This document shows, piece by piece, positions 1 to 64,000 of a stretch of DNA of 64,000 bases. The DNA is from Bdellovibrionales bacterium (GTDB lineage Bacteria; Bdellovibrionota; Bdellovibrionia; Bdellovibrionales; UBA1609): assembly GCA_041690295.1 (NCBI GenBank), contig JAWLHR010000008.1:32001-96000 (forward strand), in the 5' to 3' direction. The notes under the pieces are model-generated. The model did not search any database, had not been told where the DNA came from, and saw nothing but the letters and a program-made list of their open reading frames with translations. The position numbers and the translations under genes are program-made. The stretch's first letter is position 1. Every line of letters begins with the position of its first letter.

Positions 1-174
1 TTTGACATTTTGCTTTTTCCCCACCGTTTACGAGCGACCCTCGACGCCCGAAAAAGTTTACCCTTTTGCTTGAAAGCATCCGTTATGGAAGACGAGCGAG
101 GGAGCGTCAATTGGCCATTGGTGCCGACACGGGGCCAGTAAAAAAGTTTCTTACCGTTTTGAAAAAAGTAACGA

Positions 175-1674
175 CTAGCGAATCAGGCGACCTTCGCAGG
201 CCGCTTTAAGTTTGCGCAACTTTCGCACATTCGGCTTTTGAAAATCCGCCGAGAACGGTTTTTGTGAGATCTCAACCGAGATGACATCCGTCTCATTGAA
301 CCGGAGTTCTCTTCCATGGCTGTTCACCTCGGGACTGTCATAATCCAGCGTGCTGCCGTTGGCCGCGATGATTTCGCGGTAATGGTGATCCAGAAAGCGC
401 ATGGGCCGAGGCGGCTCTTCCGCCACGGCCTTCAGCATGGTTCTGATGATGGGGAAGAAATTCATGTTGGCGCGAATGCTGTGATCGGGACCGAGCACCA
501 CAAGATCCGTACGGAAGATCTTCGGTGCCGCGGTCTTGATCGTCCGCAGAATCAAATCCGTTTGCGCGGCCGTGAGATCCGGGCCTTGAACGGTGTGCAC
601 GAAGACGGCTTTACGTCCGGCTATTTCGACAAGAGTCAACCCCAGGTAGCCCAGGGAGTGGCCATCTTGGTCAAAAATGTAATAGTAGCGGTCAAAGGGA
701 TTCAGAGCGAACCCGGGGGAGAAGGACGTGGAGCAGTCATTGCCCACATAACCTCGAAAAATTCCCACATTCGGATGCACTTCCTTGATGTGCAATTGAT
801 CACCCACATTCAGTGTCTGGTCGATTGGTTCGGAAAATACATTTTCACTGATGGCTTTATGGACCTTGTCCAAAGTGTCGGTTGTGATTTTAACTTTCAA
901 CCGGGACAGCAGCGGCTTGTAAACCTGGGCGTCTTGCATGAAATCCAGGGCCCCGACTTCAAGGTCCCGCAGCCGCGACATTAAGACCGCGGCCGGCCGT
1001 CTTTGCTTGGGCGTGTTCAGGATCCCACCGATGATCAGATAACCGCTGAGAAGCGTATGGAACTCCTGCATGGCGCGGAGAGAGGGCAACGCACGGTGCA
1101 CGGCCGCCGCTTCCAGTTCCGCGGCCAGGCGATCGAGGATTTGCTTTTTTGATGAGCGATGGCTTGCGACCTGTAAAGCCAGCGATTGCCACTTGATCTT
1201 CCACATGTTCCAGCGTCGCTTGTTGAGCTGGATGGAGTTCTCGCTTTCAATGGGACGAATCACCGTGACCGAGATGTCGGTGAGCGGCTCGCGCTCGGAC
1301 CAATCCTTGTAAAATTCCGGATGTTTTGAAAGCTCAATTAAAAGCTTTTGTTGAATGTATGAAAGCTTGGAGAGCCCGGCGTAATAGCTCAGGTGTTCGT
1401 AGCGAATGGCTCCGGGGAAGGCGCGTTCATGCTCTTCGAGAAGGGATTTGATGTACGCATCGGCGTTTCGGTAATCCCTTTGCAAAACCGTGCTGGGAAA
1501 ACGGATGGTCTGTGGTTTGGAGGTGGTCGCGCGAAGCGGTTGGGGAACAACCAAAAGGCCGGCGGCCAAAACAAAAATATCGGTGATCATGGACAGCCAA
1601 CCAATTAAAGGAAATTTATTTTTATTGCAAAGTCTTGATCGCCGAGCGACCGACCGATTGTAAAAGTTCATCAT
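175..1674 (-). CDS. Exported protein, RGxVGxDCS family paralogue 1, C-terminal CEGRL tag
   Basis: Hydrophobic N-terminal segment ending PLRA (alternative start ATG at 1590). Motif EVHPNVGIFRGYVGNDCSTS shared with three neighbours. Ends ACEGRLIR. Confidence 0.8.
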   Translation of the reverse strand: MMNFYNRSVARRSRLCNKNKFPLIGWLSMITDIFVLAAGLLVVPQPLRATTSKPQTIRFPSTVLQRDYRNADAYIKSLLEEHERAFPGAIRYEHLSYYAGLSKLSYIQQKLLIELSKHPEFYKDWSEREPLTDISVTVIRPIESENSIQLNKRRWNMWKIKWQSLALQVASHRSSKKQILDRLAAELEAAAVHRALPSLRAMQEFHTLLSGYLIIGGILNTPKQRRPAAVLMSRLRDLEVGALDFMQDAQVYKPLLSRLKVKITTDTLDKVHKAISENVFSEPIDQTLNVGDQLHIKEVHPNVGIFRGYVGNDCSTSFSPGFALNPFDRYYYIFDQDGHSLGYLGLTLVEIAGRKAVFVHTVQGPDLTAAQTDLILRTIKTAAPKIFRTDLVVLGPDHSIRANMNFFPIIRTMLKAVAEEPPRPMRFLDHHYREIIAANGSTLDYDSPEVNSHGRELRFNETDVISVEISQKPFSADFQKPNVRKLRKLKAACEGRLIR

Positions 1675-1685
1675 TCGCCAAGAGA

Positions 1686-2807
1686 TTAGTCGTCATCGCC
1701 AAAAAACAAACCCCATAATCCAAAGAATCCGGAACCGGGTTTTTCAGGCCGCTGATTTCGTTTTGGCGGCGCGGGGGGTGGGGGCGGCGCCGGCGCCGGC
1801 AGATTCTGTCCTTCGACGGCGAACCGGAAACTCAGATTCTCCTCGGCCAACGGTGCGGCGGTCATCCGCACCCGGGCCGAATAACCCACGACTTCGGTGA
1901 TCAGGCGCGCGGCCTGAACGTAGTAATCCCAGTTCATATTTTTGATCGTGTCTTTTGGCCCATGATTGTACGGATTCTCGAACTGCGAGCCGTAGGGTCT
2001 GGCCATTAAAATCGCCGGCTGATCCTCTTCCCAATAGACTCCGTGATCGGCCGCTTCCGGATCGATGCGATGAATTTCAGAAGCGACTTTCAGTCCGCGG
2101 TCCACGGGTAAGCGGCGAAGCTGATAGAAGATTTCCCGCGCGAGCGGAAGGTTGTCCTCGCGATCGCCAACTTCGGCGACGATCACCGGCTCGCGGTGCT
2201 TCGGAAAATAACCGATGGCATCGACAATGAGCACGCCGATGAGCTTTCTTGGATCATTCTCCAATTGTCGGGCATGGTGTCTCGCGCCCGCGCCGTCAAC
2301 TTCTTCCAGGTCATGAAAGATCAAGCGCACGGTCCGGCCGGGCGGGTGATGGCGAAACAGCTCCGCCAGATGCAACACAAGGGCGACGCCCGCGCCATTG
2401 TCATCGGCGCCGGTTTCAACCGCATCATAGTGGGCGCCGATTTCCAAAATCTCATCCGGGGTTTCGAGGCCGGGGATTTCAACCACCACGTTCGCCCCTT
2501 CAAGAAAAGTTTCAAAGGTGGCCGAATAGCCAAGCTGCCTTAAATGTTCCGCGATCGAGAGACGGGCGATCTCCCGGCTCAGTTTATTCGATCGCTCTTC
2601 AAGACGAACGCCACCCCATAAGGCCTTATCTCCGCTTATGAAGGCGATATGACTGCGCAATCGATCCGGATTCACTTTGTTGGCGAAGGCGTAGGCGGCA
2701 TGAACTTTTGGATCAGGCTGCTCCTGTACCAGGACCGGTTCACAGGGTTCTTCGATATGGGCCTGCGCCACGGCCACGAACAAAGACAAAAGTAAGTGAA
2801 GAACCAT
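1686..2807 (-). CDS. Exported M28 family metallopeptidase, N-terminal CEPVL tag
   Basis: Start re-assigned to ATG 2807 (GGGAG upstream; signal peptide MVLHLLLSLFVAVAQA). M28 motifs GAHYD, GADDNGAG, DLEE, YNHGPKDT. Pro-rich tail. Confidence 0.85.
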   Translation of the reverse strand: MVLHLLLSLFVAVAQAHIEEPCEPVLVQEQPDPKVHAAYAFANKVNPDRLRSHIAFISGDKALWGGVRLEERSNKLSREIARLSIAEHLRQLGYSATFETFLEGANVVVEIPGLETPDEILEIGAHYDAVETGADDNGAGVALVLHLAELFRHHPPGRTVRLIFHDLEEVDGAGARHHARQLENDPRKLIGVLIVDAIGYFPKHREPVIVAEVGDREDNLPLAREIFYQLRRLPVDRGLKVASEIHRIDPEAADHGVYWEEDQPAILMARPYGSQFENPYNHGPKDTIKNMNWDYYVQAARLITEVVGYSARVRMTAAPLAEENLSFRFAVEGQNLPAPAPPPPPAPPKRNQRPEKPGSGFFGLWGLFFGDDD

Positions 2808-2947
2808 TCCCGCTCCCGGTGGTAAGGCGGCCTTTATACTGGGAGCAAGGCAGGCATGCAACTTGGTACTATTTACCAGTTTCTGTAGAAATTGTAGGAA
2901 GCGGTCCGCCCGTTGCCCAAATTCAACCGCTTTGTTACCTGACTGAA

Positions 2948-4612
2948 ATGCGAAAAATCCTTCTCTTTGTAACCTTGTGGTTCTCGTTTGCCGCCGTCGC
3001 GAATGAAAAAACATGTGAAGATCAACTGACCGGTGTCACGGACGAAAGAGTCTTGCAGGCTCACGCCATCGCTTCCCTTCTCGATACTGGGGAGATGCGC
3101 GAGTACTTGAAATTGCTCACGGGTGAAAAACCACTGCCGACGGGTCTTCTGCTTCACGCCCGCAACACCCGAGAGACCCGCGCGATCGCCCGTTTACATC
3201 TCAAGCGCATGATCGAAGAGATGGGATACAAAGTTGAGATTGATAGCTTCGATAATGGCGCGAATGTGATCGTGGAGATCCCTGGAAAAAGCAGGAACCA
3301 CGAAATCATTGAGGTCACCGCTCATTATGATTCAGTTGTCACCGGCGCCGATGATAACGGCGGCGGCACCGTCCTTTTGTTGGGTATGTTGAAGCTCTTT
3401 AAGAATGTAGAGCACGAGCGCCGGCTGCGATTCGTTTTCATGGATCTTGAAGAGCAAGGGATGCAGGGAAGCCGTTATCATGCCGAGCGTGTGGCCCGAA
3501 CCATGAATGATGAAAACAAACTGGTGGGAGCCATCGTGGTGGACACGATCGGATGGGCGCATCCGGAGAGTCAAACTTATCTCGGTGTGATGGAAGTCGG
3601 ATGGGAGTTTGATCAGGACCATGCCCGCATCGAGTTCGCCAAGGACCTCAATTATGTCATCCGGCGTGTGGGATCCCGTGACGGTCTTATTATTTCGGTT
3701 GAAACGGATCAAGCGAAGCCATTCACGACCGATCTGGGATCGTACTGGACTCATAAACTGCCCGCGGTTTTGGTGGCCGCGCCCTATGAGTTGGGATTTG
3801 TTAATCCGTACTACCATACAGTGAGGGATACGATCGCCAATATGAACTGGGACTACTATCGACGAATGGCCATGACCATCGTCGAAATGACCGCCTACGT
3901 CTCTCATATGAAATTGAAGAATCCGGAATTGATTTCCCCCAAAGGGTGGGAGTTGCTGGCGGAGCTGGAACATAGAGACGTGGATCGGCGGACTTTCCAA
4001 TTGGATCCCTCGGTGGATCGCAGTGTATCGCTGAGTCCGGAGCTGCGTTTTGTGACCACCAAGGCGAAGAAAACCGAAAAGTCGAAAAAGCGGAAGAAGC
4101 GCAAAAAACAGGAAGTCATTAATCATGTGCCAGCTGACAGGCCGGTTTCAGATCCTGATTACACACCACCTCTTTATATAGAGCGGTATATCGATGAGAT
4201 TCGGAAAACTCCGGGTGAAGAACTTTTCTTCATCGTTTTCCCGGCGGATCAACAAAAGTATCTCCATGGCTTTGTCATGGCCGGATCGAAAATGCTGGAT
4301 TTGCATTACGACTCGTTTGCGACCTACAAGATGATCTACGACGAAGTTCGGGCGCGGAGAGGAACGGTTTACGGCGTAAAAACCCCTTTCACGGCAGCAA
4401 GACGTCGAATGGAGAACGAGGATTTCTTCCTGCGCACGTTGGAGATTTATAAAAGCGACGAATTCGACGGCGTCAAATTTATTTCAGGTATCGGGGAAGT
4501 GCAGTTTTATAGGATGTATCTGACAATGGATTTGTCGTGGGTGGTTTCAGGCAATGCCTTTGAGAAATTATCCGTTGATAAGCCGCAACTCCCGTTGCCC
4601 TTCGAAGACTAA
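2948..4612 (+). CDS. Exported M28 family metallopeptidase with C-terminal extension, N-terminal CEDQL tag
   Basis: Start re-assigned to ATG 2948 (signal peptide MRKILLFVTLWFSFAAVA). Motifs TAHYD, GADDNGGG, DLEE, YYHTVRDT. Lys-rich linker, then an unknown domain. Confidence 0.85.
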   Translation: MRKILLFVTLWFSFAAVANEKTCEDQLTGVTDERVLQAHAIASLLDTGEMREYLKLLTGEKPLPTGLLLHARNTRETRAIARLHLKRMIEEMGYKVEIDSFDNGANVIVEIPGKSRNHEIIEVTAHYDSVVTGADDNGGGTVLLLGMLKLFKNVEHERRLRFVFMDLEEQGMQGSRYHAERVARTMNDENKLVGAIVVDTIGWAHPESQTYLGVMEVGWEFDQDHARIEFAKDLNYVIRRVGSRDGLIISVETDQAKPFTTDLGSYWTHKLPAVLVAAPYELGFVNPYYHTVRDTIANMNWDYYRRMAMTIVEMTAYVSHMKLKNPELISPKGWELLAELEHRDVDRRTFQLDPSVDRSVSLSPELRFVTTKAKKTEKSKKRKKRKKQEVINHVPADRPVSDPDYTPPLYIERYIDEIRKTPGEELFFIVFPADQQKYLHGFVMAGSKMLDLHYDSFATYKMIYDEVRARRGTVYGVKTPFTAARRRMENEDFFLRTLEIYKSDEFDGVKFISGIGEVQFYRMYLTMDLSWVVSGNAFEKLSVDKPQLPLPFED

Positions 4613-6798
4613 GACGCGGAAAGCAGCGATTCGCACTCAGACGATAAAATTCTCAAGACTTCAGAGATCTGGCCTTGCTCATCATTCGTTAACTGAGGAT
4701 CCTCGGCCTTGGCCTTCACCATGGGAATCAGATCTTTCAAATCGAGGTTCGAGAAGTTGATTCCCCGCGAGTGAATCAAAACCAGCTTTCGATAATCTTC
4801 GGGCGTTCCGTTAAGCAGCTGGACGATGAAATTTCTAAAGCTGGTTGAGGATTCAAAGAGAGACGGGTTCATGCCGATGGCGACCAAGGCCAAGTAAGGC
4901 CTGGGCCAGCGTTTAAGCATGGCGATGGTGAATTGGACGGTCTTCTTGAGCAAAGCCTGATTGGTGGTCGTGGTGGCGTCAGGGCTTTGCAGATGTCCTT
5001 CGTAAAACAGGTAAGGCCGGGATTCGATCAGGTCATCGGTGAGTTCGATGTCCAATTCTTGAAACGCTTGCCTGATCGTTTCGTAATAGGAGGCCAGCGG
5101 TTGCAAGTGCGGGTTTCGCAAGTGATCCTGGATGGGGAGCAACCGTCCCGACCTCAATTGGATGTTGTATGGCTGGAGAATCGCGGCGGCCACTTGTCGC
5201 CGGAAGCCGTAATTCAAGGCACCTCCGTTACCAAGGTGCGCGCGAATATCCATAATCACTTGCTCCAAGTGATTGTGCGCGGTGCTGTTTTCTTGGCTGG
5301 CCAAGAGATCCAATGCCGCGAGAATCGCTTCGCGAGGACCGATAGGCTTTTTGCGATCGACAAAACCACCCAGCGATGAGGGGCTGGTTTGAATCCGAAC
5401 GGAATCAAAAAATGATCGATCCAAGAGGACCTCGTGACCGACTCTGTTTTTGTCGGGACTGTCATAATCCGGGACGAACCTGATTTCTGACGTCAACTGG
5501 GCCAGCTGATCTCTTAAGGCGGCATCGGGATAATCGAGCTTATGAGTTTGGTCGCTCAATATCTCATAAAGAAGGTTATGAAGGGCCACGTAATTGATGT
5601 TGCGATAAATGACGGATTTTTGGGGTAAGAGAATTTCTCCGTAACCCAAATCCTTGGCGGCCTTTCGTAAACCATGGAGCGCCAAGAGCACGTGCCTTCG
5701 CGAAATCGAGGGTCCGCTAATGGAATGGATATAAAAGTATCTCCTGGAGTTTTCTTCGGTTCGAACCACTGTGCCTTGCAAATAGCCGAGCAGTTCTCCC
5801 TGGTGGGAATAAACAAAGAACGTGCGTTCCTGGGGCATGTAAACGAACGGGAAGGATGTTGAAGTAGAACAGTCCCCGCCCACAAGTCCGCGCCATACGC
5901 CGATCTGAGGAGGAACCTCAATGAGTTTGAGCGCGAGCCGCTGATCCTCTTTCGCCTCGCCGGTTTTACTATAGAATTGAGCGCGCAGACTTTCGCGCAC
6001 GGTTTGCGCATAGGCCAGAAGTTCCGGCGAGGCTTCGAGTTCGGCCTCGGTCAGCACTTCGGACCAAAGGGTCTCATCGTCGCCGAAAAGCTCTTCACAG
6101 TTCGTTGAACGGTGCCGCTCACCGCAGACTCTCATTAAATAGGAGGCAAACGCCAGTTGATTGTTGTTCCATTTCTTGGCCAATTCGATGGCTTCCGACC
6201 ATTCCAAAGATTCAAGGCCATAGCGTGAGGCCTTGAATTTCTGACGGAATGATTCCGCATTGACCGGATGTTTGCTCAGAAATTCCAGTCGCTCGTTAAG
6301 ATTTTTGATCCGAAAACCCTTGGTTTTGAGTTCGCCGGCGTAAAGACTCATCATTCCCGTGATCAAACCATTCAGTTTTTCTTGAACCAGGTTAGGGGCC
6401 TCAGCCCACCAGTCTCTATCCACTGGCCGCGGACCAAGCGCGCGGCGCAGCTCATCCGCGTCCACCCGCCGTCCCGATTCTTTGATCTTTATGGAAGTTG
6501 AGATGGCAATCTCCATAAGGGGCGGGCGCTTCGCGGCCAACACCACAAATTCGTGATTGTTCCGCAACCAATTCACCAGGCCGTTTTGACTATTGATGAT
6601 GGCCAGAAAATCGACATCGTATTCCGCGCCTTGTTCGAACAAAGTGGGAATCACCTGCTGTAGGTAGAGCAAATATTGAACCTGTTCGTCGATCGTGGTG
6701 ATGGGATTGGGTAAACGGTCTTTGGCGATGACGCATGTCGACGACAGGCTGGCAATAAAAATGGCGATCGAAATTAAAAATCGCAATAGGGGCTCCAT
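4609..6798 (-). CDS. Exported protein, RGxVGxDCS family paralogue 2, C-terminal CESLL tag
   Basis: Signal peptide-like N-terminus; EVPPQIGVWRGLVGGDCSTS; ends ECESLLSAS. Confidence 0.85.
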   Translation of the reverse strand: MEPLLRFLISIAIFIASLSSTCVIAKDRLPNPITTIDEQVQYLLYLQQVIPTLFEQGAEYDVDFLAIINSQNGLVNWLRNNHEFVVLAAKRPPLMEIAISTSIKIKESGRRVDADELRRALGPRPVDRDWWAEAPNLVQEKLNGLITGMMSLYAGELKTKGFRIKNLNERLEFLSKHPVNAESFRQKFKASRYGLESLEWSEAIELAKKWNNNQLAFASYLMRVCGERHRSTNCEELFGDDETLWSEVLTEAELEASPELLAYAQTVRESLRAQFYSKTGEAKEDQRLALKLIEVPPQIGVWRGLVGGDCSTSTSFPFVYMPQERTFFVYSHQGELLGYLQGTVVRTEENSRRYFYIHSISGPSISRRHVLLALHGLRKAAKDLGYGEILLPQKSVIYRNINYVALHNLLYEILSDQTHKLDYPDAALRDQLAQLTSEIRFVPDYDSPDKNRVGHEVLLDRSFFDSVRIQTSPSSLGGFVDRKKPIGPREAILAALDLLASQENSTAHNHLEQVIMDIRAHLGNGGALNYGFRRQVAAAILQPYNIQLRSGRLLPIQDHLRNPHLQPLASYYETIRQAFQELDIELTDDLIESRPYLFYEGHLQSPDATTTTNQALLKKTVQFTIAMLKRWPRPYLALVAIGMNPSLFESSTSFRNFIVQLLNGTPEDYRKLVLIHSRGINFSNLDLKDLIPMVKAKAEDPQLTNDEQGQISEVLRILSSECESLLSAS

Positions 6799-6971
6799 CC
6801 GGCCGCGGGCTCGAAATCGTTTGTTTTTAATTGCCGTGGCTTATCAGCAACCGAGTCGGGTATCAATGTGAACTTCCCCCCAATCTTGCGAACATGAAAA
6901 AATTCACATTTTCCGATGGCCGCTAAGTGTGCTAGCGCTCGCCTATTCTCAGGGTATGGAGATCTAAATAA

Positions 6972-9389
6972 ATGCGGCTTGCTTCTTGCCTCCGCCTTTT
7001 GGTGCTGGGGTTTATTTTATCCATTGGCGTTTCTCTTCACGCCAAGATGGATTTACCGCCGATTCTGAACACTCAGGAAGAGTTTGCGGAATACGAGCGC
7101 ATGATTCGCACCTTGATTCCTGAAACCGGTGTGAAACGAAACTTTCCTATCAGTGTTATCGATTTGATATCAATGGAGCAAAACCTGCTGCGGCACCTGT
7201 TAGCGGATCCGGAATACGTCGCCGCGGCCGAGGCTCGCCCGCCGCTACAGACCTTGCGATTTCAAGAGATCAAAATGGAATCCGTGCGGGGAATGGGGGC
7301 CAATCCCCAATGGGATAAGTTTTTGGAAGCGCACGGATATGATCCTCAACTGAATGAAGAGCAAGCCCAAAAAGAGCTTCTTTCGCTGTTTCATAGATGG
7401 TCGACTTTTTCCGCCAATGGCTTTTTCTCCGGTTGGGCCGCGCTTCTCCGCGGTGAGATCAAGGAGATCCTTCGCGAACCCGATCTCATTGAGCGCTGGC
7501 GGAGACTCAAAGCCGTTTTGACCGAAAAAGATCCAGCGGTGGTGCGCAACTTCAAAGCTGAGCGCTACGGGATCACGTCGCCGGATTGGACATTAAATGA
7601 TCTTGATGCGGTTGTCGAAAGGCTCAATGAACTGGAATCCCGCATTCTGGTTTTGCTGCAGCGTCTGAACCAGGACCTTCCCTTTCGTGATCGTTTCACC
7701 ACTCACGGAATTGAACATAACGCCGGCAATCTGCTGAGCGGGCTTTCCGCGCGGGCTCTTCGCCTTTACGCCGATCCGGACATGGAGATCGTGCAGAGAA
7801 CCGTCACCAAGGAACTCATCTTGCGCGAGGTTCCTCCCACGCTGGCGATTTATCGGGGTGTCGTCGGTAACGACTGCTCAACCGAGCGTTCGTTCGCTTA
7901 CCCGTACAGTCCCTATGAGCGCGTGTGGTGGGTGGAGAAATCCGACGGCACTCGGTTGGGATACGTTTCGGGTAACATAACATTAGTTGAAGATAGGCCG
8001 TCGCTATTCATCCGCGATGTTCAGGTTCCAGGGCTGCACGGAGACGATGCGGCGATTGATCTGATCCTCGCCGGATTTTACCTCGCCCGTCCGTACTATG
8101 GCGTGAATCAGATGACCGTGATGAATACCAATTTCACCTTTCAGAATAATTTATCTAGCCACAGGGAGAAATTGGTTCAGCTTTTAGGGGCGACATCCGA
8201 GCCCGTCCAACAAAAATTCCAGGATGAAAGGTGGCGTGAGGGCATCTTGAAATCAATGGTCCGTGCGGACGGCTATGATGGGAGCAAAATCCACGCGCAA
8301 GTTCGTCGGGTGTTTTATTCGCCTGAAACGCTTGAGAAGTACCAGGTGCAAAGAACATCCGGTGGCGCGGTTGAAGCGATCGATCCACAGGAGTCGCCGG
8401 AACAATTTTGGGAGATTCTTGCATCAGCCACCATGAATCAGGATCCGTTCATTTTGCAAGCCGCGGTCAAAACGCCGGAGGAGATCTCCTGGAAAAACAT
8501 CATCAACTTGTTTTGGAACCGCGATCGGCTGCCGGTGGAACTTTTTTACGGCTCGGTGGAATTGGCTCTGCGGCAGGTGAATCTTCCGGTCAGCCGGAAT
8601 CTGATGCGCAAATTCGAATCCGTTTTCGCCAACGGCCACTTGGCGGCCCCGGATGCGTTCGAGGGCGAGAAGAACACCCGTCAAAGCATTCGGTTCGTCA
8701 TGGATGCCATTTGGCGCTCACGGGATATGAAGCGGGCCACGGAACTGGTTCAGAAGTACCTTGAGCCGCTCGAAGAGCATGATCTGATGGTCCGAAACGC
8801 CCGCAGCTTGTTTGAACGCCGGCAACCCGAGGACGTCGCGCGAATCGAAGCTCTGCTTGCCGCCGGTTATCGATTTCGTCGCCAGCTTCTCGGGCAACGG
8901 GACTGGTTGTGGCTGGCTCAAGTGGTTAACTCGGAAGAACATAAGCTTTGGGCGATTTCGCATTTAATACCAAACGAAAATTTCGTGAACGTGGGCGACC
9001 TCATTCCTGGGGTGATCGAAGTTTTGGCGCCACTGTTGAATAATGAAGACGAAGCGGTGCCGGAAGAGTTCAGTATCAAGGCCGCGGCGATTTTGTTTCG
9101 AATCGTCGGCGCCGGTGCGGTCTCGCCCGAAGTTCAGGCGGAAATGGAAGAGACAATTCAATTCGAAGAGAACTTGCAGATTCTATTCCCCATCGCCGTG
9201 GCGTACCTGCGGGATTACGTAACGACGCCGGAGCAAAGGGCCAATCCGAAATCGGTCTGGAATATGGCTTTTCAGGTCGTCCATAAGGAAGCCAAGAATC
9301 GAGAATTGGATAAAGTGTGGCGCGGGGAAGCCGCCAAAATTTTGCGACAATACAAATCCGAATGTGAAAATCTTCTGACTGGTGCGTGA
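6972..9389 (+). CDS. Exported protein, RGxVGxDCS family paralogue 3, C-terminal CENLL tag
   Basis: GGAG RBS; signal peptide ending SLHA; EVPPTLAIYRGVVGNDCSTE; ends ECENLLTGA. Confidence 0.85.
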   Translation: MRLASCLRLLVLGFILSIGVSLHAKMDLPPILNTQEEFAEYERMIRTLIPETGVKRNFPISVIDLISMEQNLLRHLLADPEYVAAAEARPPLQTLRFQEIKMESVRGMGANPQWDKFLEAHGYDPQLNEEQAQKELLSLFHRWSTFSANGFFSGWAALLRGEIKEILREPDLIERWRRLKAVLTEKDPAVVRNFKAERYGITSPDWTLNDLDAVVERLNELESRILVLLQRLNQDLPFRDRFTTHGIEHNAGNLLSGLSARALRLYADPDMEIVQRTVTKELILREVPPTLAIYRGVVGNDCSTERSFAYPYSPYERVWWVEKSDGTRLGYVSGNITLVEDRPSLFIRDVQVPGLHGDDAAIDLILAGFYLARPYYGVNQMTVMNTNFTFQNNLSSHREKLVQLLGATSEPVQQKFQDERWREGILKSMVRADGYDGSKIHAQVRRVFYSPETLEKYQVQRTSGGAVEAIDPQESPEQFWEILASATMNQDPFILQAAVKTPEEISWKNIINLFWNRDRLPVELFYGSVELALRQVNLPVSRNLMRKFESVFANGHLAAPDAFEGEKNTRQSIRFVMDAIWRSRDMKRATELVQKYLEPLEEHDLMVRNARSLFERRQPEDVARIEALLAAGYRFRRQLLGQRDWLWLAQVVNSEEHKLWAISHLIPNENFVNVGDLIPGVIEVLAPLLNNEDEAVPEEFSIKAAAILFRIVGAGAVSPEVQAEMEETIQFEENLQILFPIAVAYLRDYVTTPEQRANPKSVWNMAFQVVHKEAKNRELDKVWRGEAAKILRQYKSECENLLTGA
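7819..7846 (+). repeat. 28-bp exact repeat shared by the tandem paralogues (second copy 10215-10242)
   Basis: TCTTGCGCGAGGTTCCTCCCACGCTGGC read at both positions. Confidence 0.9.
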
Positions 9390-10813
9390 TTGTGAAGCGG
9401 GCGCTAATCCTCATTTTGATCGCTCTTCACGCTCTCTTGGCCAACGCCAAGATGGATTTCCCTCCGGTGTTCGAATCCGAGATGGAGGTCCGTAACTACG
9501 CTTTTAAGATCGCCAGCCTTCTTCCGGAAACAAAAATTCCCCGACAATACAGCGCCGATGTTTTGTCGGTCGTCAAATGGGAACAAATGTTGTTGAAGGT
9601 TTTATTGGACGATCCGAGTTGGGTGGCCGCCACGAAAAAGCGCGAAGCCCTTCAATTGTTTCGTGTGCGTTACATTGTCAAACACCAGGTGAAAGAGCTG
9701 GAGCCGAACACCCGTTGGAAGGAACTCCTCGACCAGGCTCCGGATCTGGACGCCACCGCCGCTTATAAGGAATTTGAACAGCTTGTTCGGAGTTGGCGAG
9801 AAGTCAACTCTCAGCGATTTTTTTCGGGCTGGGCGTCGCTCTTTCCCTCGGAGGTTAGGGATATCTTGCGTGAACCGGATTTAAATCTCCGATGGCGGAA
9901 TCTGAAATCGTTTTTGAAGACGGCTTCTCCTCTTATTATCTCGCGATTTAAAGCGGAAATTTTCGGTGCTTCTCAGCGGGATTGGACCTTGGATGATCTG
10001 GATGACGTGGTGAAAAAACTGAATGACGTTGAAACTCGGATTCTACTTCTCTTGTATCAGCTGAATCATGGCCAAACATTTGAAAAACGGTTTTCGCTAC
10101 CCGATAGCTACTCGTATTTGAGTAAACACATGAACTCTCTTGTCTCACGCGCGCTGAGACTCTATTCAGAGGTCGCCAAAGTGACCGAGGAGCAAGAGCT
10201 TGTCTATGATTTCGTCTTGCGCGAGGTTCCTCCCACGCTGGCCATTCACCGGGGCGCGGTGGGCAAGGATTGCTCGAGTCTTTATTCGTTCGCTTTCCCG
10301 TACAGTCCTTTTGAGCGCGTCTGGTGGGTGGAGTCACCCGAGGGGCAACGCTATGGTTATGTCTCGGGTAACATAACTCTTGTGAATGGAACACCCAATC
10401 TCTACATCAGTGATGTCCAAGTGCCAAGTCTTCCGGGCGGGCAAGCCATAGAGTTCATTCTCAAAGCGTTTTATATGATAAAGTCCCATTACGGCGCGAC
10501 TCAAATGACCATTATGCATGAGGACTTCACCTATCAAAATCACATCCCGTTTCATCGCAAGTTCCTCGTGGAAGCCAAAGGCGCCCACAGAACCTATGTC
10601 CGTCAGTCCTATCAGGATAGCGGTTGGCGGGGGGGTGTTCTCAAGGAGTTCAGCCAGAAAGCGGCTCAACGGTTCGATGTGAACTATGACAGTGCCGAAC
10701 GCCACGAACTCGTGCGTCAGGTGTTTTATCCGGGAAGCGAACTCGAGGGACTGGAAGTCGAACGAAAAATTCTAGATTCCCAGTCTTGCGAGAATCTTCT
10801 AGCGGCCAGCTAG
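9386..10813 (+). CDS. Exported protein, RGxVGxDCS family paralogue 4 (tandem duplicate of 6972..9389), C-terminal CENLL tag
   Basis: GTGA overlap with the upstream gene; signal peptide ending ANA-KMD; EVPPTLAIHRGAVGKDCSS; ends SCENLLAAS. Confidence 0.85.
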   Translation: MIVKRALILILIALHALLANAKMDFPPVFESEMEVRNYAFKIASLLPETKIPRQYSADVLSVVKWEQMLLKVLLDDPSWVAATKKREALQLFRVRYIVKHQVKELEPNTRWKELLDQAPDLDATAAYKEFEQLVRSWREVNSQRFFSGWASLFPSEVRDILREPDLNLRWRNLKSFLKTASPLIISRFKAEIFGASQRDWTLDDLDDVVKKLNDVETRILLLLYQLNHGQTFEKRFSLPDSYSYLSKHMNSLVSRALRLYSEVAKVTEEQELVYDFVLREVPPTLAIHRGAVGKDCSSLYSFAFPYSPFERVWWVESPEGQRYGYVSGNITLVNGTPNLYISDVQVPSLPGGQAIEFILKAFYMIKSHYGATQMTIMHEDFTYQNHIPFHRKFLVEAKGAHRTYVRQSYQDSGWRGGVLKEFSQKAAQRFDVNYDSAERHELVRQVFYPGSELEGLEVERKILDSQSCENLLAAS

Positions 10814-11931
10814 GGCAATAGAGCGAATTCACAGGCGCGTTTCTTCTCCAGATCAGCGAAGCGCTTGCTTTTTTCATATTTCTCGACTTCTCCGTCGGTG
10901 ATCCATTTCGGCCAGAGATAATCGCGATGATCTTCCCATTTCTCGCCGGCCTCACTCAAATAACGATGGAACGATTCCAGGGCTTTTTGCGGATTCACCG
11001 GTGGTACGAGTAAGGCGTCGTTCGGGTCCGATATAGGTAAAACGGGGGTTTCGAGCTTCAGGGGAATTGGTTCGTTTAAACGGGAAAGGTAGTTGAGGCG
11101 GGCTTGGAGCAAGCGAATCTGCGCGAGCCAGGTGTAAATGGATTGTTGCGGGCGAACACCTCTAAGTTCAAGACGTCCGCGCGGAAGCGAATCAGCATTT
11201 AAGAAATTGATCGCCACCCACCGAGTTCGAGAAATGTAGTATTTCCCCCACATGTGGAGATAAGGATCATGCATTTCCCAGAAGGCTTTCTTGATATCTT
11301 TGAGAAAGCGGAATGTCCCGGCCGCGACAGGTGCGTAGGCGCCCGCATCGAAGTCTTCGATCACCTTTATGAATTTAATTTTATGGCTTTCGGGAAACAA
11401 AGGGTAAGGGAGCGCGTTGTGAGTGTCATAGTTGAAAATGCCCATGAAAAGTTCGTTATGATTGTGAAGATCGACAATGAAGTTGCGAAGGAGAAGGGGA
11501 TGCTCCATCAAGTCATGGATATCGATGTTGATGTGTCCGCCGCCCAAGAATAGGGCGGGATAACTTTGTTCGTTCCGCGCGGAAACAAATATCGCATCTT
11601 CGATATCGGCGGCGAAACGGGTGAAGTCGTAAACAGTCATCGGCTTCATCTTGATTTCGACCACACTCAAATCGACGGACAGCTCGTATTCCCATCCGTT
11701 CGGTGAGATAAAGACGCGCTTACCGATGGTCCTGAACCTAGCTCCCGGTAACTGGCCATAAACCAGGTGATCCCTCATTCGATGAAAGAACCGCTCAAGA
11801 TAATCATGCTGTCCTTCGGGCGGCGTTTGAAAGGTGAACTCCGGCCCGAACAGAAGTTGGACCTCTGGTGGCTTGGCATGGACGAATCCAGCCAAGAAAA
11901 TGAGAATTATAAAAATTGCATCCTTACCCAT
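10810..11931 (-). CDS. Exported putative amidoligase (glutamine synthetase/GCS-like COOH-NH2 ligase fold), C-terminal CEFAL tag
   Basis: Start re-assigned to ATG 11931 (signal peptide ending VHA). Motif order FGPEFTF, WEYELSVDLSVVEIK, GGGHINI, RWVAINF, RLELR resembles amidoligase families. Ends ACEFALLP. Confidence 0.65.
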   Translation of the reverse strand: MGKDAIFIILIFLAGFVHAKPPEVQLLFGPEFTFQTPPEGQHDYLERFFHRMRDHLVYGQLPGARFRTIGKRVFISPNGWEYELSVDLSVVEIKMKPMTVYDFTRFAADIEDAIFVSARNEQSYPALFLGGGHINIDIHDLMEHPLLLRNFIVDLHNHNELFMGIFNYDTHNALPYPLFPESHKIKFIKVIEDFDAGAYAPVAAGTFRFLKDIKKAFWEMHDPYLHMWGKYYISRTRWVAINFLNADSLPRGRLELRGVRPQQSIYTWLAQIRLLQARLNYLSRLNEPIPLKLETPVLPISDPNDALLVPPVNPQKALESFHRYLSEAGEKWEDHRDYLWPKWITDGEVEKYEKSKRFADLEKKRACEFALLP

Positions 11932-12040
11932 GGAAATAACGCGGATTACACCTAAATGACTCGAAGCTTCCGTGCAAGCAGGCCGAAAGTTTTTGCCAAA
12001 TTTTCTTGGAATTTTCTGACGCAATCTGCAATAAAGTGCC

Positions 12041-15000
12041 ATGCGAAAAATTTGGCTCGGCCTTCTCCTGTTTTGGTGGCTGCCCGCTTACGCGCACGAC
12101 ACCAACTGCGAACGAAATCTTTTAGCGGAGTTAGTGACCGCGAACTTCAAAGAACATTTGGTCGAAGTGCCTGATATCCGTGGCCAAGTCGTTAAATTGC
12201 TGGCCGACCAGGAAGTCTCCCGCCGGATGGAATTGGATGCCGACCTGACGGCCCGGCATGAGGCCCGGGAGATGTCCTTTCAAGTCAAAAACGGAATCAC
12301 CGGGCTTTACGATAAATTTGTCGCGGTTGAAGTGAATAGTTTTGTGGCTCCGATTCTCAAATCGGATTTTGATCGCATGGTCGCATCAACCGGACCCTTG
12401 ATGCGGCTGTACCGGCAACTTCTGCAGAAGATTTACTCCATCCCGAACGCCGGAATTGAAGATCTGGGATTCGGCGACCTTCCGCGCGAGGAGGCCGAGC
12501 TGGCGCTTCATACGATCCGTGACTCCATATATCTGGAGCCGGCGCTGATTCACCCCAACATGGCCGAATATCCCTTTTTGGCGGTGGCGGGCTTTGACGG
12601 CGCGGTCGTGGATCCCAAAAGGCCCGCCACGGAATTTTTTGAAACCAATCTCGGCACACCGAGCGGACTCAGCAATAACGTTCAACTCCTTCATGATCTG
12701 TTATGGCTCAACGAGCCCTTGAAAAAGCTGGTCGAGCCTTACCTGCCTAAAGACGACACGTTTCAGATTTTACGTAAAGCCATCGAAAGCAATGCCCGCG
12801 CCTGGACCGGAAAAGAGGGGCTGAGCGTTGTGATCTCGCCAGGGATTTATAACGGCGCCCATCCGGACGTGGCCTCCATCGCACGGGCTTCGGGCATGCC
12901 GCTGGTGAAAAGCAGCGACCTTTATGAGGACCGTGATGGATATATTCGGTTGAATACGGGAAAAGGAGAGGAGGACCCTCTTGTCACCGGTATTTATGGA
13001 CGAATGGAAGAATCCTTTTTTCTCCAGTCCAACGCCGATAAAATTCCACTGATCAGTCCGAATTTCCAAGACAATCAGGCTTTATCCGAGAGGCTGGGGG
13101 TCGACCTTCGCCCGGGCGCGATTTATGACTTCATCTATGACGACGGGGGCAAAATCGTCGGCGTTCACCGTGACGAAAACGGCGAACCCAAATTTTTGGA
13201 AGTCTGGGATACGATCAGCGAAGATCCTTCGCGGCCGGGTCATAGGGGGAGCTTCGCCAAAGCCATCATCAATCGCAAACTTTATTACAGCAATATCGGC
13301 GGTCGGGTGGTCGATGACAAACGCCTGTTTCGGATCCTGACCAGTTACCTGCTTCCGCAACTTCCGGATATGGCCCGGCCCATCCGGGGCCTGGCCCAGG
13401 ATCAATTCGATCTTTTCTACGCCAACCCATCGAGCTTCGTGGTGAAAGAGCCTGGCAACTCCGGCGGAGTGGGAATTTACTTTCCCCGCGCGATGAGCGA
13501 GAGCGCGGTGGCCGAATTGGTCGAGCGCGTCCGCGCCCGGCCGACGGAATTTGAAATTCAATATCTGAGTGCCATCGCCACTTTGCCGGCGGTGAGCCAA
13601 TCGAAAAGCGGCCGGGAAGTCCATAGTGAGGTCCCCATTGATTTGCGAATTTTCGTGATGATGGATGCGGACGGAAATGTCGACGCCGGACCTAATTCAA
13701 TTCTCTTACGAACCGGCGCGCGGGGCGGGTTGTACACCAACACTTCCCGCGGCGGCGGTTACGGGATCGGCTTGATCCTTGAAGACCAGCCGGGGGTCCG
13801 TGAGACGAAGCCTTTTCAATGGGCGAAAATGCAAGTTGGTCAGTGGCCGAAAAGCCGCGAAACAGAGCTGGCCACCGTGCTCGAACAGGGCACCGCTTTG
13901 ATCAAATGTCTCTTTTCTTTGCGCTTCAATCAGGATGATAAAAAATGGAACGAGTGCCGAAGCCAGGCACTCGACCTTTCCTTCGCTTACCGGCAGGTCA
14001 TGGACTTGATCAGTCCTTGGCATTTGCAAGTGATCGCGACGTTAAGGAACTTCGCCCATGGGCGGGACCGCAACCTGGTTCAAAGCACCGAACTGGCCCG
14101 GCGAATGATTCAATCCTTCCGCCGCATGCGGCAGTCGGAGGGCGCGCTCGCGAACGTGGCCGCTCCCTTTTTCGCGAAGCACGCCCGCGAGTTGGGCCGC
14201 TTGGACCCCGTTGATCTTCAACATTTAAGGCTTCCCACCAAAGCCAAACTTCGCCGATTGGATCCGCCGGAGGTGAGCTATCGCTATGCGCCGGAAGGCA
14301 AGCTTCGCTCGCGGAAAATCGAGTTCGCCGAGTACATTTGGGTCGACAATCCCGAAGTGCAGGAAGTGATCGACGAGGTGAAGGCGTTCGGCGGCCAGGT
14401 GAGATTGCTCATTCGCGAAGTGGCGATCGAGAATCCGGAAGGCGTCGATAAGTGGTTCGGTCGCGAGTCCGCTTATTTCTGGGTGAATCTCAATCCCAAG
14501 TCCCCGTCCTATCTAATGCCCGTGATCGGCATTGATCTGGCCCGGGAGATGTCACTGGCGGCCCTTCATCATGAGCGGGAACATTTCCGGATGTTGCGCG
14601 AACTTTATGCCAATTACCGGCGGCGCGGCTTCGGTCATGAAAAAGCCATGCTCCGAGCCTATGCCGAAACCGAGACGGAAGAGAAAATCGTCGAAGCCGA
14701 ACGGCGTGCGGTGAAGGCTGAGATCAATGCCGAAGTCGAGTATGCCGACCATCCCTATAACCGGTTTTTCGGTAAATCCTGGGAAGCGAATCATTTTTAT
14801 GAAATCGGATTTGTGAACCGGATGACCTATCCGGAGTTTGAAGGCCTGCGCCGGCATTTGCGCCAGGTGAAGTGGGACCGGGTGCCGGTGAAAGAGGATT
14901 TCATCCGTAAAACCTTCTCCGCCGCGATTGATTTCGCGCTAAAGACCCGGGACCAGGCCTTTCTCCACTTTATGGAAAAAGATGATTTAGCCTCCATCCG

Positions 15001-15160
15001 GCTGTGGCGTGAATCCAATGTGTTCCTGATGCTCACCCAGCCCTATGGGCATGAGCGGCTGGAATTAGATGGCATTCGCGATGATTTTAAACTCTGGCTG
15101 TCCAAGGTCTGCGCCGAAATGGGCGTGAGTGCCGAAGATTGCGGAGTTCCGGTCCACTAA
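12041..15160 (+). CDS. Exported circularly permuted ATP-grasp protein with C-terminal HExxH region, N-terminal CERNL tag
   Basis: Signal peptide ending AYA. Motifs FFETNLGTPSGLS, VVDDK, VVKEPGNSGGVGI, IDLRIF, NTSRGGG are typical of CP-ATP-grasp type 2. HHEREH followed by EAERRA near the C-terminus. Confidence 0.8.
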   Translation: MRKIWLGLLLFWWLPAYAHDTNCERNLLAELVTANFKEHLVEVPDIRGQVVKLLADQEVSRRMELDADLTARHEAREMSFQVKNGITGLYDKFVAVEVNSFVAPILKSDFDRMVASTGPLMRLYRQLLQKIYSIPNAGIEDLGFGDLPREEAELALHTIRDSIYLEPALIHPNMAEYPFLAVAGFDGAVVDPKRPATEFFETNLGTPSGLSNNVQLLHDLLWLNEPLKKLVEPYLPKDDTFQILRKAIESNARAWTGKEGLSVVISPGIYNGAHPDVASIARASGMPLVKSSDLYEDRDGYIRLNTGKGEEDPLVTGIYGRMEESFFLQSNADKIPLISPNFQDNQALSERLGVDLRPGAIYDFIYDDGGKIVGVHRDENGEPKFLEVWDTISEDPSRPGHRGSFAKAIINRKLYYSNIGGRVVDDKRLFRILTSYLLPQLPDMARPIRGLAQDQFDLFYANPSSFVVKEPGNSGGVGIYFPRAMSESAVAELVERVRARPTEFEIQYLSAIATLPAVSQSKSGREVHSEVPIDLRIFVMMDADGNVDAGPNSILLRTGARGGLYTNTSRGGGYGIGLILEDQPGVRETKPFQWAKMQVGQWPKSRETELATVLEQGTALIKCLFSLRFNQDDKKWNECRSQALDLSFAYRQVMDLISPWHLQVIATLRNFAHGRDRNLVQSTELARRMIQSFRRMRQSEGALANVAAPFFAKHARELGRLDPVDLQHLRLPTKAKLRRLDPPEVSYRYAPEGKLRSRKIEFAEYIWVDNPEVQEVIDEVKAFGGQVRLLIREVAIENPEGVDKWFGRESAYFWVNLNPKSPSYLMPVIGIDLAREMSLAALHHEREHFRMLRELYANYRRRGFGHEKAMLRAYAETETEEKIVEAERRAVKAEINAEVEYADHPYNRFFGKSWEANHFYEIGFVNRMTYPEFEGLRRHLRQVKWDRVPVKEDFIRKTFSAAIDFALKTRDQAFLHFMEKDDLASIRLWRESNVFLMLTQPYGHERLELDGIRDDFKLWLSKVCAEMGVSAEDCGVPVH

Positions 15161-15162
15161 GT

Positions 15163-15705
15163 TCACAGAATCAATTTTCGCAGCTCTTCCTGGGTGTAGG
15201 CGTAATCCGCATAGACCATGGTGTTCGTGATGTTTCGATGACCAAGAGCCACTTGGACTAAACGAAGGTCCTTGGTCTTTTTGTAAAGCCTTATGGCGAA
15301 AGTGTGCCTTAGGGCGTGGAGTTTCTTATGGACGGGACGGTAAAGCTCCCAGACCTGGCGCAAACGATTGTACGAGATGGGAAAGAGTAACTGATTTTGA
15401 GCATTGGGGATTTCGCTGACCAACCGGCGGAACAGCCAGCTGGGGACGGGGAGCTCCCGATCGTTGCTGCCCTTAAGACCATGGATGAACACCGACTCAT
15501 CGAACGTATTTAGATCATCGATGCGAAGATTGAGGACCTCTTGGGCTCGGGCGCCGGTGTGCAAGAGCAGCCAAAGAAGGGTGCAGTTGCGTGGATCCTT
15601 GGCCTTGAATGAGTTGAGGATGTGAACCAGCCGATCGTATTCGGGATCCAAGAGGTACTTATTCTTGTTTAATGCGTATCGAACTTTAGTCCGAAACTGT
15701 GCCAC
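15163..15705 (-). CDS. Tyrosine recombinase, catalytic domain only (180 aa)
   Basis: Catalytic set present: HTGARAQE (R), GLKG (K), HALRH, LGH, TMVY. No N-terminal core-binding domain. Confidence 0.9.
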   Translation of the reverse strand: MAQFRTKVRYALNKNKYLLDPEYDRLVHILNSFKAKDPRNCTLLWLLLHTGARAQEVLNLRIDDLNTFDESVFIHGLKGSNDRELPVPSWLFRRLVSEIPNAQNQLLFPISYNRLRQVWELYRPVHKKLHALRHTFAIRLYKKTKDLRLVQVALGHRNITNTMVYADYAYTQEELRKLIL

Positions 15706-15964
15706 ATCGTTCCAATCTGGCGAGCGAAATTTTTATATATAAATTCAGTTTAGACGCGAAAAGTAAATTCGAATTCTGCTCACTCACCGTTGCTTATAGC
15801 TCAATTTTCGAGAGTGAAATCAGGTAATGTCAACAACTTAGTACTGTGACTTATAGTTATAATACGAAGTCGATTTTGAATTTGCGCATACCGCGTATAG
15901 GGTTTGGATTTGGGTTCATTGATACATAATTACCAAGCTACCAGCTGGACCCTCTAAAAATTTA

Positions 15965-15989
15965 TTTTACATCGAGTAAGGATGTAAAA
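15965..15989. promoter_or_regulatory. Perfect 9-bp inverted repeat with 7-bp spacer (operator or recombination site)
   Basis: TTTTACATC-gagtaag-GATGTAAAA in the AT-rich gap between the recombinase and HTH genes. Confidence 0.5.
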
Positions 15990-16035
15990 CACAATTAAAT
16001 AACGTGAAATACAACATTGAGATGGGCAGGACGGA

Positions 16036-16515
16036 ATGGACTTTGAATTAGAGAATCATCAGTTCCAGGAACCCGAAAGGAAGACAGGTCGCCAAAAGAC
16101 CTCTTTGCGTTTGAAATATGAGGCAGAAGCGCGGGTGATTCGCGAGCGCTATGGAGGTCTCGAATCCATACGAAAAACCCTGGGTTTTTCGCAAAGAAAA
16201 ATGGGGCAATTATTGTTGGTCGATCCGTCGGCCTGGTCCCGTTGGGTTAAGGACGAATCCAAGGTGCCGCCCCATATTTATCGTTCGTTGGAATGGCTCT
16301 TACTGCTTCAAGATAAGAATCCTGACCTGGTTCGGGTGGTTTCCCAGGGCCTTTTAGGCCCGTCCGCGAACTCGAAGGAACTCAATGAAAAACTTCAGTT
16401 CATGGAGCACGAAATCGAGGCTCTGAAACGGCAGAAAATGGTGGAGATTTCCCGAGTGATGCTGGTCTTGATGGGTCTCTTCGTATTCGCCCTATTTTAC
16501 ATCTTAATAGGATAG
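16036..16515 (+). CDS. XRE-like helix-turn-helix protein with coiled coil and C-terminal membrane anchor
   Basis: IRKTLGFSQRKMGQLLLVDPSAWSRW HTH pattern; hydrophobic C-terminus. Confidence 0.75.
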   Translation: MDFELENHQFQEPERKTGRQKTSLRLKYEAEARVIRERYGGLESIRKTLGFSQRKMGQLLLVDPSAWSRWVKDESKVPPHIYRSLEWLLLLQDKNPDLVRVVSQGLLGPSANSKELNEKLQFMEHEIEALKRQKMVEISRVMLVLMGLFVFALFYILIG

Positions 16516-16594
16516 GTTTAGGCGCGTAAAACGGCATTCATGGCCGATAAATGCCGACTTAGCGACCGAACGTTCAGTAAAATCTAGCTTAATC

Positions 16595-16610
16595 TGGCAT
16601 TTCCCTTGCA
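16595..16610 (+). promoter_or_regulatory. Sigma54-type -24/-12 promoter
   Basis: TGGCATTTCCCTTGCA has the GG-N10-GC spacing; lies upstream of the PAS gene. Confidence 0.6.
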
Positions 16611-16631
16611 ATTCATTATATTTAATAAATA

Positions 16632-17420
16632 TTGTTCAAGGAAATGGATACGTTGATGAAAGCCACTGATTTAGTTTCGAAAAGCCGCCGACCCGATGGA
16701 TTTTCCCTGGGTTCCCGTTTTAAGTGGCTCAGTGAGCGCATTTCGGCGCTGGGCGAAAAGGAAGGTTTCAAGATCATTCCTTATCGGGACCCGAGCTTGC
16801 CGATTTTTTCGAAGAAAACCGAGCCAGAGCAGTGTGAGATCGTTCGCCAGCTGGAAACCTATCTTCAGATCTGCCAACTCACTCTGTCCAATGGGGGCAA
16901 TGTCTGCGATCCCACGGCGATCAGCTGGGCGGCCATCAAACACATGGGTTTTCGTCCTTGTTCGGATCTGTTTTCCTATATCCGGCAGGATGATGTGATT
17001 GAAATCCATGATCCGGTGGGCATTCAGATCTTCCGTAACTTCAATTTCTACCATTACTGCAGTTATTCCCTTGAGGAACTCTACTCAAGTCCGTGGAGCC
17101 AGCTGTACACACGTAATGAGGAGGTTTTCCGCGGTCTCATGATGATCGCCACCCGGGTCTATAACGGCGAAATTAAATCCACCATCGCCACCGGGTTGCC
17201 GAAACACATCATCGAAGAGCTTTATTCCCCCTTCAAATACAAGATTTCGGCCGAAGTGAAATACGTTTCGCCTCTCTTTGATCATCACAGTCGCCCCGTG
17301 TCCACGGTGGCCATCGAAAAGGGTGAGCTGGCCGGAGGCGAGCTTTCTTCCGGCGAGGAAGAAAGCCGCTTTAAGAAATATCTTGAAGATCTGAATATCT
17401 CGGGTCTGGATCTGAACTAA
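16632..17420 (+). CDS. Stand-alone PAS-domain protein (start may be ATG 16644 or 16656)
   Basis: DVIEIHDPVGIQIFRNFNF...CSYSLEELYSSPWSQL and VSPLFDHHSRPVSTVAI follow the PAS/PAC pattern; no output domain seen. Confidence 0.65.
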   Translation: MFKEMDTLMKATDLVSKSRRPDGFSLGSRFKWLSERISALGEKEGFKIIPYRDPSLPIFSKKTEPEQCEIVRQLETYLQICQLTLSNGGNVCDPTAISWAAIKHMGFRPCSDLFSYIRQDDVIEIHDPVGIQIFRNFNFYHYCSYSLEELYSSPWSQLYTRNEEVFRGLMMIATRVYNGEIKSTIATGLPKHIIEELYSPFKYKISAEVKYVSPLFDHHSRPVSTVAIEKGELAGGELSSGEEESRFKKYLEDLNISGLDLN

Positions 17421-18067
17421 GCCGCCATTTTTTCGCTATCCCTGAAGGCATTGGCATATTCTTGGCTTTTGATCAGCATTTCACGATAAATATCGCTTGA
17501 AAGAAGCATGTTCTCGCGCGCGAGTTCAGCTTCCTCGGGGGTCAGCTTATCAATGACTTTATAAGCTTCCTCAAGGTGGCCGACATCCGCGTCACTGTGG
17601 AGCTTCAGAAATTTCGCCGTTTGCGGGCCATGGGCTTTAACCACGCGCTGATAAATTTCCGGTCCGAATTTCTCGGCCAACGCTTCAAGCGCCAGCGTGT
17701 AACCAAAGAAAGACGCCGCTCCCCGGTGCTGAACCCAGTAATACTGCACCTGATACATGGTGGCCGAAGGGGTCAAGCAGGGGAGATCTTTGATGTTGAA
17801 TCCCAAGAGTTTTAAATCCGAGATGGCGATCAACTGGTGACCGCGTTCTTCCTTGGAGTGGTCCACGAAGCGGTCATGAAGGAGTGAGCGATCGAGCGGG
17901 GCATGGGCGCCCGCGAGCGCCACCAAGCGGGTGGAGTGGTTCACCATGTAATAGGTCTGGCTGAGCCACATGGCGTAGCCCAGTTTTTCCTCCCACGGGT
18001 AATTCAAAATGACGGGAGCGGTTTTTTCCATTTGTTCATTGGTTAGCTGGCGAAAATCGATTTTCAT
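17417..18067 (-). CDS. Heme-oxygenase-like diiron enzyme (iron-containing redox enzyme / CADD-like)
   Basis: Candidate metal ligands HSKEERGH, LEALA, FLKLHSDADVGH; AGGAGG RBS overlapping the upstream stop. Confidence 0.75.
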   Translation of the reverse strand: MKIDFRQLTNEQMEKTAPVILNYPWEEKLGYAMWLSQTYYMVNHSTRLVALAGAHAPLDRSLLHDRFVDHSKEERGHQLIAISDLKLLGFNIKDLPCLTPSATMYQVQYYWVQHRGAASFFGYTLALEALAEKFGPEIYQRVVKAHGPQTAKFLKLHSDADVGHLEEAYKVIDKLTPEEAELARENMLLSSDIYREMLIKSQEYANAFRDSEKMAA

Positions 18068-18077
18068 TGCTTCCTCC

Positions 18078-18746
18078 TTAAGCGGCCGCTTCTTTTTGTT
18101 GATGGGCCTTCCAGAGATACTCCACCCAAAGTCGTTCCTGACCCGGGACAGGTTTCACTTTATCTCTTCGGCAGATCAGGAGATCGACTGGAACATTATT
18201 TAATGTCACTTCCCTTTGAATGGGTTCGAATCCGATCTCGTAGGCGACGTTCGACACCTTATTGTCATTACGGGCCGGAGCGATGATGGCGTGAGCGTCG
18301 GTGTAATTGAGAAAAACCCGCTGACCCAGCGAGCCCAGCACATGAACCATGCTAATGCCCGTTTTCGACTTTCGATAGGCCGGATTGACGAAGAGCGATT
18401 CCATGCTCATGACTTTCTCTATGTTCTTGCGGCGAAGATCCTCAAAATAAGAATGGTTGAAATTGTGCGAAAGATAAGAATGCTCAAGGCTTACGTCCGA
18501 GCGAATGTCATAGAGCGAATACAAATGAATGGCCACGATATTTTCTTCGTGAACGATGACGGGTATGAAATCCTGTTTAAAAAAATCATCGGGATTGACT
18601 TTGAAACCGGCGTTCAATTCTTTGTAAACAGCGTCCCAATTTTCGCGCCAAAATCGGTACGCCTTCTCAAATAACGGCTTCTCTTCGTCTTTGTAGAAAC
18701 GTCCGGGCAATATGACATACGAGAAATCGGACATTTGCATACCCAT
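18078..18746 (-). CDS. GNAT-fold acyltransferase resembling LuxI/FeeM N-acyl synthases
   Basis: AYRFWRENW...PDDFF...MESLFVNPAYRKSKTG...IGFEPI pattern; AGGAGG RBS. Confidence 0.55.
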   Translation of the reverse strand: MGMQMSDFSYVILPGRFYKDEEKPLFEKAYRFWRENWDAVYKELNAGFKVNPDDFFKQDFIPVIVHEENIVAIHLYSLYDIRSDVSLEHSYLSHNFNHSYFEDLRRKNIEKVMSMESLFVNPAYRKSKTGISMVHVLGSLGQRVFLNYTDAHAIIAPARNDNKVSNVAYEIGFEPIQREVTLNNVPVDLLICRRDKVKPVPGQERLWVEYLWKAHQQKEAAA

Positions 18747-18915
18747 TCACGTGCCTCCTTGTGTGATAATTGTCGCGTTGGAATACTGTCGTGTCGGTAA
18801 ACTAATTCCAGATAATAAACTATTTCTTGTTTATTTATATTTCGCCGTGAATTTCTTTTGAGACCTGGATGCTTGTCCGCGATGATTCGCCCTTTGTCTC
18901 GCTTTGAGGCACGCC

Positions 18916-18942
18916 TAAACCGGCCCCGCGAAAATTCCGATA
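18916..18942 (+). promoter_or_regulatory. Sigma28 (FliA)-like promoter
   Basis: TAAAC-N16-CCGATA, 31 bp upstream of the 18974 start. Confidence 0.6.
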
Positions 18943-18973
18943 TATAAAGGTCACAACCAAGTTTGGGGGACGT

Positions 18974-21622
18974 ATGCGGAAGTCACTGGTTATTGCAACC
19001 GTGTCTTTGCTGGCCTTGTTGGGCTGCACAAGAAAAACAACGACGACGCGACTGAAGGTCAACGTTCCAATTCAACATAAAGTTGGCGGTCTTTCAGGAA
19101 ACTACTATCTCAACGCAGCGATCGCGAATATCCAAATCGCCGGGCGCTCGCCCATTGTTTCCAAAATCGATATGCATGACAGTGAAACCCGGCTGCCCAT
19201 CGGCCAAGGGGTCACATTCGACGTTCCCAATGTGCCCAATGGGGCCTCGGTGCTTGTTCAAGCCCTGATGGTTTTCACCGGCGAAGATCAGGGGGATATG
19301 CGTTTTTATTACGGTGATGCTTCCGCCACGATCAGCGGCAATATGACCTTGTCGGTGACGGCCAAAGCCTCGGCCGCGAGCGCCGGCAAGGAAGCCAGGA
19401 TCTTCGGTCGATACTTGACCGACTTCACGTCAGGACCAACCGGCACATTGACAACGAAATACAAGGTCGGAAACGGCAAGCCGGACATGGAGGTCGAGGA
19501 AGGCAGTATCTTGAATGGCTGGTTCGAGGCCTTTGCCATCGAGGGTGTGAATTTCGATATCGTCGTCAAAGACTCGACCGGCGCCACCCAAACTCTCTTC
19601 AACAATTTGACCATCAGTGGCGGGCAATTGGAGTACACGGTGAATGGAAGCCCGCAGTCCATCGCTTATGGCACTCACCTTCTGAATGTCACCAAGCCAT
19701 CCAGTTATCGACGTGAATTCCGGGGGGACTCTGTTCGCATTCGGCCCGAACCTGAAACCCAGATGATCCTGGGATTTTTCGGGGATCCATCGTTTATGAG
19801 CGGGCGAAAAGTCATATACCCCGAGGTCCAGCAAGGTGTCCCGAACGTTTTCTTCGATTCCGCGGCCACGATTCCCGTGGATTACATGGGCTCATCCGGG
19901 GGCGCGACCAAGATTCGTCGGGTCGCGGGCGGTGAATCGTCAAGTTTAATGGCGGTTTACACCCATGATGCTCCCGGTTGCACGCCGTCTTCATTTGATT
20001 CGGGACTCTGCCTCGCTTTTTATCACAATAAACTGGAGAACGGGGTTCACTCATTTAGCGGCGTGCGCATGCCCTTCAGAGGAATCGATCTCCTCTCGAA
20101 TCGTCATGTTTATGCCCGTGCCACATTCAAGAATGACGGATGCTCGGGCGCGGATTGCACGCAGTTGGAATGGAAGCTTCTTCCCGGTGTTGACGAGGTG
20201 GTGAGTGAAATTGAGATTTGGCATCGCTTTACGCCATCGGGTGGCGGCTATGATGGGAGCTTGGATACCTGTGAGGATCTGACCCGATTGGGCTACACCA
20301 AACACGCTACCACGAGCTCTTCCAACACAACCTACGACTTCATGGGGGTCGAGGAAAACAACTACTACATGCACCAGTTTTATCTCTGCGCCAAAGCCGA
20401 AACCGATGGGCAAGCCAAGTATGTGGGCGAGCCGGTCTGGGTGGACTACTCCTGCACGGGCGGCTGCAACAACGACATGGATCATTTCGGATGGGCCTTA
20501 AGTTCATACTCAACGGTCGTACCCTCGGACCAATATAATACGGACTTTTACCGTGTAACAGATGTCGTCGTCGCTCCCAATTACGTCGAGGCCATGGGCG
20601 TCGTCACCGGATCGTGGGCGGATGGTGATGAAGCCTTGATTCACGTCAGCGCCATGGCCGAGGACGGTGATTGCGGTTCTTCGCCGGAGTTCGGGCCGAA
20701 TCGAGTGGGAAGTTACAGTTTCACTCGTGTTCTCAGTCAGCAGTCGGACCGCTTGGTCTTACCGAGGGGCACGATTTTGGACTCTATAGACGCGGGTTAT
20801 CTGGATGCCGGCGGTCTGGATAGCAACTTCTGCGTGGTTCAGATTGTAAAGGTTAAACACTATCATGATCTTACGATTGAAACCTCGACCAAGCTCACCA
20901 CCAATCCCTTCGACTTCATGATCGGTGGCGGTATTTTGCCGATTCGTGTGAGCGGTACGCTCACCATGCAGAGCGGAGCTGAGATCAGCGCCAACGGCAA
21001 AGGTTTCGCGGGAGGTATCGCGGGCTATAATGGCGCGGGAATGGATAGGGATACCGATCCATCCATGTTCTCCACAAACGGGGGAATTAAAGGTTCAACT
21101 GTGTCCGGCCGCGGAGGTGGCGGCGGTGGTTTTGGAAACGGTGGTCAGGCGAGTACTGTCGACGATGGCCAAGGTGGCGCGGGTGCGATGTTTGGCGCTG
21201 GAAGTCGCCGCATGCTCTTTGGCGGTGGCGGCGGTGGAGCGGGAAGCGCGGACCCTGGAACCCACGGTGGCGGTATTGTTTTCGTAGTGGCGAATCAAAT
21301 TAGTGTGACATCCGGAGCCGCGCGAATCGCGGCTTCGGGGGATTTCGCTTCGGGTAACGGCGGCGCGGGCGGCGGCGGAAGCGTTTTTATCATGACCAAG
21401 AAGTTGATCGGAAGCTCAACCACGCTCATGGGTGAGGCGGTCGGCGGAAGTGCCAGCTCCGGCGGCGTTGGGGGCGGTGGTTCCGTCGAGAGCTTGATTT
21501 GTGACGCTACTGGCATGTTCACGTCGAACGTGGCTATGGGCGTGACCGGAGCCTCCACGGGAGCCCAAGACGGCTGGTCAAACATTCTAAATCCAACTGA
21601 TTATAAATGGACCTGCCAATAA
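18974..21622 (+). CDS. Large surface lipoprotein with Cys pairs and a glycine-rich C-terminal domain
   Basis: Lipobox LLGC; beta-rich body; repeated GGGGG/GGAGGGGSV segments. Confidence 0.8.
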   Translation: MRKSLVIATVSLLALLGCTRKTTTTRLKVNVPIQHKVGGLSGNYYLNAAIANIQIAGRSPIVSKIDMHDSETRLPIGQGVTFDVPNVPNGASVLVQALMVFTGEDQGDMRFYYGDASATISGNMTLSVTAKASAASAGKEARIFGRYLTDFTSGPTGTLTTKYKVGNGKPDMEVEEGSILNGWFEAFAIEGVNFDIVVKDSTGATQTLFNNLTISGGQLEYTVNGSPQSIAYGTHLLNVTKPSSYRREFRGDSVRIRPEPETQMILGFFGDPSFMSGRKVIYPEVQQGVPNVFFDSAATIPVDYMGSSGGATKIRRVAGGESSSLMAVYTHDAPGCTPSSFDSGLCLAFYHNKLENGVHSFSGVRMPFRGIDLLSNRHVYARATFKNDGCSGADCTQLEWKLLPGVDEVVSEIEIWHRFTPSGGGYDGSLDTCEDLTRLGYTKHATTSSSNTTYDFMGVEENNYYMHQFYLCAKAETDGQAKYVGEPVWVDYSCTGGCNNDMDHFGWALSSYSTVVPSDQYNTDFYRVTDVVVAPNYVEAMGVVTGSWADGDEALIHVSAMAEDGDCGSSPEFGPNRVGSYSFTRVLSQQSDRLVLPRGTILDSIDAGYLDAGGLDSNFCVVQIVKVKHYHDLTIETSTKLTTNPFDFMIGGGILPIRVSGTLTMQSGAEISANGKGFAGGIAGYNGAGMDRDTDPSMFSTNGGIKGSTVSGRGGGGGGFGNGGQASTVDDGQGGAGAMFGAGSRRMLFGGGGGGAGSADPGTHGGGIVFVVANQISVTSGAARIAASGDFASGNGGAGGGGSVFIMTKKLIGSSTTLMGEAVGGSASSGGVGGGGSVESLICDATGMFTSNVAMGVTGASTGAQDGWSNILNPTDYKWTCQ

Positions 21623-21718
21623 TCTGATCATTTCATTCGGCCCCATGCGCCAATATGGGGCCTGAACCGCTTTATTAGTGCTTGAACCCTAGTTCAGTTG
21701 AACCTATTCTTCCCACCT

Positions 21719-22840
21719 ATGCTTACATTTGAACTTATTGAAAAACATGGTGATCACGAACAAGTCGTGTTTTGTAACGACAAGGACAGTGGTCTTAAGG
21801 CAATAATCGCAATCCACAACACGACGCTCGGCCCGGCATTGGGCGGTACTCGCATGTGGCCCTATAAAAGCGAGGAAGACGCTCTGGTCGACGTGCTGCG
21901 GTTGGCTAAGGGGATGACTTACAAGGCCTCCGCCGCCGGATTGAATTTGGGCGGGGGCAAGGCCGTTATTATTGGGGACCCCAAAAAAGATAAATCAGAA
22001 GCGCTGTTTCGGACCTTTGGCGCCTTCGTGAACTCTCTGAATGGAAAATACATCACGGCTGAGGATGTCGGAACCTCGGTGCACGACATGGCCTACGTCT
22101 TCATGGAGACGCCCTATGTCACGGGTATCCCCATGTCTTTTGGGGGATCGGGTGATCCGTCTCCATTCACCGCCCACGGCGTGCTGATGGGGGTTAAAGC
22201 TTCAGTGAAGGAAAAACTGAAAACGGATTCATTGAAAGGCATTCGGGTCGCGGTTCAGGGCCTGGGTAATGTCGGCGGAAACCTGGTGGAATATTTGGTG
22301 AAAGAAGGCGCCGAGGTTACGGTGGCGGACATCGATAAAGAGAAGGTTTCCCGCGTTGCCGAGAAATTCAACCTGCAAGTGGCCGATCCGGATGGGATTA
22401 TCATCAGCGAATGTGACGTATTGGCGCCGTGCGCGCTGGGTGCGATCATCAATGATCAAACGATCGGCAAATTAAAATGTAAGATTGTGGCGGGTGGCGC
22501 TAACAACCAATTGGCGGAGCATCGTCATGGTGACGCGCTTCTTGAGCTGGGTATCCTCTACGCTCCCGATTACGTGATCAATGCCGGTGGATTGATGAAC
22601 GTTTTTGTGGAGTTGGAAGGTTATTCCCGCGAGCGTGCCTTTGAAAAGACCAAGCAAGTTTACGATAATTTGATGCAAGTCTATAAGATTTCGCGTGAGC
22701 AAAATATAGCCACGCACCGCGCGGCGGATCGTATGGCGGAGCAACGAATTGCCTCGATCGGGCAATTACGGCAACATCTACATGGCCGTATGGCTCGACC
22801 GTTCTCCACGTTGAAAGAGATGTCGAACCGGCAGAAGTAA
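21719..22840 (+). CDS. Leu/Phe/Val dehydrogenase
   Basis: [39 protein letters not shown]; start re-assigned to ATG 21719. Confidence 0.93.
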
Positions 22841-22856
22841 AAACAGCGAGGAATTC

Positions 22857-23639
22857 GTGAGCAAGAAAGATTTCAAAGACCAGGTCAAAGCGCCGGATGC
22901 CTTTATCTCCACATCCACGCGGGTCCTGAATTGGATCGAGAAACACGCCCGCGCCGTGGTGGCCGTCGTCGTGCTGGCCTGCTTAGTGGGCGCGGGTTTA
23001 ACCGGTTATTCCTATTGGCAAAGCTCGGTGGAATCGAGGGCGGCTGAAGCCATATATAAATATGAGGCCGAACTGAAAGCCGTGGAGGCGCGCATTCGCG
23101 AGGAACGCGGCGAGCTCATGCGCGAAATGTCTAAGAAGAAATCGAATCCCAAGGATCCCATCCGCCCGGTGGATTACGAGAAAGACTACGCGCAAATCGT
23201 TGGAAAGCTTAAAAACGAGATCAAAGCTCACCGCAAAACCCGCACGGCTTTGATTTCAGCGTTGAACCTGAGTTATTTTCTGGTTCAGCAAAAACGATTT
23301 GAAGAAGCTCTTGAAGTGATCTCGATTCCGTCTTTTGAGCCTTCGCGTTCGGATCTTCTGGCGGGATTCACTCTCATGCACAAAGGTCTAGTGTTGATCG
23401 AAAACGGTAAGGCGGATGAAGCCATCGAGACCTATCAGCGGCTCTTGGACTCGTCGGCCCTTAAAGCTTTTCATTCGGAAGCTCTTTTAAAGCAGGGCAT
23501 CGCTTGGGAATTGAAAGGCGATCTGGCCAAAGCCAAAGACACTTATGAAAATGTGGCTCGGAGTTATCCCAATACCGATGCTTCGACGTCCGCCTCGCAA
23601 TTTCTGCGATTGCTGGAACTTAAATCCAAACCGGGATGA
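22857..23639 (+). CDS. Membrane-anchored TPR protein (YfgM-like)
   Basis: Single N-terminal TM segment, TPR-like C-terminus, directly upstream of a BamB-like gene. Confidence 0.7.
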   Translation: MSKKDFKDQVKAPDAFISTSTRVLNWIEKHARAVVAVVVLACLVGAGLTGYSYWQSSVESRAAEAIYKYEAELKAVEARIREERGELMREMSKKKSNPKDPIRPVDYEKDYAQIVGKLKNEIKAHRKTRTALISALNLSYFLVQQKRFEEALEVISIPSFEPSRSDLLAGFTLMHKGLVLIENGKADEAIETYQRLLDSSALKAFHSEALLKQGIAWELKGDLAKAKDTYENVARSYPNTDASTSASQFLRLLELKSKPG

Positions 23640-24766
23640 GAATGCGGTTTACAATCGGAGCCTTACTTCTCCTCAGTGCCTGTTCAACGGTAAAGCCAAG
23701 GCCCAATCAGTTCGTGGTTGAAAAGCGTTGGGTGCGTGACACTCTGACTCAGGAATACCTGGGTGGCCGCCGCATTCATCGCTTCACTCCCATCCTTACC
23801 GAAAAGCTTGTGATCGTCGCCAACTCCATTGATGGACTTACGGCTTATGACCGCAAGAGCGCCCATAAACGCTGGCACTTGCGAATTAAAGACGGCGTGG
23901 AAGCTGGAGCTCAGTTGATCGACAACGTCCTTTATTTCGGGGCTGGTGACGGTCTGCTTTACGCCTTGAACCCTGAAACCGGTCAACCACTTTGGACCTA
24001 TCCTTTAAAGGCGGAAGGCATCGCGAAACCCCTGGTTAAAAACGGCGTGGTTTACGTGCTTGGCGGGAACAATGTTGTTCATGCCCTTAACGCCAGAACG
24101 GGAAAGTTGATCTGGACCTATAATCGCCGGGAAGCGGGGAATATTTCGGTTCGTGGAGGGTCACAGCCGGCTTTGAGCGGGAACCTATTGCTTGTTGGTT
24201 TTTCCGATGGAGCATTGGTGGCCTGTAATAAAAGTTCGGGCGCGGTTGTTTGGGAAGTGAATTTGAATCGCAACAAACGCTTTCGCGATGTGGACGCCAC
24301 ACCGGTCGTGGATGGCGATATCATTTACATCTCAAGCTACGATGGCGCGCTTTACGCTCTTCATCGCGACGATGGCCGAATCCTTTGGTCCGTGGATGAG
24401 GGCGGCTATGATGAAGTCCTTTTGCAAGGCTCGACTCTTTATTTCTCGTCGACGGGCGGAAAAACCATGGCCATCGACAAAAAGACCGGAAAAACGCTCT
24501 GGAGTCAGAATAATCCGGCGGGAATCGCCACCGGACCGGTTTTATATAAGGGCGTGTTGATGGTGGGTGAAATGGAAGGCGCCCTTCGTTTCATCGACGC
24601 CCGCACTGGTGAATTAATAAAGCAATTTGAACCGGGGCGGGGAGTGACTTCGCGGGCCGCGGTGGATCCGGAAACGGGCGAAGTTTACTTCATCTCCACG
24701 GATGCGATTCTTTACGCGCTCCAAGTGAATTGGAAAAGGTACGCCAAGGAGTGGCCATGGGAATAA
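23636..24766 (+). CDS. PQQ-like beta-propeller lipoprotein (BamB-like)
   Basis: Lipobox LSAC; repeated ALN..TG..LW blades. Confidence 0.8.
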   Translation: MRMRFTIGALLLLSACSTVKPRPNQFVVEKRWVRDTLTQEYLGGRRIHRFTPILTEKLVIVANSIDGLTAYDRKSAHKRWHLRIKDGVEAGAQLIDNVLYFGAGDGLLYALNPETGQPLWTYPLKAEGIAKPLVKNGVVYVLGGNNVVHALNARTGKLIWTYNRREAGNISVRGGSQPALSGNLLLVGFSDGALVACNKSSGAVVWEVNLNRNKRFRDVDATPVVDGDIIYISSYDGALYALHRDDGRILWSVDEGGYDEVLLQGSTLYFSSTGGKTMAIDKKTGKTLWSQNNPAGIATGPVLYKGVLMVGEMEGALRFIDARTGELIKQFEPGRGVTSRAAVDPETGEVYFISTDAILYALQVNWKRYAKEWPWE

Positions 24767-25152
24767 GATCCGCGGTTTCTTTGGTGGTTCTTTGTGGGTT
24801 GATCGTGGGCTGCGCCCAAGGTCATTGCCGCCGCAAACAGGAAGCCCCGCAAGCGCCGGTGGCGATTGATGCGCCTCCGACTGAATCGAAAACCACAGAG
24901 CGCACTTCGGACCGGGTTCTGGTTTATAAGTATGACGGAAGTCTGCAATGCGGAGCGGGTAAAGCCATCCCCCTTGATGTGATGGCCAAAGAACTCAATG
25001 GGATTAAAATTTTCTCGATGGTGAAAAAGCCCGATGGATTGATGCACATTCAAGTTTGTGGATCCAATACCGGTATGGCGAACGTTTATGAGATTCCCGC
25101 GAAGGATTTAAAACGGGCTGAAGCCAAAGGTTTTAAAAAGTGGGAGTTTTAA
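24757..25152 (+). CDS. Small hypothetical lipoprotein
   Basis: GGAG RBS, lipobox IVGC; YKYDGSLQC...QVCG motif. Confidence 0.7.
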   Translation: MGIRSAVSLVVLCGLIVGCAQGHCRRKQEAPQAPVAIDAPPTESKTTERTSDRVLVYKYDGSLQCGAGKAIPLDVMAKELNGIKIFSMVKKPDGLMHIQVCGSNTGMANVYEIPAKDLKRAEAKGFKKWEF

Positions 25153-25153
25153 G

Positions 25154-25681
25154 TTGAGTGATGTTTTGTCCGTGAATGAAGTCAAAAGTCTGATCCGGGA
25201 TGTTCCTGATTTTCCCAAACCGGGCATTCTTTTTAAAGACATCACTCCGGTTTTAAATCATCCCAAGGCGTTTCAATCGCTGGTTATTCATCTGGCGGAG
25301 CTGGTTCCGCCGGGCACGACCCGTTTGGCTTCCATCGAGAGCCGGGGATTCATTCTCGGCGCGGCGGTTGCTCACAAGCTCGGTCTTGGCATGACTTTGA
25401 TTCGAAAGCCGGGGAAACTGCCGTCAAAGACGATTTCTTATTCCTATCAACTGGAGTACGGCAGTGACACTCTTGAAATCCACGCCGACGCTTTGGATTC
25501 GACGGACAAGGTCTGTATCATCGATGACGTGCTGGCCACGGGTGGAACGGCCTCCGCGGCCGAACTTCTTTGCGCCAAGGCCGGTTCAAAAATTTCGGGC
25601 TTCGCGTTCATGATGGAGCTTGGCTTTCTCAAAGGGCGCGAAAAATTAAAAGCGCCGGTTCAGAGTTTAATCAGTTTGTAG
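25154..25681 (+). CDS. apt: Adenine phosphoribosyltransferase
   Basis: PDFPKPGILFKDIT, ESRGF, IIDDVLATGGT. Confidence 0.95.
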   Translation: MSDVLSVNEVKSLIRDVPDFPKPGILFKDITPVLNHPKAFQSLVIHLAELVPPGTTRLASIESRGFILGAAVAHKLGLGMTLIRKPGKLPSKTISYSYQLEYGSDTLEIHADALDSTDKVCIIDDVLATGGTASAAELLCAKAGSKISGFAFMMELGFLKGREKLKAPVQSLISL

Positions 25682-26552
25682 CGTTAGATTTTGACGCTTC
25701 CGATGTCTTGGATTTCGCGGGCTGCTGGCGAAGCTTGTCGGCCTGTATGGCGATGGTTCCCGAAATGTCTTGTAATCGATCAAACGCCTCCAATTTTTTA
25801 ATGTCTTCCGTGCCTTTCAACTCGATGGTCAGCACGGGAACATTTCGGTCCACCCACATATAGCGTCCAAGGCTTCCCGGAAAATTCCCCAGCGAAGTCC
25901 AGGGCAGGGGTCTAAACGGCGGGGGATTTTTCATTTTCGGCCCGTCCAGGTCCAAAACTCCAAGCGGCGTGTGCACGGAGATCAATAAATCCGGATTGAA
26001 TTCTTCAAAATGTTTAATCAAGCACTTAGTTTCAATTTCACTGGCGGCGGAAGGGCCGGGATTACGCCTCGGATCCCCTTTTCTTTGCACCTTCCAATAA
26101 TTGAGCGCTTCTTTGTCCCAATCCTTCGTGGGGAAGTTACGGTTTAAATCCACGCCATTGGCATTCATTCGCGTTTTCAGCTTCCAGCCATCCGGATTGG
26201 CGATGGGAATGATGCGCCAGGTGTTGCGCGGCTCGATTTTTTCCAACCGTTCAATCCAAGCGCGGGCGACGATTCCGCTCATCTCTTCATCGCCATGGAT
26301 CAATGATTTGGCGAAAATTCTTTTGCCGTTTTTCGCCGTGCCCAATTTATCATAATGAAAGATGGGCTCACCCTTGACGCTCGTGCAGCCTTCAAGAACC
26401 TGGACTTTCGCGCAGGCGCTCTTGAGGTCAGTGAGATCCTTGTTACCCTTGATTTTCTGCATTTGAGTTATGCAGTACTCCGATATCGAAGTTTCGGGAG
26501 CCTTTTCCTCGGCGAAGGCCGTCAAGGCCATGAGTAGAAACAAAAAATGCAT
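25671..26552 (-). CDS. Exported M14 zinc carboxypeptidase (MpaA-like)
   Basis: IHGDE, NPDG, NANGVDLNRNF, SVH, TIE; signal peptide. Confidence 0.85.
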   Translation of the reverse strand: MHFLFLLMALTAFAEEKAPETSISEYCITQMQKIKGNKDLTDLKSACAKVQVLEGCTSVKGEPIFHYDKLGTAKNGKRIFAKSLIHGDEEMSGIVARAWIERLEKIEPRNTWRIIPIANPDGWKLKTRMNANGVDLNRNFPTKDWDKEALNYWKVQRKGDPRRNPGPSAASEIETKCLIKHFEEFNPDLLISVHTPLGVLDLDGPKMKNPPPFRPLPWTSLGNFPGSLGRYMWVDRNVPVLTIELKGTEDIKKLEAFDRLQDISGTIAIQADKLRQQPAKSKTSEASKSNATN

Positions 26553-26592
26553 TTCCCCTATTGTTATGGTTCAGCGGGCTTGAGTCAATGTT

Positions 26593-28161
26593 TCAAGGAC
26601 ATCCGAATGAGGACAAATCGGTCGATTGCGCGCCCTTCGTGAGCGGATACTCTTCATTGATTTTTTGCACTAAGCGATGGAGATCCAAGCGGTTTCCATC
26701 TTTGAAGAAGGGCGCGAGGTCCTGGCTTTTGGCGGCCGACGCGAGAAGCAGTCTCTCCACTTCCTGAGGCGTTGGCGCGATTTTGTACGCTTCTCGAATC
26801 AAACCAATGGTCAAACCCGCGGCGGCGGTCACCTGCGGTCCCGCCTGTGAGGTGCCGGCGAGCCGGCCATACGAGGAGAGGCGAGTGGGGAGCGTGGAGT
26901 AAATCCCCGTCAATCCCTGCTCGGCGCCCGGCGCTCCGATTTCCGCGTACGTGGTGCTGAAGTGACTGAACAGGCTTTTCTGACCTGTGCGCACGTCAAA
27001 TGAGCCGACTCCGATCACGCCCGCCTTGGTGGAATAAATCGCGGGAATTGAGGTTAATGTGGTGCCGTTCACTTCACGTCCGTTTTCGCCCGGATCCGAA
27101 TTGCCGATCACGGTGATCACGGTCACGCCGCGATTGACCGCCTCCGTCAGCGCGGTTTCGGCCAAGGCGTCAGTGGCCGATCCATTCACGATTCGGCCAA
27201 GACTTAAATTGATGACATGGGCGCCGTTCAGATAAGCAAACTGGATCGCATTATAAACATGCTGAGAAGAGGTGAACTCCTCGCCGGTCAAAGGATCCGT
27301 TTCGAAAACCTTGATGCTCATGATTTGCCCGCGAAAAGGCATGGTGCCGGTGATACCGATGGTGTTGTCCGAGGCGGCCGCGATGATTCCCGCCACATGG
27401 GTGCCATGACCGATGGCCGAGGGATCCGTCGGATTATAATCCACGTTTCCGCCCAGCGTGGTGATGTCGATGCCGATACCTTGATTGTGGCGCCACATGT
27501 TCGCCTGCAAGTCCAGGTGCGCATAATCCACGCCCGTGTCGATCACCGCCATGATGACCGGATCACCGGTGCGTTTCATTCCCGCCGATTCGCCGTAGGC
27601 GAGGGAATAGGCCGCCGAAGCATTAATGGCTTCAAGATGGGATTGGTTAATGCTTTGGCTGTCGTTAAAGGCATGCAAGCGGTAACTTTGATTCCACGAC
27701 AATCCGATCACGCAAGGATCGGCGTCCGCGAGAGCTTCAATTTCCGAAATGGAGTATTCCCGATCCAGGTTCCATGCGTAGATTTGGCGTTCCAGCGCTT
27801 CGAGCTTCTGTTCGCTTAAAGAGCCGATCCATTCCGAGGGGCAGGAATTCAGCGCGAGAACACCCAATTCGGCGCCTGGAGGAAGAGTGGAATCCGATTC
27901 GAGAGTTTTTTGCGATTGGGTGGACAGACCTTGCGGAAGAGTGTCGAGAATCACCTTTCGCTCGGAAAAAGGAGTGTGTTTCGCGAAAGCCTCGAACGGA
28001 GTGACCTCGCCCTTGTATAACCCGGCTTTGCATTGGGTCTGGCTTCGGGCGGACATGAAGCCCTTGCTGCTCAACAGGCCGGCCTGACAGGAGTTATAAA
28101 CCAAAGGGATCAAAAGCGATAGGGCCACGGGCGCTACAACTTTTGAAAGCGAACGACTCAC
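26593..28161 (-). CDS. S8 subtilisin-like serine protease, probable lipoprotein
   Basis: Triad motifs VIDTG, HGTHVAG, GTSQA; N-terminal hydrophobic stretch ending YNSC. Confidence 0.9.
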   Translation of the reverse strand: MSRSLSKVVAPVALSLLIPLVYNSCQAGLLSSKGFMSARSQTQCKAGLYKGEVTPFEAFAKHTPFSERKVILDTLPQGLSTQSQKTLESDSTLPPGAELGVLALNSCPSEWIGSLSEQKLEALERQIYAWNLDREYSISEIEALADADPCVIGLSWNQSYRLHAFNDSQSINQSHLEAINASAAYSLAYGESAGMKRTGDPVIMAVIDTGVDYAHLDLQANMWRHNQGIGIDITTLGGNVDYNPTDPSAIGHGTHVAGIIAAASDNTIGITGTMPFRGQIMSIKVFETDPLTGEEFTSSQHVYNAIQFAYLNGAHVINLSLGRIVNGSATDALAETALTEAVNRGVTVITVIGNSDPGENGREVNGTTLTSIPAIYSTKAGVIGVGSFDVRTGQKSLFSHFSTTYAEIGAPGAEQGLTGIYSTLPTRLSSYGRLAGTSQAGPQVTAAAGLTIGLIREAYKIAPTPQEVERLLLASAAKSQDLAPFFKDGNRLDLHRLVQKINEEYPLTKGAQSTDLSSFGCP

Positions 28162-28225
28162 GCTTACATTCTCCGCGATACTAAGAGATTAACACGGGCG
28201 GAGGTGAGTTTCGTAGGGGGGCGTC

Positions 28226-30283
28226 TCAATTTGAATCACTTCCAGTGGGTTTAGTGGCGGTCAGCTCGATATCTTCTTTCAGGCGGTTCTCGGAAATCGT
28301 TTCGATGAAAATACCAAGGTCCATGTTTTGCACCAGGATCTGCCAGAACGAATCCGCTGAAATGCTGAACAAGACGCTGGGTTCGCGGGTGGTGATCGTG
28401 GCGGTTCGGGCGATGTTGGAAATCAGAGCGATTTCACCAAAGAAGTTGCCCTGGCCGAGGGATTTCACTTTCTTCCCGTTCACCAGGATATCGACCGACC
28501 CCCGAAGAATCATATAAAGGCTATCGCCGCGATCCCCCTGGTAAAAAACCGTCTGATTGGCGTTGTAATATTCCAAGGAGCCGCGGCTGGAAATAAAGTC
28601 CACCGCTTCGGCGTTCAAGCTTCTAAACACGGGTGAGGCGGCGAAAAATTGGTTCACCAGGATGGCGTTTTTGAAATCCTCGATTTGGCGAATGGTCTGG
28701 GCTTCTTCCGCCACTTTGCGAAGCAGATGAACCGGAACTTTTAAAAGCGTGGCCTCGGATTCAGTGACCACGCGACTGGGCGAGGGCGACCCGTCGGCCA
28801 GGGCCGATTCGCCGAGAACCGAGTTGGGGCCCAGCTCAAGCACCCATTCCTCGGTCTCATCTTCATTGGACCGGATCACTTCAACTGAACCTTCAAGCAA
28901 CACATATAAGTCGTTGGAAACTTCATTTTGCCGAACCACTTGGGCGCCCTCGCGGAAGGTGAGGACTTCCGATCCGGCGATGATTTCGTCCATGTATTGA
29001 CCATGGAAATGAGAAAAGAGCGGTAAGTTTTCAAGAACGTTCGCGATGTCGGAGGTGGACCACTGTTTTTCGCGCGACAGACGTTGAAAACGAAGTTTTA
29101 TCGGCTCCAAATAGGGATGGATCAGATTCAAAAAGACCTTTTCCAAAGCCGTGCGGGTGACGTAGAAAACACATCCGATCCAAGCCAGAGCGGAAATCAG
29201 ATGGGTCCAGGAATTGGAACTCCAGTGCGTTAAGCTTTCCAAGATCGGGCCGCCGAAATGAATCAGGAATTCATGGAGCACGACCATGGCCATGGTCAAC
29301 CAAAGCGCCCCCCAGACCGAACAAATCACGGAAAAACGGCGATCCTGCGCTTTCAATTCGGGGCTCATGGTATTGAAAAGAACGCTTTTTTCAAAGTGCC
29401 AGGACATCACTTCACGATCGTTGGGGATCAAAAAGTGACGGAGAAGTTTTCGCCCTTCCGTGTTGAAGAAGGGATTCAGTTCCCATCCGCTTGCGATCAA
29501 AGCGGTGATTAATAAGCGGGTGAAGTTGTCTTGATCCAGAAAATAAGAGGAAGCGTAAACCAAGGCCCAGGGCGAAAGAATCTGGCTGATATGGAACATT
29601 GCCGTGTAGAGCCGGTTTTCCGGAGAGAAGTTCGCCTCATCGCCGACGTGCAAGTGCACGCCCCAAAGACTTAAACGCAAGGACACGTTGTACGCTTTAC
29701 CGGTCAAAAGCAGGAGTTGAATTCCGCAAAGAATGAAGCGGATCGTGAGAACCACGGAGCTGAACGCGAATAATGAAAGCAGCGCCGGCCAAAATGAAAT
29801 TTCGCTTGACCAGGCCTTGAGTAGACTCACCGGGGCGCTGGGAAAATGTTGAAGCCCCAGAATGGAGAGCACCAGTGTGGCCAAAGTCAGCGCATAAAAA
29901 CCCACCGGGGATTTTTGATCGGTGACAATCCGTTGTCCGAACCGCCAGGATAAATGCCATTTGCTCCGCCGGGGAGCCACCCACGAATCAAGATGGGAAC
30001 TCAGAGTGAGATCGTCACCGTTTTCAAAAAAACCGCCTTGATGAAAGCTATGAATGGCGGAAAGAATCCACTTGAACGGGACGGCTCCTTGCTTGCGATA
30101 AATCTTTTCAACGATTTCGCGAACCGTGAATTGGCCGCTGCACAAAAGAACCAGATCGGCGAGAGCCATCGGCAGGACGATTTGATTGTACGGGTTATCC
30201 GTCTCGAAAATGATCCGTGAGCCTTGCGGGATCACGCGGCCGGGGCGCAGTCGCGGTCGGAAATTCTCCAATCCGGTCTTCAT
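28226..30283 (-). CDS. Multi-TM membrane protein with two C-terminal cyclic-nucleotide-binding domains
   Basis: LPLF...LYVLLEGSVEV...LGESAL and LYMILRGSV...FFGEIAL...RTAT; central hydrophobic region. Confidence 0.85.
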   Translation of the reverse strand: MKTGLENFRPRLRPGRVIPQGSRIIFETDNPYNQIVLPMALADLVLLCSGQFTVREIVEKIYRKQGAVPFKWILSAIHSFHQGGFFENGDDLTLSSHLDSWVAPRRSKWHLSWRFGQRIVTDQKSPVGFYALTLATLVLSILGLQHFPSAPVSLLKAWSSEISFWPALLSLFAFSSVVLTIRFILCGIQLLLLTGKAYNVSLRLSLWGVHLHVGDEANFSPENRLYTAMFHISQILSPWALVYASSYFLDQDNFTRLLITALIASGWELNPFFNTEGRKLLRHFLIPNDREVMSWHFEKSVLFNTMSPELKAQDRRFSVICSVWGALWLTMAMVVLHEFLIHFGGPILESLTHWSSNSWTHLISALAWIGCVFYVTRTALEKVFLNLIHPYLEPIKLRFQRLSREKQWSTSDIANVLENLPLFSHFHGQYMDEIIAGSEVLTFREGAQVVRQNEVSNDLYVLLEGSVEVIRSNEDETEEWVLELGPNSVLGESALADGSPSPSRVVTESEATLLKVPVHLLRKVAEEAQTIRQIEDFKNAILVNQFFAASPVFRSLNAEAVDFISSRGSLEYYNANQTVFYQGDRGDSLYMILRGSVDILVNGKKVKSLGQGNFFGEIALISNIARTATITTREPSVLFSISADSFWQILVQNMDLGIFIETISENRLKEDIELTATKPTGSDSN

Positions 30284-30978
30284 AGCCGCCCCTCGAAGTA
30301 AAGGGATTGAAGTCGTTTGAGAAGCTCACGGCAGCGCTCGCTCGCTTGCGGGATATTGGCCATGAAAATCAAAATGGCTTCGAACTCAAGGGGGGACACG
30401 TAATACTTCTTTTCGATCTTCGGCCAAAAGTGGCGCGTGATCGTGTACTCGCGGCCGAGCAGATTCAAGCCGGCGATGATCGTTCCCGCCTTGTTGATAA
30501 CCAATGAGTCGCCGTGCACGGATGTGTAGATTTCCTCGGCATCCAGTTGAATCCGTTGATGGGGGTGATCCACCGGCCGCATGGCGGTTCCCCGAATGCC
30601 CGGGACAATGGCTTTGCTGATGGCTTCGGCGCGATCCGGATTTAAATTCAAAAACTGAACGTGCACTCTGGGATTCACACGGGCCACGATTCGCGAGCGC
30701 ACGATTTGTTCACCGTCGGGCCAGATCAAACGGAATTCAACTTCATTTCCGGTTTGTTGCTCAAGACGGTCCTCGACATCGAGTAAGCAAACTCCGCCCA
30801 CACTGACGTCTTGAACGGGAACGGAATAAGAGCCATAGAACACGCTGGGTAACGAGGAAAGATTTTGGCTTGGATACTTGGCGCGCGGATTTTTACGGCG
30901 TTCAACACCAAGTTGTGACGCGTACTCGTGCACCTGGTACACGGATCCGTGTTGTTTCCGGCGAAGGCTCCAAGACAT
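30280..30978 (-). CDS. PilZ-domain protein
   Basis: RRKNPR (RxxxR) and DVSVGG (DxSxxG). Confidence 0.85.
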   Translation of the reverse strand: MSWSLRRKQHGSVYQVHEYASQLGVERRKNPRAKYPSQNLSSLPSVFYGSYSVPVQDVSVGGVCLLDVEDRLEQQTGNEVEFRLIWPDGEQIVRSRIVARVNPRVHVQFLNLNPDRAEAISKAIVPGIRGTAMRPVDHPHQRIQLDAEEIYTSVHGDSLVINKAGTIIAGLNLLGREYTITRHFWPKIEKKYYVSPLEFEAILIFMANIPQASERCRELLKRLQSLYFEGRL

Positions 30979-31054
30979 AGATTTTTTTCGGGTTTTTTAA
31001 AGCCGAGATTTAGAGCCGGGGCCGGCAATATGGACTTACGTCGGAACCTCGGAT

Positions 31055-31414
31055 ATGCAAAAAAGGATGTGGCTGCTTTTGGGATGGCTCTTTCTTGGTA
31101 TAGGTGTGATCGGCGCGTTCGTGCCGGTCATGCCCACGGTGCCGTTCCTGTTGGTCGCGGCGTTTTGTTTTGAACGGGGCTCCCCGAAACTTCATCGCTG
31201 GCTCATGTCGCATCCTCGTCTGGGGCCGCCTCTGCAGGACTGGCGTAATCGGCGTGTGATCCGGCCCATGGCGAAACTTCTGGCCGTCACCGCCATGGCC
31301 ACCAGCTGCAGCTACGTACAGTTTTTTACCGAAACGCCTGAACCTTTGCGATGGACGATGTTTTCGGTTATGGCCTTGGTTGCGGCTTTTATTTTGACCC
31401 GAAAGAGTTCATAG
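31055..31414 (+). CDS. YbaN/DUF454 family membrane protein
   Basis: GVIGAFVPVMPTVPFLLVAAFCFERGSPKLHRWL. Confidence 0.9.
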   Translation: MQKRMWLLLGWLFLGIGVIGAFVPVMPTVPFLLVAAFCFERGSPKLHRWLMSHPRLGPPLQDWRNRRVIRPMAKLLAVTAMATSCSYVQFFTETPEPLRWTMFSVMALVAAFILTRKSS

Positions 31415-31996
31415 ATGGCGTTTAATCCAAAGGATCGTTTTTTTCACAAAGCCAAAGCGGAAGGTTATTTGGCGCGTTCGGCTTACAAACTGGAAGAGCT
31501 TCAGCGCAAATACAAACTGATGCGGGCAGGGGATTTGGTTTTGGACTTAGGAGCCGCCCCTGGGGCCTGGAGCCAGGTGGCGCTCAAGCACATCGGGTCC
31601 AACGGCATGGTGATCGGCCTGGATTTAAAAGTTGTTTCGATGAAAGATCCGCGCGCCACTTTTTATCAGATGGATGCGTTTAACTTCGATCCCGCGATTC
31701 TCAAAGGCCGCCAGGTGGATTGTCTGCTCAGTGATATGGCGCCCAACACCACCGGCGCGCGATCCGTGGATCAGGCCCGAAGTCTCGCCTTGGCCGAACA
31801 GGTTTTGAATCTGGCACATCAACATTTGCGGCCCAAGGGCCATTGCGTATTGAAGATTTTCGAAGGACCTGACACCAAAACCATTGATCAACAGATGCGG
31901 AAAATGTTCGAAACCGTACAACGATCGAAACCCGAAGCGGTTCGTAAAGGAAGCTTCGAATTTTACCTGGTGGGGCTTGGATTTCGTCCTGCCTGA
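31415..31996 (+). CDS. rlmE: 23S rRNA Um2552 methyltransferase
   Basis: RSAYKL, DLGAAPGAWSQ, SDMAPNTTG. Confidence 0.92.
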   Translation: MAFNPKDRFFHKAKAEGYLARSAYKLEELQRKYKLMRAGDLVLDLGAAPGAWSQVALKHIGSNGMVIGLDLKVVSMKDPRATFYQMDAFNFDPAILKGRQVDCLLSDMAPNTTGARSVDQARSLALAEQVLNLAHQHLRPKGHCVLKIFEGPDTKTIDQQMRKMFETVQRSKPEAVRKGSFEFYLVGLGFRPA

Positions 31997-32016
31997 TAAG
32001 TTATATTATGTTCCAA
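31989..32016. other. dif-like XerCD recombination site (replication terminus)
   Basis: CTGCCTGATAA-GTTATA-TTATGTTCCAA: 11-6-11 layout with the ATAA-N6-TTATGTT core of canonical dif sites. Confidence 0.75.
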
Positions 32017-32022
32017 AGCCGG

Positions 32023-32547
32023 CTAAAGACCTGGGCGAGTGAGGATGTCCATGCAACGCTTTAACTTGATCCGAAACGCCCGCCGAAGCAATAAACGATA
32101 GGCATCATTCCTCGCGTTGCGAAGTCTCGTGGCGCATCGGCGAAGAACCTCCGCCTTTTGATCATAGCCGACGATGGGTCCAGCTCGAATCAAAGTCATT
32201 TCCTCTTGAGCTTTGTCGAGCCAATCCACCAATGGATCCGGTGGTGCTTCGGGATTGATCTGCAATTCGGCGAAGGCTCGTCGCCTTGCCGCTTCCGCCA
32301 GGCGGATTTTTTCTTGGGTCAGAAATAAGGCGGCCTGTTTTTCCTGTTCGGTCGAATAAATATATTTCGTGGCTTCGAACTCGCGAATCGCATCCCGCAA
32401 TTCCGCCTCGATCGCCCGATTGTATCGCCCGACCCTCAATAATTCTTGGTTGGAAATTTCAGGGGGAGCTTCCGGCGGTCTTGGTTGCGCCAAAAGCGAT
32501 CGGGGCATGGTGACAAACAACGAGAACACCAGGAAACACAAGAACAT
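32023..32547 (-). CDS. Exported helical hypothetical protein, C-terminal CMDIL
   Basis: Hydrophobic N-terminus ending LLA; ends KRCMDILTRPGL. Confidence 0.65.
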   Translation of the reverse strand: MFLCFLVFSLFVTMPRSLLAQPRPPEAPPEISNQELLRVGRYNRAIEAELRDAIREFEATKYIYSTEQEKQAALFLTQEKIRLAEAARRRAFAELQINPEAPPDPLVDWLDKAQEEMTLIRAGPIVGYDQKAEVLRRCATRLRNARNDAYRLLLRRAFRIKLKRCMDILTRPGL

Positions 32548-32578
32548 ACCCGCGAAAGGTTCATGATTTATGCCAAAG

Positions 32579-33850
32579 CTAAATGATTCGATAGCTCTTC
32601 AATTCCTTGAAGAGCGTTTCGATGGCGGTTTTACACACCACGACGGTTGGAATGGCGAACAACATTCCCCAAAGTCCGGCTAAAAGTGAACCACTGACGA
32701 TGGCGATAATCACCACCAAGGGATGCACATTCACCGCTTTTCCAAGCACGATCGGCGCATAAACGGCATTGTCCAAAACTTGGGTGATACCCACCCAAAT
32801 GAGGACGTAAAGGGCCAGGTCATCGGGATTCAGTCCGGGGATGACCGGAGTCACGTTTTCCGCGATGAGCGCGTAACCCAGGCCGATCACGAACGCGAAA
32901 ATCGTTCCCAGAAACGGAATGGCGTTCACCAGACCGGAGATCACGCCGATCGCGATCGCCACCCCGACCGGAATGCCGACCAAAATAAATCCAATGGTCA
33001 GAGTGAGTCCGACCAAAAAGCATTCCATCAAAGTGCCGCGCAGATAATTCCCGATCGCCTCTTCCAGTTCATCGATGATGGTTAAAGACAATTCGAAGTA
33101 GCGATTGGGAACGAGACCGATGAAATAACGGCGCATTTGTCCGTTATCGAAGCCCAAAAATATGAAGATCAAGGGAGCTAGAATCCAAATTGAAAGTTCA
33201 TCATGAAGGGACTTCTTTTTCATCGCCGGAGCCTGGACTTGGGTTGGTTGCGAGCCTGTTTCCTTTGTTTCGGTGACGTAATGGCCGGTGGTCGAGCTGG
33301 CCAGGAAGTATTCATAGAACCGGTCCTCGATCGGCTCCTCGCCCTTGTAACCGTTGCGGTATTTGAGAAATAATTCTTTCTCTTCGTGATCCAAGTCCAG
33401 ATAGTGGTTCAGTTCGTCCATGATCGGCCCCGCCTCATTGGCGATCACCTGGGCGATCAATCCCCGCTCTTCCGCTTTGGTTCCCGCGATTTGTTGAAAC
33501 TTTTCATTCAGCTTGTACTTCAAGCGGACCTTGAGCTCGAGTTTTTGTTTTTCACCGGGGATGTGCTTGGCCACCGTGCTGAAAATAAAAAACAGAACAA
33601 GACCTATGGCGGCGAACGAGCAAAGCACCTGCAATTCATGCGGTAACCAAGGAAGGTTAAAGCGTTCCTTCACGGGCCGGAACAGGAACGCCAAAAGCGC
33701 GCCCACCACGATGGGAAGAAGAAGGCTGCTCAGCTTCCAGGCGAGAAAGCAAGCAACCACGAACGCCACGCCGGCGAAGGCGAAGTGAAAAATCTGGCGC
33801 CGGCGTTTTCGCTCTTGTTCTTTGATCACGAAATCCTGGCTTCGCTTCAT
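32579..33850 (-). CDS. AI-2E family transporter
   Basis: LLAFLFRP, NAIPFLG, LGKAVNVHP, GLWGMLFAIP. Confidence 0.9.
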   Translation of the reverse strand: MKRSQDFVIKEQERKRRRQIFHFAFAGVAFVVACFLAWKLSSLLLPIVVGALLAFLFRPVKERFNLPWLPHELQVLCSFAAIGLVLFFIFSTVAKHIPGEKQKLELKVRLKYKLNEKFQQIAGTKAEERGLIAQVIANEAGPIMDELNHYLDLDHEEKELFLKYRNGYKGEEPIEDRFYEYFLASSTTGHYVTETKETGSQPTQVQAPAMKKKSLHDELSIWILAPLIFIFLGFDNGQMRRYFIGLVPNRYFELSLTIIDELEEAIGNYLRGTLMECFLVGLTLTIGFILVGIPVGVAIAIGVISGLVNAIPFLGTIFAFVIGLGYALIAENVTPVIPGLNPDDLALYVLIWVGITQVLDNAVYAPIVLGKAVNVHPLVVIIAIVSGSLLAGLWGMLFAIPTVVVCKTAIETLFKELKSYRII

Positions 33851-34392
33851 GCGGCGACCTTGGCTCCGGGAAGGACGACTTCCGCCTGAACAAGTTCGTT
33901 GGTGGAGCGCAGTCGATCACCCACGATGCGCGCCAGTGCCCGGTAAATCTGGCAGGCGGTTTCCGGGTTGGTTTCAATCAAACGATGCAAATCATTCCGG
34001 TAAAGGGCTAAAGTCCGGGTCCGCTCCACGGCGCGGGCGCAGGCGGAGCGCGGTGTTCCGTCAAGCAACGCCATTTCGCCGAAGAACGAGCCTTTTTCCA
34101 AGGTCGCCAGTTTCGTCGTGTACTTTTCGCGGTGAATTTCAACCGAAACTTGACCGCTCATGATCAAAAACAGCGCGGCCCCCGGCTGGCCTTCCTCGAA
34201 AATCAATTCATTGGGTTCATAGGTTCGTTCAAAGACGATATCCGAAACCGTTTTTAACTGCCAGTTGGTCAGTTCATTGAAGAAAGGAACGGTTTTCAAA
34301 AATTGAATGCGGTCGAGTTCCGGACTGGAGCGCTTCCACCGGTTCAATGTTTCCCACAAGATTTTGTCGGCGACGATTTTACGAACGGACAT
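33847..34392 (-). CDS. Stand-alone cyclic-nucleotide-binding protein
   Basis: VPFF...IFEEGQPG...FFGEMALLDGTPRSA; GGAGG RBS; ATGA overlap with the AI-2E gene. Confidence 0.9.
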   Translation of the reverse strand: MSVRKIVADKILWETLNRWKRSSPELDRIQFLKTVPFFNELTNWQLKTVSDIVFERTYEPNELIFEEGQPGAALFLIMSGQVSVEIHREKYTTKLATLEKGSFFGEMALLDGTPRSACARAVERTRTLALYRNDLHRLIETNPETACQIYRALARIVGDRLRSTNELVQAEVVLPGAKVAA

Positions 34393-34440
34393 CAGGCCTC
34401 CGGAAACCTGATGGGCTTATCGGAGTTTCACAGTGGAAAA

Positions 34441-34848
34441 TCACTCCGTCGTTGGGCCAGACTCCAAATACCGGGACCAGGGTTTTCTATCCGCCGCGAG
34501 CAGCGGATAGTTCTCCACTTCCCGTTTCGGTACCCAGGAGAAATGGCGCACGTCCGCGGTGGCCTGTGGCGTGTTTTTCGCCTTGGTGACGAAAACTTTC
34601 AGATCGATCCAACCCCAGTCGTACTGATGGGGGAATTCCCCGAGAAAGCGGACAATTTCCACTTCAAGATTCAACTCTTCCCTTAACTCCCGCTTAAGCG
34701 CCGCTTCCGGACTTTCGCCGGACTCGATTTTTCCCCCCGGAAACTCCCATAATCCCGCCGACGACTTGCCGGGCGGGCGCTCGGCGATCAGCACGCGCTC
34801 GCCGTTTTCTTCTTCGATGATCGCGGCCACCACTTGCAAGCGTTTCAT
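34441..34848 (-). CDS. MutT/NudG-like NUDIX hydrolase
   Basis: WEFPGGKIESGESPEAALKRELREE. Confidence 0.92.
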   Translation of the reverse strand: MKRLQVVAAIIEEENGERVLIAERPPGKSSAGLWEFPGGKIESGESPEAALKRELREELNLEVEIVRFLGEFPHQYDWGWIDLKVFVTKAKNTPQATADVRHFSWVPKREVENYPLLAADRKPWSRYLESGPTTE

Positions 34849-35438
34849 TTTTGCTGAACGAGAAACTCAAGGATTTTGGTCATGGCCTGGACCGCATGAT
34901 CCAGCGGCATCTTGAATGATTTTTCGAAGACGGAATCCGTCTGGACATCGACCAGAGGTAAATGAAGAAATCCGGCCTGTTTTCCATTGGATCGGGCCCA
35001 ATGGCAAAGATGGTACATGAGACCATTGCAAACAAAAGTTCCGGCGGAATAGGACCGGCTCCACGATTTGTCCGCCTCGATTCGCGACCAGGGAATATTG
35101 GACCAGATTACATCAGGCTCCCCTTCAAGTACGGGTTTGCATGTGATGACTTCACCCCGATTATCAGCGGTGGCCGAGTCCAGCCAATTGAGCGCCACGC
35201 ATTCAAGCGACAGGTTGGAGCGTGACTCCGCCTGACCTAAGGCAAGAACTCCGTCCACTTCACTCTTTTCGATCGCTTGTTTTAAAGCCGGCCAACTTCC
35301 CGAATACGTGACCGGCAAGGGGGCGGTGAACTGAATCTGCCCGTCCCAAGACATCGCCTTTAGTTTTTCGCAGACGATTTGAGACGAATTGGTTTTCGCT
35401 CCGTTAAAGGGTTCAAAGCAGCTGATCAGCCATTTCAT
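34845..35438 (-). CDS. pcp: Pyroglutamyl-peptidase I (C15)
   Basis: FEPF, LECVALN, SAGTFVCN, FLHLP. Confidence 0.88.
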   Translation of the reverse strand: MKWLISCFEPFNGAKTNSSQIVCEKLKAMSWDGQIQFTAPLPVTYSGSWPALKQAIEKSEVDGVLALGQAESRSNLSLECVALNWLDSATADNRGEVITCKPVLEGEPDVIWSNIPWSRIEADKSWSRSYSAGTFVCNGLMYHLCHWARSNGKQAGFLHLPLVDVQTDSVFEKSFKMPLDHAVQAMTKILEFLVQQK

Positions 35439-36010
35439 ACCAAGGCGCCGAGTTTGGAATTGGCATCCAGTTTCTGTGATTTCAGTGCCTTTATAAAGAG
35501 AGGGAACTCACGGCATTGGATATCGAGCAATTCGGCAAGTGGTTCATCTATGATCTCACCGTTTTTGAGTATGGCTTTGATGTTATTCAGGAATACCCGC
35601 ATTGGGAAGACGTAACCGTTACGGTAACCGATGACGTGCTGAAGATGTTCCACGGGACGAAGACCGCCCCAGCGGCCGCCCAAGCCCACGAAAGCGAAGG
35701 GCCTGTGCTCGAAGGTTTTGGGATAATCCCAATAATCGATAAATAATTTTAATATACCTGGATAGGAACCATTGTATTCCGGCACCACCAAAACCACTCC
35801 GTCGGCCTGGGTCACCCGATCGACGGCGGCTTTCATGGTTCCTTTGGGCCCTTTGTAATATCCGCCTTGCTCCAGTTCGCCGAGATTGAGATCCATGAGA
35901 TCTAAAATTTGCGCGGAAACATTATGTTTCGCATAAATCTGGCGCAGGATTTCGGCCACTCGGCGAGTGTTTGAATCCGGCCGGTCGGTTCCAGAGATGA
36001 TTTCGATCAT
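35435..36010 (-). CDS. NADPH-dependent FMN reductase
   Basis: GTDRPDSNT, PEYNGSYPGILK. Confidence 0.9.
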   Translation of the reverse strand: MIEIISGTDRPDSNTRRVAEILRQIYAKHNVSAQILDLMDLNLGELEQGGYYKGPKGTMKAAVDRVTQADGVVLVVPEYNGSYPGILKLFIDYWDYPKTFEHRPFAFVGLGGRWGGLRPVEHLQHVIGYRNGYVFPMRVFLNNIKAILKNGEIIDEPLAELLDIQCREFPLFIKALKSQKLDANSKLGALV

Positions 36011-37413
36011 CAGCGTTTCACCTGCAAAGTTTTTTGAAACAGAACCTGGTTGCCCAAGCCCAGGGACCGCACCTTGAATTCAAGACTGTTGGCTTTCGCG
36101 TTGAGGAGATCGATCACCATGAAATTCCAATCCCCGTCGTCGCCCACCAGCTGGTTTGGACTTGGATCCCGCTCGAAAGAGCCAGGATACATCCGCGCGT
36201 GAATCCCACTCGAGGTCAGTTCATAAGTCGGGTATCCCAAATGCTCCCGGGAAACTTTGATAATTTCCGTTAAGTGCCGGTCGCCGCTCATAAAAACCAC
36301 CGGCCGCGAACTCGCCCGCCGCCATCTTTGCATTTGGGCCTTGAAATTCTTGGGATGATTCCCCTCGTAAGATTCGAATTTATGATAGCCGCCGAAGAAC
36401 TGATCACCACTGATCAGGAAAACCGGCTCCTTCGCCCCCGCCAATCCCTCGCTGATCCACTTTTCCTGATCGGGACCGAAATGGCTTTGATCGGGAATGT
36501 CCAAGTTATTTGGTGAGCGGAAACTGCGGTTATCCAGGAGGGCGAACTGAACCCCAAAAGCGCGCCACCATGAGGATACGCCGGGCCCCCGTTCAAATCC
36601 TGGTGCGGGTTTACGCTGGGGAAAGAACGCGAAAAAGGTTTCCGCCGAGGCGAATTTATACGGGTAAGTCCGATCCCCGTCATTTTTGCCGAAGTCATGA
36701 TCATCCCACACGGCGAAAACCGGGATCAGAGGATTGGCTTTAAAAAACTCCAGCTTGGATCGCGTCTCGGTATAACGCCGCCACAGCTGGGCGGCATCCG
36801 CTCCCCGGCGGGCCCCGCCGTTACGATCCGCGTACACATTGTCTCCGATCATCAGAACGACGTCGGGTTTTTGCTCGATCAGTGCGCGCCAGATTTTTGT
36901 TTGATCGTCGAAGTCATCATCCATGCAGCTGGCGACGGCGATGCGGGGGTTTTTCTTGCGGGTATCCAGCGCCGAAAATTTTCGCCGATCCAACAGCTCG
37001 CCATCGCCCGAGAGGATGAGGAATTCGTAAGTTTCCTTGTTGGAAAGATCAAAAAGTTCGAGTTGAGCGATGGCCCACTTCGATTCGGGCCCATTTATGA
37101 TTTCCGCATTCAGCTTTTTCGCCTGGCCGTTGGAAAGCAGAAAATATCCATAGGGCTTTCGTCCCTCAATCTGAACCACCAAGCGCGTGTGGGAATCGGT
37201 TGTGACCCCTTGAAGAACAGGCAGCGGCTTCGAAGCCGGCACATCTTGCCCTAACAGCGCGCACGCTCCGGTAATCTGCTGTCCGCAAAGCCGGGTGAGA
37301 TCGGCGGGATTTAAACTTTCTATGGTGTCGAGACGCTTACGACTTGACGTGCATGCGGCAAGGGTAACAAGAACCGCAACAACCCAAACGTGTCGTATCC
37401 TCCCCTTGAACAT
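36010..37413 (-). CDS. PhoD-like alkaline phosphatase lipoprotein
   Basis: Lipobox LAAC; ASC, GDNVYAD, WDDHD, LLDNR, SGDRH. Confidence 0.88.
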   Translation of the reverse strand: MFKGRIRHVWVVAVLVTLAACTSSRKRLDTIESLNPADLTRLCGQQITGACALLGQDVPASKPLPVLQGVTTDSHTRLVVQIEGRKPYGYFLLSNGQAKKLNAEIINGPESKWAIAQLELFDLSNKETYEFLILSGDGELLDRRKFSALDTRKKNPRIAVASCMDDDFDDQTKIWRALIEQKPDVVLMIGDNVYADRNGGARRGADAAQLWRRYTETRSKLEFFKANPLIPVFAVWDDHDFGKNDGDRTYPYKFASAETFFAFFPQRKPAPGFERGPGVSSWWRAFGVQFALLDNRSFRSPNNLDIPDQSHFGPDQEKWISEGLAGAKEPVFLISGDQFFGGYHKFESYEGNHPKNFKAQMQRWRRASSRPVVFMSGDRHLTEIIKVSREHLGYPTYELTSSGIHARMYPGSFERDPSPNQLVGDDGDWNFMVIDLLNAKANSLEFKVRSLGLGNQVLFQKTLQVKR

Positions 37414-37425
37414 GGACGAGGAAAA

Positions 37426-37731
37426 TTACCAGCTGGCTTTGGTGACGCCAGGAAGCAGCCCACGGTGGGCCAGTTCACGGAAAGCCATGCGGGACAATCC
37501 GAACTTACGGAAATTGCCACGAGGACGGCCAGTTAAAGAACAACGAGTGATGGTCCGGATCGGTGAGGTGTCACGGGGGAGCTTTTGCAATTTCAAACGA
37601 GCCTCAGCGCGAACTTCTTCCGGCAAGTTGGGATTGTTCGCTTTTTTCCGCAACTCAGCGCGGTAACGGCCATATTTTTCGGCCAACTGACGACGACGCT
37701 CGTTTTTATTAATTGCACTCAATTTTGCCAT
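37426..37731 (-). CDS. rpsN: 30S ribosomal protein S14, long zinc-independent type
   Basis: 101 aa; [28 protein letters not shown]; only one Cys. Confidence 0.95.
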
Positions 37732-37790
37732 AACCCTACCTTATTTCTTAAGAATCCAAAGAGTTAAAGCTTTCGCTGGAGAACGTCAAG

Positions 37791-38243
37791 TTATTCAAAC
37801 TTCTTAATCGGTGAAGAGGGCAAGATGAACCCCTTTTGACCGGGACCGGGGCGAGTGAACTGAAATTTAAAGGGTCCTACCCGCCCTCTCCCCAGTTCGA
37901 CCCCGTTCAGGGCCGCTGCCAGACAAGGAATTTTAGGGAATATTTTGAGGTCCTTAAGCTTTCCCAGGGCGTCCAATTGGCCGGTCACATCCACATTAAA
38001 TTGGGGGTCCGAGATCATTGCGGACAGGCTTTGCAAACACATCTGAACTTCGGGGTTTAAAATGACCGCGGAATGCAGCTCTTCCGCCCGCCGGGGGGCG
38101 AAGGACACGACCAACGCCACCTCAGGCGGCGGTTGGGGCTGGCCCTCCGTCACTTTGGCGGTCTGGCGGGTGGACTCGCTCACCTTGGACTGGGAGTGGC
38201 ATCCCGCACTTAAGAACGCGAGAAGAACGAATATCGCTTTCAT
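37791..38243 (-). CDS. Hypothetical lipoprotein
   Basis: Lipobox SAGC after a hydrophobic stretch. Confidence 0.65.
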   Translation of the reverse strand: MKAIFVLLAFLSAGCHSQSKVSESTRQTAKVTEGQPQPPPEVALVVSFAPRRAEELHSAVILNPEVQMCLQSLSAMISDPQFNVDVTGQLDALGKLKDLKIFPKIPCLAAALNGVELGRGRVGPFKFQFTRPGPGQKGFILPSSPIKKFE

Positions 38244-38258
38244 GTGATTTTGATTCTA

Positions 38259-39845
38259 TCAGCAGCCTGTTCCCCTGCCTAGGGAAACCGTGGAATTGCG
38301 GCAATCCCGATTCCCCGGGCAGCGAAATCGAACATGGAAGTGATTGTGGTGGCCCGGCGAATATTTCATCGCTTTGAGCGTTCGGTGGGCACAGGAATTG
38401 GGATCATTTAGATTCTCGGCGATATTTTCACGGATCCACTTGCACATATGCTTTTTGATTTCCGTGTCCACGAACATGGCGATCACCGGATTGCCGTCGG
38501 CGCAGGTCAAATGGCTGGCCATCAACCAAAACCGTTCTTCGTCAAAGTCGGGAGAAATCCTTGCGCCCGGCGCGCAACCTCGCCGTGGCCGACGCTCACA
38601 GACATTCCACATATCGCCGACTTCTTTGCGTGAAGGATAAACGATATCGATGTCGAGTCCGGTTTGATGGCTCTTGTGGCAACTTCCGCCATTGCATAAC
38701 CGCCCGCCGGTTTTCTTGGAAATATTGGCCAAAATGACCGGTGGTTTTTGCGGCTTCATGGTGGCCACGGCGGCGGACGCATACGTCACCAGCTTGATCG
38801 TGCGCTCGGTTCCATAGCCGCGATTGGCGCGATTGCGCTTCACATAGCCCATCCCAGCTTCAGGTAACTCGCTGGGATTACGCAAATAACCGTTCGCGTG
38901 GGCGCCAATCGCCTGGTTGGGGGCCTTCGCCGGCTCTTCCGGTCGAAGTTTTTCAATGTCGGGAATCGAATATTCCCCCTGGACCGGCGCCGGGACCGGA
39001 AGCGGAGGAGTGATTTCAATGGCGAAGTTGGGATCGTCGATAATTTCCTTTAACTCTTCCTCGTTCATGGGCGGCGGCGCCTCGACCCGGGGAGGTCGTT
39101 GAGGCGTGGGCTTTTCAAAAATTTTCGGTTCCTTTTTTTCCGGCTCTTTCGGAAACGGTGGAAGTTTATCATCCTTCTTTTGATCCTTTTCCTTGGGGAA
39201 AGGGGGCAAGTCCTTCACATCCGTTTTTTGATCCGGGTAAGGAGGCAGGTCCTCGTCAATGTCACCGGACGTCGCCCGGCGCGTTTCAAAACGTTGGCTT
39301 TGGAATAACTGGGATTCCGTTTTTCCATTCACCACCACGAATAATTCCAAACCCACCTGATCACAGCGGTAAGTGTCCATACATCGAACCGCGGCCTGAA
39401 GCCTTCGTTCCGCCGCGACTTTTTTATCGGTGGGGAACATATTTCCACAAACCCATTCCCCCGCCGGATCGAACGGACAACTCAGCTCAATGGCCTCATC
39501 CGGCTTGCCCTTGATTTTCAATGTGCCGCTAAAGGTGATCGTCTTGGTTTTTACATTGATTTTGAGTTTCTGATCGGTGACCTCAAAGGCCTTGGTTTCC
39601 GCCGGAACATACTCCGGAATTTCATCTTTTAAGCGGTCCCGTAACACCTCGGGAATCGTAAAGGTCGGAAGATCCGAGATTTTTTCATCCTGCTTAAGGA
39701 GCGGAGCCACGTCGTCTTCGTCCTCGCCCTCCACCGATTGAACGTGATTTTGGGTTTTCGCCGGGTTCGGCCGATACCCCGGTCCGCAAGCGACCAACCA
39801 CCCGAGGCTGAGTCCCAATAGGATTTTGATAATCAATTGCGTCAT
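38259..39845 (-). CDS. MepA-like penicillin-insensitive murein endopeptidase lipoprotein with Pro-rich linker
   Basis: Lipobox LVAC; HKSHQTGLDIDI and HHNHFHVR; GGGGAG RBS before ATG 39845. Confidence 0.85.
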   Translation of the reverse strand: MTQLIIKILLGLSLGWLVACGPGYRPNPAKTQNHVQSVEGEDEDDVAPLLKQDEKISDLPTFTIPEVLRDRLKDEIPEYVPAETKAFEVTDQKLKINVKTKTITFSGTLKIKGKPDEAIELSCPFDPAGEWVCGNMFPTDKKVAAERRLQAAVRCMDTYRCDQVGLELFVVVNGKTESQLFQSQRFETRRATSGDIDEDLPPYPDQKTDVKDLPPFPKEKDQKKDDKLPPFPKEPEKKEPKIFEKPTPQRPPRVEAPPPMNEEELKEIIDDPNFAIEITPPLPVPAPVQGEYSIPDIEKLRPEEPAKAPNQAIGAHANGYLRNPSELPEAGMGYVKRNRANRGYGTERTIKLVTYASAAVATMKPQKPPVILANISKKTGGRLCNGGSCHKSHQTGLDIDIVYPSRKEVGDMWNVCERRPRRGCAPGARISPDFDEERFWLMASHLTCADGNPVIAMFVDTEIKKHMCKWIRENIAENLNDPNSCAHRTLKAMKYSPGHHNHFHVRFRCPGNRDCRNSTVSLGRGTGC

Positions 39846-39870
39846 AAACGCGACTCCCCACCCGTCACCA

Positions 39871-39886
39871 TGCAAGCAGGGGACCG
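39871..39886 (-). promoter_or_regulatory. Sigma54-type promoter of the MepA-like gene
   Basis: Minus strand CGGTCCCCTGCTTGCA, GG-N10-GC spacing. Confidence 0.5.
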
Positions 39887-39983
39887 CTTGAGAAGGCTAT
39901 AAATTGCAGCACAGACCGGAAAAGGTTTTTAATAACGACAATTTGCGGCTTTGCGTAAAGTCAAGGAGCCCGAATCTCCCCCC

Positions 39984-40100
39984 AGTTCCCCCTGTGGAAA
40001 CCCGGGCCCCTTAGTTAGGTCGGCCTCGTCGCCAAGGCCTACCCAGTGTCAAGAAAGGAAGACCAAAGATGAACGATAGATACCCACGGCGGGGAGAACT
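39984..40100 (-). ncRNA. Candidate structured ncRNA (rod-like, possibly 6S-related)
   Basis: Nested stems AGTTCTCCC/GGGGGAACT, GTGGGTATCT/GGGTTTCCAC and TGGGTAGGCCTTG-GCGA-CGAGGCCGACCTA; G-U pairs favour the minus strand. Confidence 0.45.
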
Positions 40101-40189
40101 TGAAACGAACAAATGTGAACATTTTTGCACGAGACAGGACTTATGTTACAAGTAAGCCTCATTTCTAACAAAAAAACGGGTAAGGGGAT

Positions 40190-41350
40190 TTGGTTAAACT
40201 ATTTCTTATCTTGAGTTTGGGCCTGAGTTCGGTCGCATGGGCGGGGACGACGGAATCGGTGCCGCAAAAGATCATCGATCAATCCTACGAGTTAATTTTC
40301 CACTCCACTTTGGCCAAATCGATTTGCCGGCACATTTTAGGTGGCGATCACGAAGCCATTTCTTTGCACTTGGGAGTTTCGGAGGTCACGGCCAAGCGAA
40401 TCGCCGGTCGTTGTTTGCGAACGGTCCGGCATCCGTGGATTCATCCCACCGCTCCGAACGACATCCGCAAACTCACGCTCAACAATCATAAGGCGCGCAA
40501 GTACAAAATTTTGCGCGTCAGCCAGCCCTTTCCCATCGAAAGCTGGACGGAACCGTTCACCAACACCACGGTTCTTGTGACCACCGAAGAGGAACTGTCA
40601 CAGGCGAGATGGGTTCAGATTCTCGCCCACGAACTGGCGGTTTATTTCGACAGCAAGGTCAATCCCCACCATCCGGACGCCGACAACATTCCCGAACTTC
40701 GCGATATCAAGCCGATCATTTTCACTGAATATGATCCACTGGTGGCCGCCACCAATCCCCTTCCCGGCCATGCCTTGACCTTTCTGCGCGCCTTGCAGGT
40801 GGAGTATGCGATCTTAACGGAACTGGCCCACGCGGGGCGCCTCCGCCTTCCGCCGGATCTCTATGTGTCGGTGGATCTCGACTTGATTACGGACCGGTGT
40901 TCATTCCGCTGTATTGAAAACCTGGTCACTCAGGTGCGCAACACGCTATCCCCACTCGGACTTCCACTCCTGGCGTTCGCTCCGCATTTCCGCTCCTTGG
41001 CGATCAACTATTTGGCTCGACGCAAGTTCTTTTGGAATCGCGAGGAATTGGCCCTCAGTCATTTGGCGCTCAGCCAACTGCCGATCGAATATTTACGCTC
41101 TGAATTCAGAGGGAATCTGGTCGATGATATGCGCCGGCTTTTTCATTCGGAGCTGAACGACCCGCGGTTCGAAAGCGTGCGCAAGTTTCTCGATCGGCTC
41201 TGGCATTTCGAAAAACAAGCGCTGTTCTCGGCCCAATATCCGGCGGGTCGCCCGCTTCTTGAGTTTTTAAAAGTGCCGCTTCTGAGCGGATATAACATCG
41301 GCCTGAGCAGCGGGCCGAGAGTTCGTGTGCGACCGGGTGTCACCGAATGA
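40190..41350 (+). CDS. Exported hypothetical protein
   Basis: Signal peptide ending AWA; AHELAV motif; 4-nt overlap with the next gene. Confidence 0.75.
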   Translation: MVKLFLILSLGLSSVAWAGTTESVPQKIIDQSYELIFHSTLAKSICRHILGGDHEAISLHLGVSEVTAKRIAGRCLRTVRHPWIHPTAPNDIRKLTLNNHKARKYKILRVSQPFPIESWTEPFTNTTVLVTTEEELSQARWVQILAHELAVYFDSKVNPHHPDADNIPELRDIKPIIFTEYDPLVAATNPLPGHALTFLRALQVEYAILTELAHAGRLRLPPDLYVSVDLDLITDRCSFRCIENLVTQVRNTLSPLGLPLLAFAPHFRSLAINYLARRKFFWNREELALSHLALSQLPIEYLRSEFRGNLVDDMRRLFHSELNDPRFESVRKFLDRLWHFEKQALFSAQYPAGRPLLEFLKVPLLSGYNIGLSSGPRVRVRPGVTE

Positions 41351-42708
41351 ATTGGCAAGATCGATTTCAGCAACTCAATCGCCTGCTGTTGAACGGAGAA
41401 ATCAACGCGTTCAATGAGGCTCTGAATCGGTGGGTTCCGCGCACCAAGGCGGAAAAACGGGCTCACCTTCACTATCAAGGTTTGCGCGAATTTCACTCCG
41501 GTCGGGTCGCGGAATGCGCGAGACTTTTGGAAAAAGCTCTCCAGGAGTATGGTGAGAACGTCAATTTGGTTCGCGATCTGGCGGTTTGTCATTATCACGA
41601 GCAGAACATGCAACAGTTCCGCTTCCGTCTCGACCAACTGGAACGGGGGCTGGTCGAATTTGAGAGCCGTCTGTCTGCGCGCACGCTTCTCGAATGCGAA
41701 CTCTTGCTAGGTAAGTTTTTGGAAGCCGAAGGGCGGCTCGCACCGGCTTTGATTTATTATAAGCGGGCGCTGCCAAGGGCTGAAAATCCCCACCAACGCA
41801 CGCGCGTGCAGTTGCAAAAAGCCCGGTGGCACGCGCTTTATGAGATGAGCGCGGAATTGAGCGCCGACTACCGTGAACTGATCAGCATTCCAGCGGAATC
41901 CATCACCAGGGATTTGCGCATTGAATACGCCCACAGCATGATGCTCATCGAACTGCGCTTGATCGGCGCCGATCACGCCTGGTCACGATATCTAAAAACC
42001 GAACCGGAATGCGACGAATTGGACCGCCGCCTGCTCTTATTCGATTTTATCGAGGGCTCGCTCGCCATGGATCTGCCGCTGGACCCCGCTGTTTCAAAAA
42101 AGATAAAAGACTTCCGCGAGTTAGATCCCTTTGAGGAATTCCTCTGCAAAATGGTTCAAGGACGACTTGAAGGTCCGACCAAGATCGAGGAACTCAATGA
42201 TTTGTCATCCAAACTCCCTTGGGCCAATTACTTACGGCTTTTATGCCTTGCGGCCAACCGCGAGGTGAATCCTCAAGTCAAACGTGAACTGAATCGTAAG
42301 TTGCAATTGATTCTGCAAAGCCTGGACGCGAAGTCGCGGGACGTTTGGAACGCGCGGCTCAAGCAAGCGCTGCACCCCATGGAAATCAAATTGGAGTTTT
42401 GCCCGCGCAGCCGCTCGATCTCCGTGCTCGGGAAAACCGTTGACCTGAGCAAAAAGAAAATCGGACAGAATCTGCTTTCGCTTCTCACGCGCCGGTCCGT
42501 ACTGAGTGTCGAAGAAACCATTCAACACCTCTGGCAATGCGATTTCACGCCGGAACACTATCACCGGCTCCGCATGGGCATTCATCGATTGAACATGCTG
42601 GTTTTTGAAACCTGCGGGCACGGAAAAATTATCGAAGTGGATTCACAGCAGGTTCGTTTGCGTCCGGAAATTAAACTTGAGGAAATTGATTTAGGACTGG
42701 GTCACTGA
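41347..42708 (+). CDS. TPR-like helical protein with C-terminal winged-helix DNA-binding domain
   Basis: Helical repeats; C-terminal LLSLL...ETIQHLW...HRLRMGIHRLN resembles OmpR/PhoB-type wHTH. Confidence 0.7.
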   Translation: MNWQDRFQQLNRLLLNGEINAFNEALNRWVPRTKAEKRAHLHYQGLREFHSGRVAECARLLEKALQEYGENVNLVRDLAVCHYHEQNMQQFRFRLDQLERGLVEFESRLSARTLLECELLLGKFLEAEGRLAPALIYYKRALPRAENPHQRTRVQLQKARWHALYEMSAELSADYRELISIPAESITRDLRIEYAHSMMLIELRLIGADHAWSRYLKTEPECDELDRRLLLFDFIEGSLAMDLPLDPAVSKKIKDFRELDPFEEFLCKMVQGRLEGPTKIEELNDLSSKLPWANYLRLLCLAANREVNPQVKRELNRKLQLILQSLDAKSRDVWNARLKQALHPMEIKLEFCPRSRSISVLGKTVDLSKKKIGQNLLSLLTRRSVLSVEETIQHLWQCDFTPEHYHRLRMGIHRLNMLVFETCGHGKIIEVDSQQVRLRPEIKLEEIDLGLGH

Positions 42709-42709
42709 C

Positions 42710-42765
42710 AAAAAAGGCGATGTGAAGCGTCCGTGCTTCGACCAGGTTTCCTGCCTTCCATCGCC
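42710..42765 (-). ncRNA. GGA-rich three-way-junction element with U-tail (Csr/Rsm-like sRNA or terminator)
   Basis: GGCGATG...CATCGCC-TTTTTT enclosing CAGG-AAA-CCTG and GAAGC-ACGGAC-GCTTC. Confidence 0.4.
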
Positions 42766-42869
42766 CCCCCACAAATGAGATCGTGAATAGAAATTCGGCG
42801 AAAAACAAGAAAAAATTTCAAAGCCGGGTGAACAAGCGGGATCAACTGGACCAAAGGCTGTTTGAAAAC

Positions 42870-42900
42870 AAAAAAGGCCAGAAGCGGTTGGCTCCTGGCC
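42870..42900 (-). terminator. Intrinsic terminator
   Basis: GGCCAGGAGC-CAACC-GCTTCTGGCC-TTTTTT. Confidence 0.75.
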
Positions 42901-42933
42901 TAGAGATTTACGCCGAAAAAGTGTCGATCACGG

Positions 42934-42987
42934 TTAAGTGATCATCACCTCCGGCATAAGTGTTTCACAGTGTATATCACACTTCAC
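42934..42987 (-). CDS. Candidate 17-aa small ORF MKCDIHCETLMPEVMIT
   Basis: AGGAGGT 6 nt before GTG; extended -10 TGaTACACT at 43027-43035; terminator downstream. Confidence 0.35.
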   Translation of the reverse strand: MKCDIHCETLMPEVMIT

Positions 42988-43250
42988 TCAACCACCTCCT
43001 CTCTAGGCTCAAGAGAACCTGATTTCAGTGTATCAGAATCCACCGTCTCACTCCAATGTCTCAAAATTGGAACTGTCAAAGAGGCTGACAATTTTGTTTA
43101 AGTTCAGCCCTTAACCCCCATTATTTATCTATAAAATCAAAAACTGCTAAAAATCCGGCCTTTGGTCGATAAGCCCTAAAGCTGAAATCCTGTATGTAAG
43201 CTCCGCTGCATTCAGCAATGTGTCTTTGGGGGACACTTTAGGGGGAGCTT

Positions 43251-44333
43251 ATGAAGTCTTTAAGATTAACGTTGTTCATCCTGCTCGCGACGGCTTTGGC
43301 CGGCTGCGGAGACGGAGACACAACTTATTCTCTTCTCGAAGACAGTGAGTCTTTCCGGCAAACCGCGGGCACACAAAACAACAAAATCGACGTGTTGTGG
43401 GTCGTCGATAATTCGGGGTCCATGCGGACATCACAAGAAAATTTGGCCGACAATTTTCCGGCATTTATGGTCAAATTTCTCGATAAAAAATTCGACTTCC
43501 AAATGGCCGTGACGACCACGGACGCTTATCTGGCGATTTCTCCGACTTGGGACAGTTACTATAACCGCTTTCCGCGTCCTCAGTATTATGAAGGTCAAGC
43601 GCAATCGCTGAAAGCCCGTTTTCGCGATGGCGTGGGAAGCACGCATTCCGGCTATCGCATCCTCAATAGCCTGACGCCGAATCTCCATTCCAACTTCATG
43701 ATCAACATTATGCAGGGAGTAGAAGGCCGTGGCGATGAACGCAGTCTACAGTCCATGGAGACGGCGCTGATGAGCCCGCACAATCAACCGTTCCACCGTG
43801 ATGATGCGTTCTTGGCCATCATTATTCTCACCGACGAAGACGATTTCTCGCATCCGGGAACCTCGGCGTACGAGTCTTATGTTTCACAACTCACGCCGAT
43901 CAGTCATTATGTTTCATTTCTCGATCAGTTCACCGGAACTTCAGGCGCGGCTCGCCGCTACAGCGTGAATTCGATCTCAGTGAAGGACAATCAATGTCTG
44001 AACTCCATCTACAATGGCGCGCAGAGAATCGCGAAACGCGTGATGGAACTCGTCGACGCGACCGGAGGGATCAGCGCCAGTCTTTGCGGTGATTTCGCCG
44101 AAGAGTTGGATCTTATCGCCAAAGGTCTAGTTCAAGCTTCGACGAAATTCTCACTCGGTGACAAGCGACCGATTCCTGAAACCATTCGCGTGTTCGTGAA
44201 CGGTGTTCTCGTGTCGAGTGAAGGTTGGTTCTACGAACAAGAAACGAACAGCATCGTGTTCAACGATGGTTATGCACCCGCGGACGGTGATCTCATCAAA
44301 GTCACCTTTGACCCGGAATCACTCTCCTTCTAA
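43251..44333 (+). CDS. vWA-domain lipoprotein
   Basis: Lipobox LAGC; MIDAS motif VVDNSGSM; LTDEDD. Confidence 0.85.
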   Translation: MKSLRLTLFILLATALAGCGDGDTTYSLLEDSESFRQTAGTQNNKIDVLWVVDNSGSMRTSQENLADNFPAFMVKFLDKKFDFQMAVTTTDAYLAISPTWDSYYNRFPRPQYYEGQAQSLKARFRDGVGSTHSGYRILNSLTPNLHSNFMINIMQGVEGRGDERSLQSMETALMSPHNQPFHRDDAFLAIIILTDEDDFSHPGTSAYESYVSQLTPISHYVSFLDQFTGTSGAARRYSVNSISVKDNQCLNSIYNGAQRIAKRVMELVDATGGISASLCGDFAEELDLIAKGLVQASTKFSLGDKRPIPETIRVFVNGVLVSSEGWFYEQETNSIVFNDGYAPADGDLIKVTFDPESLSF

Positions 44334-44339
44334 CATTGG

Positions 44340-45416
44340 GTGGTGAGCTTGAGTTTAAATCGGATTTCAAAAATCCTGATTTGGTCCAGCGTTGTATTTT
44401 TCGCGGCCGGTGGTGTCTGGGGTTTCTGGACACACAAGAAACACCTGTTTTCCCGCGGAGAAGCCGGCCCTCTCCGCGTGTTGTGCGCGGAGAATTGGCT
44501 GTCCGACGAAGTCTTACAAGCCTTCGCCAAAAAGCGCGGCATCTCGATTCAACAGTGGACCTACTCGAATCCCAACGAATTCATCCGGCAAATGGCGAAC
44601 GCGGACGGCAATATCGACGTGATTTGCACAAGCTCCCTGTTGCTCAAGGGTTTGGTGCAAAGCCGGTGGATCAAAAAGCTTCCGTACACATCCTTGGAAA
44701 ACGCCAAGAACATCGCCGTCGACTTCATGCACTTGCCCTATGACCCGGAGTCGGAATACTCCGTGCCGATTTATTGGAACCTTTACGGCTTCTTCGGTAA
44801 AGGCAACGCCAAGGCGCAAAGTTCATGGAAGCAGGTCCTTCAGTCGCATAAAGTCGCGCTTTTCGGGGATGAGTTGAATGTGCTTCATCTTCTGAGCCGA
44901 AACGGCATTAAAATCGAAGAACGCCTGCAAGACTCCGAAACCAAATCCCTGGAAAACGAAATTCGCAAATTCATCCGATCACTGGTCCAGATCGAAAAAC
45001 CATCCACCACAGCGATTTCCGCCGAGGCGATCACCGCCAAAGCGGAGTGGATCCAATTGCCCTTGTCCCAGGTCTCCCGTCTGCTCGGTGAACCTTCACC
45101 TTATCAGTTCTGGTTGCCCAGCGACGGCGGCATGGTGGAAGTCGGCTTGTTCGCCGTGGGTGAACACAGCGAACGCGTCCCGCTCGCGCTGGAGCTGATC
45201 AATCATTTAATCTCCACCGATCAAGCGTTGGAAATGCATAAGCGTCTCGGCGCCGGCGTGGTCCACACAAGCCTTAATCACTTGAATTCCATCGCACCCT
45301 TGCAAAAGGCCGAGGCGTTACGCCGCTTCCCGCTCACCAAATATGAATTTCCCGAAGTGAGCATGGACGCGATTCCGCGCTTTCAGAAATTTTTCAACGA
45401 AACTAAATCGCAATAA
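44340..45416 (+). CDS. Polyamine (PotD-like) ABC substrate-binding protein, divergent and orphan
   Basis: YDPESEYSVPIYWNLYG and general PotD layout; N-terminal anchor. Confidence 0.7.
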   Translation: MVSLSLNRISKILIWSSVVFFAAGGVWGFWTHKKHLFSRGEAGPLRVLCAENWLSDEVLQAFAKKRGISIQQWTYSNPNEFIRQMANADGNIDVICTSSLLLKGLVQSRWIKKLPYTSLENAKNIAVDFMHLPYDPESEYSVPIYWNLYGFFGKGNAKAQSSWKQVLQSHKVALFGDELNVLHLLSRNGIKIEERLQDSETKSLENEIRKFIRSLVQIEKPSTTAISAEAITAKAEWIQLPLSQVSRLLGEPSPYQFWLPSDGGMVEVGLFAVGEHSERVPLALELINHLISTDQALEMHKRLGAGVVHTSLNHLNSIAPLQKAEALRRFPLTKYEFPEVSMDAIPRFQKFFNETKSQ

Positions 45417-45969
45417 GTGATACGCGCACCCGGCCTTTGAGGGTGTTGCGTTTGGCGGGGCCGTTCTGGGTTTCCTGGCCGTAAATTTCAATCCAAAGAT
45501 CGTACGGTGAACGTCCCGACGTGCCGTTACTGAGACCAGTGCGATTCACATTATCCTCGGCGATCGGATTTAAATTCACATAAAGCAAGAAGCGGCCGTT
45601 AATGCACTGGCTGTGAGCGGTTTTATTTCCGCCCGCGATACCGAGCATCCCGGAGTCGCGCACCTTGACATTATTGAGATACAATTCCCAGCGGATCGTA
45701 TTGAAGGGAAAGCCACCTTCGTTGCAATCCCCGCCCAGATTGAATTCCGAAAGATTGGCGGGAACGCTGTATTCCGTCCCCCCACCCAGATTCACCTTCA
45801 AGCTGAGGTTATCCACGGTCGGAGTGATACAATCGTCATCCACGCATTCCACGCTGGAACCTGTCACCGAAAAGGTGCTGTTATCAGAATAAGTTCCGCA
45901 GTTTGTGTACTGGGTCATCATGACCAGGGACACGAAGGCGAAAGTCAACCATCTCAAGGTTTTATTCAT
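45403..45969 (-). CDS. Hypothetical probable lipoprotein
   Basis: Hydrophobic stretch ending YTNC; several Cys; AGGTG RBS. Confidence 0.75.
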   Translation of the reverse strand: MNKTLRWLTFAFVSLVMMTQYTNCGTYSDNSTFSVTGSSVECVDDDCITPTVDNLSLKVNLGGGTEYSVPANLSEFNLGGDCNEGGFPFNTIRWELYLNNVKVRDSGMLGIAGGNKTAHSQCINGRFLLYVNLNPIAEDNVNRTGLSNGTSGRSPYDLWIEIYGQETQNGPAKRNTLKGRVRVSLIAI

Positions 45970-45989
45970 TCAAAGCTCACCTAATATTG

Positions 45990-46016
45990 TATCGACTTGG
46001 GTCTAGTTAAACTTTA
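45990..46016 (-). promoter_or_regulatory. Sigma28 (FliA)-like promoter
   Basis: Minus strand TAAAG-N16-TCGATA, 20 bp upstream of the 45969 start. Confidence 0.6.
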
Positions 46017-46070
46017 CGCCCAGCCCGGTAAAATTTGAATGCAACGTCTCAGTCTGATACGAAACGGGCC

Positions 46071-47558
46071 ATGAAAAGTCTGATTTTGGCGTTGATTTTG
46101 GCCTCGGCCCCCAGCGCGTGGGCTGAAAAGGTATTTACCTTTCACCTCTTCGTCGAACCTCATCATTTGGATCCGCAAATCGCCACGTCGACGTTAAGTA
46201 ATTACCTTTTCGCGAGTCTCTACCGCGGGCTCTATCTTTATCAGGACGGAAAGCTTCGTCCCGACGGCGCCAAATCCTGCACCCGAAAAGCCAAGGCGAT
46301 GATTTGCCGTTTAAATCCTGAGCATCGCTGGAGTGACGGCACGAGAATTCGCGCCGAACACTACGTCAATTCTTTTCGCCGGTTGATTGATCCGGCGAAT
46401 TCGAGTCCGCAAAGTGACGTGCTTTTCACCGTGAAAAACGCCAAGGCCATTTGGCGTGGCGAAAAACCACCGCAGTCACTTGGAGTTTGGGCGAAGGGGC
46501 CGGATGAGTTGCACATCGAATTTGAAACTGAAGACCCCGAATTTGAGTACAAGCTCATTCACCCGGCGCTCACTCCCCTGCCCGCCGGCGGCTTTAAAAG
46601 TAGGGAAGAGGCCCCCCAACAACTGACCAATGGTCCTTACGCCATTGAGGAATGGAAAATCGGCCAATGGATCGCTTTGAAACCCAATCCTCATTATCCA
46701 CCCCAAAACGGGCGCCCACCGGCCAAGATTTATTTCATCGATGATGATTCCACCGCCCTTCGCCTCTATGAAACCGGCAAGCTGCAATTCCTTCGGCGGG
46801 TCACCGGCTCGGAAATCCCCCGTTTTAAAAATTCCAAGGAGTTTCATCAAATCCCCATGGCGAGATTTGATTACATAGGTTTCGGTCCCAAACTCGTCAA
46901 AACGCCTGAGCGCAGAGAGGCTCTTTTGAAAGCCGTGGATTTTTCCGGATTCATGAAATTGTTCGATACGGTGAGTCCTCCCGGCTGCCCCAGTCTCCCG
47001 TCGCGATTCATGGATAAAGCGTTTTGTATGAAAGCCGACATCAAACGGGCGAAATCACTTTGGGGGAAGGAAAACCCAAAGTTCGAGTTTTACTTTAGCC
47101 GGATGGGTGGCGAGGACATCGCTCGCGCGGCCGAGTGGTTCCAAGGCCAGTGGAAACGCAACCTTGATGCCGACGTGGAACTCAAATCCCAGGAGCAAGC
47201 CTCTTATCTTCGCCGCTTAAAAACCGACCCACCGGATATTTTTCGCAAAGGCGTGAGTCTTGACCGGCCCACCTGCCTGGCCGCGGTCGAAATCTTCACT
47301 CGCGATCACCCCGAAAACTACATCCGTTACGATGACCCCGAGTACGAGCGACTGGTCCGCAACCTCGCCCGGAGCCGGACGGATTCGGAGCGAAAACGCG
47401 CTTGCCGAAAAGCCATTGAACATCTTTTAAACAGTTTTCGCTTATTGCCGCTCGGCGAAATGTATTTTTCCGTACTCGCCCGCCCCACATTCACCGGCTG
47501 GCGCTTAAATTCCTTGAATCAGTTGGACTTAAGTGAACTTAGGACCAAGGACCTATAG
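46071..47558 (+). CDS. Peptide ABC transporter substrate-binding protein (OppA-like)
   Basis: LDPQ, RWSDG, TNGPYAI, KPNPHY; signal peptide from ATG 46071. Confidence 0.88.
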   Translation: MKSLILALILASAPSAWAEKVFTFHLFVEPHHLDPQIATSTLSNYLFASLYRGLYLYQDGKLRPDGAKSCTRKAKAMICRLNPEHRWSDGTRIRAEHYVNSFRRLIDPANSSPQSDVLFTVKNAKAIWRGEKPPQSLGVWAKGPDELHIEFETEDPEFEYKLIHPALTPLPAGGFKSREEAPQQLTNGPYAIEEWKIGQWIALKPNPHYPPQNGRPPAKIYFIDDDSTALRLYETGKLQFLRRVTGSEIPRFKNSKEFHQIPMARFDYIGFGPKLVKTPERREALLKAVDFSGFMKLFDTVSPPGCPSLPSRFMDKAFCMKADIKRAKSLWGKENPKFEFYFSRMGGEDIARAAEWFQGQWKRNLDADVELKSQEQASYLRRLKTDPPDIFRKGVSLDRPTCLAAVEIFTRDHPENYIRYDDPEYERLVRNLARSRTDSERKRACRKAIEHLLNSFRLLPLGEMYFSVLARPTFTGWRLNSLNQLDLSELRTKDL

Positions 47559-47581
47559 CTCCCCAGACTTTCAGCCGATAA
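47554..47581 (+). promoter_or_regulatory. Sigma28 (FliA)-like promoter
   Basis: TATAG-N16-CCGATAA upstream of the 47615 gene. Confidence 0.6.
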
Positions 47582-47614
47582 CTAAAGAGCTGTCAAACAA
47601 AGGAGACGGTTCAA

Positions 47615-47842
47615 ATGGCAAAGGAAAACGGCAAAAACCAGGGCGGCGGTGGCGCGAATGTGATCCCCATGAACACCAACTGCTGTGTCGAGAAGTGCAA
47701 TAAGAAGCAGGAACGCATGAATTTTTGCGCCGAACATTTCATTTGGTTCAAAGAAGGTCTCGTGAACAAGGCGGGAAAACGCCCCTCGGATTTCGATAAA
47801 AAGTACCAGGCTTTCCTGGCCAAGCAGAAGTCCGCGGCCTAA
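47615..47842 (+). CDS. Small basic protein with putative C-x4-C...C-x2-H zinc site
   Basis: AAGGAG RBS; CCVEKC...FCAEH; own promoter and terminator. Confidence 0.75.
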   Translation: MAKENGKNQGGGGANVIPMNTNCCVEKCNKKQERMNFCAEHFIWFKEGLVNKAGKRPSDFDKKYQAFLAKQKSAA

Positions 47843-47900
47843 AAGGCGGCCCCAAACGCCAAAAAGAGAATCAAGCTTAAGACAAATGTTTTAAGCGAGA

Positions 47901-47927
47901 AAAGGAGTAGTTCCATGCTACTCCTTT
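47901..47927 (+). terminator. Intrinsic terminator hairpin
   Basis: AAAGGAGTAG-ttccatg-CTACTCCTTT followed by a T-rich tract. Confidence 0.7.
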
Positions 47928-47982
47928 CGTCTTTTTTCAGCCCACCTTGAGTTTTAACCGGTCCTTTGTTAGCTTCGGCACC

Positions 47983-48735
47983 ATGTCAAAATCCGCATAC
48001 ATCGTTACCGGCGCCGGTTCAGGAATCGGCCAAGCCATCGCCCGAAAAATCATCGCCCAAGACGGCCACGTCTTTGGGCTTGGACGAAACATTCAAAAAC
48101 TTGAAAGCACAAATCGACTCGTGGACGGCCGAAATTTCGCCTTCACTTCAGCTGATCTTTCAGATGCGTCACAATCCTTGGCGGCCGTCGCGAAAATCAA
48201 AGATTGGTTGAAGAGTCACGACCTCAAGTTAAAGGCATTGGTGAATAACGCCGGGATCGTCAATCGCTCCCCCTTTGATCAAACCCCCGATGAAATTTGG
48301 GAGCGGCAGTTTCACACCAACCTGCTTTCCGCCGCGCGACTGACCCGGGAGTTTTATCAGGAACTGAAATCCGCGGCACCGAGTTCCGTATTGAACATCT
48401 CATCGAATCTTGGAATTCGCCCGATTCCGAACACGTCCGCCTACTCCGCGATCAAGGCGGCCATGTTGAATTGGACACAGAGTCTGGCCATGGAATGGGC
48501 GCCGCTCAACATCCGCGTGAACGCGCTCTGTCCGGGACTGGTGGACACGCCGATTCACCCGTTTTTCGGCCATAGCGAAGACTCCGAAGAACGTAAGATG
48601 GCCCATCAGCTTTCACCGCTCGGTCGTATGGGAACCTCGGAAGACATCGCCGAGGCCGCTTGGTTCCTGCTGAGCGAGGCGTCTTCGTGGACGACGGGAT
48701 CCATCTTGTCCGTCGACGGCGGAATGGGGTTATGA
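47983..48735 (+). CDS. Short-chain dehydrogenase/reductase
   Basis: TGAGSGIG, NNAG, YSAIK. Confidence 0.92.
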   Translation: MSKSAYIVTGAGSGIGQAIARKIIAQDGHVFGLGRNIQKLESTNRLVDGRNFAFTSADLSDASQSLAAVAKIKDWLKSHDLKLKALVNNAGIVNRSPFDQTPDEIWERQFHTNLLSAARLTREFYQELKSAAPSSVLNISSNLGIRPIPNTSAYSAIKAAMLNWTQSLAMEWAPLNIRVNALCPGLVDTPIHPFFGHSEDSEERKMAHQLSPLGRMGTSEDIAEAAWFLLSEASSWTTGSILSVDGGMGL

Positions 48736-49070
48736 ATCAAGTTCGGCTCGCGCGCCGGCGCGAATTCGTGGTCCTCAATGAAATTGGAACCAATTTCTCT
48801 CCCCAAGGTCCCGCCATTCATTATCAATTGGAAGCCTATCTCGAAGGCGGCTTGAACGATCTGGGTGTGATTTTGAACATTCGCGATTTCGATGGCTTAT
48901 TGGCGAGGCTTCTTGCCGAGTACGAAGGCCGCGCCATCAACAAATCCAGCCTGGAGCTGGCGAAAGAACTCTTCGTGCAGTTGAGGAGTCTTTTGGCCGA
49001 CCAGCCGTTTCGTCTGGTCCAGTTGCGACTTTTTGAATCCCCCGATTTCTGGGTGGACGTATGCGAGTGA
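48732..49070 (+). CDS. Degenerate PTPS/QueD-like protein
   Basis: ATGA-coupled; C-terminal SSLELAKELF...LRLFESPDFWV resembles PTPS; no HGH motif. Confidence 0.5.
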   Translation: MNQVRLARRREFVVLNEIGTNFSPQGPAIHYQLEAYLEGGLNDLGVILNIRDFDGLLARLLAEYEGRAINKSSLELAKELFVQLRSLLADQPFRLVQLRLFESPDFWVDVCE

Positions 49071-49399
49071 GTTTTGGACGGCGATATCTTTTTCAAAGCG
49101 TTCATTCGCTGAGCGGCTTTCGCGAAGGCCGCCATGGCCATCACTTTTTTCTCGAAATTCAATTTCTTCAAGACGGCCTTGAATTCGCCGACTCAAGTTA
49201 TCGTGAGTTCATTGAGCCGAAGCTTCACGGCCGGGTCTTAAATGATATTATCGAGCCGGCCACCGGCGAAAAGCTGGCCCAGTGGATTTTCGCGGAACTC
49301 TCCCGCTCCCCGCTTGGCCCCCACCTTTTAAGTGTGGCGCTCCAGGAAACGGAAAAAAACCGCTTCATCTGCTCACGCAGCGATAAGGTTTATGTCTGA
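49061..49399 (+). CDS. PTPS/QueD-like protein
   Basis: [33 protein letters not shown]. Confidence 0.75.
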
Positions 49400-50120
49400 G
49401 TTGGTCCGCCTGAGCAAATTGATGTCGGAACGAGGACTTTGCTCCCGCCGCGAAGCGGATGAACTGATCGAGCGCGGCTTGGTGAAAGTTGATGGTGTCG
49501 TCATCGATCAACTGGGTAGTAAAGTTTCACCGGACGCGAAAATTGAAATCCTCGCCGCCGGCCGAAAGAATCTTTCGTCCAAAGTCACGATCGTGCTCAA
49601 CAAACCGAAAGGTTATGTTTCATCGCAGCCCGAAAAAGGCTACAAAGCCGCGGTCGAACTGATTCGCCCGGAAAATCAGGATCCCTCGGACAAACGCCGT
49701 TTCGACCGGCGTCATCTGCGCGGGCTGGCTCCGGCCGGCCGCCTGGATATCGATTCGCAAGGGCTGCTCATCCTCACCTCGGACGGCGTGGTGGCGAAAA
49801 AAATCATCGGTGAAAACTCGGAGATTGAAAAAGAATACCTCGTCCGCGTGAGCGGACATCTCACGCCGGAAAACTTAAAGCGCCTGCAAGACGGCTCCAT
49901 GGTGATTGAAGGGCGAAGACTTCTTCCCGCCAAAGTGGAATGGGTCAACCAAGATCAGCTTCGCTTTGTCCTTCGCGAGGGCATGAAACGGCAGATTCGA
50001 AAAATGTGTCAGGAAGTCGGTCTTAAAGTTTTGGCTTTAAAAAGAGTGCGTATCGGTCATGTTCGGCTGGGGAAATTAAAAGAAGGACAATGGCGGTACC
50101 TGCGCCCCGGCGAGCTTTAA
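49392..50120 (+). CDS. rRNA pseudouridine synthase (RsuA/RluB/RluF family)
   Basis: S4 domain [28 protein letters not shown]. Confidence 0.92.
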
Positions 50121-50935
50121 TGCCGGTGAATTCTCTGAGTTGCCGTTAACCAAAGTGAGCGAAGCTCTTCGAGAGTGTGGATTTCTTTCGGTGTGAATCC
50201 CGCGGCCAAACGAAGCTCACGCCGGACCGGCTCGAGTCGCCGCGGAATCCGGTAAAACAAGCGCTTGAGTCGCGGAGCGAAGTCCTCCTCGGGATCAAGT
50301 CCCTGCCTTTTGGCGATCTCCACGTACCAGCGACTACCGAATCTCACATGCCCTTCTTCTTCCGCGCGAATCACACGGACCACCTCGGCCACGGATCGGG
50401 CGTTCTTCACTCCATCCAAGCGCTTGAGCAAAGTTTCCGAAGCGTCCAGACCTGAACCTTCCAGATAACGATGGACGATCACAATGCGATCCAAGAGCGA
50501 ATCGTCCGCGGACACCGACTGCCAAAGTCCAATGTGGGTGGGGAAACTTCCCCAGGGAAAACCCAAGTCATCCAGCGCCTGCAAACAAAGTCGAAGGTGC
50601 CGACCTTCATCCAGACAAACCATGGCCAACTGTTCACGAAACTCTTGAGGGGCTTCGGGAAACTCCGCGAGTGTACGTATCGCCAGCTCCATGGCTTGAA
50701 GTTCGATGCTCGCCAAATCGTGAAGGAGTCGCGCCTGCCCCTCAATCGAAGACAATCCCTTCTTAGGTGGAAGATCCCGTATGGCCCAGATTTGCACATC
50801 GCGTCCAGGCGTCTCGGGAATCACGCAGCGCTGACCTTTAAGCAATGAATGAACTTCCAACTCCAGTTGGCGAAGCTTGGTGAAGACTTCGCATTCGGCA
50901 ATAACTTGCGTTTTATCCGGCACAGAGGCATTCAT
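50117..50935 (-). CDS. Ferritin-like DUF455 protein
   Basis: [33 protein letters not shown]. Confidence 0.85.
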
Positions 50936-50993
50936 TTTATTATCTCATGGTCCGCTCTTGATGCGGCCCGCATAACTTATCAGGCAGGAAATT

Positions 50994-51695
50994 ATGGGTA
51001 AAGGCTGGAAGAAAGCCGGCAAGCTGGAAAACGCACAGAAAAAAGGTGCCATTTTCACCAAAATCGCACGTGAAATCGCCGTGGCCGCACGACTGGGGGG
51101 CGGAGACCCCGAGGGCAACTCCCGACTGAAACTCGCCATTCAAGCCGCGCGTGAAGTTTCTTGCCCCAAGGACACCATAGAGCGGGCGATTAAGAAGGGA
51201 ACGGGTCAACTCGACGACGGCGCCACCATTGAGGAGATCACCTACGAGGGTTACGGCCCTCACGGCGTCGGTATTATTGTCGAATGCCAAACGGATAATC
51301 GCACCCGCACCGTCTCGGAAATCCGCAATGTCTTCAAAACCCACGGCGGCAATTTGGGTGAATCCGGAGCGGTGGCTTGGATGTTCGAGCGAGTCAGTCT
51401 GGTCCAGGGAACCAAAGCCAATGTGGGCGACCCGGAGGAAGAAGCCATCGAGGCCGGCGCCAACGAAGTCGAGCGCGAAGAAGACGGAAGCTACAGCTTC
51501 TACGGTGCACCGGCGGACTTGGATTCGATCCGCAAGGCCTTGACCGGCCGGGGCTGGGAAATCAAAGTGGCGGAACTTTCCTTCAAAGCCAAAGAAAAAA
51601 CCAATCTGTCCGAAGACCAACTTAAAGAAGTGTATGAGCTTCTTGAGGCTTTGGAGGATAACGACGACTCACACCGGGTCCACGCCACGGTGTGA
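50994..51695 (+). CDS. YebC/PmpR family protein
   Basis: FTKIAREI, YEGYGPHGV, TDNRTRT. Confidence 0.93.
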   Translation: MGKGWKKAGKLENAQKKGAIFTKIAREIAVAARLGGGDPEGNSRLKLAIQAAREVSCPKDTIERAIKKGTGQLDDGATIEEITYEGYGPHGVGIIVECQTDNRTRTVSEIRNVFKTHGGNLGESGAVAWMFERVSLVQGTKANVGDPEEEAIEAGANEVEREEDGSYSFYGAPADLDSIRKALTGRGWEIKVAELSFKAKEKTNLSEDQLKEVYELLEALEDNDDSHRVHATV

Positions 51696-52124
51696 TCACA
51701 CCCGTTCCATCAGGGCTTTAAACGCCATGGCGTAAAATTTCATTTGCTTGATCATGCTGAACAAACCGCTGGAACGGCTTGGGGAAAGCTTGGTCTCAAG
51801 GCCGATCTCACGAACAAAATCCGGTGGAGTGGAAATGATTTCGTCCGGCGGCGCATCCGAATACACCTGAAGGAGAAGCGCCACCAGGCCGCGCACCAGA
51901 ATCGCGTCGCTGTCGGCTTCAAAAATCACCCGGCCGTCGTGGAATCGCGCATGCATCCACACCTGCGACTGACAGCCCTTGACCTTCGCTTCTTCCGTTT
52001 TCTTTTCTTCCGGAAGGTCCGGCAAGGTCTTGCCGAGTTCGATTAATTTTTTGTAGCGATCTTCCCAGCCCGTGAATTTGGCGAATTCAGCGACGATCCG
52101 ATCCTGCCGTTCCCGTAAACTCAT
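51696..52124 (-). CDS. sufE: SufE family Fe-S sulfur acceptor
   Basis: VKGCQSQVW, DSDAILVRGL, LSPSRSSGL. Confidence 0.9.
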   Translation of the reverse strand: MSLRERQDRIVAEFAKFTGWEDRYKKLIELGKTLPDLPEEKKTEEAKVKGCQSQVWMHARFHDGRVIFEADSDAILVRGLVALLLQVYSDAPPDEIISTPPDFVREIGLETKLSPSRSSGLFSMIKQMKFYAMAFKALMERV

Positions 52125-52700
52125 TGAACCAGACTTCTACCTCCTCACGCCGCAGTTGGCCAGCCCAAGTCCAGGATTTTTGATAAATCTTCTTCAAGTG
52201 TTCGATGTCGAAATTCTCCGACTGAGCCCCTTCCTCAAGATTTAAGAGATCCACTTGGGCGTGAATCAACGGGAGAGTAAACCCCTGCGCGCGAAGTGCG
52301 TGTTGCGCCACCATAGTTTCTAAAGCGAACGCCTTTTCTGAGAGTTCGCTGTGGGCGAGCCCCTGACAGAAATAGGTGCTGCATTCACCGGGACGATACC
52401 GCCAGATCGTGCATTGTCCCCGGTCAAAAAAGGCGCAAGCGAGGCGCTCACCGAGACCATGACGTCGGCGATATTCCCGCGTGGGAATGAGGCCAAGCGG
52501 CTGAGCCTGAATTGATCCCCGCGCCAGAGCCAATCGGGTTGCGCGGAGAGAATCGCTCCCACCAGGAAGTTGGCCACGAACGGCTGGAAATCACAACACT
52601 TCGCCGGCTTGGCGCAGCCATGACAATCCAGTGACGGCGGGCCGACGTGAGGCTCACCGAGCCAGGCTTGCAATACTGGACTGAGCCAACTCTTGGTCAA
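52087..52700 (-). pseudogene. Frameshifted Cys-cluster (YkgJ/CxxCxxCC-like) gene
   Basis: N-half CHGC...KCC in ORF 52320..52700; C-half CAFF...CTIWRYRPGECSTYFC in ORF 52087..52533; frames differ by -1 near the G4 run at 52517-52520. Confidence 0.65.
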
Positions 52701-52728
52701 GATCTCCCCAATCAGTTAAACTACTCAC

Positions 52729-53205
52729 ATGAGACAAACGCCGAACTACATAACTCCCGAAGGATTCCGGAAGTTGCAAGAGGAATTCCGCCAGCTCTTC
52801 CATGAAGAACGACCGAAGCTGGTTGAAACCGTGGCCTGGGCGGCGGGCAACGGTGATCGCAGCGAAAACGGGGACTACATCTACGGCAAACGCCGCCTGC
52901 GTGAAATCGACAAGCGTCTTAAATACCTTCGTGACCGCATCGAGTCCGCCCAGGTGGTGGATCCCTTAACGGTGAAAACCGATAAAGTGGTCTTCGGTGC
53001 CACGGTCACGATTATCGATGAAACCGATGAAGAACGCGAATACGTGATTGTCGGCGAGGACGAAATTGAACCGGGAAAGAATAAAATTTCCTGGAAATCT
53101 CCCATGGCTAAAGCCTTGCTCGGCAAGCAGGAAGGTGATGAAGTCATTATCCAACGTCCAGCCGGACCCCTCGTGGCCGAGATTGTAAAGATCACTTACA
53201 AATAA
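52729..53205 (+). CDS. greB: Transcription elongation factor GreB
   Basis: NYITPEG, WAAGNGDRSENGDYIYGKRRLREIDKR. Confidence 0.95.
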   Translation: MRQTPNYITPEGFRKLQEEFRQLFHEERPKLVETVAWAAGNGDRSENGDYIYGKRRLREIDKRLKYLRDRIESAQVVDPLTVKTDKVVFGATVTIIDETDEEREYVIVGEDEIEPGKNKISWKSPMAKALLGKQEGDEVIIQRPAGPLVAEIVKITYK

Positions 53206-53217
53206 TATTCTTTATTC

Positions 53218-53622
53218 ATGTTCGTCCGATTTTGCGTATTGGCTTTGTTCGCCTGGTCCATGCCCGCGCAATCGGCTTGTCCGAAAAATCCACTCAAAGG
53301 TTACAAGTTCTTGCGCCATTCAGGAGGCGAGGACGTTTACGCCGGAATTAATAAAGCCATCACCCTCAGGATCAAATGTTTTTCCCGATCCACCCGTTTT
53401 GACGACGTGGTGAACAAATTGAAAACCGAGAGCAATGAGAAATTAATGCGCGGAGATGCGGTCTTTTTTGATGTCACCGCCCGCGGCCGTCACAAGAGAA
53501 TCTATGTCATCAATGGAAATCCGGTTTACCAGATGACCTTCATCACCAGATATCGGTACAGAGCCCTTCTCGAACCCACGCAGGCTCAAGTTGAAGCCTA
53601 TCTGGAAAAGAAAAAGAAGTAG
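53218..53622 (+). CDS. Small exported hypothetical protein
   Basis: Signal peptide-like N-terminus; basic protein. Confidence 0.6.
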   Translation: MFVRFCVLALFAWSMPAQSACPKNPLKGYKFLRHSGGEDVYAGINKAITLRIKCFSRSTRFDDVVNKLKTESNEKLMRGDAVFFDVTARGRHKRIYVINGNPVYQMTFITRYRYRALLEPTQAQVEAYLEKKKK

Positions 53623-53768
53623 CCCCGCTGTCAAAAAGACCTACATCTGGCACGCCAAAAAGCGCACCCCCTTCACTTAGGCCGTTTTAGGGCCCCGCCG
53701 GGCTTGCCATGAACATGTTTTTATTAAGTCATTTCATATACTTATAGCTTATCGCTCAGGCGCCGCCT

Positions 53769-53784
53769 TGGACCCGCTCTTGCT
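53769..53784 (+). promoter_or_regulatory. Sigma54-type promoter
   Basis: TGGACCCGCTCTTGCT with GG-N10-GC spacing; AT-rich TAAGT-N10-ACTTA element upstream. Confidence 0.55.
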
Positions 53785-53814
53785 CTAAGAAAAAGGCAAA
53801 AGGAGGGCTAACCC

Positions 53815-54111
53815 ATGCGTGCCCTGACATTGATGATAGGCATAGTGCTTTTGACCCTGATTAACACGGAGGTATCGGCGTCGACCCCCAATCGTGTCCC
53901 CGCCGCTGAAAAGGTCTATAGCTGCCGGATCAGTAACGGTTACGTGGAAGCCACGGGTTACAGCTACAAATCCAAGAATGACGCTAAGGCAAAAGCGTGG
54001 CTCAAATGCGGTGAAATGATGATCGATGATTATATTGCCCGCCGCGGTTCGATCCCTGAAGACCGGGTGGAAGAATTAAGCACCGCCTGTGTGAACTACG
54101 ATTGTATTTAG
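53815..54111 (+). CDS. Small exported protein with four Cys
   Basis: AAGGAGG RBS; signal peptide ending VSA. Confidence 0.75.
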   Translation: MRALTLMIGIVLLTLINTEVSASTPNRVPAAEKVYSCRISNGYVEATGYSYKSKNDAKAKAWLKCGEMMIDDYIARRGSIPEDRVEELSTACVNYDCI

Positions 54112-54152
54112 TCCGGGTTGTCAATTGCGAGGGAACCGGCTATCGTTCCCTC

Positions 54153-54347
54153 ATGTTCAAGAAAATCCTAGAATTTCTTTTTGGTAAATCACCCGACATT
54201 TTCGATGCGCAAGGAAACGTGGTTCATAAACTTCCACCGGAGCGGTGGCAGGCCTGGCGCGATCGTTTCGAGAAAAATCCCGCTTACGACTGGCGCGAGC
54301 ATCAGGGCACCAAACGCGAAATCGGCCGCCCGCTAATGAAGCGTTAA
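54153..54347 (+). CDS. Small hypothetical protein
   Basis: MFKKILEFLFG... start with -10-like TATCGT 6 nt upstream. Confidence 0.6.
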   Translation: MFKKILEFLFGKSPDIFDAQGNVVHKLPPERWQAWRDRFEKNPAYDWREHQGTKREIGRPLMKR

Positions 54348-55573
54348 TCGCGCGCGTCGATCAGTTGACTGAGCATGCCTAAGGCTTCTTCCTTGGTTTT
54401 TAATTTTCCTTCAAGTTGATTGGCGTAAAGCTTTTTTAATATTTCACCCATTTGCGGAGACGGCGGCACACCCGCGGCCTTTAAGTCCTCACCGCTCACC
54501 AGCGGTGGCGGCAGTTCTCCGTTAGGTCCGGCCACACTCAGATATTCCTCGATCCAGCTCTCAAGTTTATGCCGCTCGTTTTTCAGCGACAGAATCCCCG
54601 AGGCGAGAACCAAGGTTTCCGCGTACTCAGGGCCGCCGAGCGCTTGAATCCTTTCGGCTTTGGAACTTCGCTCGTTCACCAGAGTTTCCGCCGCGGTCAT
54701 TTGCGATTTCACTTTGCGGATGGATTCGCGCGAAGCTTTCCATTGCTTGAGTCGCGGCTCGGGATCGGCGCGAACAAGGAGCATGATCGCGGCGAAGGCA
54801 TTCTCCCAAGTGAGAAAAGAAAGAAAACTCGGCAGTTTTTCATCTTCCAGGTACGCCACCTCAGGCCACCAATAGGAATGAAGCCGCGTTTCCACCAGAA
54901 TTTTTAAAGCCTCTCGGAGATGCGGCCCCATGAGCAGTTTTTGCATCTCATTCAGCACTCGCTCGGCGGACACATCTTTCACCAGTTCATGGAGATCGCG
55001 AATCGCCTGCAGCGTCGCGGATTCGATTTGGAATCCAAGCTGCGACACAAAACGAACGGCGCGCAGGAGCCGGAGATGATCTTCTTCAAATCGTTCCTGT
55101 GGAACACCGACGGTGCGAAGAATCTTCGCTTCTAAATCCGAGAGCCCGCCCACGTAATCGTAAAGGAGGGTTTCAAGTGGATCGTAATAGAGCGCATTGA
55201 CCGTGAAATCGCGGCGTTGAGCGTCTTCAGCCATCGTGGCGAATTCCACGTGGGAAGGCCTTCGGCCATCCAGATAAGGCCCTTCGCGACGGAACGTGGT
55301 GACTTCAAAGTTGTATCCGTTTTCCACCACGATGATCGTGCCAAACGCTTTGCCCACGGCCAAAGTGGCGCGAAAAATGCCTTCCACCGCTTCCGGCGGC
55401 GCCGAGGTGGCCACATCCAGGTCCTTGGGGTTCACACCCAAAAGAGCGTCCCTGACCGATCCGCCGGCGAGAACCGCTTGATACCCGGCTTGATTGAGGG
55501 CGATCAGAATGCGTTCGACCGTCGCAAATGAGGGATGTTTATGAATGAGGTCGAGTCTTTGACGGCGCTCCAT
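54344..55573 (-). CDS. cca: CCA-adding/poly(A) polymerase family tRNA nucleotidyltransferase
   Basis: GGSVRD, DLDVAT, EVTTFR, RRDFTVNA, EDHLRLLRAVRF. Confidence 0.9.
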   Translation of the reverse strand: MERRQRLDLIHKHPSFATVERILIALNQAGYQAVLAGGSVRDALLGVNPKDLDVATSAPPEAVEGIFRATLAVGKAFGTIIVVENGYNFEVTTFRREGPYLDGRRPSHVEFATMAEDAQRRDFTVNALYYDPLETLLYDYVGGLSDLEAKILRTVGVPQERFEEDHLRLLRAVRFVSQLGFQIESATLQAIRDLHELVKDVSAERVLNEMQKLLMGPHLREALKILVETRLHSYWWPEVAYLEDEKLPSFLSFLTWENAFAAIMLLVRADPEPRLKQWKASRESIRKVKSQMTAAETLVNERSSKAERIQALGGPEYAETLVLASGILSLKNERHKLESWIEEYLSVAGPNGELPPPLVSGEDLKAAGVPPSPQMGEILKKLYANQLEGKLKTKEEALGMLSQLIDARD

Positions 55574-55595
55574 GCTTGGATTATGCCTTGAGCCC

Positions 55596-56639
55596 ATGAG
55601 TTTTGTCTCTCAACTCGAGCTCCTGATGCGGCGTTTTGGCCTGAATCACTTTGGTGTCACGCCGTTGGCCAAACCCCTGTCGATGTCACTGTATCGGGAG
55701 TGGCTGGAATCTGGACATCAGGCCAGCATGAAATACCTGAGCGATCATGCGGATCTGAAAGAAAATCCTCAAGAATTCGCGCCGCGCGCCCGCACCGCCA
55801 TCGTGGTGGCGCGAAGTTATTTCCCTCACCCCTATGCGGTGGACGAGCGCTCGACGCCGCGGCTTCGAACCGCGCTTTACGCTCGCGGTGAAGATTATCA
55901 TTTCCATTTTCGTGATGAACTCGAAACCGTGGCTCGCGAGTTGCGCGCGCGTTATCCGGAACATGAATTCTTATGTTTCACGGACTCCGCTCCGATTCTT
56001 GAGCGCGATCTAGCTTACCGCGCGGGTCTCGGTTGGTTCGGAAAGAACACCTGCTTGATTCATCCGCGTGAGGGAAGTTTGTTTTTCCTCGGGCAAATTT
56101 TAACTTCGCTCCCGGTTGATGCCGAGCCGGCGTCACCTGTTCCTGATTTTTGCGGCAAATGCGACCGCTGCTTGCGCGCCTGTCCGACCGGGGCTTTGGA
56201 AGAACCCCGCGTTTTGAACGCCAACAAATGCATTTCTTTTTGGACCATTGAAGCCCGCGAAGACGCTCCTCCCGAACTTCGCGTGCGATTGGGTGACTGG
56301 TTTTTCGGTTGCGATATTTGCCAGACCGTTTGTCCGTGGAATGAAAAGGTTTTCGGCCGGGCCAAGGTCGCCGCTTTGAATGAACCGGCCGCCGTCACCG
56401 ACGAAACCATCGCCGACTTGCGCTGGATTCTCACTTCATCCAACAAGGAACTCGCGCGCATCTTCGCCCGATCCCCGCTTTCACGGGCCCGCCCGATCGG
56501 GCTGAAACGCAATGCTTTGGTGGTGATCGCCAATCGCGGCCTATCCCAGCTTCGCCCCGAGGTGAGCGAACTCGTCGACCATCCCCGCCTTGGTGACCTC
56601 GCCCGCTGGACACTGGCGCGGTTGGGTGGGAATTTGTAA
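55596..56639 (+). CDS. queG: Epoxyqueuosine reductase
   Basis: YARGEDYH, DSAPILER, GKNT, CGKCDRCLRACPT, FGCDICQTVCPWN. Confidence 0.95.
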   Translation: MSFVSQLELLMRRFGLNHFGVTPLAKPLSMSLYREWLESGHQASMKYLSDHADLKENPQEFAPRARTAIVVARSYFPHPYAVDERSTPRLRTALYARGEDYHFHFRDELETVARELRARYPEHEFLCFTDSAPILERDLAYRAGLGWFGKNTCLIHPREGSLFFLGQILTSLPVDAEPASPVPDFCGKCDRCLRACPTGALEEPRVLNANKCISFWTIEAREDAPPELRVRLGDWFFGCDICQTVCPWNEKVFGRAKVAALNEPAAVTDETIADLRWILTSSNKELARIFARSPLSRARPIGLKRNALVVIANRGLSQLRPEVSELVDHPRLGDLARWTLARLGGNL

Positions 56640-56698
56640 CTCCTGATTAACGCAACATTCCCTGACCGGCGCGGGAACAAGCGAATATAGTCACGTCA

Positions 56699-57331
56699 AT
56701 GATCGCGAAAATACTTTCTCTCAATGTGGCGCATCCGCGGACAATGGAATTCGAGGGCAAAACCATTCAGTCCTCGATGAAGAAAGACCCTGTCACCGGT
56801 CCGCTGATTGTTTCCGAAACCAACATTGAAGGTGACTCCTTCGCCCATCCGAACGTGCACGGCACGCCGGACAGCGTGCTCTACGCCTTCGGACTTAAAC
56901 AGGCTCTCAACGTCATGCACCGACTCGGCCGCGATGAGTATCCGCCGGGCGCACTGGGCGAAAACCTGACCCTTGATGATTTTGACGAAAGTCAGATCAG
57001 CGTGGGCGACACGTTCGCCATCGGTGAAGTTCTCGTGCAAGCCACGTTTCCGCGAATTCCCTGCAAGAAAGTGGACGTACGAATGCAACACCCGCGTGGG
57101 AAAGTTGAACTTGAATCGAGCGGTCACACCGGCGTGTATTTTAGAATCCTCAAGCCGGGAAAAATCCACTCCACGGATGTCGTGAAACGCGTGGAAGAGA
57201 TGGCGCCCGAGCGAAGATTTCCAATCCAGGATGTTTTGAGAATGGTGGTTTCGGGCGAAGCGTTCGATATCGATCGTGTGCTGGCCAACGGCGCGTTCCC
57301 CCAGCGCTTCCTCGCTAAACTGCAAAGCTGA
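56699..57331 (+). CDS. MOSC-domain protein (YiiM-like)
   Basis: VHG, GENLT, PRIPCKK, TGVYFRIL. Confidence 0.88.
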   Translation: MIAKILSLNVAHPRTMEFEGKTIQSSMKKDPVTGPLIVSETNIEGDSFAHPNVHGTPDSVLYAFGLKQALNVMHRLGRDEYPPGALGENLTLDDFDESQISVGDTFAIGEVLVQATFPRIPCKKVDVRMQHPRGKVELESSGHTGVYFRILKPGKIHSTDVVKRVEEMAPERRFPIQDVLRMVVSGEAFDIDRVLANGAFPQRFLAKLQS

Positions 57332-57489
57332 TTGGTACACCGGTCCTTTTACATTGGGTGTGATGGCGCCGAAATGGAAGAGATTGGCCGCCCGGACACC
57401 GAGACTTCCGAATCGGACACCACCTCGTCAGACTGTGTGCAAATGCGATACAGGGTCACTGTGCCCGGGCGCAGTTCGAAGAACCACCG

Positions 57490-57969
57490 CTAAACTTCCG
57501 CGCCCGCGTCCGCGTTCAGCGGCACACCAAAATGTTCCTGGGTGCGCACTAAACGGCGACGCAATAATCGTGTCATGTCACCCTTAATCAAAAGATCATC
57601 GGCCAGGTAGCCGAAGATCCCCAAGGGCAACTGATAGTCCACCAGATCCGTCACGATGGTCACATTCTCACTGTGATCTTCGAACTTCATGGTGTGAACC
57701 CAAGAACGAAACACGCCTTCGGTTTGGCGGTAGGTCAGCCGGCTTCCCGGCAACACGTCTTCGATACGGAAGCGAATACTTTGCGAAAGACCAAACCGGG
57801 TCATGTTGAAATGCACCTCGTTCCCACGCTTCAAATCCCCGTCCGGCGTGACCACTTCCACTTCGATGGTGGGCGCCAGCAATTCGGGCTGATTTGATGG
57901 TTTGGTCAGGTAATCAAAAACTTCGTTGCGGGGAGCATGGATAAGCTCGGAAATTTGGATATGCGCCAT
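57490..57969 (-). CDS. SRPBCC family protein
   Basis: EVFDY, QTEGVFRSWVHT, DLVDYQLPLG. Confidence 0.8.
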   Translation of the reverse strand: MAHIQISELIHAPRNEVFDYLTKPSNQPELLAPTIEVEVVTPDGDLKRGNEVHFNMTRFGLSQSIRFRIEDVLPGSRLTYRQTEGVFRSWVHTMKFEDHSENVTIVTDLVDYQLPLGIFGYLADDLLIKGDMTRLLRRRLVRTQEHFGVPLNADAGAEV

Positions 57970-58006
57970 AGACAGCCATTTTGACATAGGATAATGGTCA
58001 ATCCAA

Positions 58007-58939
58007 ATGAATCCGTCGTTTTCGCCCGCGAATCAAAAGCTCTTCTTTACGCGCCAGGACCCAGCCGATCCCCGCCTGGGAGAGATGGTGAAAACCGCCC
58101 CAGTCGATGCGCCCGGCGTGGCCATCGTGGGTTATCCGGACGACGAGGGCGTGGCGCTCAATGGCGGGCGAACAGGCGCCAAACTCGGCCCTGATGCCAT
58201 TCGCGAGTGGCTCTACCGGATGACGCCGCATCCGCGTTTAGAAACCCGTGCGTTATTTGATTTAGGCAATCTCAAAACCGAAGCGCCGATCGGGGACCGC
58301 CACAACCTGGCGGCCGATGCGGTCAAAGAACTCTTAGGACGTGGCCACAAGGTGCTCGCCCTCGGCGGAGGAAACGATTACGCCTTCGCTGACGGATGGG
58401 GGTTTTTGCAATCCCTCAAAAGTGACACTCGTCCCGTGATCGTCAACATCGATGCCCACCTGGACGTTCGGGATCTCAGCCGCGGTCTCACCAGCGGCAC
58501 GCCGTTTTATCGCTTGCTTGAATCTGAACACGAATTTCACTTTATCGAAATCGGCATGCAAAGCGTTTGCAATGCCAAATCCCATTGGGATTACGTTGAG
58601 AAAAAGGGCGGCAAAATCATTTCGATGGATGAAATTCTCGAATGCGGCGCGGGCTTTCACGACTATGTCACCCGCGAACTGGGCGATCTCTTGCGCCGGA
58701 AAATTCCCGCCTACATCGCCATCGACATCGATGCGTTCGCTTATCCGTTCGCCAAAGGCTCCAGCGCGCCGTGGCCCCTGGGCATTGATCCCCACCAGTT
58801 CTACACCACATTAAAATTACTCCTTAATCGCTGGGATGTGCGCGTGTTGGGGATTTACGAAGTGTCACCTGAACTTGAAAACGGCACCGGCACCGCTAAA
58901 CTCGCGGCGCAATGGGCGCATATGTTTTTACATGTTTGA
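58007..58939 (+). CDS. hutG: Formimidoylglutamase (arginase family)
   Basis: DEGVALNGGRTGA, NIDAHLDVR, SGTPF, DID. Confidence 0.85.
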   Translation: MNPSFSPANQKLFFTRQDPADPRLGEMVKTAPVDAPGVAIVGYPDDEGVALNGGRTGAKLGPDAIREWLYRMTPHPRLETRALFDLGNLKTEAPIGDRHNLAADAVKELLGRGHKVLALGGGNDYAFADGWGFLQSLKSDTRPVIVNIDAHLDVRDLSRGLTSGTPFYRLLESEHEFHFIEIGMQSVCNAKSHWDYVEKKGGKIISMDEILECGAGFHDYVTRELGDLLRRKIPAYIAIDIDAFAYPFAKGSSAPWPLGIDPHQFYTTLKLLLNRWDVRVLGIYEVSPELENGTGTAKLAAQWAHMFLHV

Positions 58940-59984
58940 GAATCTGGATTTTAAACTCAGTCTGGGCAGCGATAACCATTCCGGCGTTCATCCTGAAATT
59001 CTCAAAGCCATGATCGAATGCAACCGTGGCCATGCTCACGCCTACGGTCTTGATGAAGTTTCACAAATCACCGCTGAAGAATTTAAACGCGTCTTCGGTC
59101 CGACGGTTCAACCGGAATATGTTTTCACCGGCACGGCCGCCAACGTCCTCTCGCTCGCTCCGCTTTTAAACAGTTATCACGCGGTGTTTTGTTCGGAACA
59201 GGCTCACCTGCACCTGGATGAGTGCGGAGCCCCCGAAAAGTTTTGGGGTGGAAAACTCTTTCTCCTCCCTTCCTCCGACGGAAAAATCCACCCGGAGCAA
59301 TGTGAAGAGCACCTCACACGTTTGGGTGATCAACATTTCGCCCAACCCAAGGCGGTCTCGCTCACCCAACCCACGGAACTTGGCGTTTGTTACACGCTCG
59401 AAGAACTGGCCAGGTGGAAGACGTTTTGTCGCGAAAGAAATCTTATGTTGCATCTTGATGGCGCCCGACTCGTCAATGCGGCCGCTCACCTGGGATGCGA
59501 ACTCCGCGAGCTGACCGACGGGGCTGATGTGGTTTCTTTCGGCGGCACGAAAAACGGCCTTATGGGAGCGGAGGCGGTTTTACTTTTCAGCGATCAAGCC
59601 AAAGCGGATTTCAAATTTTACCGCAAGCAGGCGATGCAACTCTCAAGCAAAACACGATTCATTGCGGCTCAGTTTTATGCGTTTTTACACAATGATATGT
59701 GGCGAAATATCGCCATGCATACAACCGGACTCGCCAAGCAGCTGAGCGAGAGTTTAAGCGCTTTCCCGGAAATTCGCGTGGCCTATCCGGTGCAGAGCAA
59801 CGCGGTTTTCGTGGAGCTTCCACGGACCTGGGTTAAACCGCTCAGGGAGCGCTATTTTTTTTATATCTGGGACGCTAAAAAATCACTTGCGCGATGGATG
59901 ATCAGTTGGGATTGGTCTGAGGAACTCAATCGAAAACTTCAGGCCGATATCGGGGAGGTCAGGACATGTTTTCCGATAGAATGA
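58932..59984 (+). CDS. Low-specificity L-threonine aldolase
   Basis: SDN, GTAAN, DECGAPE, TQPTELG, HLDGAR, GGTKNG. Confidence 0.9.
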   Translation: MFENLDFKLSLGSDNHSGVHPEILKAMIECNRGHAHAYGLDEVSQITAEEFKRVFGPTVQPEYVFTGTAANVLSLAPLLNSYHAVFCSEQAHLHLDECGAPEKFWGGKLFLLPSSDGKIHPEQCEEHLTRLGDQHFAQPKAVSLTQPTELGVCYTLEELARWKTFCRERNLMLHLDGARLVNAAAHLGCELRELTDGADVVSFGGTKNGLMGAEAVLLFSDQAKADFKFYRKQAMQLSSKTRFIAAQFYAFLHNDMWRNIAMHTTGLAKQLSESLSAFPEIRVAYPVQSNAVFVELPRTWVKPLRERYFFYIWDAKKSLARWMISWDWSEELNRKLQADIGEVRTCFPIE

Positions 59985-61060
59985 ACTATCACGATTACCT
60001 GCAAATCGATCGTCTGTTGAGTTGCCAGAAACTCGAAAGTGAAGCGCAAGGATCGAGAGCCCACGACGAAATGCTCTTCATCATCATTCATCAGGTTTAT
60101 GAGTTGTGGTTCAAGCAGATCCTGACCGAAGTCGAATCCGTTCTCGAAATCTTCGGCCGGGATCATATCGACGAAAAGTTGATGGATTTGGTGGTCAGCC
60201 GTCTTCAACGGGTGGTTGAAATACAAAAACTTTTGGTCGATCAGGTGCGAATCATTGAAACAATGACCCCGCTCGATTTTCTTGAATTCCGCGACATGCT
60301 GATCCCCGCCTCCGGATTTCAAAGCTTTCAATTCCGCGTTCTTGAAAACCGCCTTGGTCTGAAGCGCGAACAGCGACTGCGCTACAATCAGGCGGAGTAT
60401 GATCTTTCGCTGAAACCGGAACAACGGCAAACCATGCGGGATATCGAAAACAAGCCCAGCCTTTTTGACCGTGTGGAAAAATGGCTTGAACGCACGCCGT
60501 TCTTGAAAATGCGGGGCTTTGATTTTTGGCAAGCCTATAAAAAGACGGTTGAAGATGGTTTGATTCGCGATCTTGAAATCATCCAGAAAAATCCCAATCT
60601 CGGCCCCGAGGATCGCGAGCGCAACAAGAAGATCCTTGAAGGCTCGCTGGCCGGTTTTCGCGCGTTGTTTGATGAGAAGGCCTATGCCGAAGCCCGTGCC
60701 CAAGGCACTTGGCGACTGTCTTATAGGGCCATTCACGCGGCTCTCTTGATCCAGGTTTACCGGGACCAGCCGGCGCTGCAGCTCCCCTTCCGTCTCCTCA
60801 CCGCTTTGCAAGACATGGACGAATGGTTCACGACCTGGCGTTATCGCCACGCCCTGATGACCAAGCGGATGCTGGGCTCGAAGGTTGGAACCGGCGGCTC
60901 AAGCGGTTTTGAATATCTCAAGAACGCCACTGACAAACACAAGGTCTTTCAAGATTTGTTTCAATTGACCACGTTCTTTGTCCCGCGCTCCAAGCTTCCC
61001 CATTTACCCGTGGAAGTGGAGCGCGAACTCGGGTTCTTTTACTCGAATTCCGGCAATTGA
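59966..61060 (+). CDS. kynA: Tryptophan 2,3-dioxygenase
   Basis: HDEMLFIIIHQVYELWFK, PASGFQSFQFR, GTGGSSG; start may be ATG 59981. Confidence 0.95.
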   Translation: MFSDRMNYHDYLQIDRLLSCQKLESEAQGSRAHDEMLFIIIHQVYELWFKQILTEVESVLEIFGRDHIDEKLMDLVVSRLQRVVEIQKLLVDQVRIIETMTPLDFLEFRDMLIPASGFQSFQFRVLENRLGLKREQRLRYNQAEYDLSLKPEQRQTMRDIENKPSLFDRVEKWLERTPFLKMRGFDFWQAYKKTVEDGLIRDLEIIQKNPNLGPEDRERNKKILEGSLAGFRALFDEKAYAEARAQGTWRLSYRAIHAALLIQVYRDQPALQLPFRLLTALQDMDEWFTTWRYRHALMTKRMLGSKVGTGGSSGFEYLKNATDKHKVFQDLFQLTTFFVPRSKLPHLPVEVERELGFFYSNSGN

Positions 61061-61686
61061 ACGTGTGAAACCAGAATCGCGCGCACGGGCGAAGCATCAC
61101 CGTTTTCAATCGGCAAAGGCAGCGCGATCAGCGTGTACTCACCTTCCGGAACCTCTTTGAGGACAAGACCTTCAAGGACGGCGAAGTTCCTGGCAAATAA
61201 TCTTTGATGGGCTTCAAGTTTTTTGGAGTCTTCCGGATCCACCGAAGGCGTGTCGATCCCCACCAGGCGAACACCTTGATCCGCCAGATAGTCCAAAGCT
61301 TCGGGCGAGAGGGAATTAAAATCCGAATTCCATACCTCGGGATTGGGGAACGATTGGGTATCGATCAGTACCCGTGGGGCGCGGATGGCGGGGAGATGTC
61401 TGGCCTGCACCCGTTCCTTGGCTTTTAACCCTCGAATCCGAATGACTTGCGCCCGCCCCAGGTAAAGGCTGAGCGGTCGCTTTTCGATGCTCACCCCATC
61501 GGGATGATAGTGACTTGGAGCGTCGGCATGCGCTCCAAGGTGAACCGTGGTCAGTATGCTCGAGAGCTCCAGGTGATCGCCCGTTTTGAAACTCATTGCG
61601 GTCTTGCGGGTGAAGGGCTGATCGCCGGGAAAAACTCCCAATCGGCCGGAAATCAATGGGGTGATATCAAAAATCCGAGGTTTCAT
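61039..61686 (-). CDS. kynB: Kynurenine formamidase (cyclase family)
   Basis: HLGAHADAPSH, GIDTPSVD, DASPVRA. Confidence 0.88.
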   Translation of the reverse strand: MKPRIFDITPLISGRLGVFPGDQPFTRKTAMSFKTGDHLELSSILTTVHLGAHADAPSHYHPDGVSIEKRPLSLYLGRAQVIRIRGLKAKERVQARHLPAIRAPRVLIDTQSFPNPEVWNSDFNSLSPEALDYLADQGVRLVGIDTPSVDPEDSKKLEAHQRLFARNFAVLEGLVLKEVPEGEYTLIALPLPIENGDASPVRAILVSHVQLPEFE

Positions 61687-61716
61687 TTTATCAAAGCCTA
61701 TCTTAAACTCCTGACG

Positions 61717-62955
61717 ATGTCCTTACAAAGAGTTCGCGGCACGCAAGATCTGCTGCCTGAAGTTCAGGCGAAATACAACCTCGTTGTGGATAAAGCCCGC
61801 GGCATCGCCTTGCGCTTCGGCTTTCAGGAAATGTCCACGCCCATCTTTGAGTTTTCCGATGTGTTCAAGCGCACCTTGGGCGAGGCCACGGACATCGTGA
61901 ACAAGGAGATGTACACGTTTCAGGATCGAAACGGCGAAGAGATCACTCTGCGTCCCGAAGGCACCGCGAGCATCGCGCGGGCGTTCATCTCTGAAGGGTT
62001 AAGCCAACTTGTGCCTTTAAAACTTTTCTACCAGGGACCGATGTTTCGCTATGAGCGCCCGCAAAAAGGACGTTATCGCCAGTTTCACCAATTCGGCGTC
62101 GAGCTGCTCGGCCCCGCCTCGCCCATGGCGGATGTGGAAGTCATCAGCCTTGGTCACATGATTCTTTCGGAATTGAAAATTCGTGAGCGCTGCGAACTGA
62201 ACCTGAACTCCATCGGCGATCAGGAAAGTCGAAAGCGCTACGTGAACGCGCTGGTGGATTACCTCAGTTCGCGAAAAAAGGATTTATCCGCCGACGGCCA
62301 GAAACGATTGGAGACGAACCCCCTACGGATCCTGGACTCCAAAGACGAGGGCGATCGAAAGATCATCCAGGACGCCCCCCGTATTCAAGAGTATTACAAT
62401 GAGGAGTCCAAGGCGTTCTTCGACAAAGTCACGTCGGCGCTGACCGAGTTCGGAATTTCATTCACCGTGAATCCGCTTCTTGTCCGCGGTCTCGACTATT
62501 ACAATCACTGTGTGTTTGAATTCCGCTCGACGGATTTAGGCGCTCAGGACGCGGTGCTGTCGGGCGGCCGCTACGATGACCTCATCAAGCAAATGGGTGG
62601 TCCCCACACGCCAGGTGTTGGTTGGGCGGCGGGGATTGAGCGCATCCTTTTGCTCACGCCACTGGAACCGCAGCTGCCAAGACCTGTGGCCGTGATCCCC
62701 GTACACGAAAGCACGGAAACCCCGGCATTCAAACTGGCCTACGATCTGCGAACGCAAGGTTTAGCCTGCGAAGTGCATTTTTCCGGCAATCTCTCAAAGA
62801 GGATGAAAAAGGCCGTCTCGCAAAAATGTATCGCCGCCATTTTACTTGGACCGGATGAACTCGCTCGCAATGAGGCCACCCTCAAGTGGCTGGATAGCGG
62901 CCAGCAGGAAGTCGTGCCGCTCAACCAGCTGCCGTCCCGCCTGCAAAATCTTTAA
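61717..62955 (+). CDS. hisS: Histidine--tRNA ligase
   Basis: RGTQD, LRPEGTA, FRYERPQKGRYRQFHQ, RGLDYY, GGRYD; start re-assigned to ATG 61717. Confidence 0.97.
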   Translation: MSLQRVRGTQDLLPEVQAKYNLVVDKARGIALRFGFQEMSTPIFEFSDVFKRTLGEATDIVNKEMYTFQDRNGEEITLRPEGTASIARAFISEGLSQLVPLKLFYQGPMFRYERPQKGRYRQFHQFGVELLGPASPMADVEVISLGHMILSELKIRERCELNLNSIGDQESRKRYVNALVDYLSSRKKDLSADGQKRLETNPLRILDSKDEGDRKIIQDAPRIQEYYNEESKAFFDKVTSALTEFGISFTVNPLLVRGLDYYNHCVFEFRSTDLGAQDAVLSGGRYDDLIKQMGGPHTPGVGWAAGIERILLLTPLEPQLPRPVAVIPVHESTETPAFKLAYDLRTQGLACEVHFSGNLSKRMKKAVSQKCIAAILLGPDELARNEATLKWLDSGQQEVVPLNQLPSRLQNL

Positions 62956-63896
62956 GGATTCCAGTGTCCGTTTTTTCGTTTAAGGCAGGGAAGTGACGGC
63001 GAGTTCTCGTGTTGCTCGTAGGCCCAAGCCACGAGCTGTGCGTCCTTGCCGTTGTTGAGCAGGTCGCCGATTGTCACCGGGCCCCGGTCAAAGGACAGCT
63101 TCCAGCCATTGAACATCAAGCAGTTTTCCTTAACCGAGCCATTGGTGTCGCGCAAAGTGCCGAGCAGTAAATTCTGATCCATTTTATAATCGCCCAGCGA
63201 CAACCAGCCTTTGGCAAAGGCGTTCATCATGAAGGTTTGAAGGCTCGCTCCGGGCTTCACAAAACCGCACATGAACTGGTCGATCGACTCCTTGTCGTAA
63301 CTTGATTTCGCCGCCTCTTGCACCATCACCCGCGAGGATTGGCGCTCATCCATTTCCCGTTCGGCGAGCTTGGCCTTGCAGTCCTCGATCTGAGCCTCGA
63401 ATTCATCGGCGCGTTTTTGGAGAATCATTTTGTAACCGTTGAAGCGCGCGAAACGGTCGCGCAAATACTCCTCGGTGACACCCACCAGGTTCTTCTTTTC
63501 ATCCAAGCCGATCTTGAATTCTTCTTCCTTGTCGGTCACCCGGTCCAAGGGTTCCGTCCACACCAGAGTTCCGCTGCCGCCATATTGGCGCGAAGCCAGG
63601 CGGCGCTTACAGGATTTCAACTCGCCGTAAAGCCCCAGCGACTTTAATTTGCGAGTGCCGTAAACCTTATCCTCAAGGGAATAAACGGTGTTCTGCAGAT
63701 CCCGCAGTTTCTCCGACATTTCTTCCTTGCTCTGAACGACCATCTCCCCATTTTTCAGACCCACCTTCTGGGCTCCACTCACCGTGTTGGCTTGTTCGAG
63801 TTTGGTATCGATGTCCTGAGCCTTATGCGGATTGGATTTGCAGCCGACCAAGATGGCTGCGGATAGGATGGCAACTAATGCGTAAAATTTAGGCAT
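62952..63896 (-). CDS. Hypothetical lipoprotein with coiled coil
   Basis: GAGG RBS; lipobox LVGC. Confidence 0.75.
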   Translation of the reverse strand: MPKFYALVAILSAAILVGCKSNPHKAQDIDTKLEQANTVSGAQKVGLKNGEMVVQSKEEMSEKLRDLQNTVYSLEDKVYGTRKLKSLGLYGELKSCKRRLASRQYGGSGTLVWTEPLDRVTDKEEEFKIGLDEKKNLVGVTEEYLRDRFARFNGYKMILQKRADEFEAQIEDCKAKLAEREMDERQSSRVMVQEAAKSSYDKESIDQFMCGFVKPGASLQTFMMNAFAKGWLSLGDYKMDQNLLLGTLRDTNGSVKENCLMFNGWKLSFDRGPVTIGDLLNNGKDAQLVAWAYEQHENSPSLPCLKRKNGHWNP

Positions 63897-64000
63897 AACC
63901 CCGCCCCCTCAATAAAGTGATTCCATGATCCGAAGCACGCACCGCACCGGTCAACTCAAGACGCAAGCGAGAATTTAAAAATAAAAAAAGCCCCCGGGGA

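Follow-up and report, generated by a model that had tools for sequence, protein, structure and literature searches.

A terminal single-cysteine tag on Sec-exported proteins of a Bdellovibrionales bacterium resembles an address or coupling label not described before

A run of tagged genes

The window analysed here is a stretch of 64,000 nucleotides from a Bdellovibrionales bacterium (contig JAWLHR010000008.1, positions 32,001 to 96,000 of the forward strand). Between positions 175 and 15,160 lie eight genes whose products carry the exact pattern C-E-x-x-L near one end of the mature chain. A preliminary description of this DNA had placed the pattern at the C terminus of five products and behind the signal peptide of three; all eight are present at those ends, and the carriers fall, as it had proposed, into four unrelated families. 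These are Peptidase_M28 (genes 2 and 3), ATP-grasp (gene 8), a glutamine synthetase-like (GS-like) family (gene 7), and a family with an invariant G-x-D-C-S motif (GxDCS; genes 1, 4, 5, and 6).

The C-terminal half of the GxDCS proteins is weakly GNAT-like: for gene 6 (9386..10813, plus strand; 475 residues), the best Foldseek match reaches only E 0.02, with probabilities of 0.9-0.99 and target TM-scores of 0.35-0.52. Gene 6 ends in CENLLAAS, with the tag at 10787..10801 and its cysteine at -8 from the end; the AF2 model has a mean pLDDT of 92.6, and the last 10 residues, tag included, fall below 50. Gene 5 (6972..9389, plus strand; 805 residues, with a signal peptide) is 44% identical to gene 6, in whose search it was found as P0242, and ends in CENLLTGA (tag at 9363..9377, cysteine at -8). 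The same search found gene 4 as P0333 (4609..6798, minus strand; 729 residues, with a signal peptide), which ends in CESLLSAS (tag at 4621..4635, cysteine at -8). Gene 1 (175..1674, minus strand; 499 residues) is a short form, homologous to gene 6 at E 2e-15, and ends in CEGRLIR (tag at 184..198, cysteine at -7). Its atypical, signal-anchor-like N terminus, with an alternative start at 1590, is the least canonical signal peptide of the eight.

The two Peptidase_M28 genes, 2 and 3, are paralogues with 37% identity. Gene 2 (1686..2807, minus strand; signal peptide MVLHLLLSLFVAVAQA) probably starts at the ATG at 2805-2807, within a frame open up to 3014, and its tag, C-E-P-V-L (2730..2744), begins five residues past the predicted cleavage between AQA and H (HIEEP-CEPVL). 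Gene 3 (2948..4612, plus strand; signal peptide MRKILLFVTLWFSFAAVA) has a C-terminal extension and probably starts at the ATG at 2948, in a frame open from 2708; its tag, C-E-D-Q-L (3014..3028), stands four residues past the cleavage between AVA and N (NEKT-CEDQL). The circularly permuted ATP-grasp protein encoded by gene 8 (12041..15160, plus strand; 1039 residues, signal peptide MRKIWLGLLLFWWLPAYA) is similarly tagged with C-E-R-N-L (12107..12121), four residues past the cleavage between AYA and H (HDTN-CERNL).

Gene 7 (10810..11931, minus strand; 373 residues from the ATG at 11931) combines a signal peptide with a predicted fold of the carboxylate-amine ligase superfamily (GS / PafA / GCS2). 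Its AF2 model (mean pLDDT 92.3) matches glutamine synthetases, PafA, Dop, and YbdK with a Foldseek probability of 1.0, at TM-scores of only 0.33-0.42. The protein ends in CEFALLP (tag at 10819..10833, cysteine at -7), and the tag cysteine, the only cysteine of the chain, lies where the final helix ends; this helix is ordered, and the tag closes it at a pLDDT of about 73. Tag flexibility is judged from two AF2 models only, those of genes 6 and 7. Pfam and NCBIfam hold no model for the tag, nor for genes 1, 4, 5, 6, and 7.

The tagged run exceeds eight genes, as two more tagged genes lie directly upstream. One (C8:26968-28146) ends in CESLLKK. The other, the ninth (C8:28151-32110, minus strand; 1319 residues), has its 5′ end at window positions 1..110 and its tag, CEAALMN, outside the window; it encodes a Peptidase_M41 domain and AAA_2/ClpB_D2-small/Torsin-like ATPase modules preceded by a signal peptide. 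The window cluster brings together putative peptide ligases of the ATP-grasp, GS-like, and GNAT-like kinds, an AAA+/M41 protease, and peptidases of the M28 family, each with a signal peptide, and suggests an exported toolkit that modifies proteins or peptides.

Distribution of the tag in the genome

CExxL occurs 97 times in the 2496 called open reading frames of this genome. Genes and signal peptides were called with our own crude scripts, and the predictor flagged 830 of the 2496 frames, which is too many, while missing some real signal peptides. The preliminary description had set a lack of terminal enrichment beforehand as a possible refutation, but enrichment proved strong: in the segment after the hydrophobic core, 19 CExxL were found against 0.78 expected (Poisson p 3e-20). 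The C termini of signal-peptide proteins hold 10 against 0.26 expected, and five further C-terminal CExxL proteins have a signal peptide that was seen by eye and missed by the predictor. Interiors of exported proteins contain only 7 in 224,290 positions. Glutamate follows a cysteine at -7 and at -8 from the end 8 and 7 times, respectively, against about 1.6 expected.

After curation, about 22 tags lie just behind signal peptides and about 16 in the last 17 residues, which amounts to about 38-39 proteins. The tag stands 3-20 residues past the signal-peptidase site or within the last 5-17 residues, and one consensus covers both ends. It is confined to proteins with Sec-type signal peptides, every curated cargo having a signal-peptide-like N terminus. 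A histidine is the first mature residue in 8/22 proteins with CE-type N-terminal tags, compared with 16/812 other signal-peptide proteins (p 3e-8); within the ATP-grasp family, the corresponding figures are 10/15 with such a tag and 0/25. Three of the 16 C-terminal tags end in histidine.

Codon use at the 45 terminal CExxL sites is free (cysteine, 27 TGC and 18 TGT; glutamate, 26 GAA and 19 GAG; leucine, all six codons). Since synonymous codons vary, selection on the motif acts at the protein level, and a DNA-level element at gene ends is ruled out. Chance is likewise ruled out as the origin of the tags by the Poisson probability for the N-terminal segment. The tag is thus a real, selected, terminal single-cysteine tag on about 39 proteins. 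That it is portable and serves at either terminus, as the preliminary description had it, holds for many unrelated families of Sec-type exported proteins and at the level of the protein; more than 15 unrelated families carry it, so that descent of the entire proteins from common ancestors is no explanation.

Cargo of the tag

The tagged genes are spread over many contigs. Their products include M28, M3, and C1 peptidases, three alpha/beta hydrolases, a trehalase, PhoD, ATP-grasp proteins, GS-like ligases, the AAA+/M41 protein, a dynamin-like GTPase, an L/F-tRNA protein transferase, and an ATP-dependent DNA ligase, all with signal peptides; about 20 more carriers are without a family assignment. 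Dependence on NTPs or aminoacyl-tRNA is seen in 7/39 tagged proteins (11/39 with the GNAT-like family), compared with 4/60 random untagged signal-peptide-like proteins, and the four such controls are membrane or cytoplasmic proteins (two histidine kinases, FtsK, and a Mur ligase). This enrichment is modest, and the strictest count is not significant (p 0.11).

Conservation across Bdellovibrionota

Among homologues across Bdellovibrionota, the tag is retained at the same end, each family having one fixed end. Its phylum-wide core is Cys-x-x-x-Leu/Phe, with a short hydrophobic or amphipathic tail of lineage-specific length; of the motif as first described, the cysteine tag is therefore conserved in the phylum, whereas the exact form C-E-x-x-L is specific to this genome. 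The pattern C...[LIVMFW] lies within the last 20 residues of 117/120 GS-like and 85/150 GxDCS homologues, and at the C terminus of only 1/120 and 1/72 members of two N-tagged control families. In the L/F-transferase family, C[ED]xx[LIVMF] follows the signal peptide in 45/60 homologues that have one, and occurs in 3/60 of those that do not; 37/49 signal-peptide-like ATP-grasp homologues are tagged. Within families, then, tag and signal peptide go together, which counts against chance and inheritance.

Non-homologous tagged proteins of one genome share a common form of the tag. Their tail lengths differ by 0.96 residues within a locus and 3.49 between loci (permutation p < 0.0002), and glutamate status is shared by 0.87 of within-locus pairs against 0.39 between loci (p 0.002), in a test for which 14/23 within-locus pairs came from this genome and 7/36 rows were removed by hand. 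Examples of such pairs are CESLF and CEGLF (G369), CTSTLQ and CAPLLN (L008), and CHGLLRGLFLP and CRDVFRRIINL (G193), each at the end of its chain. Strict CExxL is not enriched in a 400-kb sample of the congener G016, which contains one C-terminal and no post-signal match, with only about five looser candidates by eye, and the samples of G369 and G193 hold few clear cases.

The tag cysteine and its redox setting

Exported proteins of oxidising periplasms usually have even numbers of cysteines, and the tag departs from this rule: the count is odd in 24/38 tagged proteins, as against 149/482 untagged exported proteins that contain cysteine (even in 14 and 333, respectively; p 1e-4). The tag cysteine is the only mature cysteine in 14 of the 38, and 62/120 GS-like homologues have no second one, so that an own-chain disulfide is ruled out as a general account. 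The cysteine usually being without a partner inside its own fold agrees with the preliminary description. Exactly two cysteines occur in 13 tagged proteins, in which pairing within the chain is possible; in the GxDCS family, the second is the invariant cysteine of the motif. The genome encodes oxidising machinery in the form of one VKOR-DsbA fusion and two DsbA-like lipoproteins.

Comparison with known signals

The lipobox resembles the tag in placing a conserved cysteine shortly behind the signal peptide of many unrelated exported proteins. It reads [LVI][ASTVI][GAS]-Cys, however, is strictly N-terminal, and has the cysteine first after the signal peptidase II cut. In the tag, residues -3 to -1 before the cysteine are polar (for example DTN, EKT, EEP, DIP, and QSK), cleavage is at an AxA-type signal peptidase I site, the cysteine lies 3-20 residues into the mature chain, and 16 curated copies are C-terminal; the earlier statement that it is not a lipobox is thus borne out.

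Sortase-type signals (PEP-CTERM/exosortase, GlyGly-CTERM/rhombosortase, MYXO-CTERM/myxosortase, and LPXTG/sortase) are tripartite, consisting of a motif, a transmembrane helix, and a basic tail, and MYXO-CTERM has an invariant cysteine. They too mark dozens of unrelated exported proteins with a short, lineage-specific signature, but the tag is followed by 2-12 mostly polar residues with no transmembrane segment and also exists in an N-terminal version. This 99.9% complete genome gives no match to exosortase (PF09721), and its one Rce1/CPBP-like gene (PF02517) has a counterpart in 11/14 control genomes. The CaaX box has its cysteine exactly four residues from the C terminus, whereas that of the tag is at -7 or -8 here and at -5 in the f10 genomes. 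The tag lacks the defining sequence features of the CaaX box, the lipobox, and the sortase-type signals and is not identified with any of them.

Encapsulin cargo-loading and microcompartment encapsulation peptides are short, sit at either terminus of unrelated enzymes, and address one shared partner, which makes them the closest analogue in logic. These systems differ in being cytoplasmic, in having no cysteine, and in having cargo without signal peptides; encapsulin-like loading was rejected, as the shell family Linocin_M18 (PF04454) has no match in the genome. In AB toxins and in thiol-mediated retention of secretory proteins, one exposed cysteine close to a terminus ties an enzyme covalently and reversibly to a carrier or retention factor, from which reduction in the target compartment frees it. 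The link proposed for the tag would be similar, but in those systems the cysteine serves one dedicated pair, whereas the tag is a portable motif on about 39 cargos. For T2SS substrates, we know of no linear signal that has been defined, T2SS dependence being the sole criterion.

The string 'CExxL' had no match in the literature, and the publications on Bdellovibrio and Bdellovibrionota export and motifs that lie outside subscription journals, in the parts available, describe no such tag; the word 'cysteine' does not occur in the accessible part of PMC12622784.

Proposed mechanism and alternative explanations

The account tentatively preferred here, quite possible though short of probable, is that the tag acts as an exposed thiol handle by which cargo exported through Sec is coupled to a common partner that holds it or routes it, the route probably leading to prey. 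After export to the oxidising periplasm, the flexible tag would present an otherwise unpaired thiol; with glutamate and leucine beside it, and often a histidine at the mature N terminus, this thiol would dock to the partner through a disulfide between the two chains or, possibly, through a metal bridge. The partner would then hold, assemble, or route the cargo. We infer that the link is intermolecular, that a shared partner exists, and that the destination is probably the prey cell, since a large part of the cargo depends on ATP, GTP, or aminoacyl-tRNA; reduction there could free the enzymes. The prey routing suggested in the preliminary description is likewise argued solely from the cofactors that the cargo requires. 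According to the accessible part of PMC12622784, B. bacteriovorus releases into the supernatant a reporter equipped with nothing but a Sec signal peptide of 20-23 residues, and so the tag is not needed merely to leave the cell. Among the candidates examined (a hub candidate, the T2SS neighbourhood, encapsulin, and exosortase), no partner, receptor, carrier, or machine was identified; the hub candidate (C4:81510-84740) has seven G-T-C-E-x-G-L repeats, which are Ig-like with a second cysteine 20 residues on in each, and was rejected as a docking hub. A more specific version of the thiol handle, unlikely as it stands, is a modular, AB-toxin-like delivery system, in which the genome-tuned tag would couple dozens of exported enzymes by disulfide to a shared carrier or translocator that would bring them out of the predator and across the prey inner membrane, the reducing prey cytoplasm releasing the cargo. 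Such cargo would be of cytoplasmic type, comprising ligases, AAA+ proteases, GTPases, an aminoacyl-tRNA transferase, and AMPylases.

It is rather unlikely that the tags instead bind each other outside the cytoplasm, locked by cysteines or by Cys/His/Glu around a metal, and build multi-enzyme assemblies, such as one of the ligases, peptidases, and AAA+ protein of this cluster, with no receptor. The tag is present on all ten genes of a neighbourhood that looks like one functional set, N- and C-terminal tags follow the same consensus, mutual recognition would account for the co-variation of tags on unrelated proteins in each genome, and the histidines beside N-terminal tags and at the ends of C-terminal ones suggest a possible shared metal site. 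One assembly of about 39 proteins as diverse as trehalase, PhoD, DNA ligase, and lipase-like hydrolases, encoded on many contigs, is nevertheless improbable, and no defined pairing of N-tagged with C-tagged genes was found: the L019/L030 pair, beside a DsbA-like lipoprotein, does not appear to be conserved (the L030 family occurs in only 3/301 genomes), and a second apparent operon pair arose from a wrong start codon before an outer-membrane barrel gene. A non-covalent linear signal for an outer-membrane step, such as recognition by the PDZ domain of GspC in a T2SS, with the cysteine incidental or secondary, is decidedly unlikely. PDZ domains bind C termini of the kind C-x-x-[LI]-F-COOH, which is exactly the tag in one family of the phylum, f10; this genome has a complete T2SS cluster, and a full gspC(PDZ)-D-E-F-G cluster of G193 has two tagged genes directly beside it, for a SelO-like protein and a GS-like ligase. 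This adjacency is seen in only 1/22 loci examined, however, and not at the T2SS cluster of this genome; N-terminal tags offer no free carboxylate, the near-invariant cysteine and the odd-cysteine bias would go unexplained, and the release of a reporter with a Sec signal only, as given in the accessible part of PMC12622784, also speaks against it.

A latency or redox switch within each protein is highly improbable. In such a switch, the terminal cysteine would fold back over the metal or cysteine of an active site, or enter a regulatory disulfide, and dangerous enzymes would stay inactive up to their arrival in a reducing compartment. The 13 two-cysteine proteins, the invariant second cysteine of the GxDCS family, and the M28 carriers, M28 peptidases being metalloenzymes, would suit it, and the flexible tail might reach an active site. 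Against it count the 14 tagged proteins and the 62/120 GS-like homologues that have no second cysteine; the carriers are unrelated in fold and chemistry, many without a metal or thiol centre, and genome-wide tuning across unrelated folds is not expected of intramolecular contacts. A membrane or lipid anchor is just as doubtful. Here the cysteine would be S-modified, for example acylated, or an amphipathic tail would bind the membrane, tethering cargo to the predator surface, vesicles, or prey membranes. Tails in other lineages form a 9-15-residue amphipathic, often basic helix (terminal CLQRWLQTLLSRIP, CQKFFRSLFSKK, and CARLFEKLFRR), and hydrophobic residues come after the cysteine, as in a mirrored lipobox; in this genome, only about 5-8 residues follow the cysteine, with an acidic neighbour, which is too short and too polar for a membrane. 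No enzyme for such a modification was found, nor do we know of one, and the sequence is not that of a lipobox. Chance, common ancestry of the carriers, or a DNA-level element at gene ends is next to impossible as a whole explanation. The window does hold four paralogous carriers in one family and two in another, which means that some tags are inherited and not independent; against this stand the Poisson value of 3e-20, the number of unrelated families, the free synonymous variation, and the tracking of signal peptides inside families.

Implications for predatory bacteria

The tag has the look of an address or coupling label of a kind not described so far. By what route Bdellovibrio-like predators get proteins out past the periplasm, and what they send into prey, is little understood, and to our knowledge these predators are without classical injection systems. 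A tag that can be read from sequence and marks an exported subset rich in enzymes using ATP, GTP, or charged tRNA would give an effector list for each genome, and its cysteine is a handle, as trapping its partner could reveal the machinery. The tag could also be a portable device for engineering predators as delivery vehicles. If the AB-toxin-like reading is true, the tag would be the first linear effector address for predatory bacteria, and their effector repertoire would be predictable directly from sequence.

A run of tagged genes

Eight consecutive genes on both strands of the window (genes 1 to 8; window 175-15160) had been described as encoding exported proteins with a terminal C-E-x-x-L tag, and the ORF list bears this out, with every motif exactly as first quoted. 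Five proteins carry the tag close to the stop codon, their sequences ending in CEGRLIR, CESLLSAS, CENLLTGA, CENLLAAS, and CEFALLP; the other three carry it after hydrophobic, signal-peptide-like segments with AxA-type sites (HIEEP-CEPVL, NEKT-CEDQL, and HDTN-CERNL). The four carrier families are indeed unrelated. Genes 2 and 3 encode Peptidase_M28 proteins, 37% identical to each other, and gene 8 a circularly permuted ATP-grasp protein. Genes 1, 4, 5, and 6 form one family, large and unnamed, in which a G-x-D-C-S motif (GxDCS) is invariant and the C-terminal half weakly resembles GNAT acyltransferases (best E 0.02). Neither these four genes nor gene 7 has a naming match in Pfam or NCBIfam. The model of gene 7 (pLDDT 92.3) has glutamine synthetases, PafA/Dop, and YbdK as its Foldseek neighbours; at TM-scores of just 0.33-0.42, the predicted fold places this GS-like protein with the ATP-dependent carboxylate-amine ligases.

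Two further tagged genes, ending in CESLLKK and CEAALMN, lie directly upstream of the window (C8:26968-32110 on the contig), and the local run thus comprises at least ten consecutive tagged genes. ATP-grasp, GS-like, and GNAT-like proteins can be classed together as three kinds of putative peptide or amide ligase. All three are encoded in the cluster (window 175-15160 plus C8:26968-32110), along with two M28 peptidases and an AAA+/M41 protease, and every member sits behind a signal peptide. Adjoining genes for an M14 carboxypeptidase-like protein and an S8 subtilase (window 25671-28161, minus strand) have no CExxL tag, so the genome also encodes ordinary secreted hydrolases that are untagged. 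At the extreme C terminus of gene 8 (window 15100-15160) and its closest relatives (homologues P0391-P0395) there is a second conserved feature, a pair of cysteines about ten residues apart (for example, C-x-E-x-G-V-x-x-x-D-C). The pair probably forms a small disulfide loop and is separate from the tag at the N terminus. Many gene 8 relatives (P0398-P0456), with or without a signal peptide, end in glutamine runs.

Terminal enrichment across the genome

The source genome (2.88 Mb in 30 contigs; the window is C8:32001-96000) yielded 2496 ORFs by a simple codon-usage script, a crude form of gene calling in which gene 2 was dropped for overlap with the long open frame of gene 3 and is absent from the genome counts. 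CExxL occurs 97 times in 839,795 residues. By a heuristic scan, 25 matches fall just after a signal-peptide-like segment, 20 within the last 17 residues, and 52 in protein interiors; 18 of the 97 leave fewer than 10 residues before the stop codon. Glutamate follows cysteine at positions -7 and -8 eight and seven times, respectively, where about 1.6 would be expected. An explicit signal-peptide rule, which is lenient, flagged 830 of the 2496 ORFs. In the 34 residues surrounding the point where the hydrophobic core ends, these flagged proteins contain 19 CExxL matches against the 0.78 expected from their own interiors (p 3e-20), and their C termini contain 10 against 0.26, so that the genome-wide enrichment on which the preliminary description depended is present at both ends. 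Eight unflagged proteins also carry a C-terminal CExxL, and in five of these a signal peptide is visible by eye.

Seven likely false positives were removed. Pfam identified three of them (a GT9 glycosyltransferase, an HTH regulator, and a transketolase), inspection two more (a CxxC protein and one that is thioredoxin-reductase-like), and the remaining two were uncertain. The curated set comprises 38 proteins, 22 tagged at the N terminus and 16 at the C terminus, or 39 with gene 2. Both cysteine codons, both glutamate codons, and all six leucine codons are used at the tags; the constraint therefore acts on protein and not on DNA, which excludes a DNA-level element. A large adhesin-like protein (C4:81510-84740, minus strand; also G016:C1:188322-192458 in a congener) is built of Ig-like repeats of about 88 residues, each opening with G-T-C-E-x-G-L and having a partner cysteine 20 residues on, and has a vWA-like region at its end. 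It accounts for seven CExxL matches, yet it is not a tag carrier.

Conservation and distribution

Conservation is confined to one end in each family. For gene 7, 124 relatives were found in databases, all of them metagenomic or from uncultured genomes; the named records in which such relatives occur are labelled Bdellovibrionaceae, Pseudobdellovibrionaceae, Bdellovibrio sp., or Bdellovibrionia. Among the 120 relatives listed, a cysteine stands within 20 residues of the C terminus in 118, the pattern C-x-x-x-[LIVMFW] in 117, and CExxL in 48. For the GxDCS family (288 cluster representatives at E <= 0.001), the best 150 include 119 with a cysteine within the last 20 residues and 85 with C-x-x-x-[LIVMFW]. 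The C termini of two N-tagged families served as controls, and here the pattern fits 1 of 120 and 1 of 72 proteins.

The tag travels with export. Of the best 120 relatives of a tagged leucyl/phenylalanyl-tRNA protein transferase (L/F-transferase), 60 have a signal peptide, and right behind it 45 of these have C[ED]xx[LIVMF] (exactly CExxL in 40), as against chance matches in 3 of the 60 ordinary cytoplasmic forms. Similarly, 49 of 72 ATP-grasp relatives look exported, and 37 of the 49 have C-x-x-x-[LFIMVW] behind the signal peptide; relatives without a signal peptide have long, low-complexity N-terminal extensions in place of the cysteine tag.

The form of the tag varies by lineage, yet it is common to unrelated proteins within one genome. 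The source genome uses C-E-x-x-L plus two or three residues. In an uncultured relative (locus L008), an AAA+ protein, three GS-like ligases, and, N-terminally, an ATP-grasp protein share C-x-x-x-L-x, placed at the very end in C-terminal tags and devoid of glutamate. Genomes of one family of the phylum (f10) have C-x-x-[LI]-F as their last residues (CESLF, CEGLF, CRRIF, CKKLF), while three others (f22, f25, and f32) have amphipathic tails of 9-15 residues. This tuning was tested on non-homologous pairs among 29 C-terminal tags from 22 loci, after 7 of 36 rows had been taken out by hand as non-tags. Tail lengths differ by 0.96 residues within loci and by 3.49 between loci (permutation p < 0.0002), and 0.87 of within-locus pairs agree on glutamate after cysteine against 0.39 between loci (p 0.002), figures to be read with the source genome contributing 14 of the 23 within-locus pairs and related genomes not being independent.

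What counts against a simple picture is the sparseness of 400-kb samples from other genomes: in the congener G016, a strict CExxL at a terminus occurs just once, with about five looser candidates recognised by eye, and G369 and G193 yielded few clear cases. Dense, strict use of C-E-x-x-L may be peculiar to the source genome; alternatively, the samples may have missed islands in which tagged genes cluster. Across the phylum, 115 of 401 sampled genomes contain the GS-like family; among close relatives, just 4 of 41 do, which makes the cluster patchy. A tyrosine recombinase of 180 residues (Phage_integrase, E 8.5e-23; window 15163-15705, minus strand) abuts the 3′ end of gene 8; there is no tRNA gene within the window. 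Given this recombinase and the patchy distribution, the tagged cluster may lie on a mobile island. Elsewhere on the contig (C8:105207-109219), three genes stand in a row on the same strand: the first encodes an N-tagged protein of 818 residues (CERIL); the second, overlapping it by 10 bases, a C-tagged protein of 272 residues that ends in CESRLKVH and belongs to a rare family (3 of 301 genomes); and the third a DsbA-like lipoprotein with a CGHC site.

Cargo of the tag

A Pfam run on 36 further tag candidates identified the L/F-transferase, a dynamin-family GTPase, a PhoD-like phosphatase, a trehalase, two peptidases (M3 and papain-like), three alpha/beta hydrolases, a small ATP-dependent DNA ligase, and a 1319-residue protein combining ClpB-like and Torsin-like AAA+ modules with an FtsH-type M41 protease domain. 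About 20 carriers had no family match, even at E 0.5. In relatives, the tag also stands behind signal peptides on a SelO-like adenylyltransferase, an NADPH-dependent FMN reductase, and a C26 peptidase. Many carriers are unable to work without cytoplasmic cofactors: 7 of the 39 tagged proteins, including the ATP-grasp and two GS-like ligases, depend on ATP, GTP, or aminoacyl-tRNA, and the number rises to 11 once the acyl-donor-dependent GNAT-like family is added.

For comparison, 60 untagged signal-peptide-like proteins were drawn at random from a pool of 465, filtered on length and on the absence of a further hydrophobic stretch. These are ordinary envelope proteins (subtilases, solute-binding proteins, TonB receptors, BamB, LptD, SurA, PBPs, etc.). 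NTP-dependent domains occur in four of them (two histidine kinases, FtsK, and a Mur ligase), all membrane-anchored or cytoplasmic proteins rather than exported enzymes. By Fisher's test, 7/39 against 4/60 gives p 0.11 and 11/39 against 4/60 gives p 0.008; with the Mur ligase as the sole control case counted, p is 0.006. The bias of the tagged set toward cytoplasmic-cofactor enzymes is hence suggestive, short of proof.

State of the tag cysteine and possible function

The periplasm should be oxidising, since the source genome has genes for a VKOR-DsbA fusion and for two DsbA-like lipoproteins, although no DsbB was found. In keeping with this, cysteine counts among untagged exported proteins tend to be even (333 even, 149 odd, 239 zero), whereas 24 of the 38 tagged proteins have an odd count (Fisher p 1e-4). 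The tag cysteine is the sole cysteine in 14 of the 38, and the only one beyond residue 25 in 62 of 120 GS-like homologues. Judged by these counts, it is usually unpaired. In the model of gene 6 (mean pLDDT 92.6), the last ten residues, tag included, fall below 50, as expected of a free linear motif; in that of gene 7, the tag closes the last helix at a pLDDT of about 73.

The tag is, then, a short, flexible, terminal lone-thiol motif, found on Sec-type exported proteins only, conserved, and tuned per genome. A tentative reading, which we favour at somewhat less than even odds, is that after export the thiol engages a common partner through a disulfide or metal bridge, and that this coupling would hold, assemble, or route the cargo, probably toward prey, where reduction could free it. 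The metal alternative comes from a histidine that, as first mature residue (an [AGS]-His junction; A|H-D/E...), often precedes CE-type N-terminal tags: it does so in 8 of 22 cases against 16 of 812 other signal-peptide-like proteins of the source genome (p 3e-8), and in the ATP-grasp family in 10 of 15 CE-type tags against none of 25 others (p 4e-6); in the L/F-transferase family, 11 of 40 against 1 of 8 is not significant. Three of the 16 C-terminal tags end in histidine (p 0.015). Histidine, Asp/Glu, cysteine, and glutamate together would suit a metal site, and the histidine hints at a metal-binding role.

The same lone thiol might instead join tagged proteins to each other, which we consider unlikely. 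An intramolecular latency switch is very improbable; 13 tagged proteins have exactly two cysteines, and in the GxDCS family, where the second is the invariant motif cysteine, an internal link is possible. A lipid or membrane anchor is equally improbable. As the preliminary description held, the tag is not a lipobox; it lacks the features that define this signal, and likewise those that define the CaaX box and sortase-type C-terminal signals. That the tag acts as a non-covalent signal at some outer-membrane step, type II secretion for instance, is slightly more probable than the switch or the anchor but still rather improbable. At locus L090 of a relative (G193:C1:2091300-2111299), a tagged SelO-like adenylyltransferase and a tagged GS-like ligase directly adjoin a complete type II set (GspC with PDZ domain, secretin, GspE, GspF, and GspG); in the source genome, however, no tagged genes lie beside the gsp cluster. 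B. bacteriovorus releases a reporter carrying a Sec signal peptide alone (PMC12622784), so the tag is not simply an exit ticket from the cell.

Coupling to a shared partner has its nearest parallel in encapsulin and microcompartment targeting peptides, with which the tag has only the logic in common: unrelated enzymes bear, at one terminus or the other, a short peptide matched to a single partner. Neither an encapsulin shell gene nor an exosortase gene was found in the source genome. A literature search of titles and abstracts, with subscription journals outside its scope, found no description of the tag. The terminal tag is real and widespread, and apparently undescribed so far; the carrier and prey targeting proposed for it are unproven. 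An observation on eight genes has been extended to 39 tagged proteins in the genome and to the longer run in and beside the window, where the tagged cluster looks like an exported toolkit for modifying proteins or peptides.
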